A DNA stretch of 45,727 nucleotides, from the NCBI GenBank assembly GCA_964470205.1, contig CAYYBA010000001.1, positions 1-45,727 of the forward strand. Reading direction: 5' to 3'. The notes beneath the pieces are model-generated. The model saw nothing but the letters and a program-made list of their open reading frames with translations. It did not search any database and had not been told where the DNA came from. This DNA comes from an uncultured Gammaproteobacteria bacterium. GTDB lineage: Bacteria; Cyanobacteriota; Vampirovibrionia; Gastranaerophilales; Gastranaerophilaceae. This document shows, piece by piece, positions 1-45,727 of the stretch. The first letter of the stretch is position 1; every line of letters starts with the position of its first letter. Position numbers and translations under genes: made by a program.

Positions 1-2
1 CT

Positions 3-455
3 ATGGTAACCGAACTTACGGATGAAACAGGAGAAAAGCTCCAGGATATTGGGGCGGAATTCGGTACAACAACGGGAAGAAAAAGACGCTGCGGCTGGTT
101 TGACGGGGTTATCGCAAAATACAGCACACTTGTCGGCGGTTTGACCTCAATTGCCGTTACCAAGCTTGATGTTTTTGACACTTTTGATGAAATTAAAATG
201 TGTACGGCGTATAAAAATAAAAAAACAGGCGAAATTACAAAAAATTACCCTACACAAGTTCAAACCCATAAAGACTACCAACCCGTTTATGAAACATTTG
301 TTGGCTGGAGATGCGATATTTCAGAGTGTAAAACTTATGAACAATTGCCTCAAAACGCTAAAATTTATTTAAAAAGGATTGAAGATTTACTTGAAATTCC
401 AGTTAAAATTGTAAGTGTCGGGCCATCAAGAGAGCAGACAATTTTCAAAGATTAA
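3..455 (+). CDS. purA: adenylosuccinate synthetase, C-terminal part (5' end outside window)
   Basis: ORF open at the window edge. GTTTGRKRRCGWFD and VTKLDV segments are typical of PurA. Confidence 0.9.
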   Translation: MVTELTDETGEKLQDIGAEFGTTTGRKRRCGWFDGVIAKYSTLVGGLTSIAVTKLDVFDTFDEIKMCTAYKNKKTGEITKNYPTQVQTHKDYQPVYETFVGWRCDISECKTYEQLPQNAKIYLKRIEDLLEIPVKIVSVGPSREQTIFKD

Positions 456-462
456 ATTACGA

Positions 463-496
463 AAAAATGGTCATCCGATTAAAGATGACCATTTTT
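463..496. terminator. bidirectional intrinsic terminator hairpin between convergent purA and the DUF561 gene
   Basis: AAAAATGGTCATC (463-475) pairs with GATGACCATTTTT (484-496) around an 8-nt loop. A-run on one side and T-run on the other. Confidence 0.6.
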
Positions 497-520
497 ATTT
501 ATATAATATGACGTCTTCAC

Positions 521-1285
521 TTAAATTCTTAATTCTTCTGCCATTGCAAGGTCTAAAGATGCTTCGCGTTTGTAAGCGGTTGAACCCACGATACTTCTTA
601 TTGTTGCAATCATTCCAACTTGCGTATCCAATTTATTAACACAACTGCCGATACCAACAGCGCTTGCGCCTGCGGCGAATGCCAAAGGCACTGTTTGCGG
701 TGTTAAGCCGCTTGCTGTCATAATAGGAACGTTAATATTGCGCACTAATTCCATTGTGTTTGCAATTGATGTTTTTGCAAGTTCAAGCGTATTTCTTGCC
801 CCTGTAGTGGGTGTGCCTTCTGTTTGGATAACGTCAACTCCTAAAAGTTCAAGCTTTTTGGCTAAATTTATTTGTTCTTGAATTGGGATGTTGCCCGGAA
901 CTGTAACGCTTACCAATACGTTGTATTCGCTTATTAGATTCATTGTTTCCAAAGTTATTTCATAAATTTCATATTCGCTCAGTGTAATGCCTTCTTTGTA
1001 TAAAGCTTCAAAATTGCCTATTTCAACGCCGTCTACTCCCCATTTTACTGCGTTCAGTAAATCAAAAGGGTTTGTACCGGATGCAAAAATTGTAATTTTT
1101 GCGTTTTGTTTTGCAACTTTAATTACATCTTTAGAACATGCCACGTCAATTGCGCTTGCCAAACCTGCTTGGGCCGCTTTCGCAACATTTTCAACAACCT
1201 TAAGATCAAAATTATTAATACCGCTTATAATCTTTATAGCTCGTTTTTCTCTTAAATGTTTCTTAAAAACTTCCGTATTTCTCAT
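521..1285 (-). CDS. DUF561 / Ycf23-like TIM-barrel protein
   Basis: IKIISGINNFD...AAQAGLASAIDVA resembles my memory of the Ycf23/DUF561 family. Start moved to ATG 1285, preceded by AGGAAAGGAA. The longer track ORF to 1342 has no RBS. Confidence 0.65.
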   Translation of the reverse strand: MRNTEVFKKHLREKRAIKIISGINNFDLKVVENVAKAAQAGLASAIDVACSKDVIKVAKQNAKITIFASGTNPFDLLNAVKWGVDGVEIGNFEALYKEGITLSEYEIYEITLETMNLISEYNVLVSVTVPGNIPIQEQINLAKKLELLGVDVIQTEGTPTTGARNTLELAKTSIANTMELVRNINVPIMTASGLTPQTVPLAFAAGASAVGIGSCVNKLDTQVGMIATIRSIVGSTAYKREASLDLAMAEELRI

Positions 1286-1377
1286 CTGTGTTCCTTTCCT
1301 AAATGTTAATAGAATTTTACCACAACTAGGTTTTTTGAGCAATTGAAAAAAATTGTTGTGACCATTAGATTGTGTGT

Positions 1378-2106
1378 ATGATTGAAAAGTTTTCTCTCCC
1401 TAATATAAATAAAACATTTTGTACGAAAATATTGCTAGTTTTATTTTTCATGTTTAGTTTTGTAAATTGCGGTTGGTGCCAAAACACTGTTGATTTTTTA
1501 ACTAATGATGAAAAAAATAATATATCGGTTTATGAAAAAATAACACCCGCAATAGTTTCTATTGAAGCGCAAACCTATCAAGGGGTTTCATCAGGCACGG
1601 GTTGCGTTATAGACCCCAGCGGCTTAATTTTAACAAGCATGCATGTTATAAATAATGCGCAGGATATTGAAGTTACAACAGCTTCAGGGAAAATTTATGC
1701 TGCAAAGGTTTGGTCTGTGCTTAAAAATAACAGTGATTTGGCGATTTTAAGAATAACTCCGCAGGAAATGCTGCCCGTTGTGTCTTTGGGCGATTCAGAG
1801 CAGATAAGAGTGGGGCAAAAAGTGCTCACAATAGGCAACCCGTTTGGTTTTAGGGGAACTTTTACAACTGGTATTGTTTCAAGAATTGATTATGAAAGAA
1901 ATAAGATTCAAACAGATGCTGCAATAAATCCCGGATGCTCGGGCGGACCTTTGATTAATACTCACGGGGAAGTTATCGGCATTAATCAATCTATTTATAA
2001 CCCCGATAATAACCGCTCAAATATCGGCATAGGCTTTGCTGTTCCCATAAATAATGCCAAAGATTTTATAAATATTACTTTAAAGCGCACTGTAGCTGTC
2101 AGGTAA
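1378..2106 (+). CDS. secreted trypsin-like serine protease (S1C/HtrA-like protease domain, no PDZ)
   Basis: N-terminal hydrophobic signal. TSMHVI (His), NSDLAIL (Asp) and NPGCSGGPLIN (Ser) catalytic motifs. GTG 1372 is an alternative start. Confidence 0.8.
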   Translation: MIEKFSLPNINKTFCTKILLVLFFMFSFVNCGWCQNTVDFLTNDEKNNISVYEKITPAIVSIEAQTYQGVSSGTGCVIDPSGLILTSMHVINNAQDIEVTTASGKIYAAKVWSVLKNNSDLAILRITPQEMLPVVSLGDSEQIRVGQKVLTIGNPFGFRGTFTTGIVSRIDYERNKIQTDAAINPGCSGGPLINTHGEVIGINQSIYNPDNNRSNIGIGFAVPINNAKDFINITLKRTVAVR

Positions 2107-2820
2107 TTACCAGCTTACATTTTTGTGCAAATAATCCATATTGTCTTTTGCTATAACCCAGGCAGTGCAGGAATGGCCTGAATAGGCGCTGTCATTTGTT
2201 CTGCTGCATCTGGTTGATAAATCTACACCAATACCGCTAGGGGCTATTGAACCGTTTTTTTGTATTACAAACATAAAAATATCTCTGCCAACTTGGTTCG
2301 GTTTTTTGTCACCATTTATATCAACATCTACATTTCCGCAAACACCTGTTGCACAATTACTTTGTGTGATAACAATAAAAAAAGACATCCCGTCTGCAAG
2401 CCTTGCTTTTGCATATTCACTGTTGTTTTCAGGGTTTGTCCAAATAGTGTTACCGTTCAAATTTTTATAATTGCCGTTCCAAAAACATCCTTTACCCTTG
2501 CCGCATCTTTTTGTAATTTTTAAATACGGTGCTAAAATATCTATAATTTTATCCGCACTTTCTCCACTCCGGACTGTTCCCCAATCCCAGGTGTCAACAG
2601 ACCCGTTTCGAATTTCAGCCAATTTAAAAGCTTGCGATATTTGTGAATAGAATTTTTTAATCGAACTTACTGTTTGGCGCTCCTGATAGTTTCTTACGAC
2701 CGTGGGGATTGTGAGCGCTGCAACAACACCGATTATGGCTAAAGTAATTAATACTTCAGCAAGCGTAAAACCCTTTTTATTTGCGCATGCAGCATTAAAT
2801 TTTGCAATTAATTCTTCCAC
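2107..2820 (-). CDS. prepilin-type N-terminal cleavage/methylation domain protein (type IV pilin-like), class i (...NMDYLHKNVSW end)
   Basis: KKG|FTLAEVLITLAIIGVVAALTIPTV prepilin signature. Shared DINGDKKPNQVGRDIFMF and CTAWVI motifs. Confidence 0.85.
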   Translation of the reverse strand: MEELIAKFNAACANKKGFTLAEVLITLAIIGVVAALTIPTVVRNYQERQTVSSIKKFYSQISQAFKLAEIRNGSVDTWDWGTVRSGESADKIIDILAPYLKITKRCGKGKGCFWNGNYKNLNGNTIWTNPENNSEYAKARLADGMSFFIVITQSNCATGVCGNVDVDINGDKKPNQVGRDIFMFVIQKNGSIAPSGIGVDLSTRCSRTNDSAYSGHSCTAWVIAKDNMDYLHKNVSW

Positions 2821-2964
2821 TTCATTTTCCGATTTTCTATATTAAATAAAGATTTTTACTCAATTATACCATATTTAATATATAAATTCAATGTTTAAAA
2901 CAGAAAAAATTAAAAATTATATATTAAATACAGTTATAAATATTATAGAGTTTAATTATTCTTG

Positions 2965-3306
2965 ATGATAAAGAAACGGAGCAAAATGGATTTAAAGAAA
3001 AAATTCGGTACAAGATTAAAACTTATAAGAAAAAGAAATCTGTTAACGCAAGAAAAACTTGCGGAATTAACAGGTATTGACTCTAAACATTTAAGCCACA
3101 TCGAAACGGGGCAAAGTTTCCCCTCTGCTAAATTAATTGAAAATTTTGCGCGTGTGCTTGAAGTTAATTCGGAAGACTTTTTTATAAATTCCGAAAGCAA
3201 AAACCGCGATATTCTGGCACAAGAAATTGTGAGTTTGCTTAAACAAATAAACGACAGGGATTTAAAAATAGTCCACAATATGGTTTTGGATATGATAAAT
3301 ACTTAA
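2965..3306 (+). CDS. XRE (Cro/C1) family HTH transcriptional regulator
   Basis: LTQEKLAELTGIDSKHLSHIETGQSFPS helix-turn-helix. Start ambiguous: TTG 2962, ATG 2965, or ATG 2986 with GGAG upstream. Divergent from pilin-like 2107-2820. Confidence 0.8.
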   Translation: MIKKRSKMDLKKKFGTRLKLIRKRNLLTQEKLAELTGIDSKHLSHIETGQSFPSAKLIENFARVLEVNSEDFFINSESKNRDILAQEIVSLLKQINDRDLKIVHNMVLDMINT

Positions 3307-4826
3307 ACCTGTTTTTTAATCATACTTTCGCCTGTCATCTCCTGCGGCTTTTCAATGCCCAGGATTTCAAGAACTGTTGGCGCAATGTCGCTCAAGGCTC
3401 CTGATTCTTTTAAATCATACTTTTTGCTGTCTATAATAATAAAAGGTACGGGGTTTGTGGTATGTGCGGTATGCGGCTGGTGCGTGTTTTTATCAACCAT
3501 ATCTTCAGCGTTCCCATGGTCTGCCGTTAAAATCATCACAACACCCATCTCAAGCACTTTTGCGGCAATTTTACCTATGCAGTTATCAACCGTTTCAACT
3601 GCCTTAATTGCAGCGTCCATTATACCCGTGTGCCCTACCATATCAGGGTTTGCAAAGTTCACCAAAATAAAACCGTATTTAGGATCATCAAGCGCTTTCA
3701 AAACATTTTCACAAACATCCCCTGCGCTCATTTCGGGCTGCAAATCATAAGTTTTAACTTTAGGAGAAGGTACAAGCACGCGTGTTTCTGTCGGGTAAGG
3801 CACTTCCAAGCCTCTGTTAAAGAAAAACGTAACATGAGCGAATTCATCGGTTTCGGCTGTTCTGAACTGCAAAACATTGTTTTTATCCAGCACCCCGCCC
3901 AAAATATTTTTCATAGCCTCAGGCTTAAATGCTACGCTAAGCGGCAGTTTTTCATCGTATTGCGTCATACAAACGTAAAAAAGATTTTTTAAAACTTTTT
4001 TGCGCTCAAAACCTGTAAAATCCGCTGTTGTAAGTGCATTTGTAATTTCGCGGGCTCTATCCGGTCTGTAATTAAAGAAAATAACAGAATCGTTATCTTC
4101 AATTCTGCGCTTTGAAATAACCGCAGGGTCAACAAATTCATCGGTAATACCTTGCTTATAAGAATTTTCAACAGCTTCAATTGCACTGTTTGCGGCATTC
4201 CCTTCGCCCAGAACAAGGCAATTGTACGCCCTCTCAACTCTATCCCAGCGTTTATCCCTGTCCATTGCCCAAAAACGTCCCATAACAGAAGCAATTTTTG
4301 GCAAATGATACTGTGCCAGCGTTTTTTCAATTTCTTCTAAATATTGAATTGCAGATTTCGGTGGCGTATCGCGCCCGTCTAAAAACGCGTGGACATAAAC
4401 ATCACAAAGCCCGTTGTCTGCCGCTATCTTAATAAGTGCTTGCAAATGCGGATAAACACTGTGCACGCCGCCGTCTGACACAAGCCCGAACAGGTGCAGG
4501 GCGCTTTTATTTTCTTTGACATGATTTATAGCGGCTAAAAATTCTTCGTTTTTGAAGAAATCACCGTCTTCAATTGATTTATTTATTCTTGAAAGTTCCT
4601 GATATACAATTCTTCCGGCACCTATGTTTAAATGCCCCACTTCGGAATTGCCCATCTGCCCTTTTGGTAAACCGACATTGCTGCCTTCAGCATGGATTTG
4701 CGCGTATGACATATTTTTTACAAAACTGTCGTAATTGGGGGTATTTGCTTTTGCAATAGCATTATATTCTCTCTCAGAGCTTATGCCCCAGCCATCCAAT
4801 ATACATAACAAAACTCTTTTTTGCAT
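3303..4826 (-). CDS. gpmI: 2,3-bisphosphoglycerate-independent phosphoglycerate mutase
   Basis: 507 aa. MGNSEVGHLNIGAGR and TADHGNAE motifs, full-length iPGM architecture. Confidence 0.95.
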   Translation of the reverse strand: MQKRVLLCILDGWGISSEREYNAIAKANTPNYDSFVKNMSYAQIHAEGSNVGLPKGQMGNSEVGHLNIGAGRIVYQELSRINKSIEDGDFFKNEEFLAAINHVKENKSALHLFGLVSDGGVHSVYPHLQALIKIAADNGLCDVYVHAFLDGRDTPPKSAIQYLEEIEKTLAQYHLPKIASVMGRFWAMDRDKRWDRVERAYNCLVLGEGNAANSAIEAVENSYKQGITDEFVDPAVISKRRIEDNDSVIFFNYRPDRAREITNALTTADFTGFERKKVLKNLFYVCMTQYDEKLPLSVAFKPEAMKNILGGVLDKNNVLQFRTAETDEFAHVTFFFNRGLEVPYPTETRVLVPSPKVKTYDLQPEMSAGDVCENVLKALDDPKYGFILVNFANPDMVGHTGIMDAAIKAVETVDNCIGKIAAKVLEMGVVMILTADHGNAEDMVDKNTHQPHTAHTTNPVPFIIIDSKKYDLKESGALSDIAPTVLEILGIEKPQEMTGESMIKKQV

Positions 4827-4881
4827 TATTAATGTCCTCTCTTTGGTTCTAATATATCATAAAAGATGTTATAATTACACT

Positions 4882-5337
4882 ATGTTTAAAGATTATTTTG
4901 TGGTTATTAAAAAATATTTTTACCGCTATATTCTGCAAAGAAACTATTTTAGAGTTGGGAAATGTAATATGTGCGGCAGATGCTGCGAAAAAATTTACGT
5001 AAAACACGGCAAATGTGTTTTGCAGGATGAAGAACATTTTTATAAATTGCGCAACATGCACAAATTCTATGAAGATTTGCACTTGGCGGGCAAAGACGAA
5101 AACGGGCTTATTTTTGTATGCAAAAATTTGGATAAAGAAACAAGAAAGTGCAAAGTGCACGCCAGCCGTGCCAAAATATGCAGGGATTATCCGCAGGAAG
5201 AAATTTTTAAAATGGGAGGCGATATGGCGCGAAGCTGCGGATATAAATTTGTGCCGATTTTTTCTTTTGAAAGCGTAATGGAGCGTGTGAAAAAATCAAA
5301 AAGCTGCATAATGTCTGTAAATGAAGAAGAGGTATTT
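4882..5337 (+). CDS. YkgJ/UPF0153 (FliB-family) CxxCxxCC cysteine-cluster domain with no stop codon of its own, reading in frame into the next pilin-like ORF
   Basis: CNMCGRCCEKIY plus CKNLDKETRKCKVHASRAKICRDYP match the YkgJ pattern. ATG at 4882. The track ORF 4735-6060 is uninterrupted. Confidence 0.65.
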
Positions 5338-6060
5338 ATGAAAAAAGGTTTTACCCTCGCCGAAGTGCTGATAACGCTTGCAATAATAGGTGTTGTGGCA
5401 GCGCTTACAATCCCAACCGTTGTACAAAATTACCAAAAAACCCAAACCGTAGTGCAGCTAAAAAAGACATATACCAGCTTAAATCAAGCTATGCAAATGG
5501 CTGTTGTAAATTACGGAAATATGGAAAATTGGAGTGATGTTTTTACCGCAGACAGAAGAAGAGATGACACGGAATTGAGAGATATTATAACAAAATATTT
5601 TATTCCGTATATGAAAGTTTCAAAAGCTTGTGCAGCGGGCGAAATGCAGCAGTGTTGGGCAGACGGATTATTGATTTATACAATAGATGGTAATTCTTTT
5701 AACACAAATTCTATAGGCGGTGGTAAGGCAAGTTTCAAGCTGGCAGACGGAACAACGGTTATGCTGATAACATCCTATGTCGGCGTTAATGACTACACTA
5801 TTAATTTATTTGTTGATTTAAACGGCTATAAAAAACCGAACAAATTGGGTAAAGATATTTTTACTTTCCTTCCGGATAGAAAAAGAAATGCAATAATTCT
5901 TATGTGCGAACAATGTACCAGGAGCAGTATAATCAATAATTCTAACGGTTCAGGATGGTATTGCAAAAAAGGAACTGGCGGCACATTGGCCGGCGGAAGT
6001 TGCGGAGCTTTAATTCAAAAAGACGGTTGGGAGATTAAAGGTGATTACCCGTGGAATTAA
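5338..6060 (+). CDS. prepilin-type pilin-like protein, class ii (...GWEIKGDYPWN end), possible internal start
   Basis: MKKG|FTLAEVLITLAIIGVVAALTIPTV. GAAGAGG lies about 7 nt upstream of ATG 5338. DLNGYKKPNKLGKDIFTF motif. Confidence 0.8.
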   Translation: MKKGFTLAEVLITLAIIGVVAALTIPTVVQNYQKTQTVVQLKKTYTSLNQAMQMAVVNYGNMENWSDVFTADRRRDDTELRDIITKYFIPYMKVSKACAAGEMQQCWADGLLIYTIDGNSFNTNSIGGGKASFKLADGTTVMLITSYVGVNDYTINLFVDLNGYKKPNKLGKDIFTFLPDRKRNAIILMCEQCTRSSIINNSNGSGWYCKKGTGGTLAGGSCGALIQKDGWEIKGDYPWN

Positions 6061-6064
6061 AGTC

Positions 6065-6283
6065 ATGTCAAATTGTGAAGAAGAAGTTTATAGAAAAATA
6101 GGCGCAAATATTAAAAAATATAGAAATTTGCGCGGTATAACGCAGGAAAAATTGTCTGAAATGTTAGATGCTAATTCCAAATTTGTAGGGCATATTGAGC
6201 GCTTTGAAAGGTATGTAGGGTTAAAAAAGCTTATTAAGATAGCTAATATTTTGGATATAGAAATAAAAAATTTGTTTGAATAG
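6065..6283 (+). CDS. XRE family HTH transcriptional regulator (small)
   Basis: ITQEKLSEMLDANSKFVGHIERFER HTH. ATG 6065 lies 4 nt after the pilin-like stop. Confidence 0.75.
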   Translation: MSNCEEEVYRKIGANIKKYRNLRGITQEKLSEMLDANSKFVGHIERFERYVGLKKLIKIANILDIEIKNLFE

Positions 6284-6284
6284 C

Positions 6285-6310
6285 AAAAAAGCGGGGAAAC
6301 CCGCTTTTTA
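6285..6310. terminator. bidirectional intrinsic terminator
   Basis: AAAAAAGCGGG-GAAA-CCCGCTTTTT: GC stem flanked by an A-run and a T-run. It serves the + strand HTH gene and the - strand rplL transcript. Confidence 0.8.
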
Positions 6311-6479
6311 ATAGTTTAATTAATTGCTTCCGTGACTCCGCTTGCATGGCGCTGTCCTCTTGATTTTCAAGCGTTTTGTCATGCTGAACTTGTTTCAGCA
6401 TCTGTTGAAAATCAAGCCTCCATTTCAACTTGCCCATTGGGGCAACTTTCAACGGAGTCCTTGCACCGGCTGCCGCGTT
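6311..6479 (-). other. GC-rich structured element in the rplL 3' UTR (three-stem fold), upstream of the terminator
   Basis: Stems seen directly: 6334-6340/6453-6459 (7 bp), 6430-6435/6440-6445 (6 bp), 6359-6370/6405-6416 (12 bp) enclosing 6381-6388/6394-6401 (8 bp). Starts GCGGCAGCCG 3 nt after the rplL stop. Confidence 0.45.
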
Positions 6480-6854
6480 CTACTTCACTTCCACTGTTCC
6501 GCCGGCTTCTTCGATTTTCTTTTTAATTTCGTCGGCTTCTTCTCTTTTGATGTTTTCTTTAACCGGTTTCGGAGCAGCATCTACCAAGTCTTTAGCTTCT
6601 TTCAAGCCAAGACCCGTGATTTCTCTTACAACCTTCAAAACAGCTATTTTGTTAGCGCCGGCTGTTGTTAAAGTTACCGTAACTTCAGTCGGGGCTTCTT
6701 CTGCCGCTGCCGCTGCTGCGGGAGCCGCTGCAACTGCTGCAACCGGAGCTGCTGCAGATACGCCGAATTTTTCTTCCATGGCTTTTACAAGTTCTGCTGC
6801 TTCAATTAATGTTAATTTTTCAATTGATCCTAAAATAGTTTCTACGTTACTCAT
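6480..6854 (-). CDS. rplL: 50S ribosomal protein L7/L12
   Basis: 124 aa. Ala-rich hinge [22 protein letters not shown]-terminal [11 protein letters not shown]...[10 protein letters not shown]. Confidence 0.97.
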
Positions 6855-6873
6855 TTTTCTTAACCTTTCTTAT

Positions 6874-7389
6874 TTATTCTACTGATTTTGCTGCTTTAAT
6901 AACTCTTACAAGGGCAGACATAATACCGTTTATACCGTAAACAATGCCGCTTGCAGGAGAATTGATAGAGCCCAGGATTTTTGCATAAAGTTCTTCTTTT
7001 GTAGGAAGGTTTGCTAAACCTTGTGCTTCTTGTGCGTTTAACACCCTGCCGTCTAAAACGGCACCTGTGATTTCGCATTTTTTTGCTTCTTTGATAAAAT
7101 CGCTTAAAACTTTGGCAGCTGAAACTTCATCGCTAAACCCGAAGGCAATGGCTGTAGGCCCTTTAAGCAAAGCTTCAATGGATTCAAACGCTGTTCCTTT
7201 TGATGCAACTTTGCACAAAGTGTTTTTTGTAACGGTAAGGTCGCTGTCTTTAGCTTGTAAAGAGCGTCTTAAGTTTGTGATTTCTTCAACCGTCAAACCG
7301 CGATAATCAGCCACAACCGCAACTTTTGCGTTTTTAAACTGCTTTTTATAAGATTCGATTTTTTCACTTTTAAAAGCTTTTGTTGACAT
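6874..7389 (-). CDS. rplJ: 50S ribosomal protein L10
   Basis: 171 aa, L10-like sequence (VVADYRGLTVEEITNLRRSL), immediately upstream of rplL. Confidence 0.95.
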   Translation of the reverse strand: MSTKAFKSEKIESYKKQFKNAKVAVVADYRGLTVEEITNLRRSLQAKDSDLTVTKNTLCKVASKGTAFESIEALLKGPTAIAFGFSDEVSAAKVLSDFIKEAKKCEITGAVLDGRVLNAQEAQGLANLPTKEELYAKILGSINSPASGIVYGINGIMSALVRVIKAAKSVE

Positions 7390-7538
7390 AATTGGGAATC
7401 TCCTTTCTTTTTGTTTGGCAAAGCCTTATAACAAAAAAGTTTTGCCACAATACGCGCAAAACAATAACAAAAAGTTTTCTTGCTACCTCGGCCGGAAATT
7501 AAGGTTTTGTTGAACCACCGACTGTCTGCGGTATTTGT
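7390..7538 (-). promoter_or_regulatory. long 5' leader of rplJ-rplL, candidate L10-type autoregulatory leader
   Basis: About 150 nt between the predicted promoter and the AAAGGAG RBS. GC-rich core CCGCAGACAGTCGGTGG...CCGGCCGAGG and a GGCAAA/TTTGCC hairpin. Assignment to the L10 leader class is inferred from position only. Confidence 0.4.
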
Positions 7539-7544
7539 GAAAAG

Positions 7545-7573
7545 AGTATAATATAAAGTCTTAATAAAGTCAA
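7545..7573 (-). promoter_or_regulatory. sigma70-type promoter for rplJL
   Basis: On the minus strand: TTGACT (7573-7568), 17-nt spacer, TATACT (7550-7545). Confidence 0.55.
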
Positions 7574-7647
7574 TGATTTTATTAAGCAATAAAATCCCCA
7601 CCATTTTATGTATAGTCTTTTGGTAAAAAATGTGTATAATTATAAAT

Positions 7648-8559
7648 ATGGAAAATGAAATAACACTCACCAAAGAGCAGCTCATAAATCTTGTAAAGAT
7701 TGCGGATATTGAGGTAAACCCGGATTTTGTAACCTCTAATGATATATCGCGTGCGCTTATTGCAATTGAGAAAAAATTAAATTTCTTTAATTATCCTCTC
7801 AGTTTTTTCACGGCGGAAAGTTTAAATGTTCTTATTATTGATGATATGGAACTGTCTATTTATCAATTAACATCAATGCTTAAAAAAATCGGTATGAATG
7901 TTTTTGTTTCCCGTACAAAAGAAGAAGCCATAGCCGAGATTAAGAAAAAGCATTTTGATTATATTATTGTAGATTTATTTTTGCCTGATGCCAAAGACGG
8001 TTTTGAAGTTATAGAATTTGCAAACCACTTTAAGCAGGAAAACGGCAGAGAATATAAGGTTTTGGCAATATCAGGCACGGATGATAAAACCATTATTCAA
8101 GACGCTTATAAATACGGCGTTGATGAATTTGTACCCAAGCAGCCAAACTGGCATGAAAAAATTATGAAATTTATAGCGCTTTCAACAAGCAAAGTAAACA
8201 GCGAAGAATTTAACAAGTATTTTATTAACGAAGATATTTGCGTATTCACTATTCATAAAATCAATAACCAAAAATACATTGATTCAATTTATAAAGAAGT
8301 AAACGCAGTGCTTTTATCCGGCAAAAAAAATATAATATTTAATATGGAATATGTTAAAATATTTTCGGATAATTATGCCGGAATTTTTGCGGAGATTTAT
8401 AAAATTGCCCTTGCGAAAGAAGGTCAGTTCGTTATAGTAAAACCGTCTGCCGATGTTCGAAAAGCACTTGATTTTGTGTTTTTAACAGGTATTATTCCGG
8501 TTTATGAAACTCTGGAAGATGCTGTAGGTTTTATTGAAATGCACAATTTTGTGGATTAA
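7648..8559 (+). CDS. response-regulator receiver domain protein with C-terminal STAS-like (anti-sigma antagonist-like) domain
   Basis: REC: VLIIDDMELS...IIVDLFLPDAKDGFEV...VLAISG...FVPK. C-terminal IIFNMEYVKIFSDNYAGIF...FVIVKPSADVRKALDFVFLTGIIPVYETLEDAV resembles SpoIIAA/STAS. ATG 7630 is an alternative start. Confidence 0.6.
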   Translation: MENEITLTKEQLINLVKIADIEVNPDFVTSNDISRALIAIEKKLNFFNYPLSFFTAESLNVLIIDDMELSIYQLTSMLKKIGMNVFVSRTKEEAIAEIKKKHFDYIIVDLFLPDAKDGFEVIEFANHFKQENGREYKVLAISGTDDKTIIQDAYKYGVDEFVPKQPNWHEKIMKFIALSTSKVNSEEFNKYFINEDICVFTIHKINNQKYIDSIYKEVNAVLLSGKKNIIFNMEYVKIFSDNYAGIFAEIYKIALAKEGQFVIVKPSADVRKALDFVFLTGIIPVYETLEDAVGFIEMHNFVD

Positions 8560-8561
8560 AT

Positions 8562-8713
8562 GCGGCAGCCGTGTGTGAAGTCCGAAGGGCTTGCGGTAAG
8601 CAAGACCGCAGGACGTAACCAATCGATGGCGACGTTGGGAGTGGAGTGGAACGAAACGACCGAACAAATTTGTTAAGCAAATTTGACAGGAGCTGCGCAA
8701 GCCGTGTGTGAAG
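8562..8713 (+). other. GC-rich structured intergenic element bounded by a 14-nt direct repeat
   Basis: AGCCGTGTGTGAAG occurs at 8567-8580 and 8700-8713. Hairpins 8592-8597/8605-8610 and 8665-8672/8678-8685. Closing pairing 8562-8569 with 8692-8698. Starts GCGGCAGCCG 2 nt after the stop codon. Confidence 0.45.
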
Positions 8714-8727
8714 GCGATATTATTGCA

Positions 8728-9372
8728 TTACCACGGGTAATCGTCTTTAATCTCCCAACCTTCTCTTAAAATTTTATCCGTGCAACATGACTTAGAATCA
8801 CTTTTGCAGGCTGCATCTACCTGGCTTTTAGTCTTTGTATGGCAATAAGGCAAAACCCCTTTATTGTCATAGAGAAATTCAAAGACATCTCTTCCTGCTA
8901 TGTTTGGTCCTTTTGCACCGTTTATATCAGCCAAAATATATGAAACCTTGTTTTCTATACCCCCAAAAGCCGTACGAATTAAAATGAAAGAGCCGTCCGT
9001 TAAAAGAAATTGCACACCCATAATTGATTCCATGCCTGCAATTACCGTTTGCTGCCATGGGGTTGGGGTTTTATATCCGCAGTAGTTTGGTGTCGAACAC
9101 ATCTGTTGAACCTTTAAATAAGGCTTCCAATAAGTTTCAAAAAATTTTTGAGGAGTGTTTAAAAGTTCGCTATCCCATGTAGAATAAGCACCATTTTCAG
9201 CTTCAGACATGTTTAATGCCTGATTCAAGATAGAATAATTTTTCTTTAATTTTACTACTGTTTGCTGTTTTTGATAATTGCGCACAACGGTTGGAATTGT
9301 AAGCGCTGCAACAACCCCTATTATTGCAAGGGTAATTAAAACTTCCGCCAAGGTAAAACCTGCCTTTTTCAT
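8728..9372 (-). CDS. prepilin-type pilin-like protein, class ii (...GWEIKDDYPW end)
   Basis: MKKAG|FTLAEVLITLAIIGVVAALTIPTV. DINGAKGPNIAGRDVFEF motif. Confidence 0.85.
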   Translation of the reverse strand: MKKAGFTLAEVLITLAIIGVVAALTIPTVVRNYQKQQTVVKLKKNYSILNQALNMSEAENGAYSTWDSELLNTPQKFFETYWKPYLKVQQMCSTPNYCGYKTPTPWQQTVIAGMESIMGVQFLLTDGSFILIRTAFGGIENKVSYILADINGAKGPNIAGRDVFEFLYDNKGVLPYCHTKTKSQVDAACKSDSKSCCTDKILREGWEIKDDYPW

Positions 9373-9398
9373 GGTGCGCTCCTTAACTATTTGATTTT

Positions 9399-9422
9399 TA
9401 TATTAATTATTTAATTAATATA
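9399..9422. promoter_or_regulatory. perfect 11-bp inverted repeat (candidate operator) between divergent pilin-like and HTH genes
   Basis: TATATTAATTA-TT-TAATTAATATA read directly. AT-rich context makes chance palindromes more likely. Confidence 0.3.
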
Positions 9423-9478
9423 CGAATTATAATATACAATACCAAGCACCTTTTTGTCAAATAAAATATAATTGCCTT

Positions 9479-9703
9479 ATGGAAATAAATATAAGAGCAA
9501 AAATCAAATACCTGCTTTCATTAAAGGGTTTGACAATTACAAAACTTGCCGAGCTTATGAGCGAGAAAACAGGCGAAAAATATACCTTTCAGCGCCTTTC
9601 GCACAAATTAAGACTTAACAAATTGACACTTAAAGAAGCTTATATTATAGCAGATCTAATAGGATATGATTTAGAATTTGTCGAAAAGGAACAAAAGCCT
9701 TAA
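9479..9703 (+). CDS. small HTH DNA-binding protein (XRE-like)
   Basis: 74 aa. LTITKLAELMSEKTGEKYTFQRLSHKL HTH-like segment. Divergent from pilin-like 8728-9372. Confidence 0.6.
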   Translation: MEINIRAKIKYLLSLKGLTITKLAELMSEKTGEKYTFQRLSHKLRLNKLTLKEAYIIADLIGYDLEFVEKEQKP

Positions 9704-9763
9704 CAAAAATATTTTTTCACGCGTTTATTATATTTACATGAAAAAATTTAAGCTGGGTGAAAT

Positions 9764-11299
9764 ATGAGAGTAACTTTAAATTCGTTTAAAACTCCTCATT
9801 TTTCGGGAAATTTTTATGTTACTACAGATGTGCATGGAAGGCTTTTGCACCATGCCGGAGTTTTGAGTGAAATTGAAAACAGAGAAAAAGATTCAAACAA
9901 AAAATCAACCTTCATTGACGGCGGTGATTATCTTTTCAAATTTTTCAGCATGAAAGCGGCACAAGATGTTTATTCCCTCTTTGCAAGAAGCAACCCCAAC
10001 ATAAGAACGATTTTAAGCCTTGGAAATGTGGAGTTAGAAAGCTTTCCTAACAACCCGAATCTATTTAACGCTTTATTTGAACAGCTAAAAAATAACAATG
10101 TTGAAGTAATAAGCACCGCGAAAAAAGACGGTATGGCTAACATTAAACCTTACACGGTAGTTGAAGATGAACTTGAAGGGGGCGAAAAGCAAAGGGTTTT
10201 AATAATCGGAACAACAACAGGTGCAGGTGTGGATGATAATTTACAAATTGAAAATTTAAGAAGTATTTTAAAAAGGGCTATTCAAGAAGAAGCGCCTGAT
10301 AAAATTATTTTAATATCCCACAACAGCCCCCCTGTTACTAAAAAAATTGTTAATATGCTAAGAGAAGAAGACGGTATAGAAAATCTTGAACTTGCAATAG
10401 GCGCACATTCACATTCTCTTGAAGATGATACTTCATCAGACACCAAAGTGCGAATTCTAACTCCGCCATCACAGGGGAAAGGCGCTTATGTTATTGAAAA
10501 TACGAGAGGCGGTTTTGTGTGCCCTAAGCCTGAAATTGGGCCTGACAAGTGGAATTACGATTCTTTGAAAGGCAGCGGCAGAATAATTCTAAACACTCAA
10601 AAGCCGTCTTTGCCCGTGGATAGGAAATATTCGGATATTTTGGGCAGTGATAGCGAAAATTTGCTTGAACCGATTGCGCTTAGCGTTTGCAATTTAAGTT
10701 ATCGCAGAATGGATGTATCGGCAAATGAACCTTGCGCAATAGGGACATTAATTACAAATGCAATGCGTGATAAAGCAGGTGCGGATTTTGCAATGCTGCT
10801 TACAATGGATTTGAGAAGCAAATTGCCTCCTGTTGGCGATACTATTACTTTATACGATGTAAGAGAAACCCTAAACGTAAATAAAAAAATATTTAACGTT
10901 GAATTAAGCGCTTCAGATTTGTATAAAATCTTTAACAGCGTTCTTAAAGATCAAAAAGACCCTACAAATAACCTTTTTATGGAATACAGCGATAATTTGA
11001 AAATTGAAAGATATGTTGATGATAGAGAAAATAAAGTAAAAACAATATATATGCTTAATAGAAATAACGAATGGGAAGAAATTAAGCCTGATAGCACAAG
11101 GAAATTTACCCTTGCAACCTGTGCTTTTATTGCAAACGGAAATATAAGCAGCAGAAGACGCGGGCTTGAAATGTTTGCAGAGTTAGCCAATACGCCTACA
11201 CCTTTTTATACGGAAGATGTTTTTATCGAAGCGCTTAAAAATCTCGAAAAATATCCTGTTGAAATTAAAAAATCGCAAATAATTGACATTGATAATTAA
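9764..11299 (+). CDS. metallophosphatase / 5'-nucleotidase family protein (UshA-like, degenerate active site)
   Basis: TTDVHGRL, IDGGDY, GNVE (in place of GNHE) and GAHSHS motifs. C-terminal 5'-nucleotidase-like domain (ADFAMLLTMDLRSKLPPVGDTITLYDV). No signal peptide seen. Confidence 0.7.
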   Translation: MRVTLNSFKTPHFSGNFYVTTDVHGRLLHHAGVLSEIENREKDSNKKSTFIDGGDYLFKFFSMKAAQDVYSLFARSNPNIRTILSLGNVELESFPNNPNLFNALFEQLKNNNVEVISTAKKDGMANIKPYTVVEDELEGGEKQRVLIIGTTTGAGVDDNLQIENLRSILKRAIQEEAPDKIILISHNSPPVTKKIVNMLREEDGIENLELAIGAHSHSLEDDTSSDTKVRILTPPSQGKGAYVIENTRGGFVCPKPEIGPDKWNYDSLKGSGRIILNTQKPSLPVDRKYSDILGSDSENLLEPIALSVCNLSYRRMDVSANEPCAIGTLITNAMRDKAGADFAMLLTMDLRSKLPPVGDTITLYDVRETLNVNKKIFNVELSASDLYKIFNSVLKDQKDPTNNLFMEYSDNLKIERYVDDRENKVKTIYMLNRNNEWEEIKPDSTRKFTLATCAFIANGNISSRRRGLEMFAELANTPTPFYTEDVFIEALKNLEKYPVEIKKSQIIDIDN

Positions 11300-11358
11300 A
11301 TGCGGTTTTGAGCCCTGTTTTTTTATTGTAACATTTCTTAATTTTCCCCTATTTTAGG

Positions 11359-11380
11359 CAATTTTTGCGGGCAAAAATTG
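11359..11380 (+). terminator. possible intrinsic terminator after the 5'-nucleotidase-like gene
   Basis: CAATTTTTG-CGGG-CAAAAATTG hairpin followed by TTTATTTTAT. The stem is AT-rich. Confidence 0.35.
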
Positions 11381-11407
11381 TTTATTTTATATGTGGAAGG
11401 TTAAATT

Positions 11408-12061
11408 ATGGGTGTAGTTTCATCGGCAGTCTTCGGGCTCCGAAACAGCGGAAAAACTTTAAACGGCGACATAGGGCGCGCCCCTGTTGCTTTGGCGCAG
11501 TTTGCAAGCTCTACTGCAGAAACTGCTTCCATGCACTTGGGGCGTATATCCGAGGGCGCTGAGAGCATTATGAATAGAGTTGATAATATAGGTAAGGTCA
11601 TCGGTGTTTCAAACGCCGCAACAAAAGTGGCTTCTGTGGCATCCAAAGCAGTTAACCCTCTTTTGTGCGCAGCTGCGGGGTATAGAGTTTTTAAAGACAA
11701 GGATAAAGAAAGCGCTTTGATTGAAGAAGTTTGTTCACTTGGGGCAATGTTTGGGGCAGAAGCTGTATATAAAAGGTTCAGAAACACTGTTGCACAAAGT
11801 ATGGGGCAACATTTGAAGGCAAATCAAAAAACCATTGCAAACACAGGTATTAAAAAAGTTTTAGAAAATATCGGCAAAAACTGTAAAAATCTTTCTTCAG
11901 GCAAACAAAAAGTGCTTTTTGTTGCAGCAGAACTCGGGCTTGTCGGAGCTTCAATTTTAGCATACTCTGCGGGCAGAAAAATTGGCAGTCTTTTAACGGG
12001 CAGGGATGGTAAGACAAATAATTCCGTACAAAAAACTCATAATCCTTTTAAAAATAACTAG
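11408..12061 (+). CDS. hypothetical protein with C-terminal hydrophobic helix
   Basis: 217-aa ORF with GGAAGG RBS upstream. VLFVAAELGLVGASILAY hydrophobic segment. No family recognised. Confidence 0.5.
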   Translation: MGVVSSAVFGLRNSGKTLNGDIGRAPVALAQFASSTAETASMHLGRISEGAESIMNRVDNIGKVIGVSNAATKVASVASKAVNPLLCAAAGYRVFKDKDKESALIEEVCSLGAMFGAEAVYKRFRNTVAQSMGQHLKANQKTIANTGIKKVLENIGKNCKNLSSGKQKVLFVAAELGLVGASILAYSAGRKIGSLLTGRDGKTNNSVQKTHNPFKNN

Positions 12062-12774
12062 CACCCTACGCTTAAACCGGCGCACAAGTTAATTGCCTGC
12101 CCTGTGAGGCCTTTTGCTTCATCGGATATTAAATATTTAACTAAATTCGCAATTTCATAAGGTTCAATAAAGCGTTTCTGCGGAATTATATCTAAATTCT
12201 CTTCTTCACTTATCCCCTCTTGCATAGCTTTATCAGCAAGTGCGGTTTTAACCCAACCCGGGTTTATTAAATTTACGGTTATATTATCCCGGGCAACTTC
12301 AAGCGCTAAAGATTTTGTAAGTCCTAAAAGAGCTGATTTTGTAGCACTGTATAAAGTTGCGTTTCCTTCCCCCATATTACCTGAAATTGAACCTATATTT
12401 ATAATTCTGCCCCATTTATTTTTTTTCATATCTTCAAGAACCAGGGCTGATAGATAATAAGGTGCTAAAAAATTTAATTTTGTTATGTTTTCAATGTCTT
12501 TTAAAGATGTTTTTTCAATAGGAGAATAAATATAACAACCTGCGTTATTAATTAAAATATCAATTTTGCCCAAATACTTTTTTGCACTTTTAAAAAGCTC
12601 CGCGCAAGCCTCATATGTTGATAGATTAACGCTTAAATAGTTTTCTTTATTTAATTTGCGCCTTGCACATCCGAATATTTTATAACCTTGTTTTGCAAGA
12701 TTTTCCTCTATTGCAAACCCTATACCTGATGTTGTTCCTGTAACCAGTACTGTTTTAAAATTGTTTTCACTCAT
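12058..12774 (-). CDS. SDR family oxidoreductase (FabG-like)
   Basis: VLVTGTTSGIGFAI cofactor motif, NNAG, YSATKSAL catalytic motif. Confidence 0.85.
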   Translation of the reverse strand: MSENNFKTVLVTGTTSGIGFAIEENLAKQGYKIFGCARRKLNKENYLSVNLSTYEACAELFKSAKKYLGKIDILINNAGCYIYSPIEKTSLKDIENITKLNFLAPYYLSALVLEDMKKNKWGRIINIGSISGNMGEGNATLYSATKSALLGLTKSLALEVARDNITVNLINPGWVKTALADKAMQEGISEEENLDIIPQKRFIEPYEIANLVKYLISDEAKGLTGQAINLCAGLSVGC

Positions 12775-13132
12775 ATTCTTCTATTTTGTTTAATCTTTCA
12801 TGAGGCATAGTAAGCTCAATACCTGTATGATTTAATATTATATCAGATATAGAATAAATCAATTCTTCTCTCTGTGCTTTTGTTAAACTCTGCATAGCTT
12901 CAATTGCGCAATGTAATTCGGGATTTTGGTCATACCACCTTTTGTAATCTTTCGGGTTATGCTCTGACATTATATTAATAAATTTGTCATAATCTCTCTC
13001 AACGATTTTCGGTATGTTTAATATCATATCCTGGCCTACTTCCTCCTGAACATCAGGAGGCAAGGTCTGTAAAAGCACCATAAATGTGCTTAAGTATTTG
13101 TCTTTATCATACCATCTTATGTACTCTTTCAT
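12767..13132 (-). CDS. small protein with two RWYD repeats (uncharacterised family), paralog of 39064-39399
   Basis: IRWYDKDKYL... and KRWYDQNPEL... repeats about 60 aa apart. Overlaps the downstream SDR gene by 8 nt. Confidence 0.6.
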   Translation of the reverse strand: MKEYIRWYDKDKYLSTFMVLLQTLPPDVQEEVGQDMILNIPKIVERDYDKFINIMSEHNPKDYKRWYDQNPELHCAIEAMQSLTKAQREELIYSISDIILNHTGIELTMPHERLNKIEEYE

Positions 13133-13163
13133 TAAATTTGCTAGTACTCCAAGCTAAATAAAA

Positions 13164-14300
13164 TTAGCCTATTATTGAATCTATTTCTTTTTGTAAATAG
13201 CTGTATTCTTTATAGTATTTATCGGGATTTTCTTTTGCGGCCTTCATTGTGGCTTCCAATGCAACAAATCTTTGTGCTAATTCCGGGTCGAATTGGCCGC
13301 CTGCGCATCTTTGGATTTCTTCAATAGCTGTTTGATGGCTTAGGGCGACTCTGTAAGAACGGGTTGATGTCATTGCGTCATATGTATCGGCAAGGGCAAT
13401 AATCCTTGCCGATAACGGAATTTCTTCGCCTTTAAGCCCGTTAGGGTAGCCGCGTCCGTCCCATCTTTCATGGTGCGTTCTAAGCCAGCTTGAAATTCCG
13501 TTTAACTTTTTAATGCTCATTACTAATCGTTCGGAGTTTTCGGGGTGGAGTTTCATAATTTTAAATTCGTCATCGGTTAATTTGCCGGGTTTGCAAAGTA
13601 TACTTTGCGGTATGGCAATTTTGCCTATATCATGCAAAAGCCCTGCCGTTTCAATGTCTTCAAGCTCTCTTGGGCCTAGGCCCAATTCTTTGCCTAAAAT
13701 AAGTGAATATAATGTTACACGAACAGAATGCCCGTGCGTGTATGTATCTTTTGAGTCCAGGGCTGACGCTATTGATTTTATGGTTCTATAAAATAATTCT
13801 TTTAAATCTTTTAACATCAAAGACTTTGAATTCGATAAATCAAATTTTTCAAGTCCGTCTTCTACAGCTCTCTCAACTTCTTGGGGTTCGTAAGGTTTTA
13901 CGATATATTGGAAAAGGTTGCACTTGTTAACGGCATCGGTTAAAATTTCTACATCCGTATAACCTGTTAAAAGGATTTTTACAATACCGGGTGCAATTTT
14001 ATTGGCATGTTCTAAAAATTGTGTACCTTCCATGATAGGCATTTTATGATCTGAAATAATGAGAGCAACTTGATCCAGGTTTTCTTCTAAAACTTTTAAG
14101 CCTTCTTCCCCGTTTTTGGCAGTCAATATATTATATTTCCCTCTGAAAGTTCTTTTTAAAAGCTGCAGGTTATGGTCTTCGTCATCAACAATTAAAATAG
14201 TGTGTGACAGATTTCCTGTCTGGGTATTTAGAATACTATCCAAACCTGTTGAAAACAAAGTTTTTTCAAAGTTTAACAAATTACTACCCTCACTTTTCAT
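13164..14300 (-). CDS. response regulator with HD-GYP domain (c-di-GMP phosphodiesterase type)
   Basis: REC (ILIVDDEDHNLQLL...ISDHKMP...) plus HD-GYP (HGHSVRV, LLHDIGK, HHERWDGRGYPNG). Start uncertain: ATG 14300 or TTG 14336. Confidence 0.85.
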   Translation of the reverse strand: MKSEGSNLLNFEKTLFSTGLDSILNTQTGNLSHTILIVDDEDHNLQLLKRTFRGKYNILTAKNGEEGLKVLEENLDQVALIISDHKMPIMEGTQFLEHANKIAPGIVKILLTGYTDVEILTDAVNKCNLFQYIVKPYEPQEVERAVEDGLEKFDLSNSKSLMLKDLKELFYRTIKSIASALDSKDTYTHGHSVRVTLYSLILGKELGLGPRELEDIETAGLLHDIGKIAIPQSILCKPGKLTDDEFKIMKLHPENSERLVMSIKKLNGISSWLRTHHERWDGRGYPNGLKGEEIPLSARIIALADTYDAMTSTRSYRVALSHQTAIEEIQRCAGGQFDPELAQRFVALEATMKAAKENPDKYYKEYSYLQKEIDSIIG

Positions 14301-14357
14301 TCTTAATAACGTCAAATTAAGTTGAAACTTTAACAATTTTTACAAAACTTAATATTT

Positions 14358-14387
14358 ATTGTAGCCCATGTAGGTAGGTTATGTCAA
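14358..14387 (-). promoter_or_regulatory. sigma70-type promoter upstream of the HD-GYP regulator operon
   Basis: On the minus strand: TTGACA (14387-14382), 18-nt spacer, TACAAT (14363-14358). Confidence 0.5.
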
Positions 14388-14478
14388 GAAATAAAAAACA
14401 TCTAAATAGTTTGTAGTATTGCAGTTTAGAGCTGCCCAACCGCAGGGTTTTCAGTTGTTATTTATTTTTTTGAAAATG

Positions 14479-15549
14479 CTAAAATCTGAAGTCTCTTTTT
14501 CCGCATGCAATTTGGTCTAAATTTTGTTTTAAAATTTCTTTTGTCTTTTGGCTAGAAACATGTTCAATTTCTTTTAAAATAATTTCTTCGCCCAATTTTT
14601 TAGTGGCATCTGATGCGTAATCTTGAAGGTATTCTTTTAAAGTTAAAAGCGCATTAGGGTGGCAGCAGTTTAAAATTTGGCGGCTTTTGCATAAATCCAT
14701 AAACCTATCCCCCACACGCCCTTCACGATAACATGCCGTGCAAAAACTCGGTATATGGCCCATTTCCATAAGCCATCTTATAACTTCATCCAATGTTCTT
14801 GTATCTATAACATCAAACTGGGCAGAATTTTCTTCTTCTTTTTCAGGCTCAACATATCCGCCCACACTTGTTTTAGACCCTCCGCTTATCTGTGAAATTC
14901 CAAGCTCTAAAACTTTTTCGCGTGTTTTTTGGTTTTCCCTTGTAGATACAATCATACCCGTATATGGCAGTGCAATTCTAATGCAGGCAACAATTTTTGC
15001 AAATGTTTTATCATCAATTGAATTGGAAAATGTTGCGGGGTCAATATCATCTGCAGGGCGTATTCTTGGTACACTTACAGTATGCGGCCCTATACCGTAC
15101 ACTGCTTCCAGATGCTCGGCATGCATTAAAAGTGCCGCAAATTCGTATTTGTACATTTCAAGTCCGAATAAAACACCAATGCCTACATCGTCAATGCCGC
15201 CTTGCATGGCTCTGTCCATTGCTTCAGTGTGGTAATTATAGTTGTGTTTCGGGCCTGTGGGATGTAATTTTTCATAACTTTCCTTATGGTAAGTTTCTTG
15301 AAAAAGTATATAGGTGCCAATTCCCGCATCATGCAATTTTTTATAATTTTCAACCGTTGTAGCTGCGATATTTACATTGACACGTCTTATAGCGCCGTTT
15401 TTGTGTTTGGTGTCATAAATTGTTTTAATACTTTCTAAAATATACTCTAAAGGGTTATGGTAAGGGTCTTCACCCGCTTCAATAGCGAGTCTTTTGTGCC
15501 CCATATCCTGAAGCGCTATAACTTCACGCATTATTTCTTCCTGTGTCAT
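14479..15549 (-). CDS. hydG: [FeFe]-hydrogenase maturase HydG, C-terminal 356-aa portion (split gene)
   Basis: Radical-SAM barrel continuation. C-terminal CTAC-X22-C cluster motif (CTACYREGRVGDRFMDLCKSRQILNCC) distinguishes HydG from ThiH. Confidence 0.8.
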   Translation of the reverse strand: MTQEEIMREVIALQDMGHKRLAIEAGEDPYHNPLEYILESIKTIYDTKHKNGAIRRVNVNIAATTVENYKKLHDAGIGTYILFQETYHKESYEKLHPTGPKHNYNYHTEAMDRAMQGGIDDVGIGVLFGLEMYKYEFAALLMHAEHLEAVYGIGPHTVSVPRIRPADDIDPATFSNSIDDKTFAKIVACIRIALPYTGMIVSTRENQKTREKVLELGISQISGGSKTSVGGYVEPEKEEENSAQFDVIDTRTLDEVIRWLMEMGHIPSFCTACYREGRVGDRFMDLCKSRQILNCCHPNALLTLKEYLQDYASDATKKLGEEIILKEIEHVSSQKTKEILKQNLDQIACGKRDFRF

Positions 15550-15896
15550 TTTTTTCTTGCAATATGTTTATTTTTTTCATGGTACGGGCAGTAAACGCAG
15601 CCATTTACACAGTAATTTGAAAGATATAAAGGCGCAAAAAGCACAATTCTGTTTCCATAGAAATCTTGTTTTATTTGTTTTGCAAGGGCGTAGATTTCTT
15701 TATTTTTTTCTTCATCTTCGCATACCAATAAAACAGAGGCTTCCCTGTGAGACAAACCTTTTTTTAGCTTTGCCTTTTGAAGAATTTCTTCTATTAATCC
15801 CATATTATTTTTGTTTTTTTGGGCGTATTCGATTGTTGTTAAAACTTCATTATGGTCTATAAAATCTTGCGCCTTATGCGATTTTGCGTTGTACAT
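15546..15896 (-). CDS. hydG: HydG N-terminal portion carrying the radical-SAM CX3CX2C motif (split gene)
   Basis: CVNGCVYC motif. Start ATG 15896 with GGAGG RBS. Ends ...ARKK-TGA, overlapping the ATG of the next fragment (ATGA). Confidence 0.8.
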   Translation of the reverse strand: MYNAKSHKAQDFIDHNEVLTTIEYAQKNKNNMGLIEEILQKAKLKKGLSHREASVLLVCEDEEKNKEIYALAKQIKQDFYGNRIVLFAPLYLSNYCVNGCVYCPYHEKNKHIARKK

Positions 15897-15951
15897 TTTT
15901 GTGCCTCCAGATATATAATAGCACAATGAAAAATCTTCGGTGCCCTTAATT

Positions 15952-16848
15952 TTATAATTTTACCCAATTTTTTGGCACAATATTTGTTCTGTCTCCCTTT
16001 AAAAACCAAGTTTTAGGCGCTATGATAATTCTGTCAGGGTTTTTGTTCAGCCACGCACCCCACCAGGAAAAAGAGGAATTTGCAATAATGTTGTGTTTGC
16101 AATTTTTCATCAACTCAAGGTCAAAAAAGCCCGTTTGCGGGGTGTTTATATCAACAATAGTGCAGGGGTAGTTAATTTTTAAATTTTCGCGCACCCACTC
16201 TATATCATCTGAAAACAAGAAAAAGTGAGGATTTTCAGTTTTGGATGCCATATATTCAATCGCATTTTTGTAGTACTTAAGAGTGCATAACCCAAAGGTT
16301 TCTTGCAGAACTAAATAGTCTCCGCGGCGCATATGTAAAGAAACCGAATTTGTGTTTTTAATTTTTTCAAGCATTTTAGCGTTTGCGTCATCAAGCGGAG
16401 CTTTTAAAGTGAAAGCCTGCAGAATTTCATCACGGTGTTGTATAAAATATTCCTCATCCTGAAAGTACCCCTCATAATACCTATCGCCTTTAAATTCAAG
16501 CAATTCGGGCTCGTAAAGGTTATCTTCTTTTTCAAAAACTTTATCGGAGAGGACTTTATACTTCTGGATTTTAAACATATGGCGTAAAAACCCTGGCAAA
16601 TAGGAATTTCGCACTTTTATTTCATTTATATGTTTTTGGGCTTCTTCTTGGGATACAAATTTAGGTTTGATGTTGAAATATTCGAGTTCATAAACTCTTT
16701 TCCCCAGAGGGCCTTTATAAGATTTTATTTCTTCAAACCAGGAGGGGTCAAAGAAAACATCTTTCCCCGTGGAGTGCGACAGCGCCACGCCAAAAGCGTA
16801 TTGAAACATTTGGTTACCCAAACCACCCATAAATTTAATTATTAGCAT
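15952..16848 (-). CDS. GT11 family alpha-1,2-fucosyltransferase
   Basis: GGLGNQMFQYAFG, HMRRGDY and SSFSWWGAWL motifs. Confidence 0.85.
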   Translation of the reverse strand: MLIIKFMGGLGNQMFQYAFGVALSHSTGKDVFFDPSWFEEIKSYKGPLGKRVYELEYFNIKPKFVSQEEAQKHINEIKVRNSYLPGFLRHMFKIQKYKVLSDKVFEKEDNLYEPELLEFKGDRYYEGYFQDEEYFIQHRDEILQAFTLKAPLDDANAKMLEKIKNTNSVSLHMRRGDYLVLQETFGLCTLKYYKNAIEYMASKTENPHFFLFSDDIEWVRENLKINYPCTIVDINTPQTGFFDLELMKNCKHNIIANSSFSWWGAWLNKNPDRIIIAPKTWFLKGDRTNIVPKNWVKL

Positions 16849-16910
16849 AATAAGTATTTATATTATAATATAAAAAATAATAATAAAATAATTTTAGCAA
16901 GTGAGGCAAT

Positions 16911-17831
16911 TTGAGAAAAGCTTTAATCCATTTTATAAGTAATTTTATCCCTGTAAAAACCTGGAGAAAAAAGTTCAGAGAAGAATATAAAGAACCTAAA
17001 CCCAAAGCAAAAAAATTCTTATCAACTTATTACAATAACCGCGGTGTTGACGTTATAAGCACTGCGTTTAATTTTCCTGAAATAATTGAATATCAAATAA
17101 AGCTTATTAAAAAAAATCTAAAAGGCAGCTATACTTTTATTGTGTGTGATAATTCTTCTGATAATAAAAAAGCCCAAGAAATTTATAATATCTGCAAATC
17201 TAATAATATTACATATTTCAGAGTAAGAATTCCTAAAATAGATATAGGGTTCTATTCCCATGCAAGGGCTCTTAACTGGATTTATAAAAAAATAATAAGA
17301 AAAAGAAAAAACAGCTTTTTATTAATTGATTGCGACCTGTTTCCCGTTGGGGAATTTAATGTAGATAATTTGTTGCAATATCCTGTCTACGGAGCATACA
17401 GAAAACGTGAGAATACTGAAAATTGGTATATCTGGCCGGGATATAGTTTTTTCAACTATGAGGTTATTAAAAATAAAAAGCTGGATTTTATGCCGCCGCC
17501 TGATTCCGGGGGCAAAAATTACGATATTATTTATAAATATTTTAATAAATCTGAATTAAAATTTCCCGGCTATAAAATGGTTGATATTGTTAATAATCAA
17601 ACAATGCCTGAAATATATTCCGAATGGAGGCATGATTCAATATTAGATATCCCTGAAGATATCAGAGTTTTTTTCAAGGAAGACTTCTATAAATATTGTG
17701 TTGAATATTTAGATGAAGTATGGCTGCATGCAATTTGCGGAACCAACTGGACGTCAACAAACGATAAGAATTCAAAAATATATAAAATGTTAGATGAGCA
17801 TTTAAATTCTATGGAGGATAATTTTTGCTAG
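16911..17831 (+). CDS. GT-A fold glycosyltransferase-like protein
   Basis: TTG start with GTGAGG RBS. FIVCDNSSDN and LLIDCDLFP (DxD) motifs. N-terminal FIPVKTWRKKFRE tail motif. Confidence 0.55.
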   Translation: MRKALIHFISNFIPVKTWRKKFREEYKEPKPKAKKFLSTYYNNRGVDVISTAFNFPEIIEYQIKLIKKNLKGSYTFIVCDNSSDNKKAQEIYNICKSNNITYFRVRIPKIDIGFYSHARALNWIYKKIIRKRKNSFLLIDCDLFPVGEFNVDNLLQYPVYGAYRKRENTENWYIWPGYSFFNYEVIKNKKLDFMPPPDSGGKNYDIIYKYFNKSELKFPGYKMVDIVNNQTMPEIYSEWRHDSILDIPEDIRVFFKEDFYKYCVEYLDEVWLHAICGTNWTSTNDKNSKIYKMLDEHLNSMEDNFC

Positions 17832-17839
17832 TGCGTTTC

Positions 17840-18895
17840 TTATTCTCCGATTTTTCCCTTTAATTCTTTTATTTTTTCCTTTAATCGTGCCCTTTTCTTT
17901 TTAAATGGTGTAGCGGATTTCAATAATTTAAGCAAAAATATTGTTAGGTTGAATTTTAAATAAGAAAACCGATTAAGAGCATCAATTTTTTTATAATTAA
18001 CAGTTTCAAATTGCGGCAAGGTGTAATCTATATCTTTTAAGTCCGCCAGCTCTTTTATAGCGTAAGAACACCATTTTTCGGTATAAAAAGTGTTATACCA
18101 AAATTCTTTTGCGCGAATGCCCATTTCAACCAGTTGTTTTTTTGGTGTTTTTTCAATTGTATCAATTGCTTCTTTCGGCGTTTCAAAATAAAAAGACATT
18201 TCGTCCCAATTTATTAATTTCTTAAAAGGTCTTATGTCAATATCTCCGATATGTACGGGCACTATTCCTAACTGCATTGCTTCAAAAAAGCGAAATGAAC
18301 TGCTGCCGTTTCCACGCGGACAAAGTGCACAGTATGATTGCATGGTTTTTTTAACAAAAAATTCTGCACCCAAATTGCAGTCTCTATAAAAATATTTTTT
18401 GTTACCTTTTATAATTTTAAAAAGTTCAGCACGTACTTTATGTGTCCATTCTCTTCCCACAAAAGAAGCCAGATATTTTTTCCGATATTTTTTAAATATT
18501 TTGTGTTCTGCGCATAAAAGCGGTATATCAATTTCATTGGTTCTTTCTCTTGCGGCTCGAAGAGAAATTATGTATTTTAAATTTTCTAAAGGACTGTGGT
18601 CATGTTGGTAAAGAGTAAATGTTTTTTGTTGATTTAAAGTTACTTGGTTTAATTCTTTTTCTAATTTCTCACTTCCTATTTTTCCATAATCATGCAGAAG
18701 ATGCCAATTTGCCCAAAAAATAGGCAAATAGTGGAAATCAGCTTCGTCAGGGTTATCTGTCAAAATATTTTTTTGATTAATAAGCCAATTGTAAAAAACT
18801 ATTTCAATTCCGCGATAACTACTATGCGGAGGATATTTAAAAAACTGTTTTTTGGGTTGGAATTTTTTATTTACTTGTAATATGTATATTTTCAA
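17840..18895 (-). CDS. exostosin-like (GT47-type) glycosyltransferase
   Basis: CALCPRGNGSSSFRFFEAMQLGIVPVHIGD matches the exostosin C-terminal signature. Confidence 0.7.
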   Translation of the reverse strand: MKIYILQVNKKFQPKKQFFKYPPHSSYRGIEIVFYNWLINQKNILTDNPDEADFHYLPIFWANWHLLHDYGKIGSEKLEKELNQVTLNQQKTFTLYQHDHSPLENLKYIISLRAARERTNEIDIPLLCAEHKIFKKYRKKYLASFVGREWTHKVRAELFKIIKGNKKYFYRDCNLGAEFFVKKTMQSYCALCPRGNGSSSFRFFEAMQLGIVPVHIGDIDIRPFKKLINWDEMSFYFETPKEAIDTIEKTPKKQLVEMGIRAKEFWYNTFYTEKWCSYAIKELADLKDIDYTLPQFETVNYKKIDALNRFSYLKFNLTIFLLKLLKSATPFKKKRARLKEKIKELKGKIGE

Positions 18896-18909
18896 TTTAT
18901 TCCTAATTA

Positions 18910-19614
18910 TTATAGACTAATTTTAACTTTATATTCCCTTAGGCTTTTTCGCCATTTTTTCACCGGGATAAACCAGCATATGATATTTATTATCGGTGAA
19001 AATATTTTTGGTAATTTCTTTTTTCTTTTAAACTTATTTCCTTTGACAAATTCTTTTTCGCAAACATCTAAAGGAAATTCCGTGTAATAGTGCAGGCGTT
19101 CAAAAAAAGTGTTTATATCTTTATCGGGAATTTTTTGCATAATATAGTCAACATGTTTAATTTTATCTGCTCTGATATCATAATTTTCAATATATTCTAC
19201 ATATCTTAAAATACATTCATCAATTTTGCTCGGGACAAAAACATTTTTCTCATTCTTCTGTGCAAATTCCATAACCATTGTAAAAAATCCGTCTTTTAAA
19301 TTTACTTTTTTGTATTTTGGCAAAGAGTTATATAAATCGAATCTAAAATCCAATTTTTCTGCCCCTTCTTCAAAAAAGTCTATTTGTATATGATTTTTGG
19401 TGCAATCAAACACATTAACCCTCCAGCCTTTTTGTATGTAAGGTTGTGCAAAATCTAATATTTTATGTGTGAAAGCAACAATATCATAACAAAAAATATC
19501 TATATCGCTGTATGTGTAATAGTTAGGGTAATCTTCGCTTAATTTTACAACGCAGTATTTCAAATCTATGTCAGAAAAAAATTTTTCTAAATTTATTTTG
19601 TTTGAATAACTCAT
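18910..19614 (-). CDS. hypothetical protein, possibly nucleotidyltransferase-fold
   Basis: YSDIDIFCYD acidic motif. C-terminal FIPVKKWRKSLRE tail. ATGA overlap with the upstream gene. Confidence 0.4.
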   Translation of the reverse strand: MSYSNKINLEKFFSDIDLKYCVVKLSEDYPNYYTYSDIDIFCYDIVAFTHKILDFAQPYIQKGWRVNVFDCTKNHIQIDFFEEGAEKLDFRFDLYNSLPKYKKVNLKDGFFTMVMEFAQKNEKNVFVPSKIDECILRYVEYIENYDIRADKIKHVDYIMQKIPDKDINTFFERLHYYTEFPLDVCEKEFVKGNKFKRKKKLPKIFSPIINIICWFIPVKKWRKSLREYKVKISL

Positions 19615-20534
19615 AAAACCTCCGCTACTATGATATCTTTTTCACCTTTTTTCATTAATACAGCTGCTCTGTGTACTCCATCCATTATAACATATTTATT
19701 TTCTATCAGTTTGACACAAATATAATTAGAGTTGTGCGGGTAATCCAATTCTTGTGCAAGTTTGTTTAATTTGTTAATCGAATAGAAATCTTGCAAAAAA
19801 CTTCCCTGGAAAGCCTTTATATAATTGGCATAATCATCAGCATTGTTTTTTAATGTTTTGTAATGAGGAGTTTCGCCCACAGGAACTGTTTTGCTGCAAA
19901 CAGGTTTGTCATTTATCAGGATATTTGCATATAAATCATTAACAGGAACTTTTTTTATTGAAATTTTTTTAAAATCAGCCAAATGTTCTGGAGCGTTAAT
20001 AATTCTGTTAGAGGTTTTAAGCAAATCTTTGAGCCCGTTTTTGTAGCCTATGTATTTTAAAATATAATCAGTTTGTTTTTGGTTGTCAGAAGCGTGTATA
20101 ACGTGGTTTTCGCTTCTTCTGTCTTCTTTTCTTTCGTTAAATTTGTTTCTAAGCTCTTCTTTAAATTTTTTTACTGTCAGGGATTCAATATGCCTGAAAG
20201 CGTCTTCACTTAAATAATCTTCATTGGGATTGTTATTTTTGAAAAATATAAATAAAACTTTCGGGCTTGTGCTGTAAAGATATTCAATCTTGGCCCTTAG
20301 ATGTTCAATAGGAGCATAATCATAAGAATATACAGCCTCCACCAATTCTGCAATATCTTTTGCTTCATACTCTATAATTTTAAGAATTTCAAAATCTTTA
20401 TGATTTTCTATCATCTTTAATATTTCGTATTTGCAGGGCATTCCGTTGCCCCAGATTAAAATATAATCGTACCTTGGAATTACCAACTCAAGGTTACTAT
20501 TATTTAAATCCGGCAAAACTGATATTTTTTCCAT
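19611..20534 (-). CDS. two-domain protein: unknown N-terminal domain plus C-terminal ParB/sulfiredoxin-like domain
   Basis: C-terminal IMDGVHRAAVL matches the ParB/Srx DGxHR motif. N-terminal domain contains HVIHASDN, weakly reminiscent of NDK HGSD. Confidence 0.5.
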   Translation of the reverse strand: MEKISVLPDLNNSNLELVIPRYDYILIWGNGMPCKYEILKMIENHKDFEILKIIEYEAKDIAELVEAVYSYDYAPIEHLRAKIEYLYSTSPKVLFIFFKNNNPNEDYLSEDAFRHIESLTVKKFKEELRNKFNERKEDRRSENHVIHASDNQKQTDYILKYIGYKNGLKDLLKTSNRIINAPEHLADFKKISIKKVPVNDLYANILINDKPVCSKTVPVGETPHYKTLKNNADDYANYIKAFQGSFLQDFYSINKLNKLAQELDYPHNSNYICVKLIENKYVIMDGVHRAAVLMKKGEKDIIVAEVL

Positions 20535-20535
20535 T

Positions 20536-21420
20536 TCAAACTGCCCTTACCGCATTAATAAAGCCTATTTCCTTATTTGATTCCGAATAATCGCAAAAAC
20601 ACACAAAACCGCTTTGTTGCAATATTTCCAGTATTCTTTTAGGATTTTTAAAGTGCCATTCAATAATAATGACTTGCATTTTTTTTAGAAGATCGGTATC
20701 TTGCAATTCTTCAAAAATTTCAAACTCTGCACCTTCGCAATCCATTTTCAAAAATATTTTCTCTTTTGTTCCTTCTATAACAGGCCTTAAAACGTCAGAC
20801 GCTTTTTTTATAGTTGAAACTTCAATTGAATTTTTCTCCGAAAAAGACAGCAGCCTGTCTTCCATCATAGAGCTTGCTCCTGTCAGATAATTTATATTAT
20901 AGGCTATTTTTACTTCTTTATCTTTATCCCCGAGCCCGATATTATAAGCTTCTATTTTTTTTGCCAATTGCGGGTTTAGCTTTAAGTTATTGCAGGCAAC
21001 CTCAAAAGTAGGTTTTAAGGGTTCATAAGCGTATATTTTTTTCACTTCTTTTTTTTGAGCAAACTTTAGTGCGGTTACACCCATATTAAAGCCGATATCA
21101 ATCATTATATAACTGTCAAAAGGCATTATAAAATCGTAAGGATTTTTAAAAAATACTTCATGCACCGTATTTAAGGTTTGGGTAAAAGGCCCTTGAAAGT
21201 GTATTCCATTGTATTTTATATCCGCAAAACCGTTATATAATTTTTCAATTGGCGTGTCAAAAATCTTTTTATACCATTTTAATCTTTGACGGCTTATTTC
21301 ATTTTGTATAAATTTTTCTCTGTTTAGCTTTCGATAAATAGGGGAAGATTCCAGAAGAACCATTATTTTTTTCTTCCCTCTTATTTTATCTATAATTTTT
21401 TGTCCAAATTCAAATTGCAT
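20536..21420 (-). CDS. FkbM family methyltransferase
   Basis: MIDIGFNMGVTAL SAM-binding motif and LKMDCEGAEFEIF. Start placed at ATG 21420 to avoid a 62-nt overlap. Confidence 0.75.
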   Translation of the reverse strand: MQFEFGQKIIDKIRGKKKIMVLLESSPIYRKLNREKFIQNEISRQRLKWYKKIFDTPIEKLYNGFADIKYNGIHFQGPFTQTLNTVHEVFFKNPYDFIMPFDSYIMIDIGFNMGVTALKFAQKKEVKKIYAYEPLKPTFEVACNNLKLNPQLAKKIEAYNIGLGDKDKEVKIAYNINYLTGASSMMEDRLLSFSEKNSIEVSTIKKASDVLRPVIEGTKEKIFLKMDCEGAEFEIFEELQDTDLLKKMQVIIIEWHFKNPKRILEILQQSGFVCFCDYSESNKEIGFINAVRAV

Positions 21421-21436
21421 TTTATTCCCCCAAAAT

Positions 21437-22096
21437 TTATTTTTGTATAACAACAGTAAAACCGTTGCCCACTTTATCATCAATATCTTGATATTCAACT
21501 ACGTTTAAATTCATATACCTGCACAGTTCCAAAAAATCTTGTGTAATCCAAACACTGTGGTGAGCATCAATTTTAGGATTTTTTGTTATGCCCGCATGTC
21601 TTATAATAAGTTCTTTTAAAGTTGTTCTATCTCTTGTTTTATCACCCGTCCTTTCCTTATGAGGCACAATCATAAACAAATACCCGCCCGGTTTAATAAC
21701 CCTAACCCACTCTTGAATTGCTTTTATGGGGTCGAAAAAGTGTTCAATTACATGAGAATTTATTACAAAATCCCACACGTTATCCTTAAACGGCAGGTTA
21801 TCCCCGCTTGCAACTATATCAACTTTCATAGGCTTTAGCCCGAAATCATTTTGAGATGATTTGCTGTAGCCTGTTTCGCAATTCGTATAATCTATATTTA
21901 AGGTATTGAGGTTAAAATCATTATGGCTTGAGCCTCCTATTTCAATTCCGCGAAGCCCTTTTAAATATTTGTTTGCCAGTTTGCTTTCAGGGAATATCGG
22001 ATGAAATTTTTTCGGCCTAAAGCTTAATATTTTTATACCGCAAAAAAGAACATGAGCTCTGCCGGTTTCGGTCATTTCTTTTTGTAGTATTTTCAT
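21437..22096 (-). CDS. class I SAM-dependent methyltransferase
   Basis: GIEIGG...DFVINSHVIEHFFDPIKAIQEWVRVIKPGGYLFMIVP (Methyltransf_11-like). Confidence 0.8.
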   Translation of the reverse strand: MKILQKEMTETGRAHVLFCGIKILSFRPKKFHPIFPESKLANKYLKGLRGIEIGGSSHNDFNLNTLNIDYTNCETGYSKSSQNDFGLKPMKVDIVASGDNLPFKDNVWDFVINSHVIEHFFDPIKAIQEWVRVIKPGGYLFMIVPHKERTGDKTRDRTTLKELIIRHAGITKNPKIDAHHSVWITQDFLELCRYMNLNVVEYQDIDDKVGNGFTVVIQK

Positions 22097-22935
22097 TGTT
22101 CCTTCTTTCTGATTAAAATTTTAATTCCTAAAATTCTCATAATCTTTAAATTTTCTTCATTTACGATAGAAAAAATTTGCTGTAAAAACGTCAGTTTTGT
22201 GTGTGCTCCATGCAAAATGGAGTTCATAATCTCTTTTTGCAATTTTTTATCATCACATAAAAAATCGAACATATTTTGGCGTGTTATTTTATTTTGCTCT
22301 TCAATTGCATTTTTTTCTTTTATGCTTGTATTTTCACCAAACCACCTGTATTTGAGCAAGATTTCGGGCAAATTATAAAATTTTAAATATCTTATTGCTC
22401 TTGACCAAAGTTCGTAGTCTTCGGCTCCCTTGCAGTTTTCGTTGTAGTTCAAATCGTATTTTTCAAAATCTTTTTTTCTTAGCATAACTGTTGGGTGGCC
22501 AATAAAGCAGCCCCTTAAAATATCCAAATATTTAGGGGTTTTGGGGTGTTTTATTATTTTTGTTTCGGGAAAAAATTCAAACCAAGTTCCTAAAATAGAT
22601 ATTTCAGGGTTTTCATCCAAAAATTTAACCTGTTTTTGAAACCTTTCGGGAAGTGAAATATCATCGCTGTCCATAACTGCCACATATTCACCTTGTGCCT
22701 TTTTCAATAATTTACTTCTTGTTTTTGCTAACCCTAATTTTTTTTCATTTTTAATATATTTTATTCTTTTGTCGCTGTGAGCCAAAATCATATTTTTTGC
22801 CGTGTCTTGTGTAGAATCATCCATAATCAGAAATTCAAAATCACTGTAGGTTTGATTTAAAATGCTCTCAATCGCTTCTCTTAAATATTCTTCTTTTGTA
22901 TTATAAACAGGCATTACAACTGAAATTTTAGGCAT
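22093..22935 (-). CDS. GT2 family glycosyltransferase
   Basis: ISVVMPVYNTKEEYLREAIESILNQTYSDFEFLIMDDSTQD and MDSDD motifs. Confidence 0.9.
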   Translation of the reverse strand: MPKISVVMPVYNTKEEYLREAIESILNQTYSDFEFLIMDDSTQDTAKNMILAHSDKRIKYIKNEKKLGLAKTRSKLLKKAQGEYVAVMDSDDISLPERFQKQVKFLDENPEISILGTWFEFFPETKIIKHPKTPKYLDILRGCFIGHPTVMLRKKDFEKYDLNYNENCKGAEDYELWSRAIRYLKFYNLPEILLKYRWFGENTSIKEKNAIEEQNKITRQNMFDFLCDDKKLQKEIMNSILHGAHTKLTFLQQIFSIVNEENLKIMRILGIKILIRKKEQ

Positions 22936-24907
22936 TTAGCTCCTCCGGTATATGAAAAGTATTTTCTACCTTTCTGATTAAATTTCCTTCAAAATAAGAG
23001 AAATCAGGCAAATTGTTTTTATTTTTTTCAAAATCAAAATTCGAAATGTCTTTTTGTAATTCCTTAACCCTTTTTTGAATTTCTTCATTTGAGCTCATAA
23101 TGCTTGAATTTAAATATTTCTTATACAAATCTTTTCTAATACTTGACATATGGTGCATTGCAATTTCATGTTTCGGGAATAGATAAAACTTGCCTTTGCC
23201 GTTCAAAGTTCTTGTCGGGTCTGTAAGACAAGGGAAAAATTCTTTACCGTGAGATTGTTTGTGCCATTTAATTTTCATAATAAACGGAACATAAAAAGTG
23301 TATAGTTCCTTACTATCAGGAGAAAAAGTATAGCCGCTTACAATTTGCCTTGAGGGCTTTTTTATGTATTCTATGATAGAAACCGCACTGCATTCTATAT
23401 TATTTATTTTTACAAATTCTTTAGCATAAGCAAGCTGGCTTGCATTGTAAAATTCATCTGTATCTAAACTCGCAAAATGCGTGCAGCCTCTTTTTTTAGC
23501 TAATTTGAGCCCTATATTTCTTTTGTTTTTTTCATTTCTATGCGGTGTATTATCTAAATTAGGTTCATAGAGATATATTTCATCCACTAAACCTTTTTTT
23601 ATCAAACTTTCCAAAAAAGCCTTTAAATCGGTTTCTGATTTGTTGCCGTAATTTGAGATATTTTGATAAATAACATTTATATAATCAACTTGGGAACGTA
23701 TTGATTTTATTGAAGCTTCTAAAAGTTCTTCACCGTCAAAAAGGTTATATGAAACACCAAGTTTAAAGGGTTTTGTTATTCTTTTGCCAAATAAATAAAT
23801 TGCATTTTCCGCTAAATGTATTTTTATTATTTTTCTTCTGATATGTTTTAGTACCAGAAAAATTTCTTTTAAGATATCTGATGCTTTTCTGTTTCTTTTT
23901 AAATCTTTTTTTATTAAATTAATGTCAAAATCCGTATATTTTTTTAAAACTTTCTTCCAGTCCATAGCTGTTGTAAATTCTGTATTTCTAAATCTTGGCA
24001 GACTTGTTTTAAGGAAGGGGGATTTATCTTCTTTTATCAGCTTTCTCCAAAGTCTAATGTGCAATCCGTATGATTCGCCCTTGTATTCCTTACAATAAGA
24101 AGCATATTTAAAACCTTCTTGTTCAAGCAATTTTGTAAGTTTCAGTTCATAATTTTGAATTATATCTTTTTTGGATTTTGCTCCGTTAATGTTTTGTGCA
24201 AAATTATTAAAAACTTCCGAATTAAAAACTTTAGAATTAAACACATAAAAATAACTTTGAACATGTCTTACGCATTCATCACTTATCGTATTTCCCCAAA
24301 AATCAGCCTGTTTTTTGCCCATTGCCTCAAACATATTTTTAAAAGGAAAAAGCGGCGCATAGCAGCTGTCATTTGCAAAAATGAGTTCATCACAGTTTTT
24401 TAATAAGCCGTTTTCTTTTGCATATAAAAATCCTATTTTATAAGAACCAAAATCATACTTGCCATGCTTTTGCGCTATTGCAACATCCGCAATTCCGTTC
24501 AATTTTTCCAGTTCTTCTTTTTTTACATCACAGTCTGATACAAAAATTATTTTCTGCGCAACATTTTTTAAACTTTTTAAATAGTAAATAACATAATCTT
24601 CCAACAGGCAATCTTTATCCCAGTGGGCAAAAATGGCTACCCTGTTTTTATTTATTTCTTTTTTAGCTTTTTGTTCTTCTATTTTCTTAAAATTGTAGCT
24701 TTTGTTGAATAAAGTAATTTCCCCGGTTTTGAAATGAATGCTTATAATTTTTTTTCTGAAATATTTGAGACATTTAAAAAAATGCTTTATTGCATTTATC
24801 GGGGAATTCTTCTTGTTTAAATATAAAAAATCTATAATCTTATGCTTGAATTCTGAAATTTCACAGTTTTTTGCATTAATAAAGTTTATGTAACTTTTTT
24901 TATGCAT
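22928..24907 (-). CDS. two-module glycosyltransferase: RgpF (rhamnan synthesis F)-like domain plus GT-A domain
   Basis: VAIFAHWDKD...DFGSYK...NDSCYAP...DFWGN...QSYFYVF (RgpF-like). C-terminal SYNLFDGEELL...SLDTDEFY (DxD). ATG 24907 preferred over 24946. Confidence 0.7.
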   Translation of the reverse strand: MHKKSYINFINAKNCEISEFKHKIIDFLYLNKKNSPINAIKHFFKCLKYFRKKIISIHFKTGEITLFNKSYNFKKIEEQKAKKEINKNRVAIFAHWDKDCLLEDYVIYYLKSLKNVAQKIIFVSDCDVKKEELEKLNGIADVAIAQKHGKYDFGSYKIGFLYAKENGLLKNCDELIFANDSCYAPLFPFKNMFEAMGKKQADFWGNTISDECVRHVQSYFYVFNSKVFNSEVFNNFAQNINGAKSKKDIIQNYELKLTKLLEQEGFKYASYCKEYKGESYGLHIRLWRKLIKEDKSPFLKTSLPRFRNTEFTTAMDWKKVLKKYTDFDINLIKKDLKRNRKASDILKEIFLVLKHIRRKIIKIHLAENAIYLFGKRITKPFKLGVSYNLFDGEELLEASIKSIRSQVDYINVIYQNISNYGNKSETDLKAFLESLIKKGLVDEIYLYEPNLDNTPHRNEKNKRNIGLKLAKKRGCTHFASLDTDEFYNASQLAYAKEFVKINNIECSAVSIIEYIKKPSRQIVSGYTFSPDSKELYTFYVPFIMKIKWHKQSHGKEFFPCLTDPTRTLNGKGKFYLFPKHEIAMHHMSSIRKDLYKKYLNSSIMSSNEEIQKRVKELQKDISNFDFEKNKNNLPDFSYFEGNLIRKVENTFHIPEELNA

Positions 24908-24929
24908 TCTCCATCTTACAGATTTTTTA

Positions 24930-25945
24930 CTATCTTTTAAAAGCAAATACAGCAGAATTCATAACTTGCTCATTAAAGATTCCGATACTTACCAACAATT
25001 CAAAATCTTTTATAGTCAAACCCGTTACTTTTTGAAATAATTCAGGTTCAAGTTGGCGTATAACATCTTGTAGGGTTTGCTCTCTTGCATCTGTTAAGTA
25101 CATAAAGACTGGCACTCTTGCTGCAAACTTTATTAATTTTTCTTGAATTTCTTTTCTTTTATTTTTAATCTCTTTTTCTTGTGCTGTCAGTTCTTTTTTT
25201 TCTTCGCCGCTCAATCCTCCAGGATTTTCTTTTTTAAGTTTATTCAGAGACTCAGATTTGTTCACAAGTGTTGTTAAGTCAAGTTTTAATTGCCTGAAAG
25301 TTTCAATTTTCCCTAATGCTTCCATTGCTGGTTCACTACTCAATAATTTTGAAAGTGTTCCATTATCGACATTAACCAATAATGCACTTTCCCAACGTCT
25401 TGCTAGCATTGATGAGGCTGTCCCACTAATTACCAAGTCTAAAAGTTCAGACGCGCTGATTTGATTCATTGTACTTCCGTCATAGCACAAAACTGGGAGA
25501 AAACTTATAAATTCTTCGACTCTTTTTTCCGGTGTATCTTTTGAATTAACGCTTAGTCTTGCACTATAATCTGCAATTTGTTTTAATGCTCTATCTGGTG
25601 CAAAATCAAATACATAACAAGTATTTTTCACGACTTCTTTTTCATTAGGGTTTAATCCATCAGGATTTTTCACAACCCATGGAGACTGAACTCTAAATGC
25701 TGATTGGAAATATGTTTCAGGGCTTGATGTGTTCCGTAGCATAAATATCCCACTCCATTGTGGAATTGTAACCCCTGTTGTTAGTTTCCCGCATGAAAGA
25801 GTTATTGTGCCATTGTTAAACCCGTTTCCAATTGCTCTTTCGACAGGAATGATTGCATCAACCCCCATTCCAGCTTCGCTTCCGGCACTTACAATGATTT
25901 CATACTTGTTATAAAAAGGGTGCCTTTTTAATAAATCGCCCATAG
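24930..25945 (-). pseudogene. 5'-truncated helicase gene fragment (type I/III restriction-enzyme-like SF2 helicase C-terminal half)
   Basis: CGKLTTGVTIPQWSGIFMLRNTSSPETYFQSAFRV resembles helicase motifs V-VI. No Walker A or DEAH region. The first ~18 codons of the track ORF are antisense to pilin sequence. Confidence 0.6.
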
Positions 25946-25952
25946 CTTTGCA

Positions 25953-26540
25953 AAACAAACGGTTGTACAGCTTAAAAGATTTTATTCGCAAATGTCTCAA
26001 GCATTTAATATGGCAAGAATTAATGAAGGAGAACCTGAAAATTGGGGCTGGAGTGCATATCTAAGTGATATCGGCTCAAAAAACGGATTAGATAAACTTG
26101 TGCCGTACCTTAAAATTACAAAATATTGCGGTTTAGAAATGTCAAAAGATTGCTTTCCCAATGTCACTTATAAATATTTAAACGGTAATGATTGGCTTAA
26201 AGCAGATAATGTCAATAGGTATGCCAAGGCAAAATTGGCTGACGGCACTATGTTCATAGTTGAATCATACAGTTCAAATTGTGAATTTTCAAGAGGAGCT
26301 ACAAAAGAGCTTAATGGAATTTGCGCTTTAATTCATGTTGATATTAACGGTTATAAAGGGCCAAACCAGTTGGGTCGTGATTATTTTACATTGTATCTTA
26401 CAAAAAACGGAATTATGCCGTCAGGTACGAAAAATGAATCTGCGCAAGATTGCAGTAAAAGCGGATACGGTTTTCGCTGTGCAGGCTGGGTAATCTATAA
26501 AGAAAATATGGACTATTTAAAACATGATGTAAATTGGTAG
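25953..26540 (+). pseudogene. 5'-truncated pilin-like gene (class i) lacking leader and hydrophobic N-terminal helix
   Basis: In-frame upstream reading gives KQTVVQLKRFYSQMSQAF, matching the post-helix region of the paralogs. The GFTLAEV... segment is absent. C-terminal DINGYKGPNQLGRDYF and NMDYLKHDVNW are intact. Confidence 0.7.
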
Positions 26541-26590
26541 TATATTAAAAGCAGCTTGCTAAATTATCTTGAATAGTTTAGAATAAAAGC

Positions 26591-27022
26591 ATGTTTTCAA
26601 ACTTTACCCAAAATACTATAGATATTTTGCAAGAAGCGCAAGAATTGGCACGGCATTTAGGGCATAATGTTGTTTATTCCGAACATCTTTTGCTTGCACT
26701 CGTGAAATTTAAAAAAGGTGTAGAAACAAAAATCTTTAAAATGTCCGGGCTTGATGTTGAAGAAATTGAAATGAAAATTTTAAGGAAATTAAGGGAAAAA
26801 TCTTATTTTGAAAAGACGGGAGAAATTCCCTTCAGCAAAAGTGCCCAAAACATTGTAAAAATGGCTGTAAAAATTGCAAAAGAAAGCAATAACAAGCTTG
26901 TAGTGCCGGCACACTTATATCTTGCAATTTTGACCACTAAAAATTTCGGCGCTTATAAAATTTTGGAAGAGTGCGATTTTGACAGGGAAAAAGTTATTGA
27001 AAACTTAAGGTCTTTACTGTAA
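26591..27022 (+). CDS. stand-alone Clp N-terminal (Clp_N) double-repeat domain protein
   Basis: Two Clp_N repeats: AQELARHLGHNVVYSEHLLLALV and AVKIAKESNNKLVVPAHLYLAIL. No AAA+ module follows. Confidence 0.75.
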   Translation: MFSNFTQNTIDILQEAQELARHLGHNVVYSEHLLLALVKFKKGVETKIFKMSGLDVEEIEMKILRKLREKSYFEKTGEIPFSKSAQNIVKMAVKIAKESNNKLVVPAHLYLAILTTKNFGAYKILEECDFDREKVIENLRSLL

Positions 27023-27680
27023 GAGCATTTTCACTTATAAAATTTTTCACAAAATTTTTGCGATGAAATTCGCAAATACCATGCTTTTTTATGGCTTCAA
27101 TGTGCTCTCGTGTTAAATAGCCCTTATTTTGCGCCCAATTGTATTGAGGATATTTTTTGTGCAGCATGCACATGTATCTGTCGCGCTCAACTTTGGCTAA
27201 AACGCTTGCAGCGGCAATTGAAGCGGATTTAGTATCCCCTTTTATAACGGTTTTTTGCGCCTGTACGGCAGGGATTTTTCTATTGCCATCCACCAAAATT
27301 AAAGGCGATTGCGCACATATCTGCTCTAAAACATCAAAAACTGCCTGTTTCATAGCAAGAAGGGAGCTTTGCAGGATATTTATTTCCTCTATTTTATCAA
27401 TTTCAACACAATGAATGCTATAAAAACTCACACTTTTTATAATTTCAAAAAGCTCCTCGCGCGTTTTTTGAGTTAATTTTTTAGAATCATCTAAAACATA
27501 AATTTCTTTTGGTAACTTTACATCCCTAAAACAAACAGCGGCGGCATACACTCCCCCTGCTCCGGGGCCTCTGCCCGCTTCATCTGTGCCTATTAAGGCA
27601 TCATAGGGGTTTAAATTAAGCTTTAAAGCGCCCACAGTACCTTTTTTAATTTTTTTGTCAAAATCAAACAGGCATTTCAT
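26994..27680 (-). CDS. rnhB: ribonuclease HII
   Basis: GTDEAGRGPGAGGVYAAAV and DDSKKL motifs. Position after rbgA. Confidence 0.9.
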   Translation of the reverse strand: MKCLFDFDKKIKKGTVGALKLNLNPYDALIGTDEAGRGPGAGGVYAAAVCFRDVKLPKEIYVLDDSKKLTQKTREELFEIIKSVSFYSIHCVEIDKIEEINILQSSLLAMKQAVFDVLEQICAQSPLILVDGNRKIPAVQAQKTVIKGDTKSASIAAASVLAKVERDRYMCMLHKKYPQYNWAQNKGYLTREHIEAIKKHGICEFHRKNFVKNFISENALTVKTLSFQ

Positions 27681-28500
27681 CTAAAGTAATTTTTCCTATT
27701 TTTCCGTCCCTGAAATTTGAAAGTATAAATTCGCATGTACGCACAATATCAGGTTTTGCGCCCTGTACAAGCCAGTTTCTTGATAACGCTATATTTGTCA
27801 TTTCACAATCCTCTAAATTGTAATATTCACGCAAAAGTTTTTCATAGTTTTTTTGAAGAACCTTTAACAGCTCGCCCGCAACATATTCGCTATCATAGGC
27901 TTTTTCGCCCACGGAATTTACATAGGCAAGCTTTAGCGCAACTTCTTGATCTTTTAGAGCCATAGGGATAATGCCAGGGGTATCAAGCAAATCAATTTTA
28001 GGGTGCACCCTGACCCACTGCTGCTGACGCGTTACACCTGCTTTTGCACCTGTTTTTGTCTTTGCTTTTTTAATTAAGCGGTTAATTATGCTGGATTTGC
28101 CCACATTTGGAAGCCCCACCACCATAGTGCGCACGGGGCGCGGGAGCATTTGCTTTTTTAAAAGTTCAAGCACCATGGGGCGCGAAAGCTCCAAAATTTT
28201 ATTTACAACTTTATTTATGGCTTTTGAATCCTGCACACTCATTAAAAGTACGGGGCACCCTGACTCTTTTTGTATAAACTTCTGCCAATCCGAAAGTGTT
28301 GCAGCATCTGCTAAATCAACTTTATTTAAAATAATAAGCCGCGGTTTTTGAGAGCAGAGAGTTTGAATATCTTTATAAGCACTTGAAATTGGAAGTCTTG
28401 CATCCAAAACTTCCACAACCACGTCAATAAGATTAAGCTTTTCTTTTAAGTCCCTCTGGGCTTTGGCTATATGCCCCGGATACCATTGGATATGGCTCAA
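27664..28500 (-). CDS. rbgA: ribosome biogenesis GTPase A (YlqF/RbgA)
   Basis: IQWYPGHIAKA start. Circularly permuted GTPase motifs (NKVDL ... GLPNVGKSS ... DTPG). Confidence 0.9.
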   Translation of the reverse strand: MSHIQWYPGHIAKAQRDLKEKLNLIDVVVEVLDARLPISSAYKDIQTLCSQKPRLIILNKVDLADAATLSDWQKFIQKESGCPVLLMSVQDSKAINKVVNKILELSRPMVLELLKKQMLPRPVRTMVVGLPNVGKSSIINRLIKKAKTKTGAKAGVTRQQQWVRVHPKIDLLDTPGIIPMALKDQEVALKLAYVNSVGEKAYDSEYVAGELLKVLQKNYEKLLREYYNLEDCEMTNIALSRNWLVQGAKPDIVRTCEFILSNFRDGKIGKITLDEMPV

Positions 28501-28850
28501 CGTTTTTCCATTTTTTCTTTAATACGTGTAGCTTTGCCGGAAAGTGCTCTTAAATAGTAAAGTTTAGAGCGTCTTACATCACCTTTGCGCAAAATTTGAA
28601 TTTTTTCAATTCTTGGAGAATAAATAGCAAAAACACGCTCTACGCCGACACCTTGGAAAATTTTTCTAACAGTGATAGTTTTGCCGACACCTGAGCCGCG
28701 TTTTTTAATTACAGTGCCTTCAAAAGCTTGGACACGTTCTTTATTGCCTTCAATAATCCTTACAAAAACCTTAACGGTATCGCCGGGCTGCGCGTTAGGC
28801 ATTTCTTTTTGGGTGTATTCTTTTTGTAATTCATCAATAATTGGGTTCAT
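28497..28850 (-). CDS. rplS: 50S ribosomal protein L19
   Basis: 117 aa. GDTVKVFVRIIEGNKERVQAFEGTVI is typical of L19. Confidence 0.95.
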   Translation of the reverse strand: MNPIIDELQKEYTQKEMPNAQPGDTVKVFVRIIEGNKERVQAFEGTVIKKRGSGVGKTITVRKIFQGVGVERVFAIYSPRIEKIQILRKGDVRRSKLYYLRALSGKATRIKEKMEKR

Positions 28851-28889
28851 TTCATACCTTCTTTGACTTTCAAAATAATCGTACTTTCT

Positions 28890-28918
28890 ATAATAAGGCG
28901 AACATGTTTATTTTTCAA
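28890..28918 (-). promoter_or_regulatory. candidate sigma70 promoter for rplS-rbgA-rnhB
   Basis: On the minus strand: TTGAAA (28918-28913), 17-nt spacer, TATTAT (28895-28890). Confidence 0.4.
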
Positions 28919-28939
28919 GTAGTTTTTTTGATTTGTTAA

Positions 28940-29158
28940 CTAAAATTTAAAATCAAGCATTTGCGCAGGTTTTAAATCAAGAGCACGCGCGATACCAACA
29001 AGCGTTAAATAGCCGGGGTTGCTTTTGCCGCATTCAATTTCGCTTAAAGAACTTGTGCTCAAATTGGCAAGTTCGGCTAAATGCTCCTGCGACATTTTGC
29101 GCTTCATACGCTCCAACCTTATTTTTGCGCCCAATTCTAGAAGTAATTCGTTTTCCAT
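28940..29158 (-). CDS. XRE family HTH transcriptional regulator (small)
   Basis: MSQEHLAELANLSTSSLSEIECGKSNP HTH. Divergent from the pilin-like pair. Confidence 0.8.
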   Translation of the reverse strand: MENELLLELGAKIRLERMKRKMSQEHLAELANLSTSSLSEIECGKSNPGYLTLVGIARALDLKPAQMLDFKF

Positions 29159-29175
29159 GGTATTATTGTATTATC

Positions 29176-29230
29176 TTGACACAAACAATTCCATATGTTA
29201 TGATTAAATTATATAGTTTAAACACTATAT
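29176..29230 (+). promoter_or_regulatory. sigma70-type promoter plus downstream inverted repeat (candidate operator) for pilin-like 29245
   Basis: TTGACA (29176-29181), 17-nt spacer, TATGAT (29199-29204). Then ATATAGT-TTAAAC-ACTATAT (29211-29230) just before the GAAAGG RBS. Confidence 0.5.
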
Positions 29231-29244
29231 GAAAGGTTTATAGT

Positions 29245-29907
29245 ATGAAAAAAATTGCCGCGAAAAAAGGTTTTACCCTCGCTGAAGTTCTTATAACATT
29301 AGCCATAATCGGTGTTGTTGCGGCATTAACAATACCTGGCGTTATTCGCAATTACAGAGAAGTGCAATATAAAGCACAAGTCAAAAAAGCATTTTCAACA
29401 CTGCAGCAGGCTGTAAATAAAACAAGTTATGATTTTGGCACAACACCTCGCTGTTATATCGATTACAGCGGCGGTGGCGATAGCCAAAACGTTTATTACA
29501 ACACGGAATGCCCGTCTTTTTTTAAAACGTTAAGAGATAATATGAAAGTTGCAAAATACTGCAGCGGCAACGCTTACGCAAACGGATGTATACCAGATTA
29601 TAACCCTTCTCCTACAAGCTCTGCAACAGTTAATGCTTTTTGTACCGAATGGTTAAAAAAATACGACCCTACCTGGGTTTTAACAGATGGCACAATAATA
29701 ATAAGCTATGCCGGTACACACCCTTTAATGGCTTTTGACATTAACGGCAAAAAAGGCCCCAATAAATTCGGATATGATTTATTTGCGCTAAGCCTTACAA
29801 AAGATAACAACAAGGGTGTGGTTATAACAAACCTTAGAATAGGTGGAGAGCCTCTTGAAGAAGGGGGAAAATCTTTGTTTGATACACTTAAATGGGCTTA
29901 TGAATAA
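29245..29907 (+). CDS. prepilin-type pilin-like protein, divergent class iii
   Basis: MKKIAAKKG|FTLAEVLITLAIIGVVAALTIPGV. DINGKKGPNKFGYDLFAL motif. Different C-terminus (LKWAYE). Confidence 0.85.
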   Translation: MKKIAAKKGFTLAEVLITLAIIGVVAALTIPGVIRNYREVQYKAQVKKAFSTLQQAVNKTSYDFGTTPRCYIDYSGGGDSQNVYYNTECPSFFKTLRDNMKVAKYCSGNAYANGCIPDYNPSPTSSATVNAFCTEWLKKYDPTWVLTDGTIIISYAGTHPLMAFDINGKKGPNKFGYDLFALSLTKDNNKGVVITNLRIGGEPLEEGGKSLFDTLKWAYE

Positions 29908-29995
29908 ATTTAGAGTGTTTCAGTCTGTTTGGCAAACACAGGAAAGTTGCAAAAAGGGGCAAAATATTCTACAATAAAGGGAAAAGGAGATAAAA

Positions 29996-30739
29996 ATGGA
30001 GGAAATTATTGCATTTACTGACGCCCCCGTAGATAAAAAAGGTTTTACGCTTGCAGAAGTATTGATAACTCTTGCAATAATAGGCATTGTGGCAGCGCTT
30101 ACCGTGCCTACGGTTATAAGAAATTATCAAGAGCGCCAAACAGTAACAGCCTTAAAGAAATTTTACACGGAAATAAGTCAAGCGTATGCAAGAGCGCAGG
30201 TGGGTAATGCCACACCCGACACCTGGAATTGGGGGGCAGGTGCCGACGGCACAAGTGCCGATAAAATTATAGATATTTTAGCGCCGTATTTGAAAATTAC
30301 AAAAAGATGCGGGAATGCCGGCGGGTGCTTTTCGCCTGACACTTATAAAACTTTAAACAAAAATATTAGTTGGCACGGACCAAACTTTGGACAATATGCA
30401 AGTGCACAATTTGCAAACGGATTAGCGTTTTGGATTTATACACAAGGTAGTGGCTGTACAACAAACAGGGGCAGCACAAAGGGGCTTGGCTCTATTTGTG
30501 GTCATATTGGGGTTGATTTAAATGGTTATAAAAAACCAAACCAATTGGGACACGACACTTTTTATTTTTACTTAACAAAATATAATATTATTCCAATGGG
30601 TACAAAAGATGAAACTATGTATACTATATCAAACTATTGTAAAATTTCAACTCAAACGGATAACAATGGTTTTGCATGTACTGCCTGGGTTATTCAAAAA
30701 GGCAACATGGATTATTTAAAACAAGATGTTAACTGGTAA
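29996..30739 (+). CDS. prepilin-type pilin-like protein, class i
   Basis: DKKG|FTLAEVLITLAIIGIVAALTVPTV. AAAGGAG RBS. DLNGYKKPNQLGHDTFYF, CTAWVIQKGNMDYLKQDVNW. Confidence 0.85.
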   Translation: MEEIIAFTDAPVDKKGFTLAEVLITLAIIGIVAALTVPTVIRNYQERQTVTALKKFYTEISQAYARAQVGNATPDTWNWGAGADGTSADKIIDILAPYLKITKRCGNAGGCFSPDTYKTLNKNISWHGPNFGQYASAQFANGLAFWIYTQGSGCTTNRGSTKGLGSICGHIGVDLNGYKKPNQLGHDTFYFYLTKYNIIPMGTKDETMYTISNYCKISTQTDNNGFACTAWVIQKGNMDYLKQDVNW

Positions 30740-31357
30740 TTAAAGGCTTCTAATTCTATTAATAGGCCAGAAGATAAAAATGGAGCGTCCTATTATTCTC
30801 TCTTTCGCTAAAAACCCCCAAAAACGGCTGTCCTGGCTGTTTGCACGGTTATCTCCCATCATAAAATATTCGTTTTCGGGAATTACAAAAGGCCCGCAGT
30901 ATTTGTCTTTATCACAAACAGTCCAGTCTTTATGTGTTAAAACATAGGGTTCATCAAGTTTTTTGCCGTTTATATAAACATAACTTTCATTATTTTTATT
31001 TGTTTTAATTTCAAATTTATCACCGGGTATCCCTATAACACGTTTAATATAGGCAATGTCCTTGCAAAAAATTCCCGTCAAACGCGCAAATACGGCAAAA
31101 AAACCATTTTCTAGCTTTTCTTGCGGGGGATAAAACACTAAAATATCGCCCCTTTGAGGCAGCCTTTTAAAACGTGATACCCTTTCAACAAAAACTCTGT
31201 CGCGTTCAACAAGTGTCGGATGCATTGAACCTGAAGGAATCCACCTTAATTCACCCAGGAAAAAACGAATTATAACAACTGCAACAATGACAAAAACAAC
31301 AGTTTCTACAGTTTCTTTTATAAACGCCTTGATTTGTGTATTCTTTAGTTTTGCCAC
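30740..31357 (-). CDS. lepB: signal peptidase I
   Basis: SGSMHPTL (Ser), RVIGIPGD and GDNRANSQDSRFWG motifs. Confidence 0.9.
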   Translation of the reverse strand: MAKLKNTQIKAFIKETVETVVFVIVAVVIIRFFLGELRWIPSGSMHPTLVERDRVFVERVSRFKRLPQRGDILVFYPPQEKLENGFFAVFARLTGIFCKDIAYIKRVIGIPGDKFEIKTNKNNESYVYINGKKLDEPYVLTHKDWTVCDKDKYCGPFVIPENEYFMMGDNRANSQDSRFWGFLAKERIIGRSIFIFWPINRIRSL

Positions 31358-31358
31358 A

Positions 31359-32207
31359 TTAATTATCCTTTAAATTCTCAAATATTTCGCTTAAGGCTTT
31401 CCTGTAATCATTATTACCCGCAAACATTAATTTTTTATTAGCATTGAGGACAATATTATCCAAAAATTCTTTGGCCTCAATTATATATTTGCCTTCCAGT
31501 GTCATAATATCACAATCAGATTTTTTTTGCATGCACGATAGTACATAGGGAAGAGTGTAAATTCCGTTTTTGATATCTTCTTTGGAATTAAGGTCGTTTA
31601 AAATTTGAAAAGCAAGCCCGAAATCAAGGGTAAAATCTTCAATATCTTTTGCATGTTCCTTGTAATTTGATATTAAAAGAGCGGATTTGACAGCGCACAC
31701 AAACAAAAGTGCGGTTTTATTTTTAGATTTTTCAAGATATTGTTCTAAATTCGGTACTTTATTTTTTTGAAAATACTGATCAATTTCGCCTTTACACATA
31801 TTTTTTATGTTTTGGGAAAAAATTTCAATAACAGAGGGCGAATTTATTTGTGCAAGCTTTTCAAAAGCTAAAGAAAGCAAAAAATCACCTGCAAGGGTTG
31901 CTTCTTTTGCGCCGAATTTTGTGTGAAAAGTTTCCCCGCAGCGCCTTAGTGCTGCTTCATCTATAATATCATCATGGATTAAGGTGGCATTGTGCACAAG
32001 TTCAATTGCAAGTGCAAGTTTTTGATGATTGGGCGTAATTTCAAGATTAAGCATTTTTAAAATCAAAAACATAACTTTAGGGCGAAGCCTTTTCGCGCGC
32101 GCGAAAACAAAACTTTTTAAATCTTCAAAAAGCTCGTTTTTGTTATTTTCAAGCACGCTTAACAAATCACGTTCAAGCAGCCTTAGTGCGTTTTCAATAC
32201 CTATCAT
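31359..32207 (-). CDS. trans-polyprenyl diphosphate synthase family protein (second Asp-rich motif degenerate)
   Basis: First Asp-rich motif LIHDDIIDE is present. The second is FQILNDLNS instead of DDxxD. 282 aa. Confidence 0.75.
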   Translation of the reverse strand: MIGIENALRLLERDLLSVLENNKNELFEDLKSFVFARAKRLRPKVMFLILKMLNLEITPNHQKLALAIELVHNATLIHDDIIDEAALRRCGETFHTKFGAKEATLAGDFLLSLAFEKLAQINSPSVIEIFSQNIKNMCKGEIDQYFQKNKVPNLEQYLEKSKNKTALLFVCAVKSALLISNYKEHAKDIEDFTLDFGLAFQILNDLNSKEDIKNGIYTLPYVLSCMQKKSDCDIMTLEGKYIIEAKEFLDNIVLNANKKLMFAGNNDYRKALSEIFENLKDN

Positions 32208-33314
32208 CTATATTAAAAAATTGCCGTTTTCATATATTAATTTATCGTCAGCATAAATTTTGCCGCCCTGTTTCATATTTTTTATAATATCCCAATGCAG
32301 CCCGGAAATATTTCTGCCGCCTGTCTCGGGGTAGGATGAGCCTAGCGCCATATGGATTGAACCTCCTATTTTTTCATCAAATAAAATATTGCCCGTAACA
32401 TCAACCACCCTTTGATTTGTGCCGATTGCAATTTCGCCTACAAAGCATGAACCTTCATCCATATTTAACATTGATTGGAAAAATTCATCGCCTTTTTCGG
32501 CATAACCTTCCACAACTTTGCCGTTTTCAAGCTTTAAATGGATTTTATGAGCTTCATTGCCCCTGTATATAGCGGGAAAATCAAAATAAATTTCGCCTGT
32601 TGCGGAATTTTCAACCGGAGATGTAAAAACTTCACCATCGGGGAAATTATTCAAGCCGCAGCAGTTAATCCATTTTCTGCCTTCGGTTGAAAAGGTAATA
32701 TCGGTTTTTTCGCCCACAACCCTTAATTTTGATGTGCCAGTAAGGTATTGGGCAATTTTTTCCTGCTTTTCGCCAATTTCTATCCACTTATCTATGGGAT
32801 TTTCCAAATCCAAATAGCACGAATTTATAATAAATTCCCAATAATCTTCAAGGCTCATTTTGGCTTCCTGCGCTAAGGCATTTGTGGGATAATCTGCTAT
32901 AACCCAGCTTAATTCACCTTTAGCGGCTCTTTTTAGCATAATTTCCGATAATTCTTTTGTAGCGCTAGAGCGCCTGGCAAGTTTTTTCATATCCGCTCTT
33001 GCCATATTTTTAACGTTTTTAGGAGCCCCCAAAGATATATAAACATCTGCACGCTCGTACTCCAATTTTGTCATAGGATCAATAAATTTTAACTGCTCTT
33101 CATTTGCATATTTAATATACACTTCGCTCATTTCATCCACCCCGCAGCGTACAACAGGATTTGCACCTTTTTTAAGCACAAGCTTATAAATTTCTTTTGC
33201 CAGAGGCTGCGCTTCAAGGCTTTCAAGCCTTATAATTACAAGGTCGTTTTCTTTAACTTTTGTGGAATAATCAACCAGGATTTTTGCATATTTTTCAATA
33301 ACGGAACATACCAT
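32208..33314 (-). CDS. M29 family aminopeptidase (AmpS/PepS-like)
   Basis: 368 aa. N-terminal YAKILVDYSTKVKENDLVIIR and C-terminal GGSIHMALGSSY are typical of aminopeptidase T/II. Confidence 0.8.
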   Translation of the reverse strand: MVCSVIEKYAKILVDYSTKVKENDLVIIRLESLEAQPLAKEIYKLVLKKGANPVVRCGVDEMSEVYIKYANEEQLKFIDPMTKLEYERADVYISLGAPKNVKNMARADMKKLARRSSATKELSEIMLKRAAKGELSWVIADYPTNALAQEAKMSLEDYWEFIINSCYLDLENPIDKWIEIGEKQEKIAQYLTGTSKLRVVGEKTDITFSTEGRKWINCCGLNNFPDGEVFTSPVENSATGEIYFDFPAIYRGNEAHKIHLKLENGKVVEGYAEKGDEFFQSMLNMDEGSCFVGEIAIGTNQRVVDVTGNILFDEKIGGSIHMALGSSYPETGGRNISGLHWDIIKNMKQGGKIYADDKLIYENGNFLI

Positions 33315-33316
33315 TT

Positions 33317-34123
33317 TTATTCTCCTTCTGTCATATTAGCGTAAAAAACCCCTTTGCTTCTTAAGGATACGCCTCTTTTTGAGGTTTTTACGAATTCAAC
33401 AAGGTTTCTGACATAATCATTCATTTTAACGGTTTTTTCAATTTCTTCAAGCGCTTGAGTTGTATTAAAATGTTCGCTGGTTAAAATCCTTAGTGCTATA
33501 TGCACTGCGTCTCTGTCTTCCTTGCTTACACCCTTGCGCCTTAAGCCTATCGCATTAATCCCCAAAGGAATGGAGGGGATGCCTTCCGCTTTAACATAGG
33601 GCAAAATATCCTTTCTGGCAGCAGAAGCGCCTGAAACTATTGCCATATCGCCAATTCTTATATTTTGATGAAATACGCTCAAACCGCCCAAAAAAGCACC
33701 GTAACCGACATGGACATGACCTCCTATGGTTGCAGCATTTGCCATAATAACTTCATCTTCTACAACACAGTTGTGCGCAACGTGAGAATATGCCATAAGC
33801 AGGCATTTTTTGCCGACAACGGTTTGAGTGCCCTCGCCCGAGGCTCTGTGCACGCTTGCAAATTCTCTTATCCAGCAATTATCGCCTATAACAGCTTTTG
33901 TGGGTTCACCCTTATAACCTAAATCTTGAGGTTCAGCCCCAATAACCGCCATAGGACCTATTTTTACGTCATGCCCTATTTCGCAGTATTCCAAATACGC
34001 ACCCGGCAAAATTTTAGTGCCGCTTTTTATTATAACGTTTTCGCCTATAAAAACATTGGGGCCTATTGAAACGTTATCTTCAATTTGGGCTGTTTTTGAT
34101 ATTATTGCCGTTTTATCTATCAT
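33317..34123 (-). CDS. lpxA: acyl-ACP--UDP-N-acetylglucosamine O-acyltransferase
   Basis: Left-handed beta-helix hexapeptide repeats plus a helical C-terminal domain. Position after fabZ. Confidence 0.9.
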   Translation of the reverse strand: MIDKTAIISKTAQIEDNVSIGPNVFIGENVIIKSGTKILPGAYLEYCEIGHDVKIGPMAVIGAEPQDLGYKGEPTKAVIGDNCWIREFASVHRASGEGTQTVVGKKCLLMAYSHVAHNCVVEDEVIMANAATIGGHVHVGYGAFLGGLSVFHQNIRIGDMAIVSGASAARKDILPYVKAEGIPSIPLGINAIGLRRKGVSKEDRDAVHIALRILTSEHFNTTQALEEIEKTVKMNDYVRNLVEFVKTSKRGVSLRSKGVFYANMTEGE

Positions 34124-34132
34124 TTTTTTCTC

Positions 34133-34573
34133 CTATTTTACTGCTACGGTCAATTCGGCTTCTACGCAAAGTTTCCCGTCAACATAACCCTTGCCTTCGC
34201 ATTTGGTAATTGGCCCTTTTGTCTTTATTAATCTGGTTTCCATATCAAACCTATCGCCCGGACGCACAATATTTCTGAATTTTACTTTATCAAGCCCCGC
34301 GAACAAGGCAAGTCTGCCGTAATATTCAGGCAAAGTAAGCAAAATGGGGGCTGCGGTCTGCGCCATAGCTTCAATCTGTAAAACTCCGGGGAAAATCGGG
34401 TTATTAGGAAAATGTCCCTGGAAAAAGTCTTCATTTATGGTTAAATTTTTATAACCTTTAGAAGAAATACCAGGATCACATTCTGTTATTTTATCCACCA
34501 GCAAAAACGGATACCTGTGAGGAAGCATTTTCATAATTCCTACTGTGTCAAACGAAAGCAATTCTTTAATCAT
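34133..34573 (-). CDS. fabZ: 3-hydroxyacyl-ACP dehydratase
   Basis: LPHRYPFLLVD and FFQGHFPNNPIFPGVLQIEAMAQ motifs. Confidence 0.95.
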   Translation of the reverse strand: MIKELLSFDTVGIMKMLPHRYPFLLVDKITECDPGISSKGYKNLTINEDFFQGHFPNNPIFPGVLQIEAMAQTAAPILLTLPEYYGRLALFAGLDKVKFRNIVRPGDRFDMETRLIKTKGPITKCEGKGYVDGKLCVEAELTVAVK

Positions 34574-35429
34574 TTTTCTCTCCTATCACTTGGGCCAATT
34601 TTTTAGCAGCTTCAATATGCAAACTATGTCCTGCTTCTTTTACTATTATATTGGCCTTTAATTTCAGCGGGTTTGCACCTGTTAAGTATAAATCGCCTAT
34701 TACATCTAAAATTTTATGCTTAATGGGTTCAAGGTCGCTTTTTAAAATAGTTGTGTAGCCGTCTTCCGTTAAACCCAAAGTATTTTCAATTGTAACACCT
34801 TTTGAAAAGCCTGCATCCTGAAGATTTTTAAGGTCTTTAAGATAGCCAAACGTGCGTGCTTCAATAATTTCATCCAGATTTTCTTTTAAATTCAAAGTAA
34901 CAAAGCGGCCCTTTAAATCGGGGTGCTCATAATCTACGCTGTATGTTATTTTTGTTTCATCATCTGTTGGCAAAATAATCACATGGCTCTTGCCTTTTTG
35001 CAAGAAAACAGGTTCGGCGAGCACGGGTGTGTCATCAACTTTGCCGGCATATTCCGCATTCTCAAATGCTTCAACCCATTTTTTTGAAGCACCGTCTAAA
35101 ATGGGCATTTCAAAAGTATTTTGCAATTGTGCCGAAACTTCAAAATTCGGGTTTTTAAAATAAACATCTACTGCATCCAAATCACACACAGCAGCTGCCG
35201 CAATAAAATGTTCAACAAGCCCCACTTTTGCCGCTGCCAAATTTTGGGGGTTTCCCAGTACAACACAGTGTTGCGTTGACACAACATTTTTGACATTTGC
35301 TTCTACAGTGTCATTGCCTATATGAAAGTGTATTCCTTTCTTGTCTGACGGACAAATTTCAAGCTCTACAGGCATATTGGACATAAGCCCCGTGCCTTTT
35401 ATACTAACCTTACATTTTAGCGTCTTCAT
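34566..35429 (-). CDS. lpxC: UDP-3-O-acyl-N-acetylglucosamine deacetylase
   Basis: GTGLMSN..., VEHFIAAAA and [12 protein letters not shown] motifs. Located between lpxD and fabZ. Confidence 0.9.
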
Positions 35430-36519
35430 TTAAAAATTTCTCATAATCCTCTAATAAATGTTGGTATTTCTTATACTTTTGAACCATAACTTCGGCTTCG
35501 CTTAAGTATTTTAATCGTTTTAAGAAATCTTTTCTCGGAACTGCAGGTGCACCCATTAGAACAGATTTGCTCGGATGAGATTTTGTAACACCTGCTTGAG
35601 CCAAAATGATTGAATCATCTCCGATTGTAATATGATCCGCTAAGCCTGCTTGCCCCGCAATAACAACTCTATCACCCACAACACAGCTTCCTGCAATGCC
35701 CACTTGAGATACTATCATGCAGCCCTTGCCGATTTTGCAGTTGTGGCCTATCATTACAAGATTGTCAATTTTTGTTTGAGCACCAACTGTTGTGTTTTCA
35801 ACCGTCCCTCTATCTATTGCCGAATTAGCACCTATTTCAACGTCATTTCCTATAACAACCGAACCCAAAGATGGAATCTTATATATTTTTTGGTTTTCTT
35901 TGCCGCCTTTAATTTCGCCGTCTTCGCGAATTTGTTCTATACTGTCCGGAGTTTCCGTAACAAAACTGAAACCGTCAGCCCCTAAAGACGCACCGTGGTG
36001 GATTATAACACGTGAACCTATCTCAACCCTATCTCCTATATTAACGCCCGGGTGGAAAAGACAATTTTCGCCGATTTTTGCAAATTTGCCGATATAGACA
36101 TTGGGCATAATTTTTGTGTTATCGCCTATAACAACACCTCTTGAAATTACAGCATTCGGGCCTATTGAAACATTTTGGCCTATTTTAGCCTCAGGGTGAA
36201 CAATAGCCGAAGGGTGAATACCAATAGGTGTATCGGGCGCTTCATAAAAAACGTGTAGTAATTTCATCATAGCGAGCCTGGGGCGCTCAACTTCAATCGT
36301 TGAAATACCTTCTAGAGAAACTCCCAAAGGGGTAAGCGCGCATTTTGCTTTTGTATGTTCAAGATTAACAATTTCTTCTTCACCCAAAGCAAGCGCTAAA
36401 GTGCTCTCATCTGCCAAAAGCGGGGGCGCCACGCGTTCTATCTTCGCGTTATTATTTTGGGTTAAAATTCCGCCCACTATTTCGGAAATTTCCTCCTGTG
36501 TGTATGCCTTTGTGCTCAC
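35410..36519 (-). CDS. lpxD: UDP-3-O-acylglucosamine N-acyltransferase
   Basis: N-terminal LpxD domain plus hexapeptide beta-helix. Contains an insertion ([27 protein letters not shown]). Confidence 0.9.
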
Positions 36520-36571
36520 TTTGACCTCCTTAAAAATATCTCCTCAATCTGTTTCTTTATTTTATTACATT

Positions 36572-37045
36572 TTATCCCGTTTGTCTATGACTTTTTAATT
36601 TTTTAAGTATATTTGTTGTGGATTTGCCCTCTACAAACTTAATGAATTCAACCCTTCCGCCGTTTTTTAATATTATGTCGGCTTCAGGGAGTGTATCTAT
36701 TGTGTAATCTTCCCCTTTGGTGTGGATATCGGGCTTAATTTTATCAAGCAAATCTTGTGGAGATTCTTCATCAAATAAAATAACGTAATCCACACAATTA
36801 AGAGCGCAGAGCAAATATGCCCTGTCGTTTTCATTATTTACGGGCCGCCCTTCACCTTTGATGGCACGTACGGATTTATCGGAATTTAAAAGCACCATTA
36901 AAATATCGCCGAATTTTTTGCTGTTTTGCAAATATTTAACATGCCCAACGTCAAAACAACCGTTTGTTGTAACCAAAACTTGCGCCTGTGCCTTCATTTG
37001 CGCTCTTAAACCCGCTAATTCTTCTTTTGTAATAAGTTTTCCCAT
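36572..37045 (-). CDS. D-glycero-beta-D-manno-heptose 1-phosphate adenylyltransferase (RfaE domain II type cytidylyltransferase)
   Basis: TNGCFDVGHVKYL, LNSDKSVRAIKGEGRP and HTKGEDY motifs. Confidence 0.8.
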   Translation of the reverse strand: MGKLITKEELAGLRAQMKAQAQVLVTTNGCFDVGHVKYLQNSKKFGDILMVLLNSDKSVRAIKGEGRPVNNENDRAYLLCALNCVDYVILFDEESPQDLLDKIKPDIHTKGEDYTIDTLPEADIILKNGGRVEFIKFVEGKSTTNILKKLKSHRQTG

Positions 37046-37087
37046 GCTGTTTATTGTAGCACAAAGACAAGGATTTCAAAGTTAAAA

Positions 37088-37420
37088 TTACATTATGATT
37101 TTAATATCTTTTGCAATTGCATATAAAGTTTGAACTTTATTATAATTCAGATCATCAATTATATTCTTAAGCTCTTCTTTTATTTCTTCTTCGCTTCTGC
37201 AATCACCGTTGTCAAAAAAATTACCTATACTGCAGCCAAAAACTTTTGCCAGTTTTGTTAAAGTAGATAAAGACGGAAAAGATTTTCCTGCTTCGATTAA
37301 AGCTACCTGGCGCTGGTTTATCTCTATTTTTTCGCTCAAAGCAAACTGTGTCATTTTAAGAGCATTTCTAAATTGCTTTATTTTTTTGCCTGTCAGTTTT
37401 TTAACTATTTCTTCATTCAT
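37088..37420 (-). CDS. XRE family HTH transcriptional regulator with C-terminal extension
   Basis: MTQFALSEKIEINQRQVALIEAGKSFPS HTH. Divergent from pilin-like 37523. Confidence 0.8.
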   Translation of the reverse strand: MNEEIVKKLTGKKIKQFRNALKMTQFALSEKIEINQRQVALIEAGKSFPSLSTLTKLAKVFGCSIGNFFDNGDCRSEEEIKEELKNIIDDLNYNKVQTLYAIAKDIKIIM

Positions 37421-37522
37421 TAATTAATACCTTTTTATTTTATTATAATTTTCATATAACTTAATAAAAATGGTATTTAATATTTTAAATTACTAATAAT
37501 AATGATATTATAAATTGTAATT

Positions 37523-38269
37523 ATGATTTTGGATGTTGTAAAAATGGTTGATAGAAGAATTAATAAAGGGTTTACGCTCGCCGAAGTGCTTATAACTCTT
37601 GCGATAATTGGTGTTGTGGCAGCCCTTACAATTCCAACGGTTATAAGAAACTATCAGGAACGCGAAACAGTTAGCGCATTAAAGAAATTTTATTCTCAAA
37701 TATCTCAAGCTTTTAAAATGGCAGAAATTGAAAATGGTCCCATTGAAACTTGGAATTGGGTAGGATTGGAAAGTCCTGCCGGTGCGAATAACGTTTTAAA
37801 CATAATTTCTCCTTATCTTAAAATTACAAAAAATTGTAAATCAGGAGACGGATGCTTTGCTAAAAAATACAAAAATCTCCCCGGTGGAGATTGGTTCACC
37901 GTAAGTGTAAATGACGTTTCAACATATGCAAAAGCACGATTGGCGGATGGAATGTCTTTTTGGATTATTTCAGCTTCCGATAATTGCACATTTACAAGTG
38001 GCAGCGGCAAAAGTCTAAATGCTATTTGCGGCTCTTTGGGAGTTGATTTAAATGGTGATAAAAAACCAAATACCTGGGGCAAGGATACATTTTATTTTCG
38101 TATAACAAAATATGGGTTTTTCCCTATGGGTGCAAAGGATGATACAATGTTTCCGTTATCTACCCATTGCAGAATGTCAAGCCAAGATCAGCGTAACGGC
38201 TATGCATGCGGTGCATGGATTTTAGGAAAAGATAATATGGATTATTTAAAGCGTGATATAAGCTGGTGA
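37523..38269 (+). CDS. prepilin-type pilin-like protein, class i
   Basis: INKG|FTLAEVLITLAIIGVVAALTIPTV. DLNGDKKPNTWGKDTFYF, NMDYLKRDISW. ATG 37544 is an alternative start. Confidence 0.85.
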   Translation: MILDVVKMVDRRINKGFTLAEVLITLAIIGVVAALTIPTVIRNYQERETVSALKKFYSQISQAFKMAEIENGPIETWNWVGLESPAGANNVLNIISPYLKITKNCKSGDGCFAKKYKNLPGGDWFTVSVNDVSTYAKARLADGMSFWIISASDNCTFTSGSGKSLNAICGSLGVDLNGDKKPNTWGKDTFYFRITKYGFFPMGAKDDTMFPLSTHCRMSSQDQRNGYACGAWILGKDNMDYLKRDISW

Positions 38270-38284
38270 TAGACCAGAATTAAA

Positions 38285-39064
38285 TCATCTCCATTCCCTT
38301 TGCAGTGCCCAGGCGTTGTGTTTATGAATGCTCTCTTGCGCTTCAATTTCAATTTCATAGAAGTTAATAATTTTATTTTCGCGCATTTTCAAAACAACAT
38401 CTCTTACAACATCTTCTACAAATTTAGGATTATTATAAGCTGTTTCTGTCACAAATTTTTCGTCACTGCGCTTTAAAAGGGGATAAAGCCTTGCAGATGC
38501 ACAAGATTCAATATCTTCAATCAAATCTTCGAGCCAGATATGTTCTGGGCGCGGATATGAAACCTTAACTTTAATAAGCGCCCTTTGGTTATGCGCGCCA
38601 TAATCCGATATTTCCTTTGAACAAGGACACAATGTTGTAACCGGAACTTTTACGCCTAGATAAAATTTGTATTCGCTATCATCAAGCTGCCCTTCAAAAA
38701 AACAGTCATACGCCATTAAAGACTTCATTTTGCTTTTTGGTGCGCGTTTTTCAACAAAATATTTAAAATCAAATTTCAAATATGCTGATTTTGCATCTAA
38801 TTTTTTGCACATGGCGTTTAAAACAGCCTCAATTTCAATGCCCAAGAGACCCTTTTTTCTGAAATCGTCTAAAATTTCAATAAAACGGGACATATGAGTA
38901 CCCTTATAATGGTGCGGAAGAGACACGCTCATTTTTGCGCATGCAAAAACAGTTTGGTTTTCTGCATTTTTGCGCTGAATAATTAAAGGTGTTTCAACAT
39001 CTTTTACGCCGACTTTTTGTAAGTCAATGTATCTTGTATCATTTTGCTTTTGTATGTCTATCAT
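38285..39064 (-). CDS. folE2: GTP cyclohydrolase FolE2 (type IB)
   Basis: KGTHMSRF and TTLCPCSKEISDYGAHNQR motifs. Confidence 0.85.
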   Translation of the reverse strand: MIDIQKQNDTRYIDLQKVGVKDVETPLIIQRKNAENQTVFACAKMSVSLPHHYKGTHMSRFIEILDDFRKKGLLGIEIEAVLNAMCKKLDAKSAYLKFDFKYFVEKRAPKSKMKSLMAYDCFFEGQLDDSEYKFYLGVKVPVTTLCPCSKEISDYGAHNQRALIKVKVSYPRPEHIWLEDLIEDIESCASARLYPLLKRSDEKFVTETAYNNPKFVEDVVRDVVLKMRENKIINFYEIEIEAQESIHKHNAWALQREWR

Positions 39065-39399
39065 TATTCTAATTCGTCAAAACTTTTTTCTTCAAGCGCT
39101 AAAAGAAGCTTTAATGCCGCCCTTCTTTGGGTTTTGGGGTCTGCATTTCTCAAAATTTCAACTGCACGAAGCATAATAGGGTCTTCATCGTACCATCTTG
39201 TTCCTTTACCGCCATATTGCGTGATTATTTCATAAATTCTTTCAATAACTTCCGCTGCAACTTCTTCTTGCAGTTTCAACATAAAATCTTTTGCATGGTC
39301 TTTTTCGTTTTCGCTTGAAAGCTTCAAAAGCTCAAGTGCTTCTTTTAATATAGGGTCTTTATCGTACCAGCGCTTGTTTTGTTCTTCTTCCTGCGTCAT
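39064..39399 (-). CDS. small protein with two RWYD repeats, paralog of 12767-13132
   Basis: KRWYDKDPILKEALELL and TRWYDEDPIMLRAVEIL repeats. Start ATG 39399 overlaps the upstream stop (ATGA). Its own stop overlaps the folE2 start (TAATG). Confidence 0.6.
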   Translation of the reverse strand: MTQEEEQNKRWYDKDPILKEALELLKLSSENEKDHAKDFMLKLQEEVAAEVIERIYEIITQYGGKGTRWYDEDPIMLRAVEILRNADPKTQRRAALKLLLALEEKSFDELE

Positions 39400-40208
39400 T
39401 GTAACCTCTCTTCTTTTAAACTTGCATTGGGTATCCACTTTCTTTTTATTTTATTTAAAACTCCTTCTTTTTGCATCATTTCCAAAGTGGAATTTAATCT
39501 TGTTTTTAAACTTTCGTTATTCTCTTCTTTTCTTATTGCAACAGCATAATATTCTTTTGTATAGCGTTTGTTTAATATTTTTAAATCCGGATTATCCATT
39601 AATATGCCGTATAAAACACTGTCATCTCCAAAAATTGCCGCTGCCTGCCCTGATTTTAGAGCTTCTAAAGCCTCGGAATAATCTTTTGCACCCCTTATTA
39701 CAGCATTCGGGGCAAGCTGCCTTAAGGTGCGCTCGCCTGTTGTGCCAAGAACAACTACAACGTTTTGATTGTTTAAATTTTCAACCGTTCTTATTTTTGA
39801 TGTTTTTTCTACCATAATTGCTTGCCCTGCAACATAATAAGGAACACTAAAATCAACAACGCTTTCTCTTGTAGGAGTTATACTCATAATTGCAACAATA
39901 AAATCAATTTCGCCGGAGTTTAATTTCATTATTTTATTTTGCGCGCTGACCGGTACAAAAGTTATTTTTTTAGCAGGCTGTTCTTCAAAGAGTTTACCTG
40001 TAATGTAATTAGCAACATCAATGTCAAAGCCTACATTTTTGCCGTTTTCAATAAAACCAAAGGGTTTTGAATCTGTTTTCACGCCTATTAAAATTTCATC
40101 TTTTTCATACAAAGCCTGCAAAGGCGTTTTTTTGGCACTTTTAAGCGAACAGGCACAGAGCATGAAGGAAGAAATTATAACAAATGTTAAAATTATTGCT
40201 TTTTTCAT
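39396..40208 (-). CDS. amino-acid ABC transporter substrate-binding lipoprotein
   Basis: Signal peptide with lipobox-like MLCAC. Family-3 SBP segments (GFDIDVANYI, DFIVAIMSITPTRESVVDFSVPYY). Confidence 0.8.
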   Translation of the reverse strand: MKKAIILTFVIISSFMLCACSLKSAKKTPLQALYEKDEILIGVKTDSKPFGFIENGKNVGFDIDVANYITGKLFEEQPAKKITFVPVSAQNKIMKLNSGEIDFIVAIMSITPTRESVVDFSVPYYVAGQAIMVEKTSKIRTVENLNNQNVVVVLGTTGERTLRQLAPNAVIRGAKDYSEALEALKSGQAAAIFGDDSVLYGILMDNPDLKILNKRYTKEYYAVAIRKEENNESLKTRLNSTLEMMQKEGVLNKIKRKWIPNASLKEERLQ

Positions 40209-40286
40209 ATCGTTATATTATCAAAAATATGAACCTTTGTAAATTAATATATTACCTGCAAAAGTTCAGATTATTTACTTTTTAAA

Positions 40287-41045
40287 TTACCACAAGACTT
40301 GCTTTTTAAGATAATCAAGGTTCTCTTTTGCAATAACCCAGGCTGTACAGCCTTTGCCATTGTATCCGTTTGCCTGGTTATTAATATTACAAAGAATTTC
40401 AACAGGATTACCTGTTAAATCGTCCTGTGTTCCCATTGGAATTACACCGTCTTTTTCGGTTATATAAAAGGTAAATAAATCCTTTCCGCCTTGATTTGGA
40501 AGTTTATCGCCGTTTATATCTACGTAAATGTCACCGCAAATACGGCTCAACCTGTTTGTGTTGCCCACTTTATAGCTGCACCCGCTTCTGACAGATAAAG
40601 CAAAAGAAAAGCCGTCAGCCAAGCGTGTTTTATAGTAAGTTGACGATGAGTTGAGGCTGCTGTAACTGGCCTCTGTGCCATTTAATGTTTTATAATACGG
40701 TGAAAAACACCCGGCTGAACTTCCGCAATCCTTAATAATTTTAAGATGTGAAGTGATTATTTTGCCGATAACTTCTTTGTCATCCCAATTCCAAGTTCCA
40801 ATTGGCCCATTCTCAACAGTTGCAATGTTAAAAGCCTGGGCAAGCTGGCTGTAAGCTTTTTTAACAGACGTTACAATCTGGAGCTCCTGATAATGGCGCA
40901 CAACGCTCGGTATTGTAAGTGCTGCAACAACACCTATTATAGCAAGAGTTATAAGAACTTCTGCTAAAGTAAATGCAAATAATATATTGTCACATCCGCA
41001 GGATAATTTAAAATTGTAATATTTTAGTATCCTGTTTTTTCCCAC
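40287..41045 (-). CDS. pilin-like protein, class i, with atypical leader (Ala at -1, GTG start)
   Basis: ...NILFA|FTLAEVLITLAIIGVVAALTIPSV. DINGDKLPNQGGKDLFTF, CTAWVIAKENLDYLKKQVLW. Confidence 0.75.
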   Translation of the reverse strand: MGKNRILKYYNFKLSCGCDNILFAFTLAEVLITLAIIGVVAALTIPSVVRHYQELQIVTSVKKAYSQLAQAFNIATVENGPIGTWNWDDKEVIGKIITSHLKIIKDCGSSAGCFSPYYKTLNGTEASYSSLNSSSTYYKTRLADGFSFALSVRSGCSYKVGNTNRLSRICGDIYVDINGDKLPNQGGKDLFTFYITEKDGVIPMGTQDDLTGNPVEILCNINNQANGYNGKGCTAWVIAKENLDYLKKQVLW

Positions 41046-41136
41046 AATGTTTTCCCTTTTTGAATTATTATATTAAAATTATAAATTACTTACTTAAAAA
41101 CTGCAATAAGTATACATTTTGTGTTAAAATAAAAGT

Positions 41137-41985
41137 ATGAAAAAAATATTGGGTAAATTATTATTTATCACTTTAGGCAGTTTTATAGCAGCCTTTGCGC
41201 TTGAAGACTTTCTGGTACCTAATAAGATTATAGACGGCGGGATTGTGGGTATTTCGATTATGGTAAGTTATCTGACCCGTCTTCCGCTGGCGCTTTTTGT
41301 GGTTGTTTTAAATATTCCCTTTATTTTTATGGCTTATAAAAAAATCGGACGCTCGTTTGTTGTTTATACGGGATACAGCGTTTTCACGTTTGCCCTGTTT
41401 CTGACTTTATTAGAAGGAAGTGACATTGCCACAAAAGACTTATTTTTAACTTCAATTTTTGGCGGAATCCTTTTGGGGCTCGGCGTTGGGCTAATTTTAA
41501 GAAACGGCGCATGCCTGGACGGAACAGAAATTTTAGCTTTAAGGGTTAATAAAAAAATGCCGTTTACTGTCGGCGAAATTATAATGTTTTTTAATATATT
41601 TATATTTATCTGTGCCGGTTTTGTTTTTGAACCTGACAGGGCAATGTACAGCGGCATTACTTATTTTACCGCATACCGTGTAATTGATTTGGTTTTGCAG
41701 GGTTTGAACGAATCAAAATCCATTTTTGTTATATCAGACAAGGATGAAGAAATAGGGCAGGCCATTATGCAGAATTTTGACAAAAGTGTTACCTACATAC
41801 CGGCACAGGGCGGATATTCAGGGGCTAAAAAGAAAATGGTTTATTGTGTTGTTTCAAGATTTGAAATAACAAAAATTAAAGAAGTTGTAAATATGATTGA
41901 TGATGAAGCATTTATTTCAATTGAAAATGTCCATGAAGTTGACGGGAAAAGGTATAGAAAAGGAAGATCCAGAGCCGGCGCTTAA
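41137..41985 (+). CDS. YitT family membrane protein (C-terminal DUF2179)
   Basis: Multi-pass N-terminal region (IIDGGIVGISI...). C-terminal soluble domain MVYCVVSRFEITKIKEVVNMIDDEAFISIENVHEV. Confidence 0.75.
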   Translation: MKKILGKLLFITLGSFIAAFALEDFLVPNKIIDGGIVGISIMVSYLTRLPLALFVVVLNIPFIFMAYKKIGRSFVVYTGYSVFTFALFLTLLEGSDIATKDLFLTSIFGGILLGLGVGLILRNGACLDGTEILALRVNKKMPFTVGEIIMFFNIFIFICAGFVFEPDRAMYSGITYFTAYRVIDLVLQGLNESKSIFVISDKDEEIGQAIMQNFDKSVTYIPAQGGYSGAKKKMVYCVVSRFEITKIKEVVNMIDDEAFISIENVHEVDGKRYRKGRSRAGA

Positions 41986-41986
41986 A

Positions 41987-42805
41987 TTAATCTTTGAAGG
42001 CTGATATTTGTTTTGCTTTTATTTCAACACTTAAATTCATAATTTCAATATCATCATAATCTATATGTGTCTTTTGAAAAAGGTTATGCCCAGTTTTAAT
42101 CGTAATTTCATTTGTAGGGCGCAAAAGCGGTTTTGGAATTGAAATTTCCTGATTATCCCCGTTTACGTTTAATTCCCCTATTTTTTGCCCGTTAAAATAC
42201 ACTTCTGCAGGGCTTGAATATACACTTCTGACACTGTTTTGCCCGAGTTCTTTTGCCATTTTTGTGTCAAGACCTATTATAGAACCTATTATCAAATACG
42301 CTTCTTCATCCTTACCCACAGAACTTATACTGAATTTTTTACTGTAAAAAGGTCCTGAAGATTTAGATTTAAACTCCGAGGAATTGGCAGAAGTTTGCGA
42401 AAAAACGTTATCGCCAAGGTGGCAGAGCTCTTTTTCTATAACAATATCATTTGCATGTGCCTGCTCTATTCCTAACCTGAGGGGATTTTCCAAAAGCTCT
42501 TTTCCTACCGTTATGGAAAACGGGCGGTAATTTTCTTTTTCAACAGACAAAATAACAGGCTTACTTATTGTTGTATTCAATTGAAAAACACCGTTAGAAT
42601 CCGTAGTTGTCTGATAACCGTTTGAAGGAACAGTGATTTTTGCATTCGGAACACCAAAACCCGTTTGCACATCTATAACCTGGTTTTGTGATAGTATTCC
42701 TGCTTTTTCAACCTGTCCGGTAATTTTATCTGCAAAGGCGCTTTGCCCTTGAATATAAAATAAAATCAGAAAGGCAAATAACAAGTTTTTAAATTTTAAT
42801 TTCAT
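41987..42805 (-). CDS. secreted protein with carboxypeptidase-regulatory-like (CarboxypepD_reg) domain
   Basis: Signal peptide ending SAFA. VIDVQTGFGVPNAKITVPSNGYQTTTDSNGVFQLN motif. Confidence 0.6.
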   Translation of the reverse strand: MKLKFKNLLFAFLILFYIQGQSAFADKITGQVEKAGILSQNQVIDVQTGFGVPNAKITVPSNGYQTTTDSNGVFQLNTTISKPVILSVEKENYRPFSITVGKELLENPLRLGIEQAHANDIVIEKELCHLGDNVFSQTSANSSEFKSKSSGPFYSKKFSISSVGKDEEAYLIIGSIIGLDTKMAKELGQNSVRSVYSSPAEVYFNGQKIGELNVNGDNQEISIPKPLLRPTNEITIKTGHNLFQKTHIDYDDIEIMNLSVEIKAKQISAFKD

Positions 42806-42887
42806 ATCCGAATTTTAAAAAAGTATGTAAGAAATTTAACCGCCTGGAAGAATATTGTCTAAGATAATTATAATAAAATTATAAATG

Positions 42888-44354
42888 CTAAGACTTTTTA
42901 TCGTCATCGTAATGGGCAACGCCGGGGAATTCATTTCTGCCAGTCACTCTTTTGGTTATATAGTATTGAACTCTGGGTATTGCAAAGGCTAGAATTGAAC
43001 CTGAGAGTATAATGCCAAGGCCCGTAAACACAGAAGTAAGAACCAGATTTCTTTTTGCAAGTTTTTGGATTAATCCGGCATCAACGCGCTCAATATTGTG
43101 TCTTTTAGCATAATCGCAAACAGATTGAATGAAGTTATCAATTGAACCTCTTATATTTTCAAGGCTTTTGCGGCTTACAAATTTCTTCGGGTTAGTGACT
43201 TTGCCATCCGTTGCAAGATTAAGCGTTTCTTTTAAGAAGTCGGGACTGCTTATCCAGTTGTCGGATAAAATATCGCGCACCTGCATTTGCGTTAAAACAC
43301 TTCTTCCATCCCTTTGAGGCTGCAGAGCAGCCATTTTTCTTGCTTTTTCAATTGTACTGGTGCCAATTTTGCCCGCCATTGAACTTATAAAATTATCCAA
43401 CATGATAACTTTATCTTTTGAATCTTTAAAAAGACTCTCAACTGCATCGCTCTTTGTTTTTTCAAGTGCTTGTTTTGCAAATTCATCAACGCCCAATCCC
43501 TCAGAACCAAGCTTTGTGCCCAATAATTCCGCTGTTTTTAGCAGAGCCTGCGGGTGAATATTTTTGTTGCGGGTAATACCGTTTAAAACGCTCATTAAAT
43601 TATCTGCAAAAAACATATAAAAATAAATCGAGGTTGTATCTCTAAATAAAAATTCGCGTCTTTCATGTTTGTTTCTGGCATTTGCGCTCCTGCCCCCCAC
43701 GACTCCGATATCAGTTGATAAAAGCCTCCATGTGCGGTTATTTTCAAGGTTGTTTGAAGCTACCAAAAGTTTATCCATAATAGCTGCTGAAGATTTAAAA
43801 GACATATTTTGCGCATCGCATTTTTCACCATTTACAAATTTATCACCATTATGTGCCTGTTCACAGGCTTTTTTTCTTTTTGCGTCTTTTTCAAGTGAAT
43901 TTTTAGTTATCTTTTGAGTTATTTTGGGCAGCACAAAACCTATAAATAAGGTTGAAAGTGCCGCACTCCCGAAAATCTTGCCGAATTTGAACGCAGCTGT
44001 AGCTGTCTTTTTATCTTTTACAAGGTCTTTAAAGGGACGTCTAAGGCTGTCTTCGCCTATATCTACATCCAAATCTTTTAAACCCATTACGTTTTTACCT
44101 ATAAAATCGCCGACTTTATTTAAAACCTTGACACCCCAAAGCCACACAACAGCGCTTACACCTTGTTCCACAAAACGTTCTGTTGCTTCCGTCTTGCCTC
44201 CTCGCTTCTGGGCTTCATAAGTTCTTCCGCCTGTTACAAGAGATTCAATTAACAAAATAGGAAGAATTTTATCGGGATTTCTAAATGTAGATAAAGGCTT
44301 CGCCCATTTTGATAATTTGGCAGTATCTATTTGGGTTAATTTGCTTACATTCAC
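42888..44354 (-). CDS. hypothetical membrane protein
   Basis: 488-aa ORF with hydrophobic segments (SAVVWLWGV, AALSTLFIGFVL, VFTGLGIILSGSILAFAI). No family recognised. Confidence 0.5.
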   Translation of the reverse strand: MNVSKLTQIDTAKLSKWAKPLSTFRNPDKILPILLIESLVTGGRTYEAQKRGGKTEATERFVEQGVSAVVWLWGVKVLNKVGDFIGKNVMGLKDLDVDIGEDSLRRPFKDLVKDKKTATAAFKFGKIFGSAALSTLFIGFVLPKITQKITKNSLEKDAKRKKACEQAHNGDKFVNGEKCDAQNMSFKSSAAIMDKLLVASNNLENNRTWRLLSTDIGVVGGRSANARNKHERREFLFRDTTSIYFYMFFADNLMSVLNGITRNKNIHPQALLKTAELLGTKLGSEGLGVDEFAKQALEKTKSDAVESLFKDSKDKVIMLDNFISSMAGKIGTSTIEKARKMAALQPQRDGRSVLTQMQVRDILSDNWISSPDFLKETLNLATDGKVTNPKKFVSRKSLENIRGSIDNFIQSVCDYAKRHNIERVDAGLIQKLAKRNLVLTSVFTGLGIILSGSILAFAIPRVQYYITKRVTGRNEFPGVAHYDDDKKS

Positions 44355-44460
44355 TTCGGTTTAATTTCATTAACTATCTTACTTTATTACAAAACTTGAA
44401 AAAAAATTTTTTTGCGTCAAGAAAAGCAATTAGTTTATCTTTTGGGGATATTTAACTATA

Positions 44461-45135
44461 TTAAGCTTTTACCAAAGATTCTTCATTTATTTTATAACCG
44501 GTTGATTGTGAAATTTCTTCACACCAGAGTTTTAAAATTTCTTCATCGCTTTTTTTATAAGAAATAGGTTTGCCGATTTTTACTCTAACCTCTTTCCTTT
44601 TTAAGAATTTCCAATTATACCCTTCAAAACCAGTAATCGAGATAGGTAAAATATCGCGCTCGGCCATTTTTGCAAACATAATAAACCCATGGTTAATTTC
44701 TTCCAGAGTTTTATTTTTCTTAATTCCGCCCTGAGGAAAAATCCCGAGGCTCCAATTTGTTTTGAGCACCTCTTTAACGGAGCGGATTGTTGAAATTTCA
44801 GGCTTTTCACGGTTCACCGAAAACGCTCCCAGCCTGTCCATATTCTTTGCAATGTAATCACTGCTCTCAAAAAGTTCTTTTTTTGCCATATAGGAAAGAG
44901 GTTTTCCTAAGGCGATTGAAACCAAAAATACATCCAGGTAAGAAATATGGTTTGGTGATACAATGTAGCTTTTATTTTTTTCGATGTTCTCTCTGCCTAC
45001 AAATTTAAATTTATAAAACCAAATTGTAGCAAGCCGAAAAACGACATGTATAGCATAAATCTGATACAACCTTGTTAGAAAATTTAATTCTTTTGCCTTT
45101 TTTTTAGCATAATTTTTAACCATTTTCTGCTCCAA
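44461..45135 (-). CDS. plsC: 1-acyl-sn-glycerol-3-phosphate acyltransferase
   Basis: SPNHISYLDV (HX4D) and GIFPQGG motifs. Confidence 0.8.
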   Translation of the reverse strand: MEQKMVKNYAKKKAKELNFLTRLYQIYAIHVVFRLATIWFYKFKFVGRENIEKNKSYIVSPNHISYLDVFLVSIALGKPLSYMAKKELFESSDYIAKNMDRLGAFSVNREKPEISTIRSVKEVLKTNWSLGIFPQGGIKKNKTLEEINHGFIMFAKMAERDILPISITGFEGYNWKFLKRKEVRVKIGKPISYKKSDEEILKLWCEEISQSTGYKINEESLVKA

Positions 45136-45727
45136 TCCGGGCTAATTCGGTTACTTTTTCTTTCCAAATTCTCGCCATTTCATCGCTGTCTTCTATACAG
45201 GGTATAGGTTCGCCTATTCTTATTACTATTTTGCCTTCAAACGGTTTTCTGTCTTCCTTTTTAGCGCCTGATATACCGACGGGCAAAATCGGGCATTTCA
45301 AAATTTTTGCAATTCCGACAAAGCCCATTGCAACATTTTCCAGACTATCATCAAGATCCCTTGTCCCCTGCGGGAAAAGCCCCAAAAGCCAGCCTGTTTC
45401 CTTTATGCCTATTGCTGTTTTAATAGTTGAAACACTTAATTTATCACGGTTCACCGCAAAAGCTCCAAGCCAATCCAGGAAAAAACGCGTAACCGGTTTT
45501 TCAAAAAGTTCCTGCTTTGCCATATAAGCTATGGGGCGCCCAACCGCGTCAATCACCAAAAAAGGGTCTATGGCCGAGATATGGTTTGAGGCTATAATTA
45601 CAAAATCTTTTTTAGGGACATTTTCTCTGCCTATAATTTCAAACCCGCATACAATGCGATAATAAATATCGTATGCAACTTTAACCGTTAACCACTGAAA
45701 AACTCTTCTAAATAAATTATATTCTTT
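45116..45727 (-). CDS. plsC: second 1-acylglycerol-3-phosphate acyltransferase paralog (5' end outside window)
   Basis: The frame stays open from 45559 to the window edge and reads IIASNHISAIDPFLV (HX4D). GLFPQGTRD motif. Overlaps the downstream paralog by 20 nt. Confidence 0.75.
   Translation of the reverse strand, partial: KEYNLFRRVFQWLTVKVAYDIYYRIVCGFEIIGRENVPKKDFVIIASNHISAIDPFLVIDAVGRPIAYMAKQELFEKPVTRFFLDWLGAFAVNRDKLSVSTIKTAIGIKETGWLLGLFPQGTRDLDDSLENVAMGFVGIAKILKCPILPVGISGAKKEDRKPFEGKIVIRIGEPIPCIEDSDEMARIWKEKVTELARIGAENG

Follow-up and report, generated by a model that had tools for sequence, protein, structure and literature searches.

The DNA analyzed here (the window) is the whole 45.7-kb contig of a gut Gastranaerophilales (Melainabacteria) genome. 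It contains eight pilin-like genes, one of which is a 3' fragment, and five small HTH genes; every coordinate given in the original prediction was confirmed. The pilin-like genes are placed singly or as two-gene cassettes between housekeeping operons, outside pilus or secretion operons, so that the description of modules wedged between housekeeping genes is borne out by the gene context. There are no pilus machinery genes within the window. A T2SSE ATPase gene lies close to a module in another locus (L095), and pilA, pilB, pilC, pilD and pilT have been reported in one single-cell Gastranaerophilus genome (PMC5877343).

Pilin-like proteins and small HTH proteins

The eight pilin-like ORFs are:

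2107..2820, minus strand: pilin-like gene 1, 237 aa, class III signal peptide KGFTLAE and DUF6613-type head
5338..6060, plus strand: pilin-like gene 2, 240 aa
8728..9372, minus strand: pilin-like gene 3, 214 aa
25992..26540, plus strand: pilin-like 3' fragment, head only, lacking the N-terminus
29245..29907, plus strand: pilin-like gene 4a, 220 aa, with an 84% identical ortholog in a relative
29996..30739, plus strand: pilin-like gene 4b, 247 aa
37523..38269, plus strand: pilin-like gene 5, 248 aa, modeled by AlphaFold as an N-terminal helix and alpha/beta head
40287..41045, minus strand: pilin-like gene without a regulator, 252 aa, with Ala in place of Gly at −1 (AFTLAE)

All eight align as one family, with a conserved Cys and the motif D-[IL]-N-G-x-K-x-P-N. 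Six exceed the gathering score of Pfam N_methyl (PF07963) with 27.5–31.9 bits against 21.2 bits, the highest value being that of gene 1, and 40287-41045 falls below it at 16.5 bits. TIGR02532 was passed by all three window ORFs tested. In the profile scan the window proteins score 15.3–22.3 bits for DUF6613 (PF20318), against a gathering threshold of 24.3 (gene 1 is weak at 16.4 bits); PF20318 is the precomputed database match for an identical protein (P0001) and for most homologs. The AlphaFold model of the gene 5 protein (pLDDT 91.8) has a 53-residue helix (residues 19–71) followed by a further helix and six to seven strands, giving a lollipop with the N-terminal helix and beta-sheet head of type IV pilin-like proteins. 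No PDB fold neighbor was found for the whole model, and PDB sequence and Foldseek searches with the DUF6613-type head gave no match. Gene 2 lies in frame behind an ORF with a CxxCxxCC domain starting at 4735, with no stop between them. The 3' fragment adjoins a strain-specific, low-GC glycosyltransferase island.

The family has eight members in 45.7 kb and at least 22 among the loci obtained from the closest relative. In their conserved 5' segment the pilin-like genes have a third-codon identity of only 49%. Synonymous sites are saturated, which marks the paralogs as old residents, and there is no recent gene conversion. The type IV pilin-like proteins thus form a family of paralogs that is large, old and dispersed, with a lineage-specific, Cys-containing head. 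They are probably displayed on the cell surface, and a type IV pilus machinery would assemble them.

The five HTH genes are:

2965..3306, plus strand: module 1 XRE regulator of the long class, 113 aa, with a helical tail at the C-terminus; divergent relative to pilin gene 1
6065..6283, plus strand: XRE regulator beside pilin gene 2, 72 aa, HTH_3 31 bits
9479..9703, plus strand: small regulator of module 3, 74 aa, predicted XRE fold
28940..29158, minus strand: XRE regulator of module 4, 72 aa, HTH_3 42.5 bits
37088..37420, minus strand: XRE regulator of module 5, 110 aa, long class, HTH_3 44.9 bits

Four of the five are above the gathering score of HTH_3 (PF01381), with 31.0–44.9 against 23 bits. 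The module 1 protein scores 43.6 bits for HTH_31 and 38.7 bits for HTH_3, and its matches to RstR, CapH and control proteins are all sub-threshold. Indeed all NCBIfam and PADLOC matches of the regulators are under the family cut-offs, and the Control_protein matches, with modest scores of 16–36 bits, come from the PADLOC library, which lacks curated cut-offs. The fifth protein, 9479-9703, has no Pfam or NCBIfam match. It aligns to an XRE profile (hhalign E = 1.3e-4), and its AlphaFold model (pLDDT 92) has only XRE-fold matches, such as HipB, SinR, ClgR and DdrO (TM 0.62–0.66). It is therefore predicted to have the XRE fold despite failing HTH_3 by sequence. The short regulators have no sensor domain. 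Pairwise identity among the HTH proteins of the window is 25–28%; together with the low third-codon identity of the pilin-like genes this agrees with the original prediction that the modules do not stem from one recent duplication.

Association of regulators with pilin-like genes

Each of the five HTH genes of the window adjoins a pilin-like gene, compared with a mean of 1.3 on shuffling (P = 6e-4, gene-order permutation of 58 genes). Four pairs are divergent and one is co-directional, the HTH gene 6065-6283 lying 4 nt downstream of pilin gene 2; the latter is the only tail-to-head pair in the orientation census of the whole data set. The wider census comprised the window plus 80 pilin-centered loci, with adjacency taken as within 400 bp. 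There, 44 of 59 XRE ORFs are adjacent to a pilin-like gene, 41 of them divergently, a fraction inflated because the sampling of the 80 loci was pilin-centered. The density ratio is unaffected by this: in 1.2 Mb of related loci XRE genes are 26-fold denser within 400 bp of a pilin-like gene than more than 1 kb away (Poisson P ~ 1e-45). Relatives of the 9479-type regulator are within 400 bp of a pilin-like gene in seven of nine cases, and when these are combined with the XRE ORFs 48 of 51 adjacent pairs are divergent. In an independently annotated locus (L091) all three HTH_3 genes are divergent neighbors of N_methyl genes.

The pairing is thus real and non-random, as had been proposed, and it is conserved in relatives, at least one pair being present in loci from 26 other species-level assemblies. 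Across this bacterial order, the suggested arrangement of one regulator for each pilin applies to only about a third of family members: 49 of 152 pilin-like genes have an adjacent regulator, and two thirds have none. Conversely, in about 40% of the contexts examined (a hand tally) the 9479-type regulator has no adjacent pilin-like gene. The protein is still 60–77% conserved in such contexts, and in two of them the divergent promoter is directed at a small ORF other than a pilin. Retention of the 9479-type without an adjacent pilin-like gene means that the regulators are not strictly private to the neighboring pilin. We found no description of the repeated pilin–regulator arrangement in the searchable literature, and the original prediction likewise did not recognize a described system.

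Spacers of the divergent pairs

In divergent pairs, the regulator and pilin-like gene are separated by roughly 60–200 bp. The features of the window spacers are:

2821..2964, unstranded: control region of module 1, 144 bp, common to both genes
2891-2863, minus strand: promoter-like site of module 1, TTGAAT-17-TATAAT with TG, towards the pilin gene
9373..9478, unstranded: control region of module 3, 106 bp, common to both genes
9460-9431, minus strand: predicted pilin promoter of module 3, TTGACA-18-TATATT, 11/12 matches
9399-9422: palindrome of module 3, 24 bp, between the −10 box and the pilin ribosome-binding site
9467-9472: regulator −10 box of module 3, TATAAT, 6 nt before the ATG at 9479
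29159..29244, unstranded: control region of module 4, 86 bp, common to both genes
29176-29204, plus strand: predicted pilin promoter of module 4, TTGACA-17-TATGAT with TG, 11/12 matches
29211-29230: palindrome of module 4, ATATAGTTTAAACACTATAT
37421..37522, unstranded: control region of module 5, 102 bp, common to both genes
37484-37511, plus strand: weak promoter match of module 5, the sole match in the spacer

Of all promoter matches in the parts of the window that were scanned, the two highest-ranking lie in the module 3 and module 4 spacers. Over 40 spacers, a near-consensus sigma-70 promoter is directed towards the pilin gene in 20 and towards the regulator in two, compared with 12.7% of control upstream regions. 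On the regulator side, 17 of 40 cases have a −10-like hexamer that ends 3–10 nt ahead of the start codon, against 9.4% of controls (P = 1.7e-7), and 15 of these 17 lie 6–7 nt from it. A ribosome-binding-site-like motif precedes two of the 40 regulators, compared with 42% of controls (P = 4e-7). The module 4 regulator lacks a ribosome-binding site, and a −10-like TACAAT ends 6 nt upstream of its ATG; the module 5 regulator has a ribosome-binding-site-like AAAGG upstream. With a −10 box 6–7 nt from the ATG the regulator mRNA would be leaderless, and the regulators often appear to be so.

All five independent orthologous spacers of the 9479 family have the block TAATYAAWTRATTA on the downstream side of the −10 box, while the promoter spacers differ. 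It is therefore a candidate operator of this family, and is essentially confined to the family's own spacers, although the sequences used to derive the motif were also those in which it was counted. Regulator–pilin spacers show no enrichment of perfect inverted repeats relative to control intergenic regions (P ~ 0.1), so that operators are not demonstrated in general. Each regulator would bind DNA of its own spacer.

Cassette turnover, control and relation to known systems

Between orthologs, conservation is far higher in the regulators than in the pilin-like genes beside them, with identities of 99, 93, 84, 84 and 68% for the regulators against 79, 60, 49, 35 and 33% for their pilins. Within the genome the order is reversed, with paralogous pilins up to 55–57% identical and their regulators as diverged as noted above. 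Conserved orthologous and diverged paralogous regulators are the pattern that would be expected for insulated regulator–operator pairs. Regulator and pilin are co-inherited (Mantel r = 0.35, P = 2e-4). In a relative with ~87% nucleotide identity, synteny breaks exactly at the modules. The module 4 regulator has a 97% identical ortholog in this relative, from which segment 29908-30736 is missing, an indel of exactly one cassette (gene 4b). At the site of module 5, a close relative carries a pilin-like gene with no regulator beside it, and the same regulator–pilin pair has differing flanking genes from one genome to another. Entire cassettes come and go at fixed positions in the chromosome. Control regions and regulators are conserved between species, and the pilin head diverges or is replaced. 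The turnover and head divergence fit surface-exposed subunits under diversifying pressure.

Taken as a whole, the best reading, and one we think somewhat more probable than improbable, is that local XRE repressors gate exchangeable pilin-like cassettes. A strong sigma-70-type promoter in the spacer would drive the pilin-like gene, back-to-back with that of the regulator. The regulator's target would be an operator peculiar to its module, located at the pilin promoter or immediately downstream of it; bound there, the regulator would keep its one cassette off and probably also control its own gene. On this reading the regulators repress rather than activate, and each regulated cassette could be released independently, so that cassettes may be switched one by one. 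The pilin-aimed promoters, the apparently leaderless regulators, and the conservation of orthologous regulators alongside the divergence of paralogous ones are consistent with the individually switchable repertoire originally proposed, while not being proof of it.

Alternatively the XRE proteins might work chiefly in trans, controlling several loci, pilin-like or otherwise, for instance through a hierarchy where one locus silences others, adjacency marking only where the regulator gene travels. This is possible, if clearly less probable. Orphan 9479-type regulators persist under purifying selection, and the two thirds of pilin-like genes without a neighboring regulator, 24% of which have a near-consensus promoter, must still be controlled. 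However, the low identity of regulators within one genome, the restriction of the candidate 9479-family operator to its own spacers, and the strict divergent orientation with short spacers point to local control in cis. Regulator and pilin-like gene could also be a self-contained, horizontally exchanged unit, in which the XRE protein acts like a restriction–modification (R-M) C protein, timing or capping a membrane-inserted protein after arrival rather than providing an environmental or stochastic switch. The exchange of cassettes at fixed sites, the recurrence of one pair amid different flanking genes, and the sub-threshold likeness to R-M control proteins, CapH and RstR would suit this. Yet the surroundings of the modules show no signature of an integrase, transposase, tRNA or flanking repeat, no viral relative emerged when IMG/VR was scanned with the pilin pattern, the paralogs are old residents, and many cassettes move or exist without a regulator. 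We therefore regard it as unlikely.

Two further explanations have still less in their favor. The palindromes downstream of the pilin −10 box might act as RNA hairpins in the 5' UTR, affecting stability or attenuation, with the HTH proteins regulating something else. Some palindromes are very long and perfect and would be transcribed (arms of 17–22 bp in loci L021/L013 and L008), but the hairpins of the window are weak and no more stable than shuffled sequences (−5.5 to −6.4 kcal/mol, z −0.8 to −1.7), no Rfam family is found in any module spacer, and the adjacency and orientation statistics are left unexplained, making this quite improbable. Most improbable is a toxin–antitoxin-like or anti-phage pair, with the XRE protein as antitoxin or repressor and the pilin-like protein as membrane-active effector. 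The fold is common to the HipB, HigA and MqsA antitoxins, and there are sub-threshold matches to antitoxin and defense-regulator models. Against this, the pairs are divergent and not co-transcribed, the partner has a canonical prepilin leader and the disulfide-rich head typical of exported proteins, the pilin-like proteins have no PADLOC match, and most of the family has no partner.

Local XRE repression of pilin-like cassettes, the reading we prefer, can be set beside several known systems. In common with the phage XRE switches (lambda CI at PRM/PR; RstR of CTXphi) and R-M C proteins, the modules have a small XRE-fold protein, back-to-back promoters, a short spacer and partly palindromic sequence beside the target promoter. 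The lambda cI mRNA from PRM is leaderless, as the regulator mRNA appears to be here. In contrast to those systems there is no second, antagonist regulator, prophage and R-M genes are absent, and a structural gene of pilin-like type is the target. A temperate-phage immunity switch (CI/Cro) was rejected on the pilin-like nature of the divergent partner and the housekeeping flanks, and an R-M controller in the strict sense because no R-M genes lie beside any module. A type II toxin–antitoxin system with an XRE antitoxin was likewise rejected, given the predominance of divergent pairs and a prepilin-like partner matching no toxin or defense model.

The proteins resemble type IV pilins and type II secretion pseudopilins (PilA, minor pilins, GspG-K, ComG) in the [G/A]|FTLxE class III signal peptide, the N_methyl and TIGR02532 matches, the hydrophobic N-terminal helix, the predicted lollipop architecture and the head cysteines. 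They differ in the DUF6613-type head, and in genes that are scattered singly among housekeeping genes, with many paralogs, a third of them XRE-paired. The Planctomycetes DUF1559 and Verrucomicrobia 'Verru_Chthon cassette' proteins are lineage-specific prepilin-like expansions, and likewise are a large paralogous family with an N_methyl leader and a phylum-specific head of unknown function; an N-terminal match to TIGR02596 (NCBIfam) was seen here. The head domain of those expansions is unrelated, and no XRE partner for individual genes is known to us from them. Locus-specific control or variation of surface structures is provided by UpxY/UpxZ at Bacteroides capsule loci and by Neisseria pilE/pilS variation. 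The regulator family and mechanism differ from those here, and unlike in those systems we saw no invertible promoters, recombinases or silent cassettes. The analogy is functional: many alternative surface-structure loci, control linked to the locus, and turnover at the level of strains.

A family of pilin-like genes and their small regulators

The window contains eight pilin-like ORFs, and ORF listing and translation agree with every coordinate of the original prediction.

Pilin-like ORFs of the window, from ORF listing and translation
2107-2820, minus strand: pilin-like ORF
5338-6060, plus strand: pilin-like ORF
8728-9372, minus strand: pilin-like ORF
25992-26540, plus strand: pilin-like ORF, 3' fragment
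29245-29907, plus strand: pilin-like ORF (4a)
29996-30739, plus strand: pilin-like ORF (4b)
37523-38269, plus strand: pilin-like ORF
40287-41045, minus strand: pilin-like ORF with Ala at -1

All eight align as a single family, with invariant Cys residues and the motif D-[IL]-N-G-x-K-x-P-N-x-x-G-x-D-x-F. Six reach the Pfam N_methyl gathering score, and 40287-41045 falls below it. Homologues carry precomputed matches to PF20318 (DUF6613), and in our own scan the window proteins lie slightly below the threshold of that model. The AlphaFold model of 37523-38269 (pLDDT 91.8) has the lollipop shape of a pilin, an alpha/beta head following an N-terminal helix of 53 residues. No PDB neighbour of the head was found by sequence search or Foldseek, and the whole model gave no meaningful match to the PDB in Foldseek. 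A profile search of PDB sequences with the family gave matches confined to the N-terminal helix of known pilins. In 40287-41045 and in two related loci (L084 3212-3886 and L095 1496-2302) the residue at -1 of the prepilin cleavage site is Ala rather than Gly (AFTLAE). The leader before the cleavage site varies from 3 to ~28 residues among well-called family genes, values above this range probably being start-codon miscalls.

Relatives of these genes come nearly all from Gastranaerophilales/Melainabacteria MAGs, with a few records under other or generic labels. Family members also occur in assemblies CAZYYK01, CABLZX01 and HF9914xx, whose records name 'uncultured Gammaproteobacteria', 'Brachyspira sp.' or 'Clostridium sp. 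CAG:967', probably through taxonomic mislabelling. Type IV pilus genes have been reported in a single-cell Gastranaerophilus genome (PMC5877343). A pattern scan of IMG/VR found no relative in viral contigs with the pattern used, and we reject a phage origin of the family. tRNA genes, looked for as a signature of mobile elements, are absent from the window.

Five small Cro/C1-type HTH genes had been proposed as neighbors of the pilin-like genes. Four of them (2965-3306, 6065-6283, 28940-29158 and 37088-37420) pass HTH_3, but 9479-9703 has no match in Pfam or NCBIfam. A profile of its family nevertheless aligned with an XRE profile across the whole domain (hhalign E = 1.3e-4), its predicted model (pLDDT 92.4) is a four-helix bundle, and the Foldseek matches examined were all of XRE fold (HipB, SinR, ClgR, DdrO, HigA2 and the POU-specific domain; TM up to 0.66, rmsd ~2 Å). 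We therefore place it in the XRE fold, so that the assignment holds by sequence family for four of the genes and by profile and model for the fifth. Its 69 homologues, 57-93% identical, are every one an unnamed 'hypothetical'; a conserved family lacking a Pfam entry gains a likely role and fold, and DUF6613 gains a genomic context. PADLOC gave only generic HTH matches for the regulators and no match for the pilin-like proteins.

Four of the pairs are divergent. The exception is 6065-6283, which lies 4 nt downstream of its pilin-like gene on the same strand. That gene (start 5338) is in frame with a CxxCxxCC (PF03692) zinc/iron-chelating domain (residues 76-157) within one stop-free ORF, 4735-6060 on the plus strand. 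The arrangement could reflect read-through, a lost stop or an operon.

Association of the regulators with pilin-like genes

All five HTH genes of the window, which has 58 genes in total, adjoin one of the eight pilin-like genes, compared with a mean of 1.3 on shuffling gene order (P = 6e-4). We extended this to the window plus 80 genome-scan loci with 10-kb flanks, 1.2 Mb in total. A pilin-family HMM identified 152 ORFs in this sample, and iterative searches seeded by the window regulators gave 59 XRE ORFs plus nine relatives of the 9479-9703 protein (9479-type). Within 400 bp of a pilin-like gene lie 44 of the 59 and 7 of the 9, and 48 of these 51 are divergent. For XRE ORFs, the density falls from 4.24 per 10 kb inside 400 bp to 0.16 per 10 kb beyond 1 kb, a 26-fold difference (Poisson P ~ 1e-45). 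By both measures the adjacency exceeds chance, as had been anticipated, and the pairs are kept in relatives, loci of 26 other assemblies having at least one. Independent annotation of the syntenic contig of the closest relative agrees, since all three precomputed HTH_3 genes there diverge from adjoining N_methyl genes. The proposed arrangement of one regulator per pilin holds for only about one third of the pilin-like genes (49/152), those with a partner regulator.

The association was also examined from the side of the 9479-type regulators. Contig look-ups revealed a divergent pilin-like neighbor in four of six cases, with different flanking genes each time. Of 17 further loci from a metagenome scan, ~15 could be evaluated and two of these had a pilin-like neighbor; look-up and scan contexts lacking one include a human-gut lineage with 61% identity. 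By a hand tally over independent lineages the pilin-adjacent share of the family is about 55-60%. The expectation for a random gene is roughly 5-10%, assuming 50-100 pilin-like genes in a genome of ~2,000 genes. Adjacency is far above this, yet it is clearly not obligate, and the absence of a pilin neighbor from part of the family lowers our confidence in strictly private regulation. In two pilin-less loci (L092 1138-1314 and L093 2205-2444, both minus strand) a small conserved helical non-pilin ORF of 58-79 aa, 'ERQEFIK..AIYEEF..LKPF', is found just upstream of the regulator on the opposite strand. A TTGACA-17-TATATT promoter points at this ORF in L093, and in L092 the ORF and the regulator are separated by a second 9479-like paralogue (77 aa). 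These loci suggest that the cargo has been replaced behind a conserved regulator-promoter unit. What is conserved looks like the regulator plus its divergent promoter, with exchangeable cargo.

Promoters and candidate operators in the shared spacers

The intergenic spacers between regulator and pilin-like gene were examined in 40 pairs. A near-consensus TTGACA-16/18-TATAAT promoter is directed towards the pilin in 20 of the 40 and towards the regulator in two; 12.7% of control upstream regions have one. The spacers of modules 3 and 4 (the pairs with regulators 9479-9703 and 28940-29158) gave the top promoter matches of two scanned regions of the window.

Promoter, palindrome and RNA features of the window
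9460-9431, minus strand: pilin promoter of the module 3 spacer, 11/12 positions match
9467-9472, plus strand: regulator -10 box TATAAT of module 3, before ATG 9479
9399-9422: palindrome after the pilin -10 box, 11-bp arms
29176-29204, plus strand: pilin promoter of the module 4 spacer, 11/12 positions match
29211-29230: palindrome after the pilin -10 box, 7-bp arms
7424-7549, minus strand: Rfam L10 leader (61.9 bits), upstream of rplJ/rplL

Upstream of the regulator, 17 of the 40 spacers have a -10-like hexamer (TATAAT, TAAAAT or TACAAT) whose end lies 3-10 nt from the start codon, 15 of them at 6-7 nt, compared with 9.4% of controls (P = 1.7e-7). A ribosome-binding-site-like motif precedes two of the 40 regulators, and 42% of controls (P = 4e-7). 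Given the closeness of the hexamer to the ATG and the scarcity of ribosome-binding-site motifs, we predict leaderless regulator mRNAs, transcribed from back-to-back promoters with overlapping polymerase footprints. The longer regulators (~105 aa), such as 37088-37420, have a ribosome-binding-site-like sequence instead.

Some spacers in other genomes likewise have a palindrome just past the pilin -10 box, with arms of up to 17-22 bp. The best perfect inverted repeats of the 40 spacers are not enriched over 351 control intergenic regions (P ~ 0.1), and we therefore claim no general operator signature. Orthologous spacers of the 9479 family from five independent lineages share four conserved blocks. 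Three are the regulator -10 box, the pilin -35 box and the pilin -10 box; the fourth, downstream of the pilin -10 box, is the partly palindromic TAATYAAWTRATTA. This motif occurs 15 times in 1.32 Mb, 10 of them inside 9479-family spacers. It is a candidate operator for the family, and only that because it was derived from the same sequences in which it was counted.

An RNA element was also considered and rejected. Rfam finds only the L10 leader and nothing in the 5' untranslated regions of the window modules, where hairpins are weak. The listed ORF 7293-7685 (minus strand), overlapping the L10 leader, is probably spurious.

Cassette turnover and interpretation

Over 41 pairs, regulator identity correlates with pilin identity (Mantel r = 0.35, P = 2e-4). 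Between orthologues the regulators are much the better conserved, at 99, 93, 84, 84 and 68% identity, compared with 79, 60, 49, 35 and 33% for their partner pilins. The pattern is reversed inside the window. The pilin-like proteins of 2107-2820 and 37523-38269 are 55-57% identical and their regulators 25%, as would be expected if paralogous regulators are kept orthogonal. The five regulators share 25-28% mutual identity. In the conserved 5' segment of the pilin genes third-position identity is 49%, with synonymous sites saturated. This argues against recent gene conversion or a shared recombination segment, both of which we reject, and it bears out the earlier view that the modules do not derive from one recent duplication.

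A syntenic relative was found via regulator 28940-29158 (72 aa), as the single match at E <= 1e-5, too strict a threshold for so short a protein. The contig of GCA_964651135.1 is collinear with 26.5-40.2 kb of the window at ~87% nucleotide identity, and each break in collinearity coincides with a module. Its folE2-rfaE site is occupied by another pilin-like gene, 40% identical, without a regulator. At the lepB-rplS site the orthologous regulator (97%) and pilin 4a (84%) are present and 4b is missing, so that 29908-30736 is a one-cassette indel. Past the ClpN-domain gene the relative has two pilin-like genes and an XRE gene, with hemN also at this position, where the window has a truncated pilin gene against a low-GC glycosyltransferase island; the island is thus strain-specific. 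In a further locus (L040 4726-7926, corresponding to 28940-32207) the orthologue of module 4, its regulator 54% identical, lies beside lepB-ispB but in opposite orientation to them, the whole module having undergone inversion or independent reinsertion.

The island (15952-26000, 28-32% GC) contains glycosyltransferase-like genes on reading the translations, of which Pfam confirmed only the RgpF-like 22928-24946; it ends in an unannotatable 356-aa ORF, 24930-26000, next to the truncated pilin gene. At 14479-15926 (minus strand), two overlapping ORFs make up a split radical-SAM/BATS enzyme (ThiH/BioB-type, possibly HydG): 15546-15926 has CxxxCxxC, and 14479-15549 begins at position 28 of the Radical_SAM profile. 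A frameshift-split hydG has been described in another Gastranaerophilus genome (PMC5877343). Elsewhere, 12767-13132 and 39064-39438 (both minus strand) encode paralogous ~120-aa proteins having no Pfam family, each with a duplicated 'RWYD[KQE][DN]P'; the orthologue of the latter in the closest relative (orf125 of L091) is 94% conserved.

Local repressors of XRE type that gate pilin-like cassettes are the most economical reading. Each repressor would gate the strong promoter of one cassette, and probably its own expression; on this view the cassettes would encode surface or pseudopilus subunits subject to diversifying turnover. Repression is favored over activation because the pilin promoters are near-consensus, and independence of the cassettes because the paralogous regulators have diverged. 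Its main rival is control in trans or in a hierarchy by the XRE regulators, favored by the orphan regulators and by the lack of a partner in two thirds of cassettes. It is also possible that the XRE protein acts as a controller within exchangeable cassettes. Readings as a toxin-antitoxin or defence system, a prophage or an RNA element do not show the features that define them, given the divergent orientation of the pairs, the PADLOC results, the IMG/VR scan with the pattern used, and the Rfam and hairpin results.

A bolder extension of local repression, which we consider rather unlikely, is that the pilus subunits or tip proteins of gut Melainabacteria come in dozens of alternatives, one third of which sit behind private, mutually orthogonal XRE switches that have no sensor. 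The regulators of these switches would be leaderless and their back-to-back promoters mutually exclusive, and stochastic flipping in single cells would vary the pilus surface in a combinatorial, heritable way with no rearrangement of DNA. If true, surface variation would here arise by a new route, assembled from exchangeable cassettes of regulator, promoter and cargo.

Gastranaerophilales, relatives of Cyanobacteria that are widespread in the gut, are uncultured, and to our knowledge almost nothing is known of their cell surface. A large, fast-turnover pilin-like family, one third with a dedicated regulator, offers a first concrete handle on surface variation, which might affect adhesion, phage receptors or immune visibility. 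Each module is compact, with a regulator of 70-110 aa, a spacer of ~60-200 bp and a single target; a heterologous host would therefore allow direct tests of regulator-operator specificity and bistability, and the diverged paralogous regulators could supply orthogonal repressor-promoter parts.

Full-text literature searches gave no match for DUF6613 and no recognised description of pilin-regulator pairing in Melainabacteria or elsewhere, in keeping with the original prediction, in which the arrangement was not recognised as a described system. Repressors of the local XRE type and expansions of prepilin-like families are both known already. New here are the systematic order-wide pairing of the two, the predicted leaderless back-to-back architecture and the turnover at the level of the cassette.

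Follow-up and report, generated by a model that had tools for sequence, protein, structure and literature searches.

We conclude from a comparison of orthologous loci that the 392-codon frame described here, in which a YkgJ-family Cys-cluster gene runs into a prepilin gene, probably arose by accident in a single lineage, at an intergenic slot that changes quickly, and is not a designed two-domain protein, a reading to which we give a probability of about 0.72. The frame lies in a 45,727-nt contig from a member of the Gastranaerophilaceae (the window, by which we mean this whole stretch of DNA). It occupies a single frame of the + strand from ATG 4882 to TAA 6058–6060, the same extent that an earlier, sequence-only reading of the contig had given, and carries a PF03692 (CxxCxxCC, YkgJ-family) domain followed, after a linker of 11 codons, by a complete prepilin (Table 1); upstream of ATG 4882 it stays open back to TTG 4735. 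In the public record of the contig the 392-aa product is annotated as one gene, and it was found on one contig only.

The case matters mainly as a caution. A two-domain ORF in one metagenome-assembled contig invites the guilt-by-fusion idea that YkgJ modifies pilins; the orthologous loci point to a fusion that arose as a by-product of rapid pilin-cassette turnover.

Table 1. Features of the window around the ykgJ–pilin frame
Feature	Position	Strand	Basis or remark
gpmI (2,3-bisphosphoglycerate-independent phosphoglycerate mutase)	3303..4826	-	ORF; conserved divergent neighbour of ykgJ
TATAAT box, 6 nt 5' of ykgJ ATG	4870..4875	+	gtTATAATtacacYATG layout also in L001, L013 and L082; similar in L003
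YkgJ-family Cys-cluster coding part, 141 codons aligning with orthologues	4882..5304	+	PF03692; eight conserved Cys
Breakpoint: orthologue ykgJ 3'-end homology stops, pilin promoter/5'UTR homology starts	5303..5305		blastn and alignment
11-codon linker CIMSVNEEEVF, apparent remnant of pilin gene -10 box and 5'UTR	5305..5337	+	alignment to L013 and L082
Complete prepilin gene, 240 codons	5338..6060	+	PF07963, TIGR02532, sub-threshold DUF6613
XRE-type HTH regulator gene, 4 nt past pilin stop	6065..6283	+	PF01381 HTH_3, 31 bits
Hairpin flanked by A-/T-runs	6286..6309		fold -15.5 kcal/mol, z = -4.9
Variable spacer with GC-richer hairpin repeat (6378-6403), right end of strain-variable segment	6310..6479		no L001 homology
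rplL (L7/L12), convergent, right-hand conserved flank	6480..6854	-	ORF; Pfam Ribosomal_L12 on L001 neighbour

Two genes in one reading frame

The family assignment of the first part, as the sequence-only reading had made it, holds at the Pfam level, where residues 27–108 of the 392-aa product match PF03692 with 33 bits, the gathering cut-off being 23. The N-terminal CX2CX2CC motif, the four further conserved Cys and the size of ~140 aa are those of the YkgJ/UPF0153 family, and the NCBI name of the orthologue P0126 is 'YkgJ family cysteine cluster protein'; what sets the gene apart from its family is that only in the present contig does it lack a stop and run on into the next gene. All eight Cys (C28, C31, C34, C35, C80, C90, C100 and C119), which are invariant in 20 orthologues, are retained in the window together with every other invariant residue, and we saw no disabling change. 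The part is 85–89% identical at the amino acid level to P0121, P0122 and P0155, and pairwise dN/dS for ykgJ lies between 0.08 and 0.17, with 0.17 for the window against L013. On the strength of the conserved Cys and these dN/dS values, ykgJ itself appears to be intact in the window. The position of the putative TATAAT box ahead of it suggests a leaderless or near-leaderless mRNA.

The second part opens at ATG 5338 with MKKG/FTLAEVLITL, where the slash marks the predicted cleavage between G4 and F5 (codons 5347–5352). Residues 154–175 of the 392-aa product match PF07963 N_methyl (27.5 bits against 21.2) and TIGR02532 (30.8 against 16.3), and the features of a class III signal peptide are present when the sequence is read from this ATG (MKKG/FTLAEVLITLAIIGVVAALTIP, with a short basic leader closing in Gly, Phe at +1 and ~20 hydrophobic residues). 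The MKKG/FTLAE leader junction, the Glu at +5 and the hydrophobic helix are those of type IV pilins and T2S pseudopilins. The C-terminus, DGWEIKGDYPWN, carries the DGWEIKxDYPW motif common to a Gastranaerophilales DUF6613-type paralogue family with thousands of homologues in Gastranaerophilales metagenomes; the prepilin has 50% identity to two stand-alone pilins, P0001 and P0002, with which it has the family C-terminal motif in common, and the contig holds seven pilin paralogues. Among nine large contig ORFs scanned, none gave a Pfam match to a prepilin peptidase or to type IV pilus machinery. ATG 5338 is preceded by GAAGAGG (5326–5332), within which GAGG (5329–5332) stands at a spacing of 5 nt, and 12 of 36 contig genes use a Shine–Dalgarno sequence comparable to the pilin's. 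The prepilin with a ribosome-binding site of its own, as first proposed from the sequence, is thus confirmed, and internal initiation at 5338 is plausible.

The junction and its linker

The breakpoint is sharp in pairwise comparison: by blastn, L001 1–1166 corresponds to window 4137–5302, while L013 1–1710 corresponds to window 3592–5303 and L013 2040–2206 to window 5305–5471. The closest loci end in KKSKKE or KKSKSK followed by a stop, where the window reads KKSKS-CIMSVNEEEVF-MKKGF. In the four closest relatives, with 83–88% nucleotide identity, the ykgJ stop stands two codons past the end of homology to the window (5303/5304). A lost stop codon, one of three possibilities raised by the sequence-only reading, is therefore what the comparative data show, and the stop between the two parts that it had proposed to look for in orthologues is found in 65 of 69 loci.

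Downstream of the breakpoint, the linker appears to be a remnant of the pilin 5'UTR that does not evolve as a coding sequence or conserved peptide. It contains a CATAAT −10 box (5307–5312) as well as the Shine–Dalgarno GAGG, the ancestral −35 box having gone, and it aligns with the region upstream of the pilin in L013 (TTGACA-17-TATAAT...AAGGGGTATTTGTG) and with its counterpart in L082 (TTGACA-17-TACAAT...AGAGGTGTTTATG). L082 and L083 lack 2 nt of the homologous stretch, which is hence out of frame there, a length difference between relatives by which we take it to be non-coding; in the alignment to L013, every substitution would be non-synonymous if read as codons. That such a stretch should be crossed without a stop is statistically unremarkable, because the probability of no stop in 11 codons is ~0.47 at the base composition of the contig and, multiplied by 1/3 for the frame, gives a chance of ~0.16 for an in-frame, stop-free 33-nt join.

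Two other accounts of the linker were considered and set aside. ATG 5311 (MSVNEEEVFMKKG) would give the pilin a 13-residue leader, but has no Shine–Dalgarno sequence, lies inside the −10 box and belongs to a stretch that is out of frame in L082. A 27-nt similarity of 5322–5348 to the beginning of the HTH gene at 6076–6102 (NEEEVFMKKG against CEEEVYRKIG) could indicate a remnant of an HTH gene; the similarity is purine-rich and of low complexity, and the pilin 5'UTRs of L013 and L082 fit the linker better.

The event rests on one assembly, since the junction did not turn up on any other contig: exact junction words gave no match, either as a 27-mer among genome contigs or as a 23-mer among metagenome contigs. 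It could accordingly be asked whether the open frame is an artefact of sequencing or metagenome assembly, produced by a 1-nt indel or a chimeric join in a contig whose real counterpart has a stop directly after ykgJ. In each of the other two frames a stop is met no more than 20 nt from the junction (at TAA 5309 and TAA 5318 for frame +1 and at TGA 5322 for frame +2), a 1-nt error anywhere in 5303–5310 would suffice to hide a stop, and the junction falls on a structural difference between strains. We nonetheless consider an artefact unlikely. A homopolymer miscount in the A-runs at 5290–5302 was rejected, as the runs preceding the junction (GAAAAAATCAAAAAG) do not differ in length between the window, L013 and L002 and the reading frame continues unshifted across the Ser codon at the junction (AGC against AGT). 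Any error would have to lie among ~6 bases outside homopolymers. No repeat that could mediate a rearrangement or mislead an assembler is common to the 3' end of ykgJ and the region upstream of the pilin, the search for such repeats returning only short, chance-level matches, and a restored stop would still leave the rearranged order, with the pilin abutting ykgJ.

Orthologous loci and the variable slot

Across Gastranaerophilales, ykgJ is a gene on its own: an ORF of 135–197 codons that ends in a stop is found in 65 of 69 species loci, and a pilin-fused ykgJ in none of the 68 other than the window's. The homologues of the Cys-cluster part are likewise stand-alone (32 of 32, 108–158 aa, with lengths of 134–158 aa except for three shorter partial calls of 108–113 aa). 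When the whole fusion was searched with phmmer against 1.84 billion representatives, the best 150 matches covered either residues ~6–144 or ~130–392, never both, and the ykgJ–pilin junction is absent from the five closest loci.

Nor does ykgJ generally keep company with pilins: in 67 of the 69 species loci, the stored flanking sequence (up to 3 kb) is free of pilin motifs. Among these 69, L028 has motifs upstream on the opposite strand, and a downstream pilin occurs in L013 only; a downstream pilin is restricted to the closest lineage, in which a convergent HTH gene stands between ykgJ and the separate pilin gene. The gene that is conserved beside ykgJ is the divergent gpmI, an iPGM gene that adjoins the ykgJ orthologue in L001, L003–L009 and L082/L083.

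On its other side, the spacer between ykgJ and rplL is a strain-variable slot, which may be empty or hold HTH(−)/pilin(+) or pilin(+)/HTH(+). In L001 no gene separates ykgJ from rplL; L002, L013, L082 and L083 have ykgJ, HTH(−) and pilin(+); and the window has pilin(+)/HTH(+). L001 and L082 differ in slot content at a dS of 0.04. Homology resumes at the rplL stop, from position 6481 in the comparison with L001 and from 6478 in that with L013, and the rplL region has 88–91% nucleotide identity to both. We found no terminator on the + strand between ykgJ and the pilin; the hairpin behind the HTH gene is the first terminator-like structure 3' of ykgJ on this strand, and the same 24-mer also occurs 3' of the pilin in L013. 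A consensus promoter scan gave 7 hits, not above the 5.7 expected from shuffling, and an Rfam scan returned the L10 leader only.

Relation to FliB and pilin modification

The sequence-only reading had gone further and proposed that an enzyme akin to FliB is physically joined to the filament subunit on which it acts, an idea that finds no support in loci where the orthologues stand alone and gpmI is the conserved neighbour. FliB is ~400 aa long, whereas the Cys-cluster part of the window has ~140 aa, and the neighbourhood of ykgJ is glycolytic and ribosomal, with no filament locus. Salmonella FliB, the flagellin lysine-N-methylase that modifies the filament subunit before assembly, has eight conserved Cys and an N-terminal CX4CX3CC motif (C17, C22, C26 and C27) whose four Cys bind a [4Fe-4S] cluster (PMC8598068). 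The window protein also has eight conserved Cys and an N-terminal four-Cys motif of similar type, yet with the spacing C28-x2-C31-x2-C34-C35, so that the CX4CX3CC motif as such is absent. An NCBIfam scan gave no FliB-type match and only a sub-threshold one to YcgN (20 bits, with the cut-off at 150). As judged from these comparisons, the protein does not appear to be FliB-like beyond the common type of Cys-cluster motif.

An adaptive fusion, in which a FliB-like YkgJ acts in cis on the pilin and the ~156-residue part is then removed by prepilin peptidase, would make sense of two intact parts, of a ykgJ under purifying selection and of a prepilin cleavage motif exactly at the boundary; the precedent of a methylase for a filament subunit, and a related clade in which YkgJ continues into a hydrophobic segment and a domain that looks exported, could be cited in its favor. 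We regard it as highly improbable all the same. Besides the differences from FliB in motif spacing and size, the general lack of co-occurrence of ykgJ with pilins, the conserved partnership with gpmI and the isolation of the fusion among its homologues all speak against it, as do a linker derived from a UTR, with no conserved peptide, and a pilin that has kept its own Shine–Dalgarno sequence and ATG.

A proposed origin of the fusion and its likely consequences

In our preferred reading, that of an accidental fusion, ykgJ would ancestrally have been a small stand-alone gene in Gastranaerophilales (Melainabacteria), divergent from gpmI and, in the closest relatives, convergent on rplL across a spacer that is empty or holds a pilin and XRE-HTH cassette. 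A rearrangement, either a deletion or a cassette replacement, would then have fused ykgJ, two codons short of its stop, to the pilin upstream region, with the join in the spacer that separates the −35 from the −10 box of the pilin promoter. The retained 33 nt, comprising the −10 box and 5'UTR, have no stop in the ykgJ frame and are a multiple of three, and the ykgJ and pilin frames therefore merge. We suggest that ykgJ, pilin and HTH now form one transcription unit ending at hairpin 6286–6309. The pilin is most likely still produced mainly from its own Shine–Dalgarno sequence and start (5329–5340) as a normal MKKG/F prepilin, while ribosomes that start at ykgJ could not terminate and would probably give a YkgJ–prepilin fusion as a by-product.

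In such a fusion the Cys-cluster domain would be expected to remain cytoplasmic, with the pilin helix inserted N-terminus in and C-terminus out. Prepilin peptidase, which would cut after Gly−1 at the cytoplasmic face, could therefore separate the two halves again, releasing mature pilin and a YkgJ with a tail of 15 residues, and the loss of the stop would in that event be nearly neutral. This resolution is possible, and its uncertainty stems from the leader, which differs from those of type IV pilins: translation from ATG 4882 would give one of 156 residues that includes a folded domain, far outside the ~5–30 residues of known prepilin leaders. To our knowledge there is no prepilin leader anywhere near that length, and prepilin peptidases are known to handle only short ones. 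That the fusion is indeed translated and resolved, making it a natural prepilin whose 156-residue leader, with a folded, predicted metal-binding domain, is cut to release intact YkgJ and mature pilin, is consequently a claim that we hold to be quite improbable. The locus nevertheless offers a natural substrate for testing the tolerated length and folding of a processed prepilin leader.

Should the fusion go unprocessed, ykgJ would in effect be damaged, its product membrane-tethered or degraded, and the locus would be on its way to losing ykgJ function. With no stop, each ykgJ translation event makes the fusion, and the fact that prepilin peptidases are known to handle short leaders only would favor this outcome; we think it improbable in view of the full set of conserved Cys and invariant residues, of the low dN/dS against L013 and of orthologue C-terminal tails that already vary by ~20 residues. 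A whole clade of related Gastranaerophilales YkgJ proteins, moreover, tolerates a conserved C-terminal hydrophobic segment followed by an exported-looking domain, and because of this clade we hold that a membrane-tethered YkgJ is not intrinsically non-functional. Were the fusion in fact resolved, it would join this clade in hinting that the YkgJ proteins of this group act at the cytoplasmic membrane face on exported proteins. The gpmI partner and the membrane-anchored extension of the one clade are better leads to YkgJ function than the pilin.

Cassette turnover and similar chimeric frames

The ykgJ–rplL spacer and other sites in gut Melainabacteria are hot spots for the gain and loss of pilin/XRE-HTH cassettes among closely related strains. 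Elsewhere on the contig, another cassette, at 2107–3306, is absent from L082.

The fusion has the marks of the incidental stop-loss chimeras seen in draft genomes, being confined to a single lineage with separate orthologues, joined by a linker of non-coding origin and followed by a downstream gene that has kept its start signals. It differs from them in that its downstream partner has a protease site exactly at the N-terminus, so that self-resolution would be possible in principle. A parallel case is provided by P0096, a second, unrelated ORF that runs into a pilin start, in which, at the protein level, an ABC-2 permease continues as ...KGTEE-MKKTG/FTLAEV.

The merged open frame

The frame that opens at ATG 4882 runs for 392 codons on the + strand to TAA 6058-6060 without a stop, and the same frame is stop-free further upstream, back to TTG 4735. 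Within it, ATG 5338 is preceded by GAAGAGG at 5326-5332 (GAGG-to-ATG spacing, 5 nt), and the pilin part is complete, ending in the DGWEIKxDYPW motif of the pilin family and sharing 50% identity with two stand-alone public pilins, P0001 and P0002. The open frame, the domain matches (see table), the internal ATG with its Shine-Dalgarno (SD) sequence and the complete pilin together mean that the sequence-only reading, which had described a Cys-cluster part continuing into a prepilin with its own RBS, was correct in every detail. The product is annotated as a single gene in the public record, and the exact protein occurs on one contig only. By Pfam score and Cys pattern, we assign the N-terminal part to the YkgJ/UPF0153 family, and the C-terminal part compares as an ordinary member of a large Gastranaerophilales pilin/pseudopilin paralogue family of the DUF6613 type.

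Features of the merged frame, its neighbourhood, the pilin paralogues and the extended ykgJ orthologues
Feature	Location	Strand	Remarks
ykgJ part	4882-5304	+	
PF03692 (CxxCxxCC, "putative zinc- or iron-chelating domain")	residues 27-108 of 392-aa product		Pfam 33 bits; gathering cut-off 23
Prepilin N-terminal methylation motif	residues 154-175 of 392-aa product		PF07963 and TIGR02532
Internal pilin start	ATG 5338	+	opens MKKG/FTLAEVLITLAIIGVVAALTIP
Pilin paralogue	2107-2820	-	
Pilin paralogue	5338-6060	+	fused one
Pilin paralogue	8728-9372	-	
Pilin paralogue	29245-29907	+	
Pilin paralogue	29996-30739	+	
Pilin paralogue	37523-38269	+	
Pilin paralogue	40287-41045	-	
Ribosomal protein L10 leader	7424-7549	-	Rfam RF00557, 61.9 bits; upstream of rplJ-rplL, ordinary
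Extended ykgJ ORF	L041 1001-1855		
Extended ykgJ ORF	L046 2998-3855		
Extended ykgJ ORF	L079 2974-3930		

A probable incidental fusion

We place the joining of ykgJ and a pilin in a category already known, that of fusions arising incidentally when a stop is lost. Searching with residues 1-152 gave 32 homologues, all stand-alone PF03692 proteins of 108-158 aa; in alignment the two closest end in KKSKKE (P0121) and KKSKSK (P0122) followed by a stop, and the window reads KKSKS-CIMSVNEEEVF-MKKGF. Among 69 ykgJ loci taken from one genome per species, nearly all titled Gastranaerophilales, Melainabacteria or Vampirovibrio, ykgJ is a stop-terminated ORF of 135-197 codons in 65, is cut by the contig end in one and has a different C-terminal extension in three; in none of the 69 does it continue into a pilin. 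The whole 392-aa product drew 15,540 phmmer hits among 1.84 billion cluster representatives; the top 150 all match either the Cys-cluster half alone or the pilin half alone, and a protein with both halves would have ranked above them. The divergent gpmI is the conserved neighbour of ykgJ, and the gene downstream of ykgJ varies by lineage (rplL, a sigma-factor operon or a pterin-binding enzyme). The window copy of ykgJ is itself intact, with 8/8 invariant Cys kept and a dN/dS of 0.08-0.17.

These orthologues have a stop between the two parts, which is the observation that the sequence-only reading had itself named as refuting its proposal of a FliB-like enzyme coupled to the filament subunit it modifies. 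That coupling is unsupported; of the other readings offered beside it, stop loss has support and internal initiation is a plausible one. FliB binds a [4Fe-4S] cluster through a CX4CX3CC motif and methylates flagellin with SAM (PMC8598068). In contrast, the Cys-cluster protein of the window has CX2CX2CC and, unlike FliB, measures ~140 aa, and its gene lacks a conserved link to any filament gene. An NCBIfam scan of the protein gave a sub-threshold YcgN match only. Motif spacing, size, NCBIfam result and gene neighbourhood rule out a FliB identity.

Origin of the linker

The junction was compared with five closely related ykgJ loci (L001, L002, L013, L082 and L083; 83-88% nucleotide identity). 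L001 has the order gpmI(-), ykgJ(+), rplL(-), rplJ(-), with a ykgJ-rplL gap of only 78 bp plus a hairpin. In L013, ykgJ(+) is followed by a convergent XRE-HTH(-) and a pilin(+) that has a promoter of its own, beyond which lie a hairpin, a spacer bearing a repeat and then rplL; L082, L083 and L002 begin likewise with ykgJ and HTH(-), plus the pilin start in L082 and L083, as far as the contigs reach. Left-side homology of the window to all five stops at 5302/5303 and right-side homology restarts at 6478-6481, the rplL stop. Starting at 5305, the window can be aligned to the sequence immediately upstream of the L013 pilin, which reads TTGACA-17 nt-TATAAT GTTTATAAAAGAAAAAGGGGTATTT GTG; its window counterpart is ...AAAAAG/CTG CATAAT GTCTGTAAATGAAGAAGAGGTATTT ATG. 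This alignment identifies the 11-codon linker as a pilin gene's -10 box and 5'UTR, with the end of ykgJ standing in place of the -35 box. The matching stretch is 2 nt shorter in L082 and L083, and the differences between window and L013 are all non-synonymous if taken as codons; the stretch therefore evolves as non-coding DNA. Both the body of the window's pilin and its HTH gene differ from their L013 counterparts, so a simple deletion does not account for the whole event. Its outcome, as read from the alignments, is a ykgJ that lacks its last two codons and stop and abuts a pilin 5'UTR in frame.

An in-frame join so near a start codon is not a rare outcome: at the contig's base composition (35% G+C), 11 codons are stop-free in a given frame with a probability of ~0.47, which multiplied by 1/3 for the frame gives a chance of ~0.16. 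It is possible that a sequence error created the open frame, since each of the other two frames meets a stop less than 20 nt from the junction (frame +1 has TAA 5309 and TAA 5318, frame +2 has TGA 5322); however, the A-runs just 5' of the junction are equally long in L013, L002 and the window, the reading frame is unchanged across a Ser codon (AGC vs AGT), and no repeat joining the two sides was found. No further copy of the junction was found in public contigs. Among the pilin homologues, a 616-aa public protein (P0096) has an ABC-2 type permease ORF that runs stop-free into a pilin with its own Met (...KYKKGTEE-MKKTG/FTLAEV...); here too, independently of ykgJ, a gene reads through into the pilin cassette that follows it.

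Proposed expression of the fused genes

The prepilin is intact and retains an SD and ATG of its own; no terminator-like site was found between the ykgJ and pilin parts, and a strong hairpin lies 3' of the XRE-HTH gene (6065-6283, +). We propose that one transcript covers ykgJ together with the pilin and HTH genes, that pilin would be made mainly via initiation at 5338, and that ribosomes started at ykgJ would produce a YkgJ-pilin fusion. In such a fusion the Cys-cluster domain would be cytoplasmic and the pilin helix inserted N-in/C-out, and prepilin peptidase, cutting after Gly at the cytoplasmic face, may release mature pilin and a YkgJ that keeps a tail of 15 residues; this splitting would explain how stop loss is tolerated. 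Known prepilin leaders have ~5-30 residues, and the fusion may be made and then resolved by the peptidase despite a leader of 156.

At the ykgJ start, TATAAT lies 6 nt 5' of the ATG without a Shine-Dalgarno (4870-4884), an arrangement kept in L001, L013 and L082 and similar in another ykgJ locus, L003. This conserved proximity suggests a leaderless ykgJ mRNA. Several other contig genes start alike (for example 9462-9481 and 37505-37525), and a GGAG/GAGG/AGGA motif stands upstream of only 12 of 36 contig genes.

Turnover of pilin cassettes

Seven pilin paralogues lie on the 45.7-kb contig, three of them, the fused one included, adjoined by an XRE-HTH gene. Their leaders are very unlike (MKKG, MKKAG and MKKIAAKKG, for example), two being homologous leaders of 16-17 residues, MEEIIAFTDAPVDKKG and (GTG)EELIAKFNAACANKKG. 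At 40973 the paralogue carries Ala instead of Gly at -1, and its start is not obvious. L082 lacks the pilin(-)/XRE-HTH(+) pair that the window has at 2107-3306, between gpmI and the gene of a trypsin-like protease; in L082 these two genes are directly adjacent (540-743; 83% nucleotide identity to the window). L001 and L082 have nearly identical ykgJ (dS 0.04), yet of the two only L082 has the HTH/pilin cassette after it. Closely related strains thus gain and lose pilin/HTH cassettes, and their presence or absence among close relatives marks the ykgJ-rplL spacer as, on this comparison, one of several slots with quick gain and loss.

Many public pilin homologues are called with N-terminal extensions of 50-190 residues (P0016, P0018, P0040, P0043, P0046, P0055, P0068, P0079, P0082, P0087 and others). 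The extensions are translated upstream repeats with the motifs CHPELVSGS and MLKRVQHD, and several hold one or two partial pilin N-termini (AFTLAEGATHVA...AAFTLAEVLITL) in frame ahead of the real one; such calls could be gene-calling artefacts or remnants of pilin-cassette recombination. The variable spacer before rplL has a GC-richer hairpin of the same type as these repeats, GTCATGCTGAACTTGTTTCAGCATCT at 6378-6403; the window holds this sequence a single time, and its translation is CHAELVSAS.

Extended YkgJ proteins and record titles

In one Gastranaerophilales clade (3 of the 69 species) the ykgJ orthologue is a single longer ORF (284-318 codons). After the YkgJ domain come a hydrophobic, Lys-rich segment with an AxA-like site (..GVQAHA/FNGFSD..) and a Cys-containing domain of ~130 aa for which Pfam records no match. 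This architecture recurs in at least 31 protein clusters of 263-310 aa, and the extension is missing in close relatives such as L084. For the function of YkgJ, this clade may offer a better lead.

Loci L013/L011 (CAZYYK01, GCA_964651135.1; L013 being the closest relative), L017 and L075 carry the title "uncultured Gammaproteobacteria bacterium", and L078 carries "Muribaculaceae". By their ykgJ loci they fall with Gastranaerophilales/Melainabacteria genomes, and the titles are probably taxonomic mislabels of metagenome-assembled genomes.
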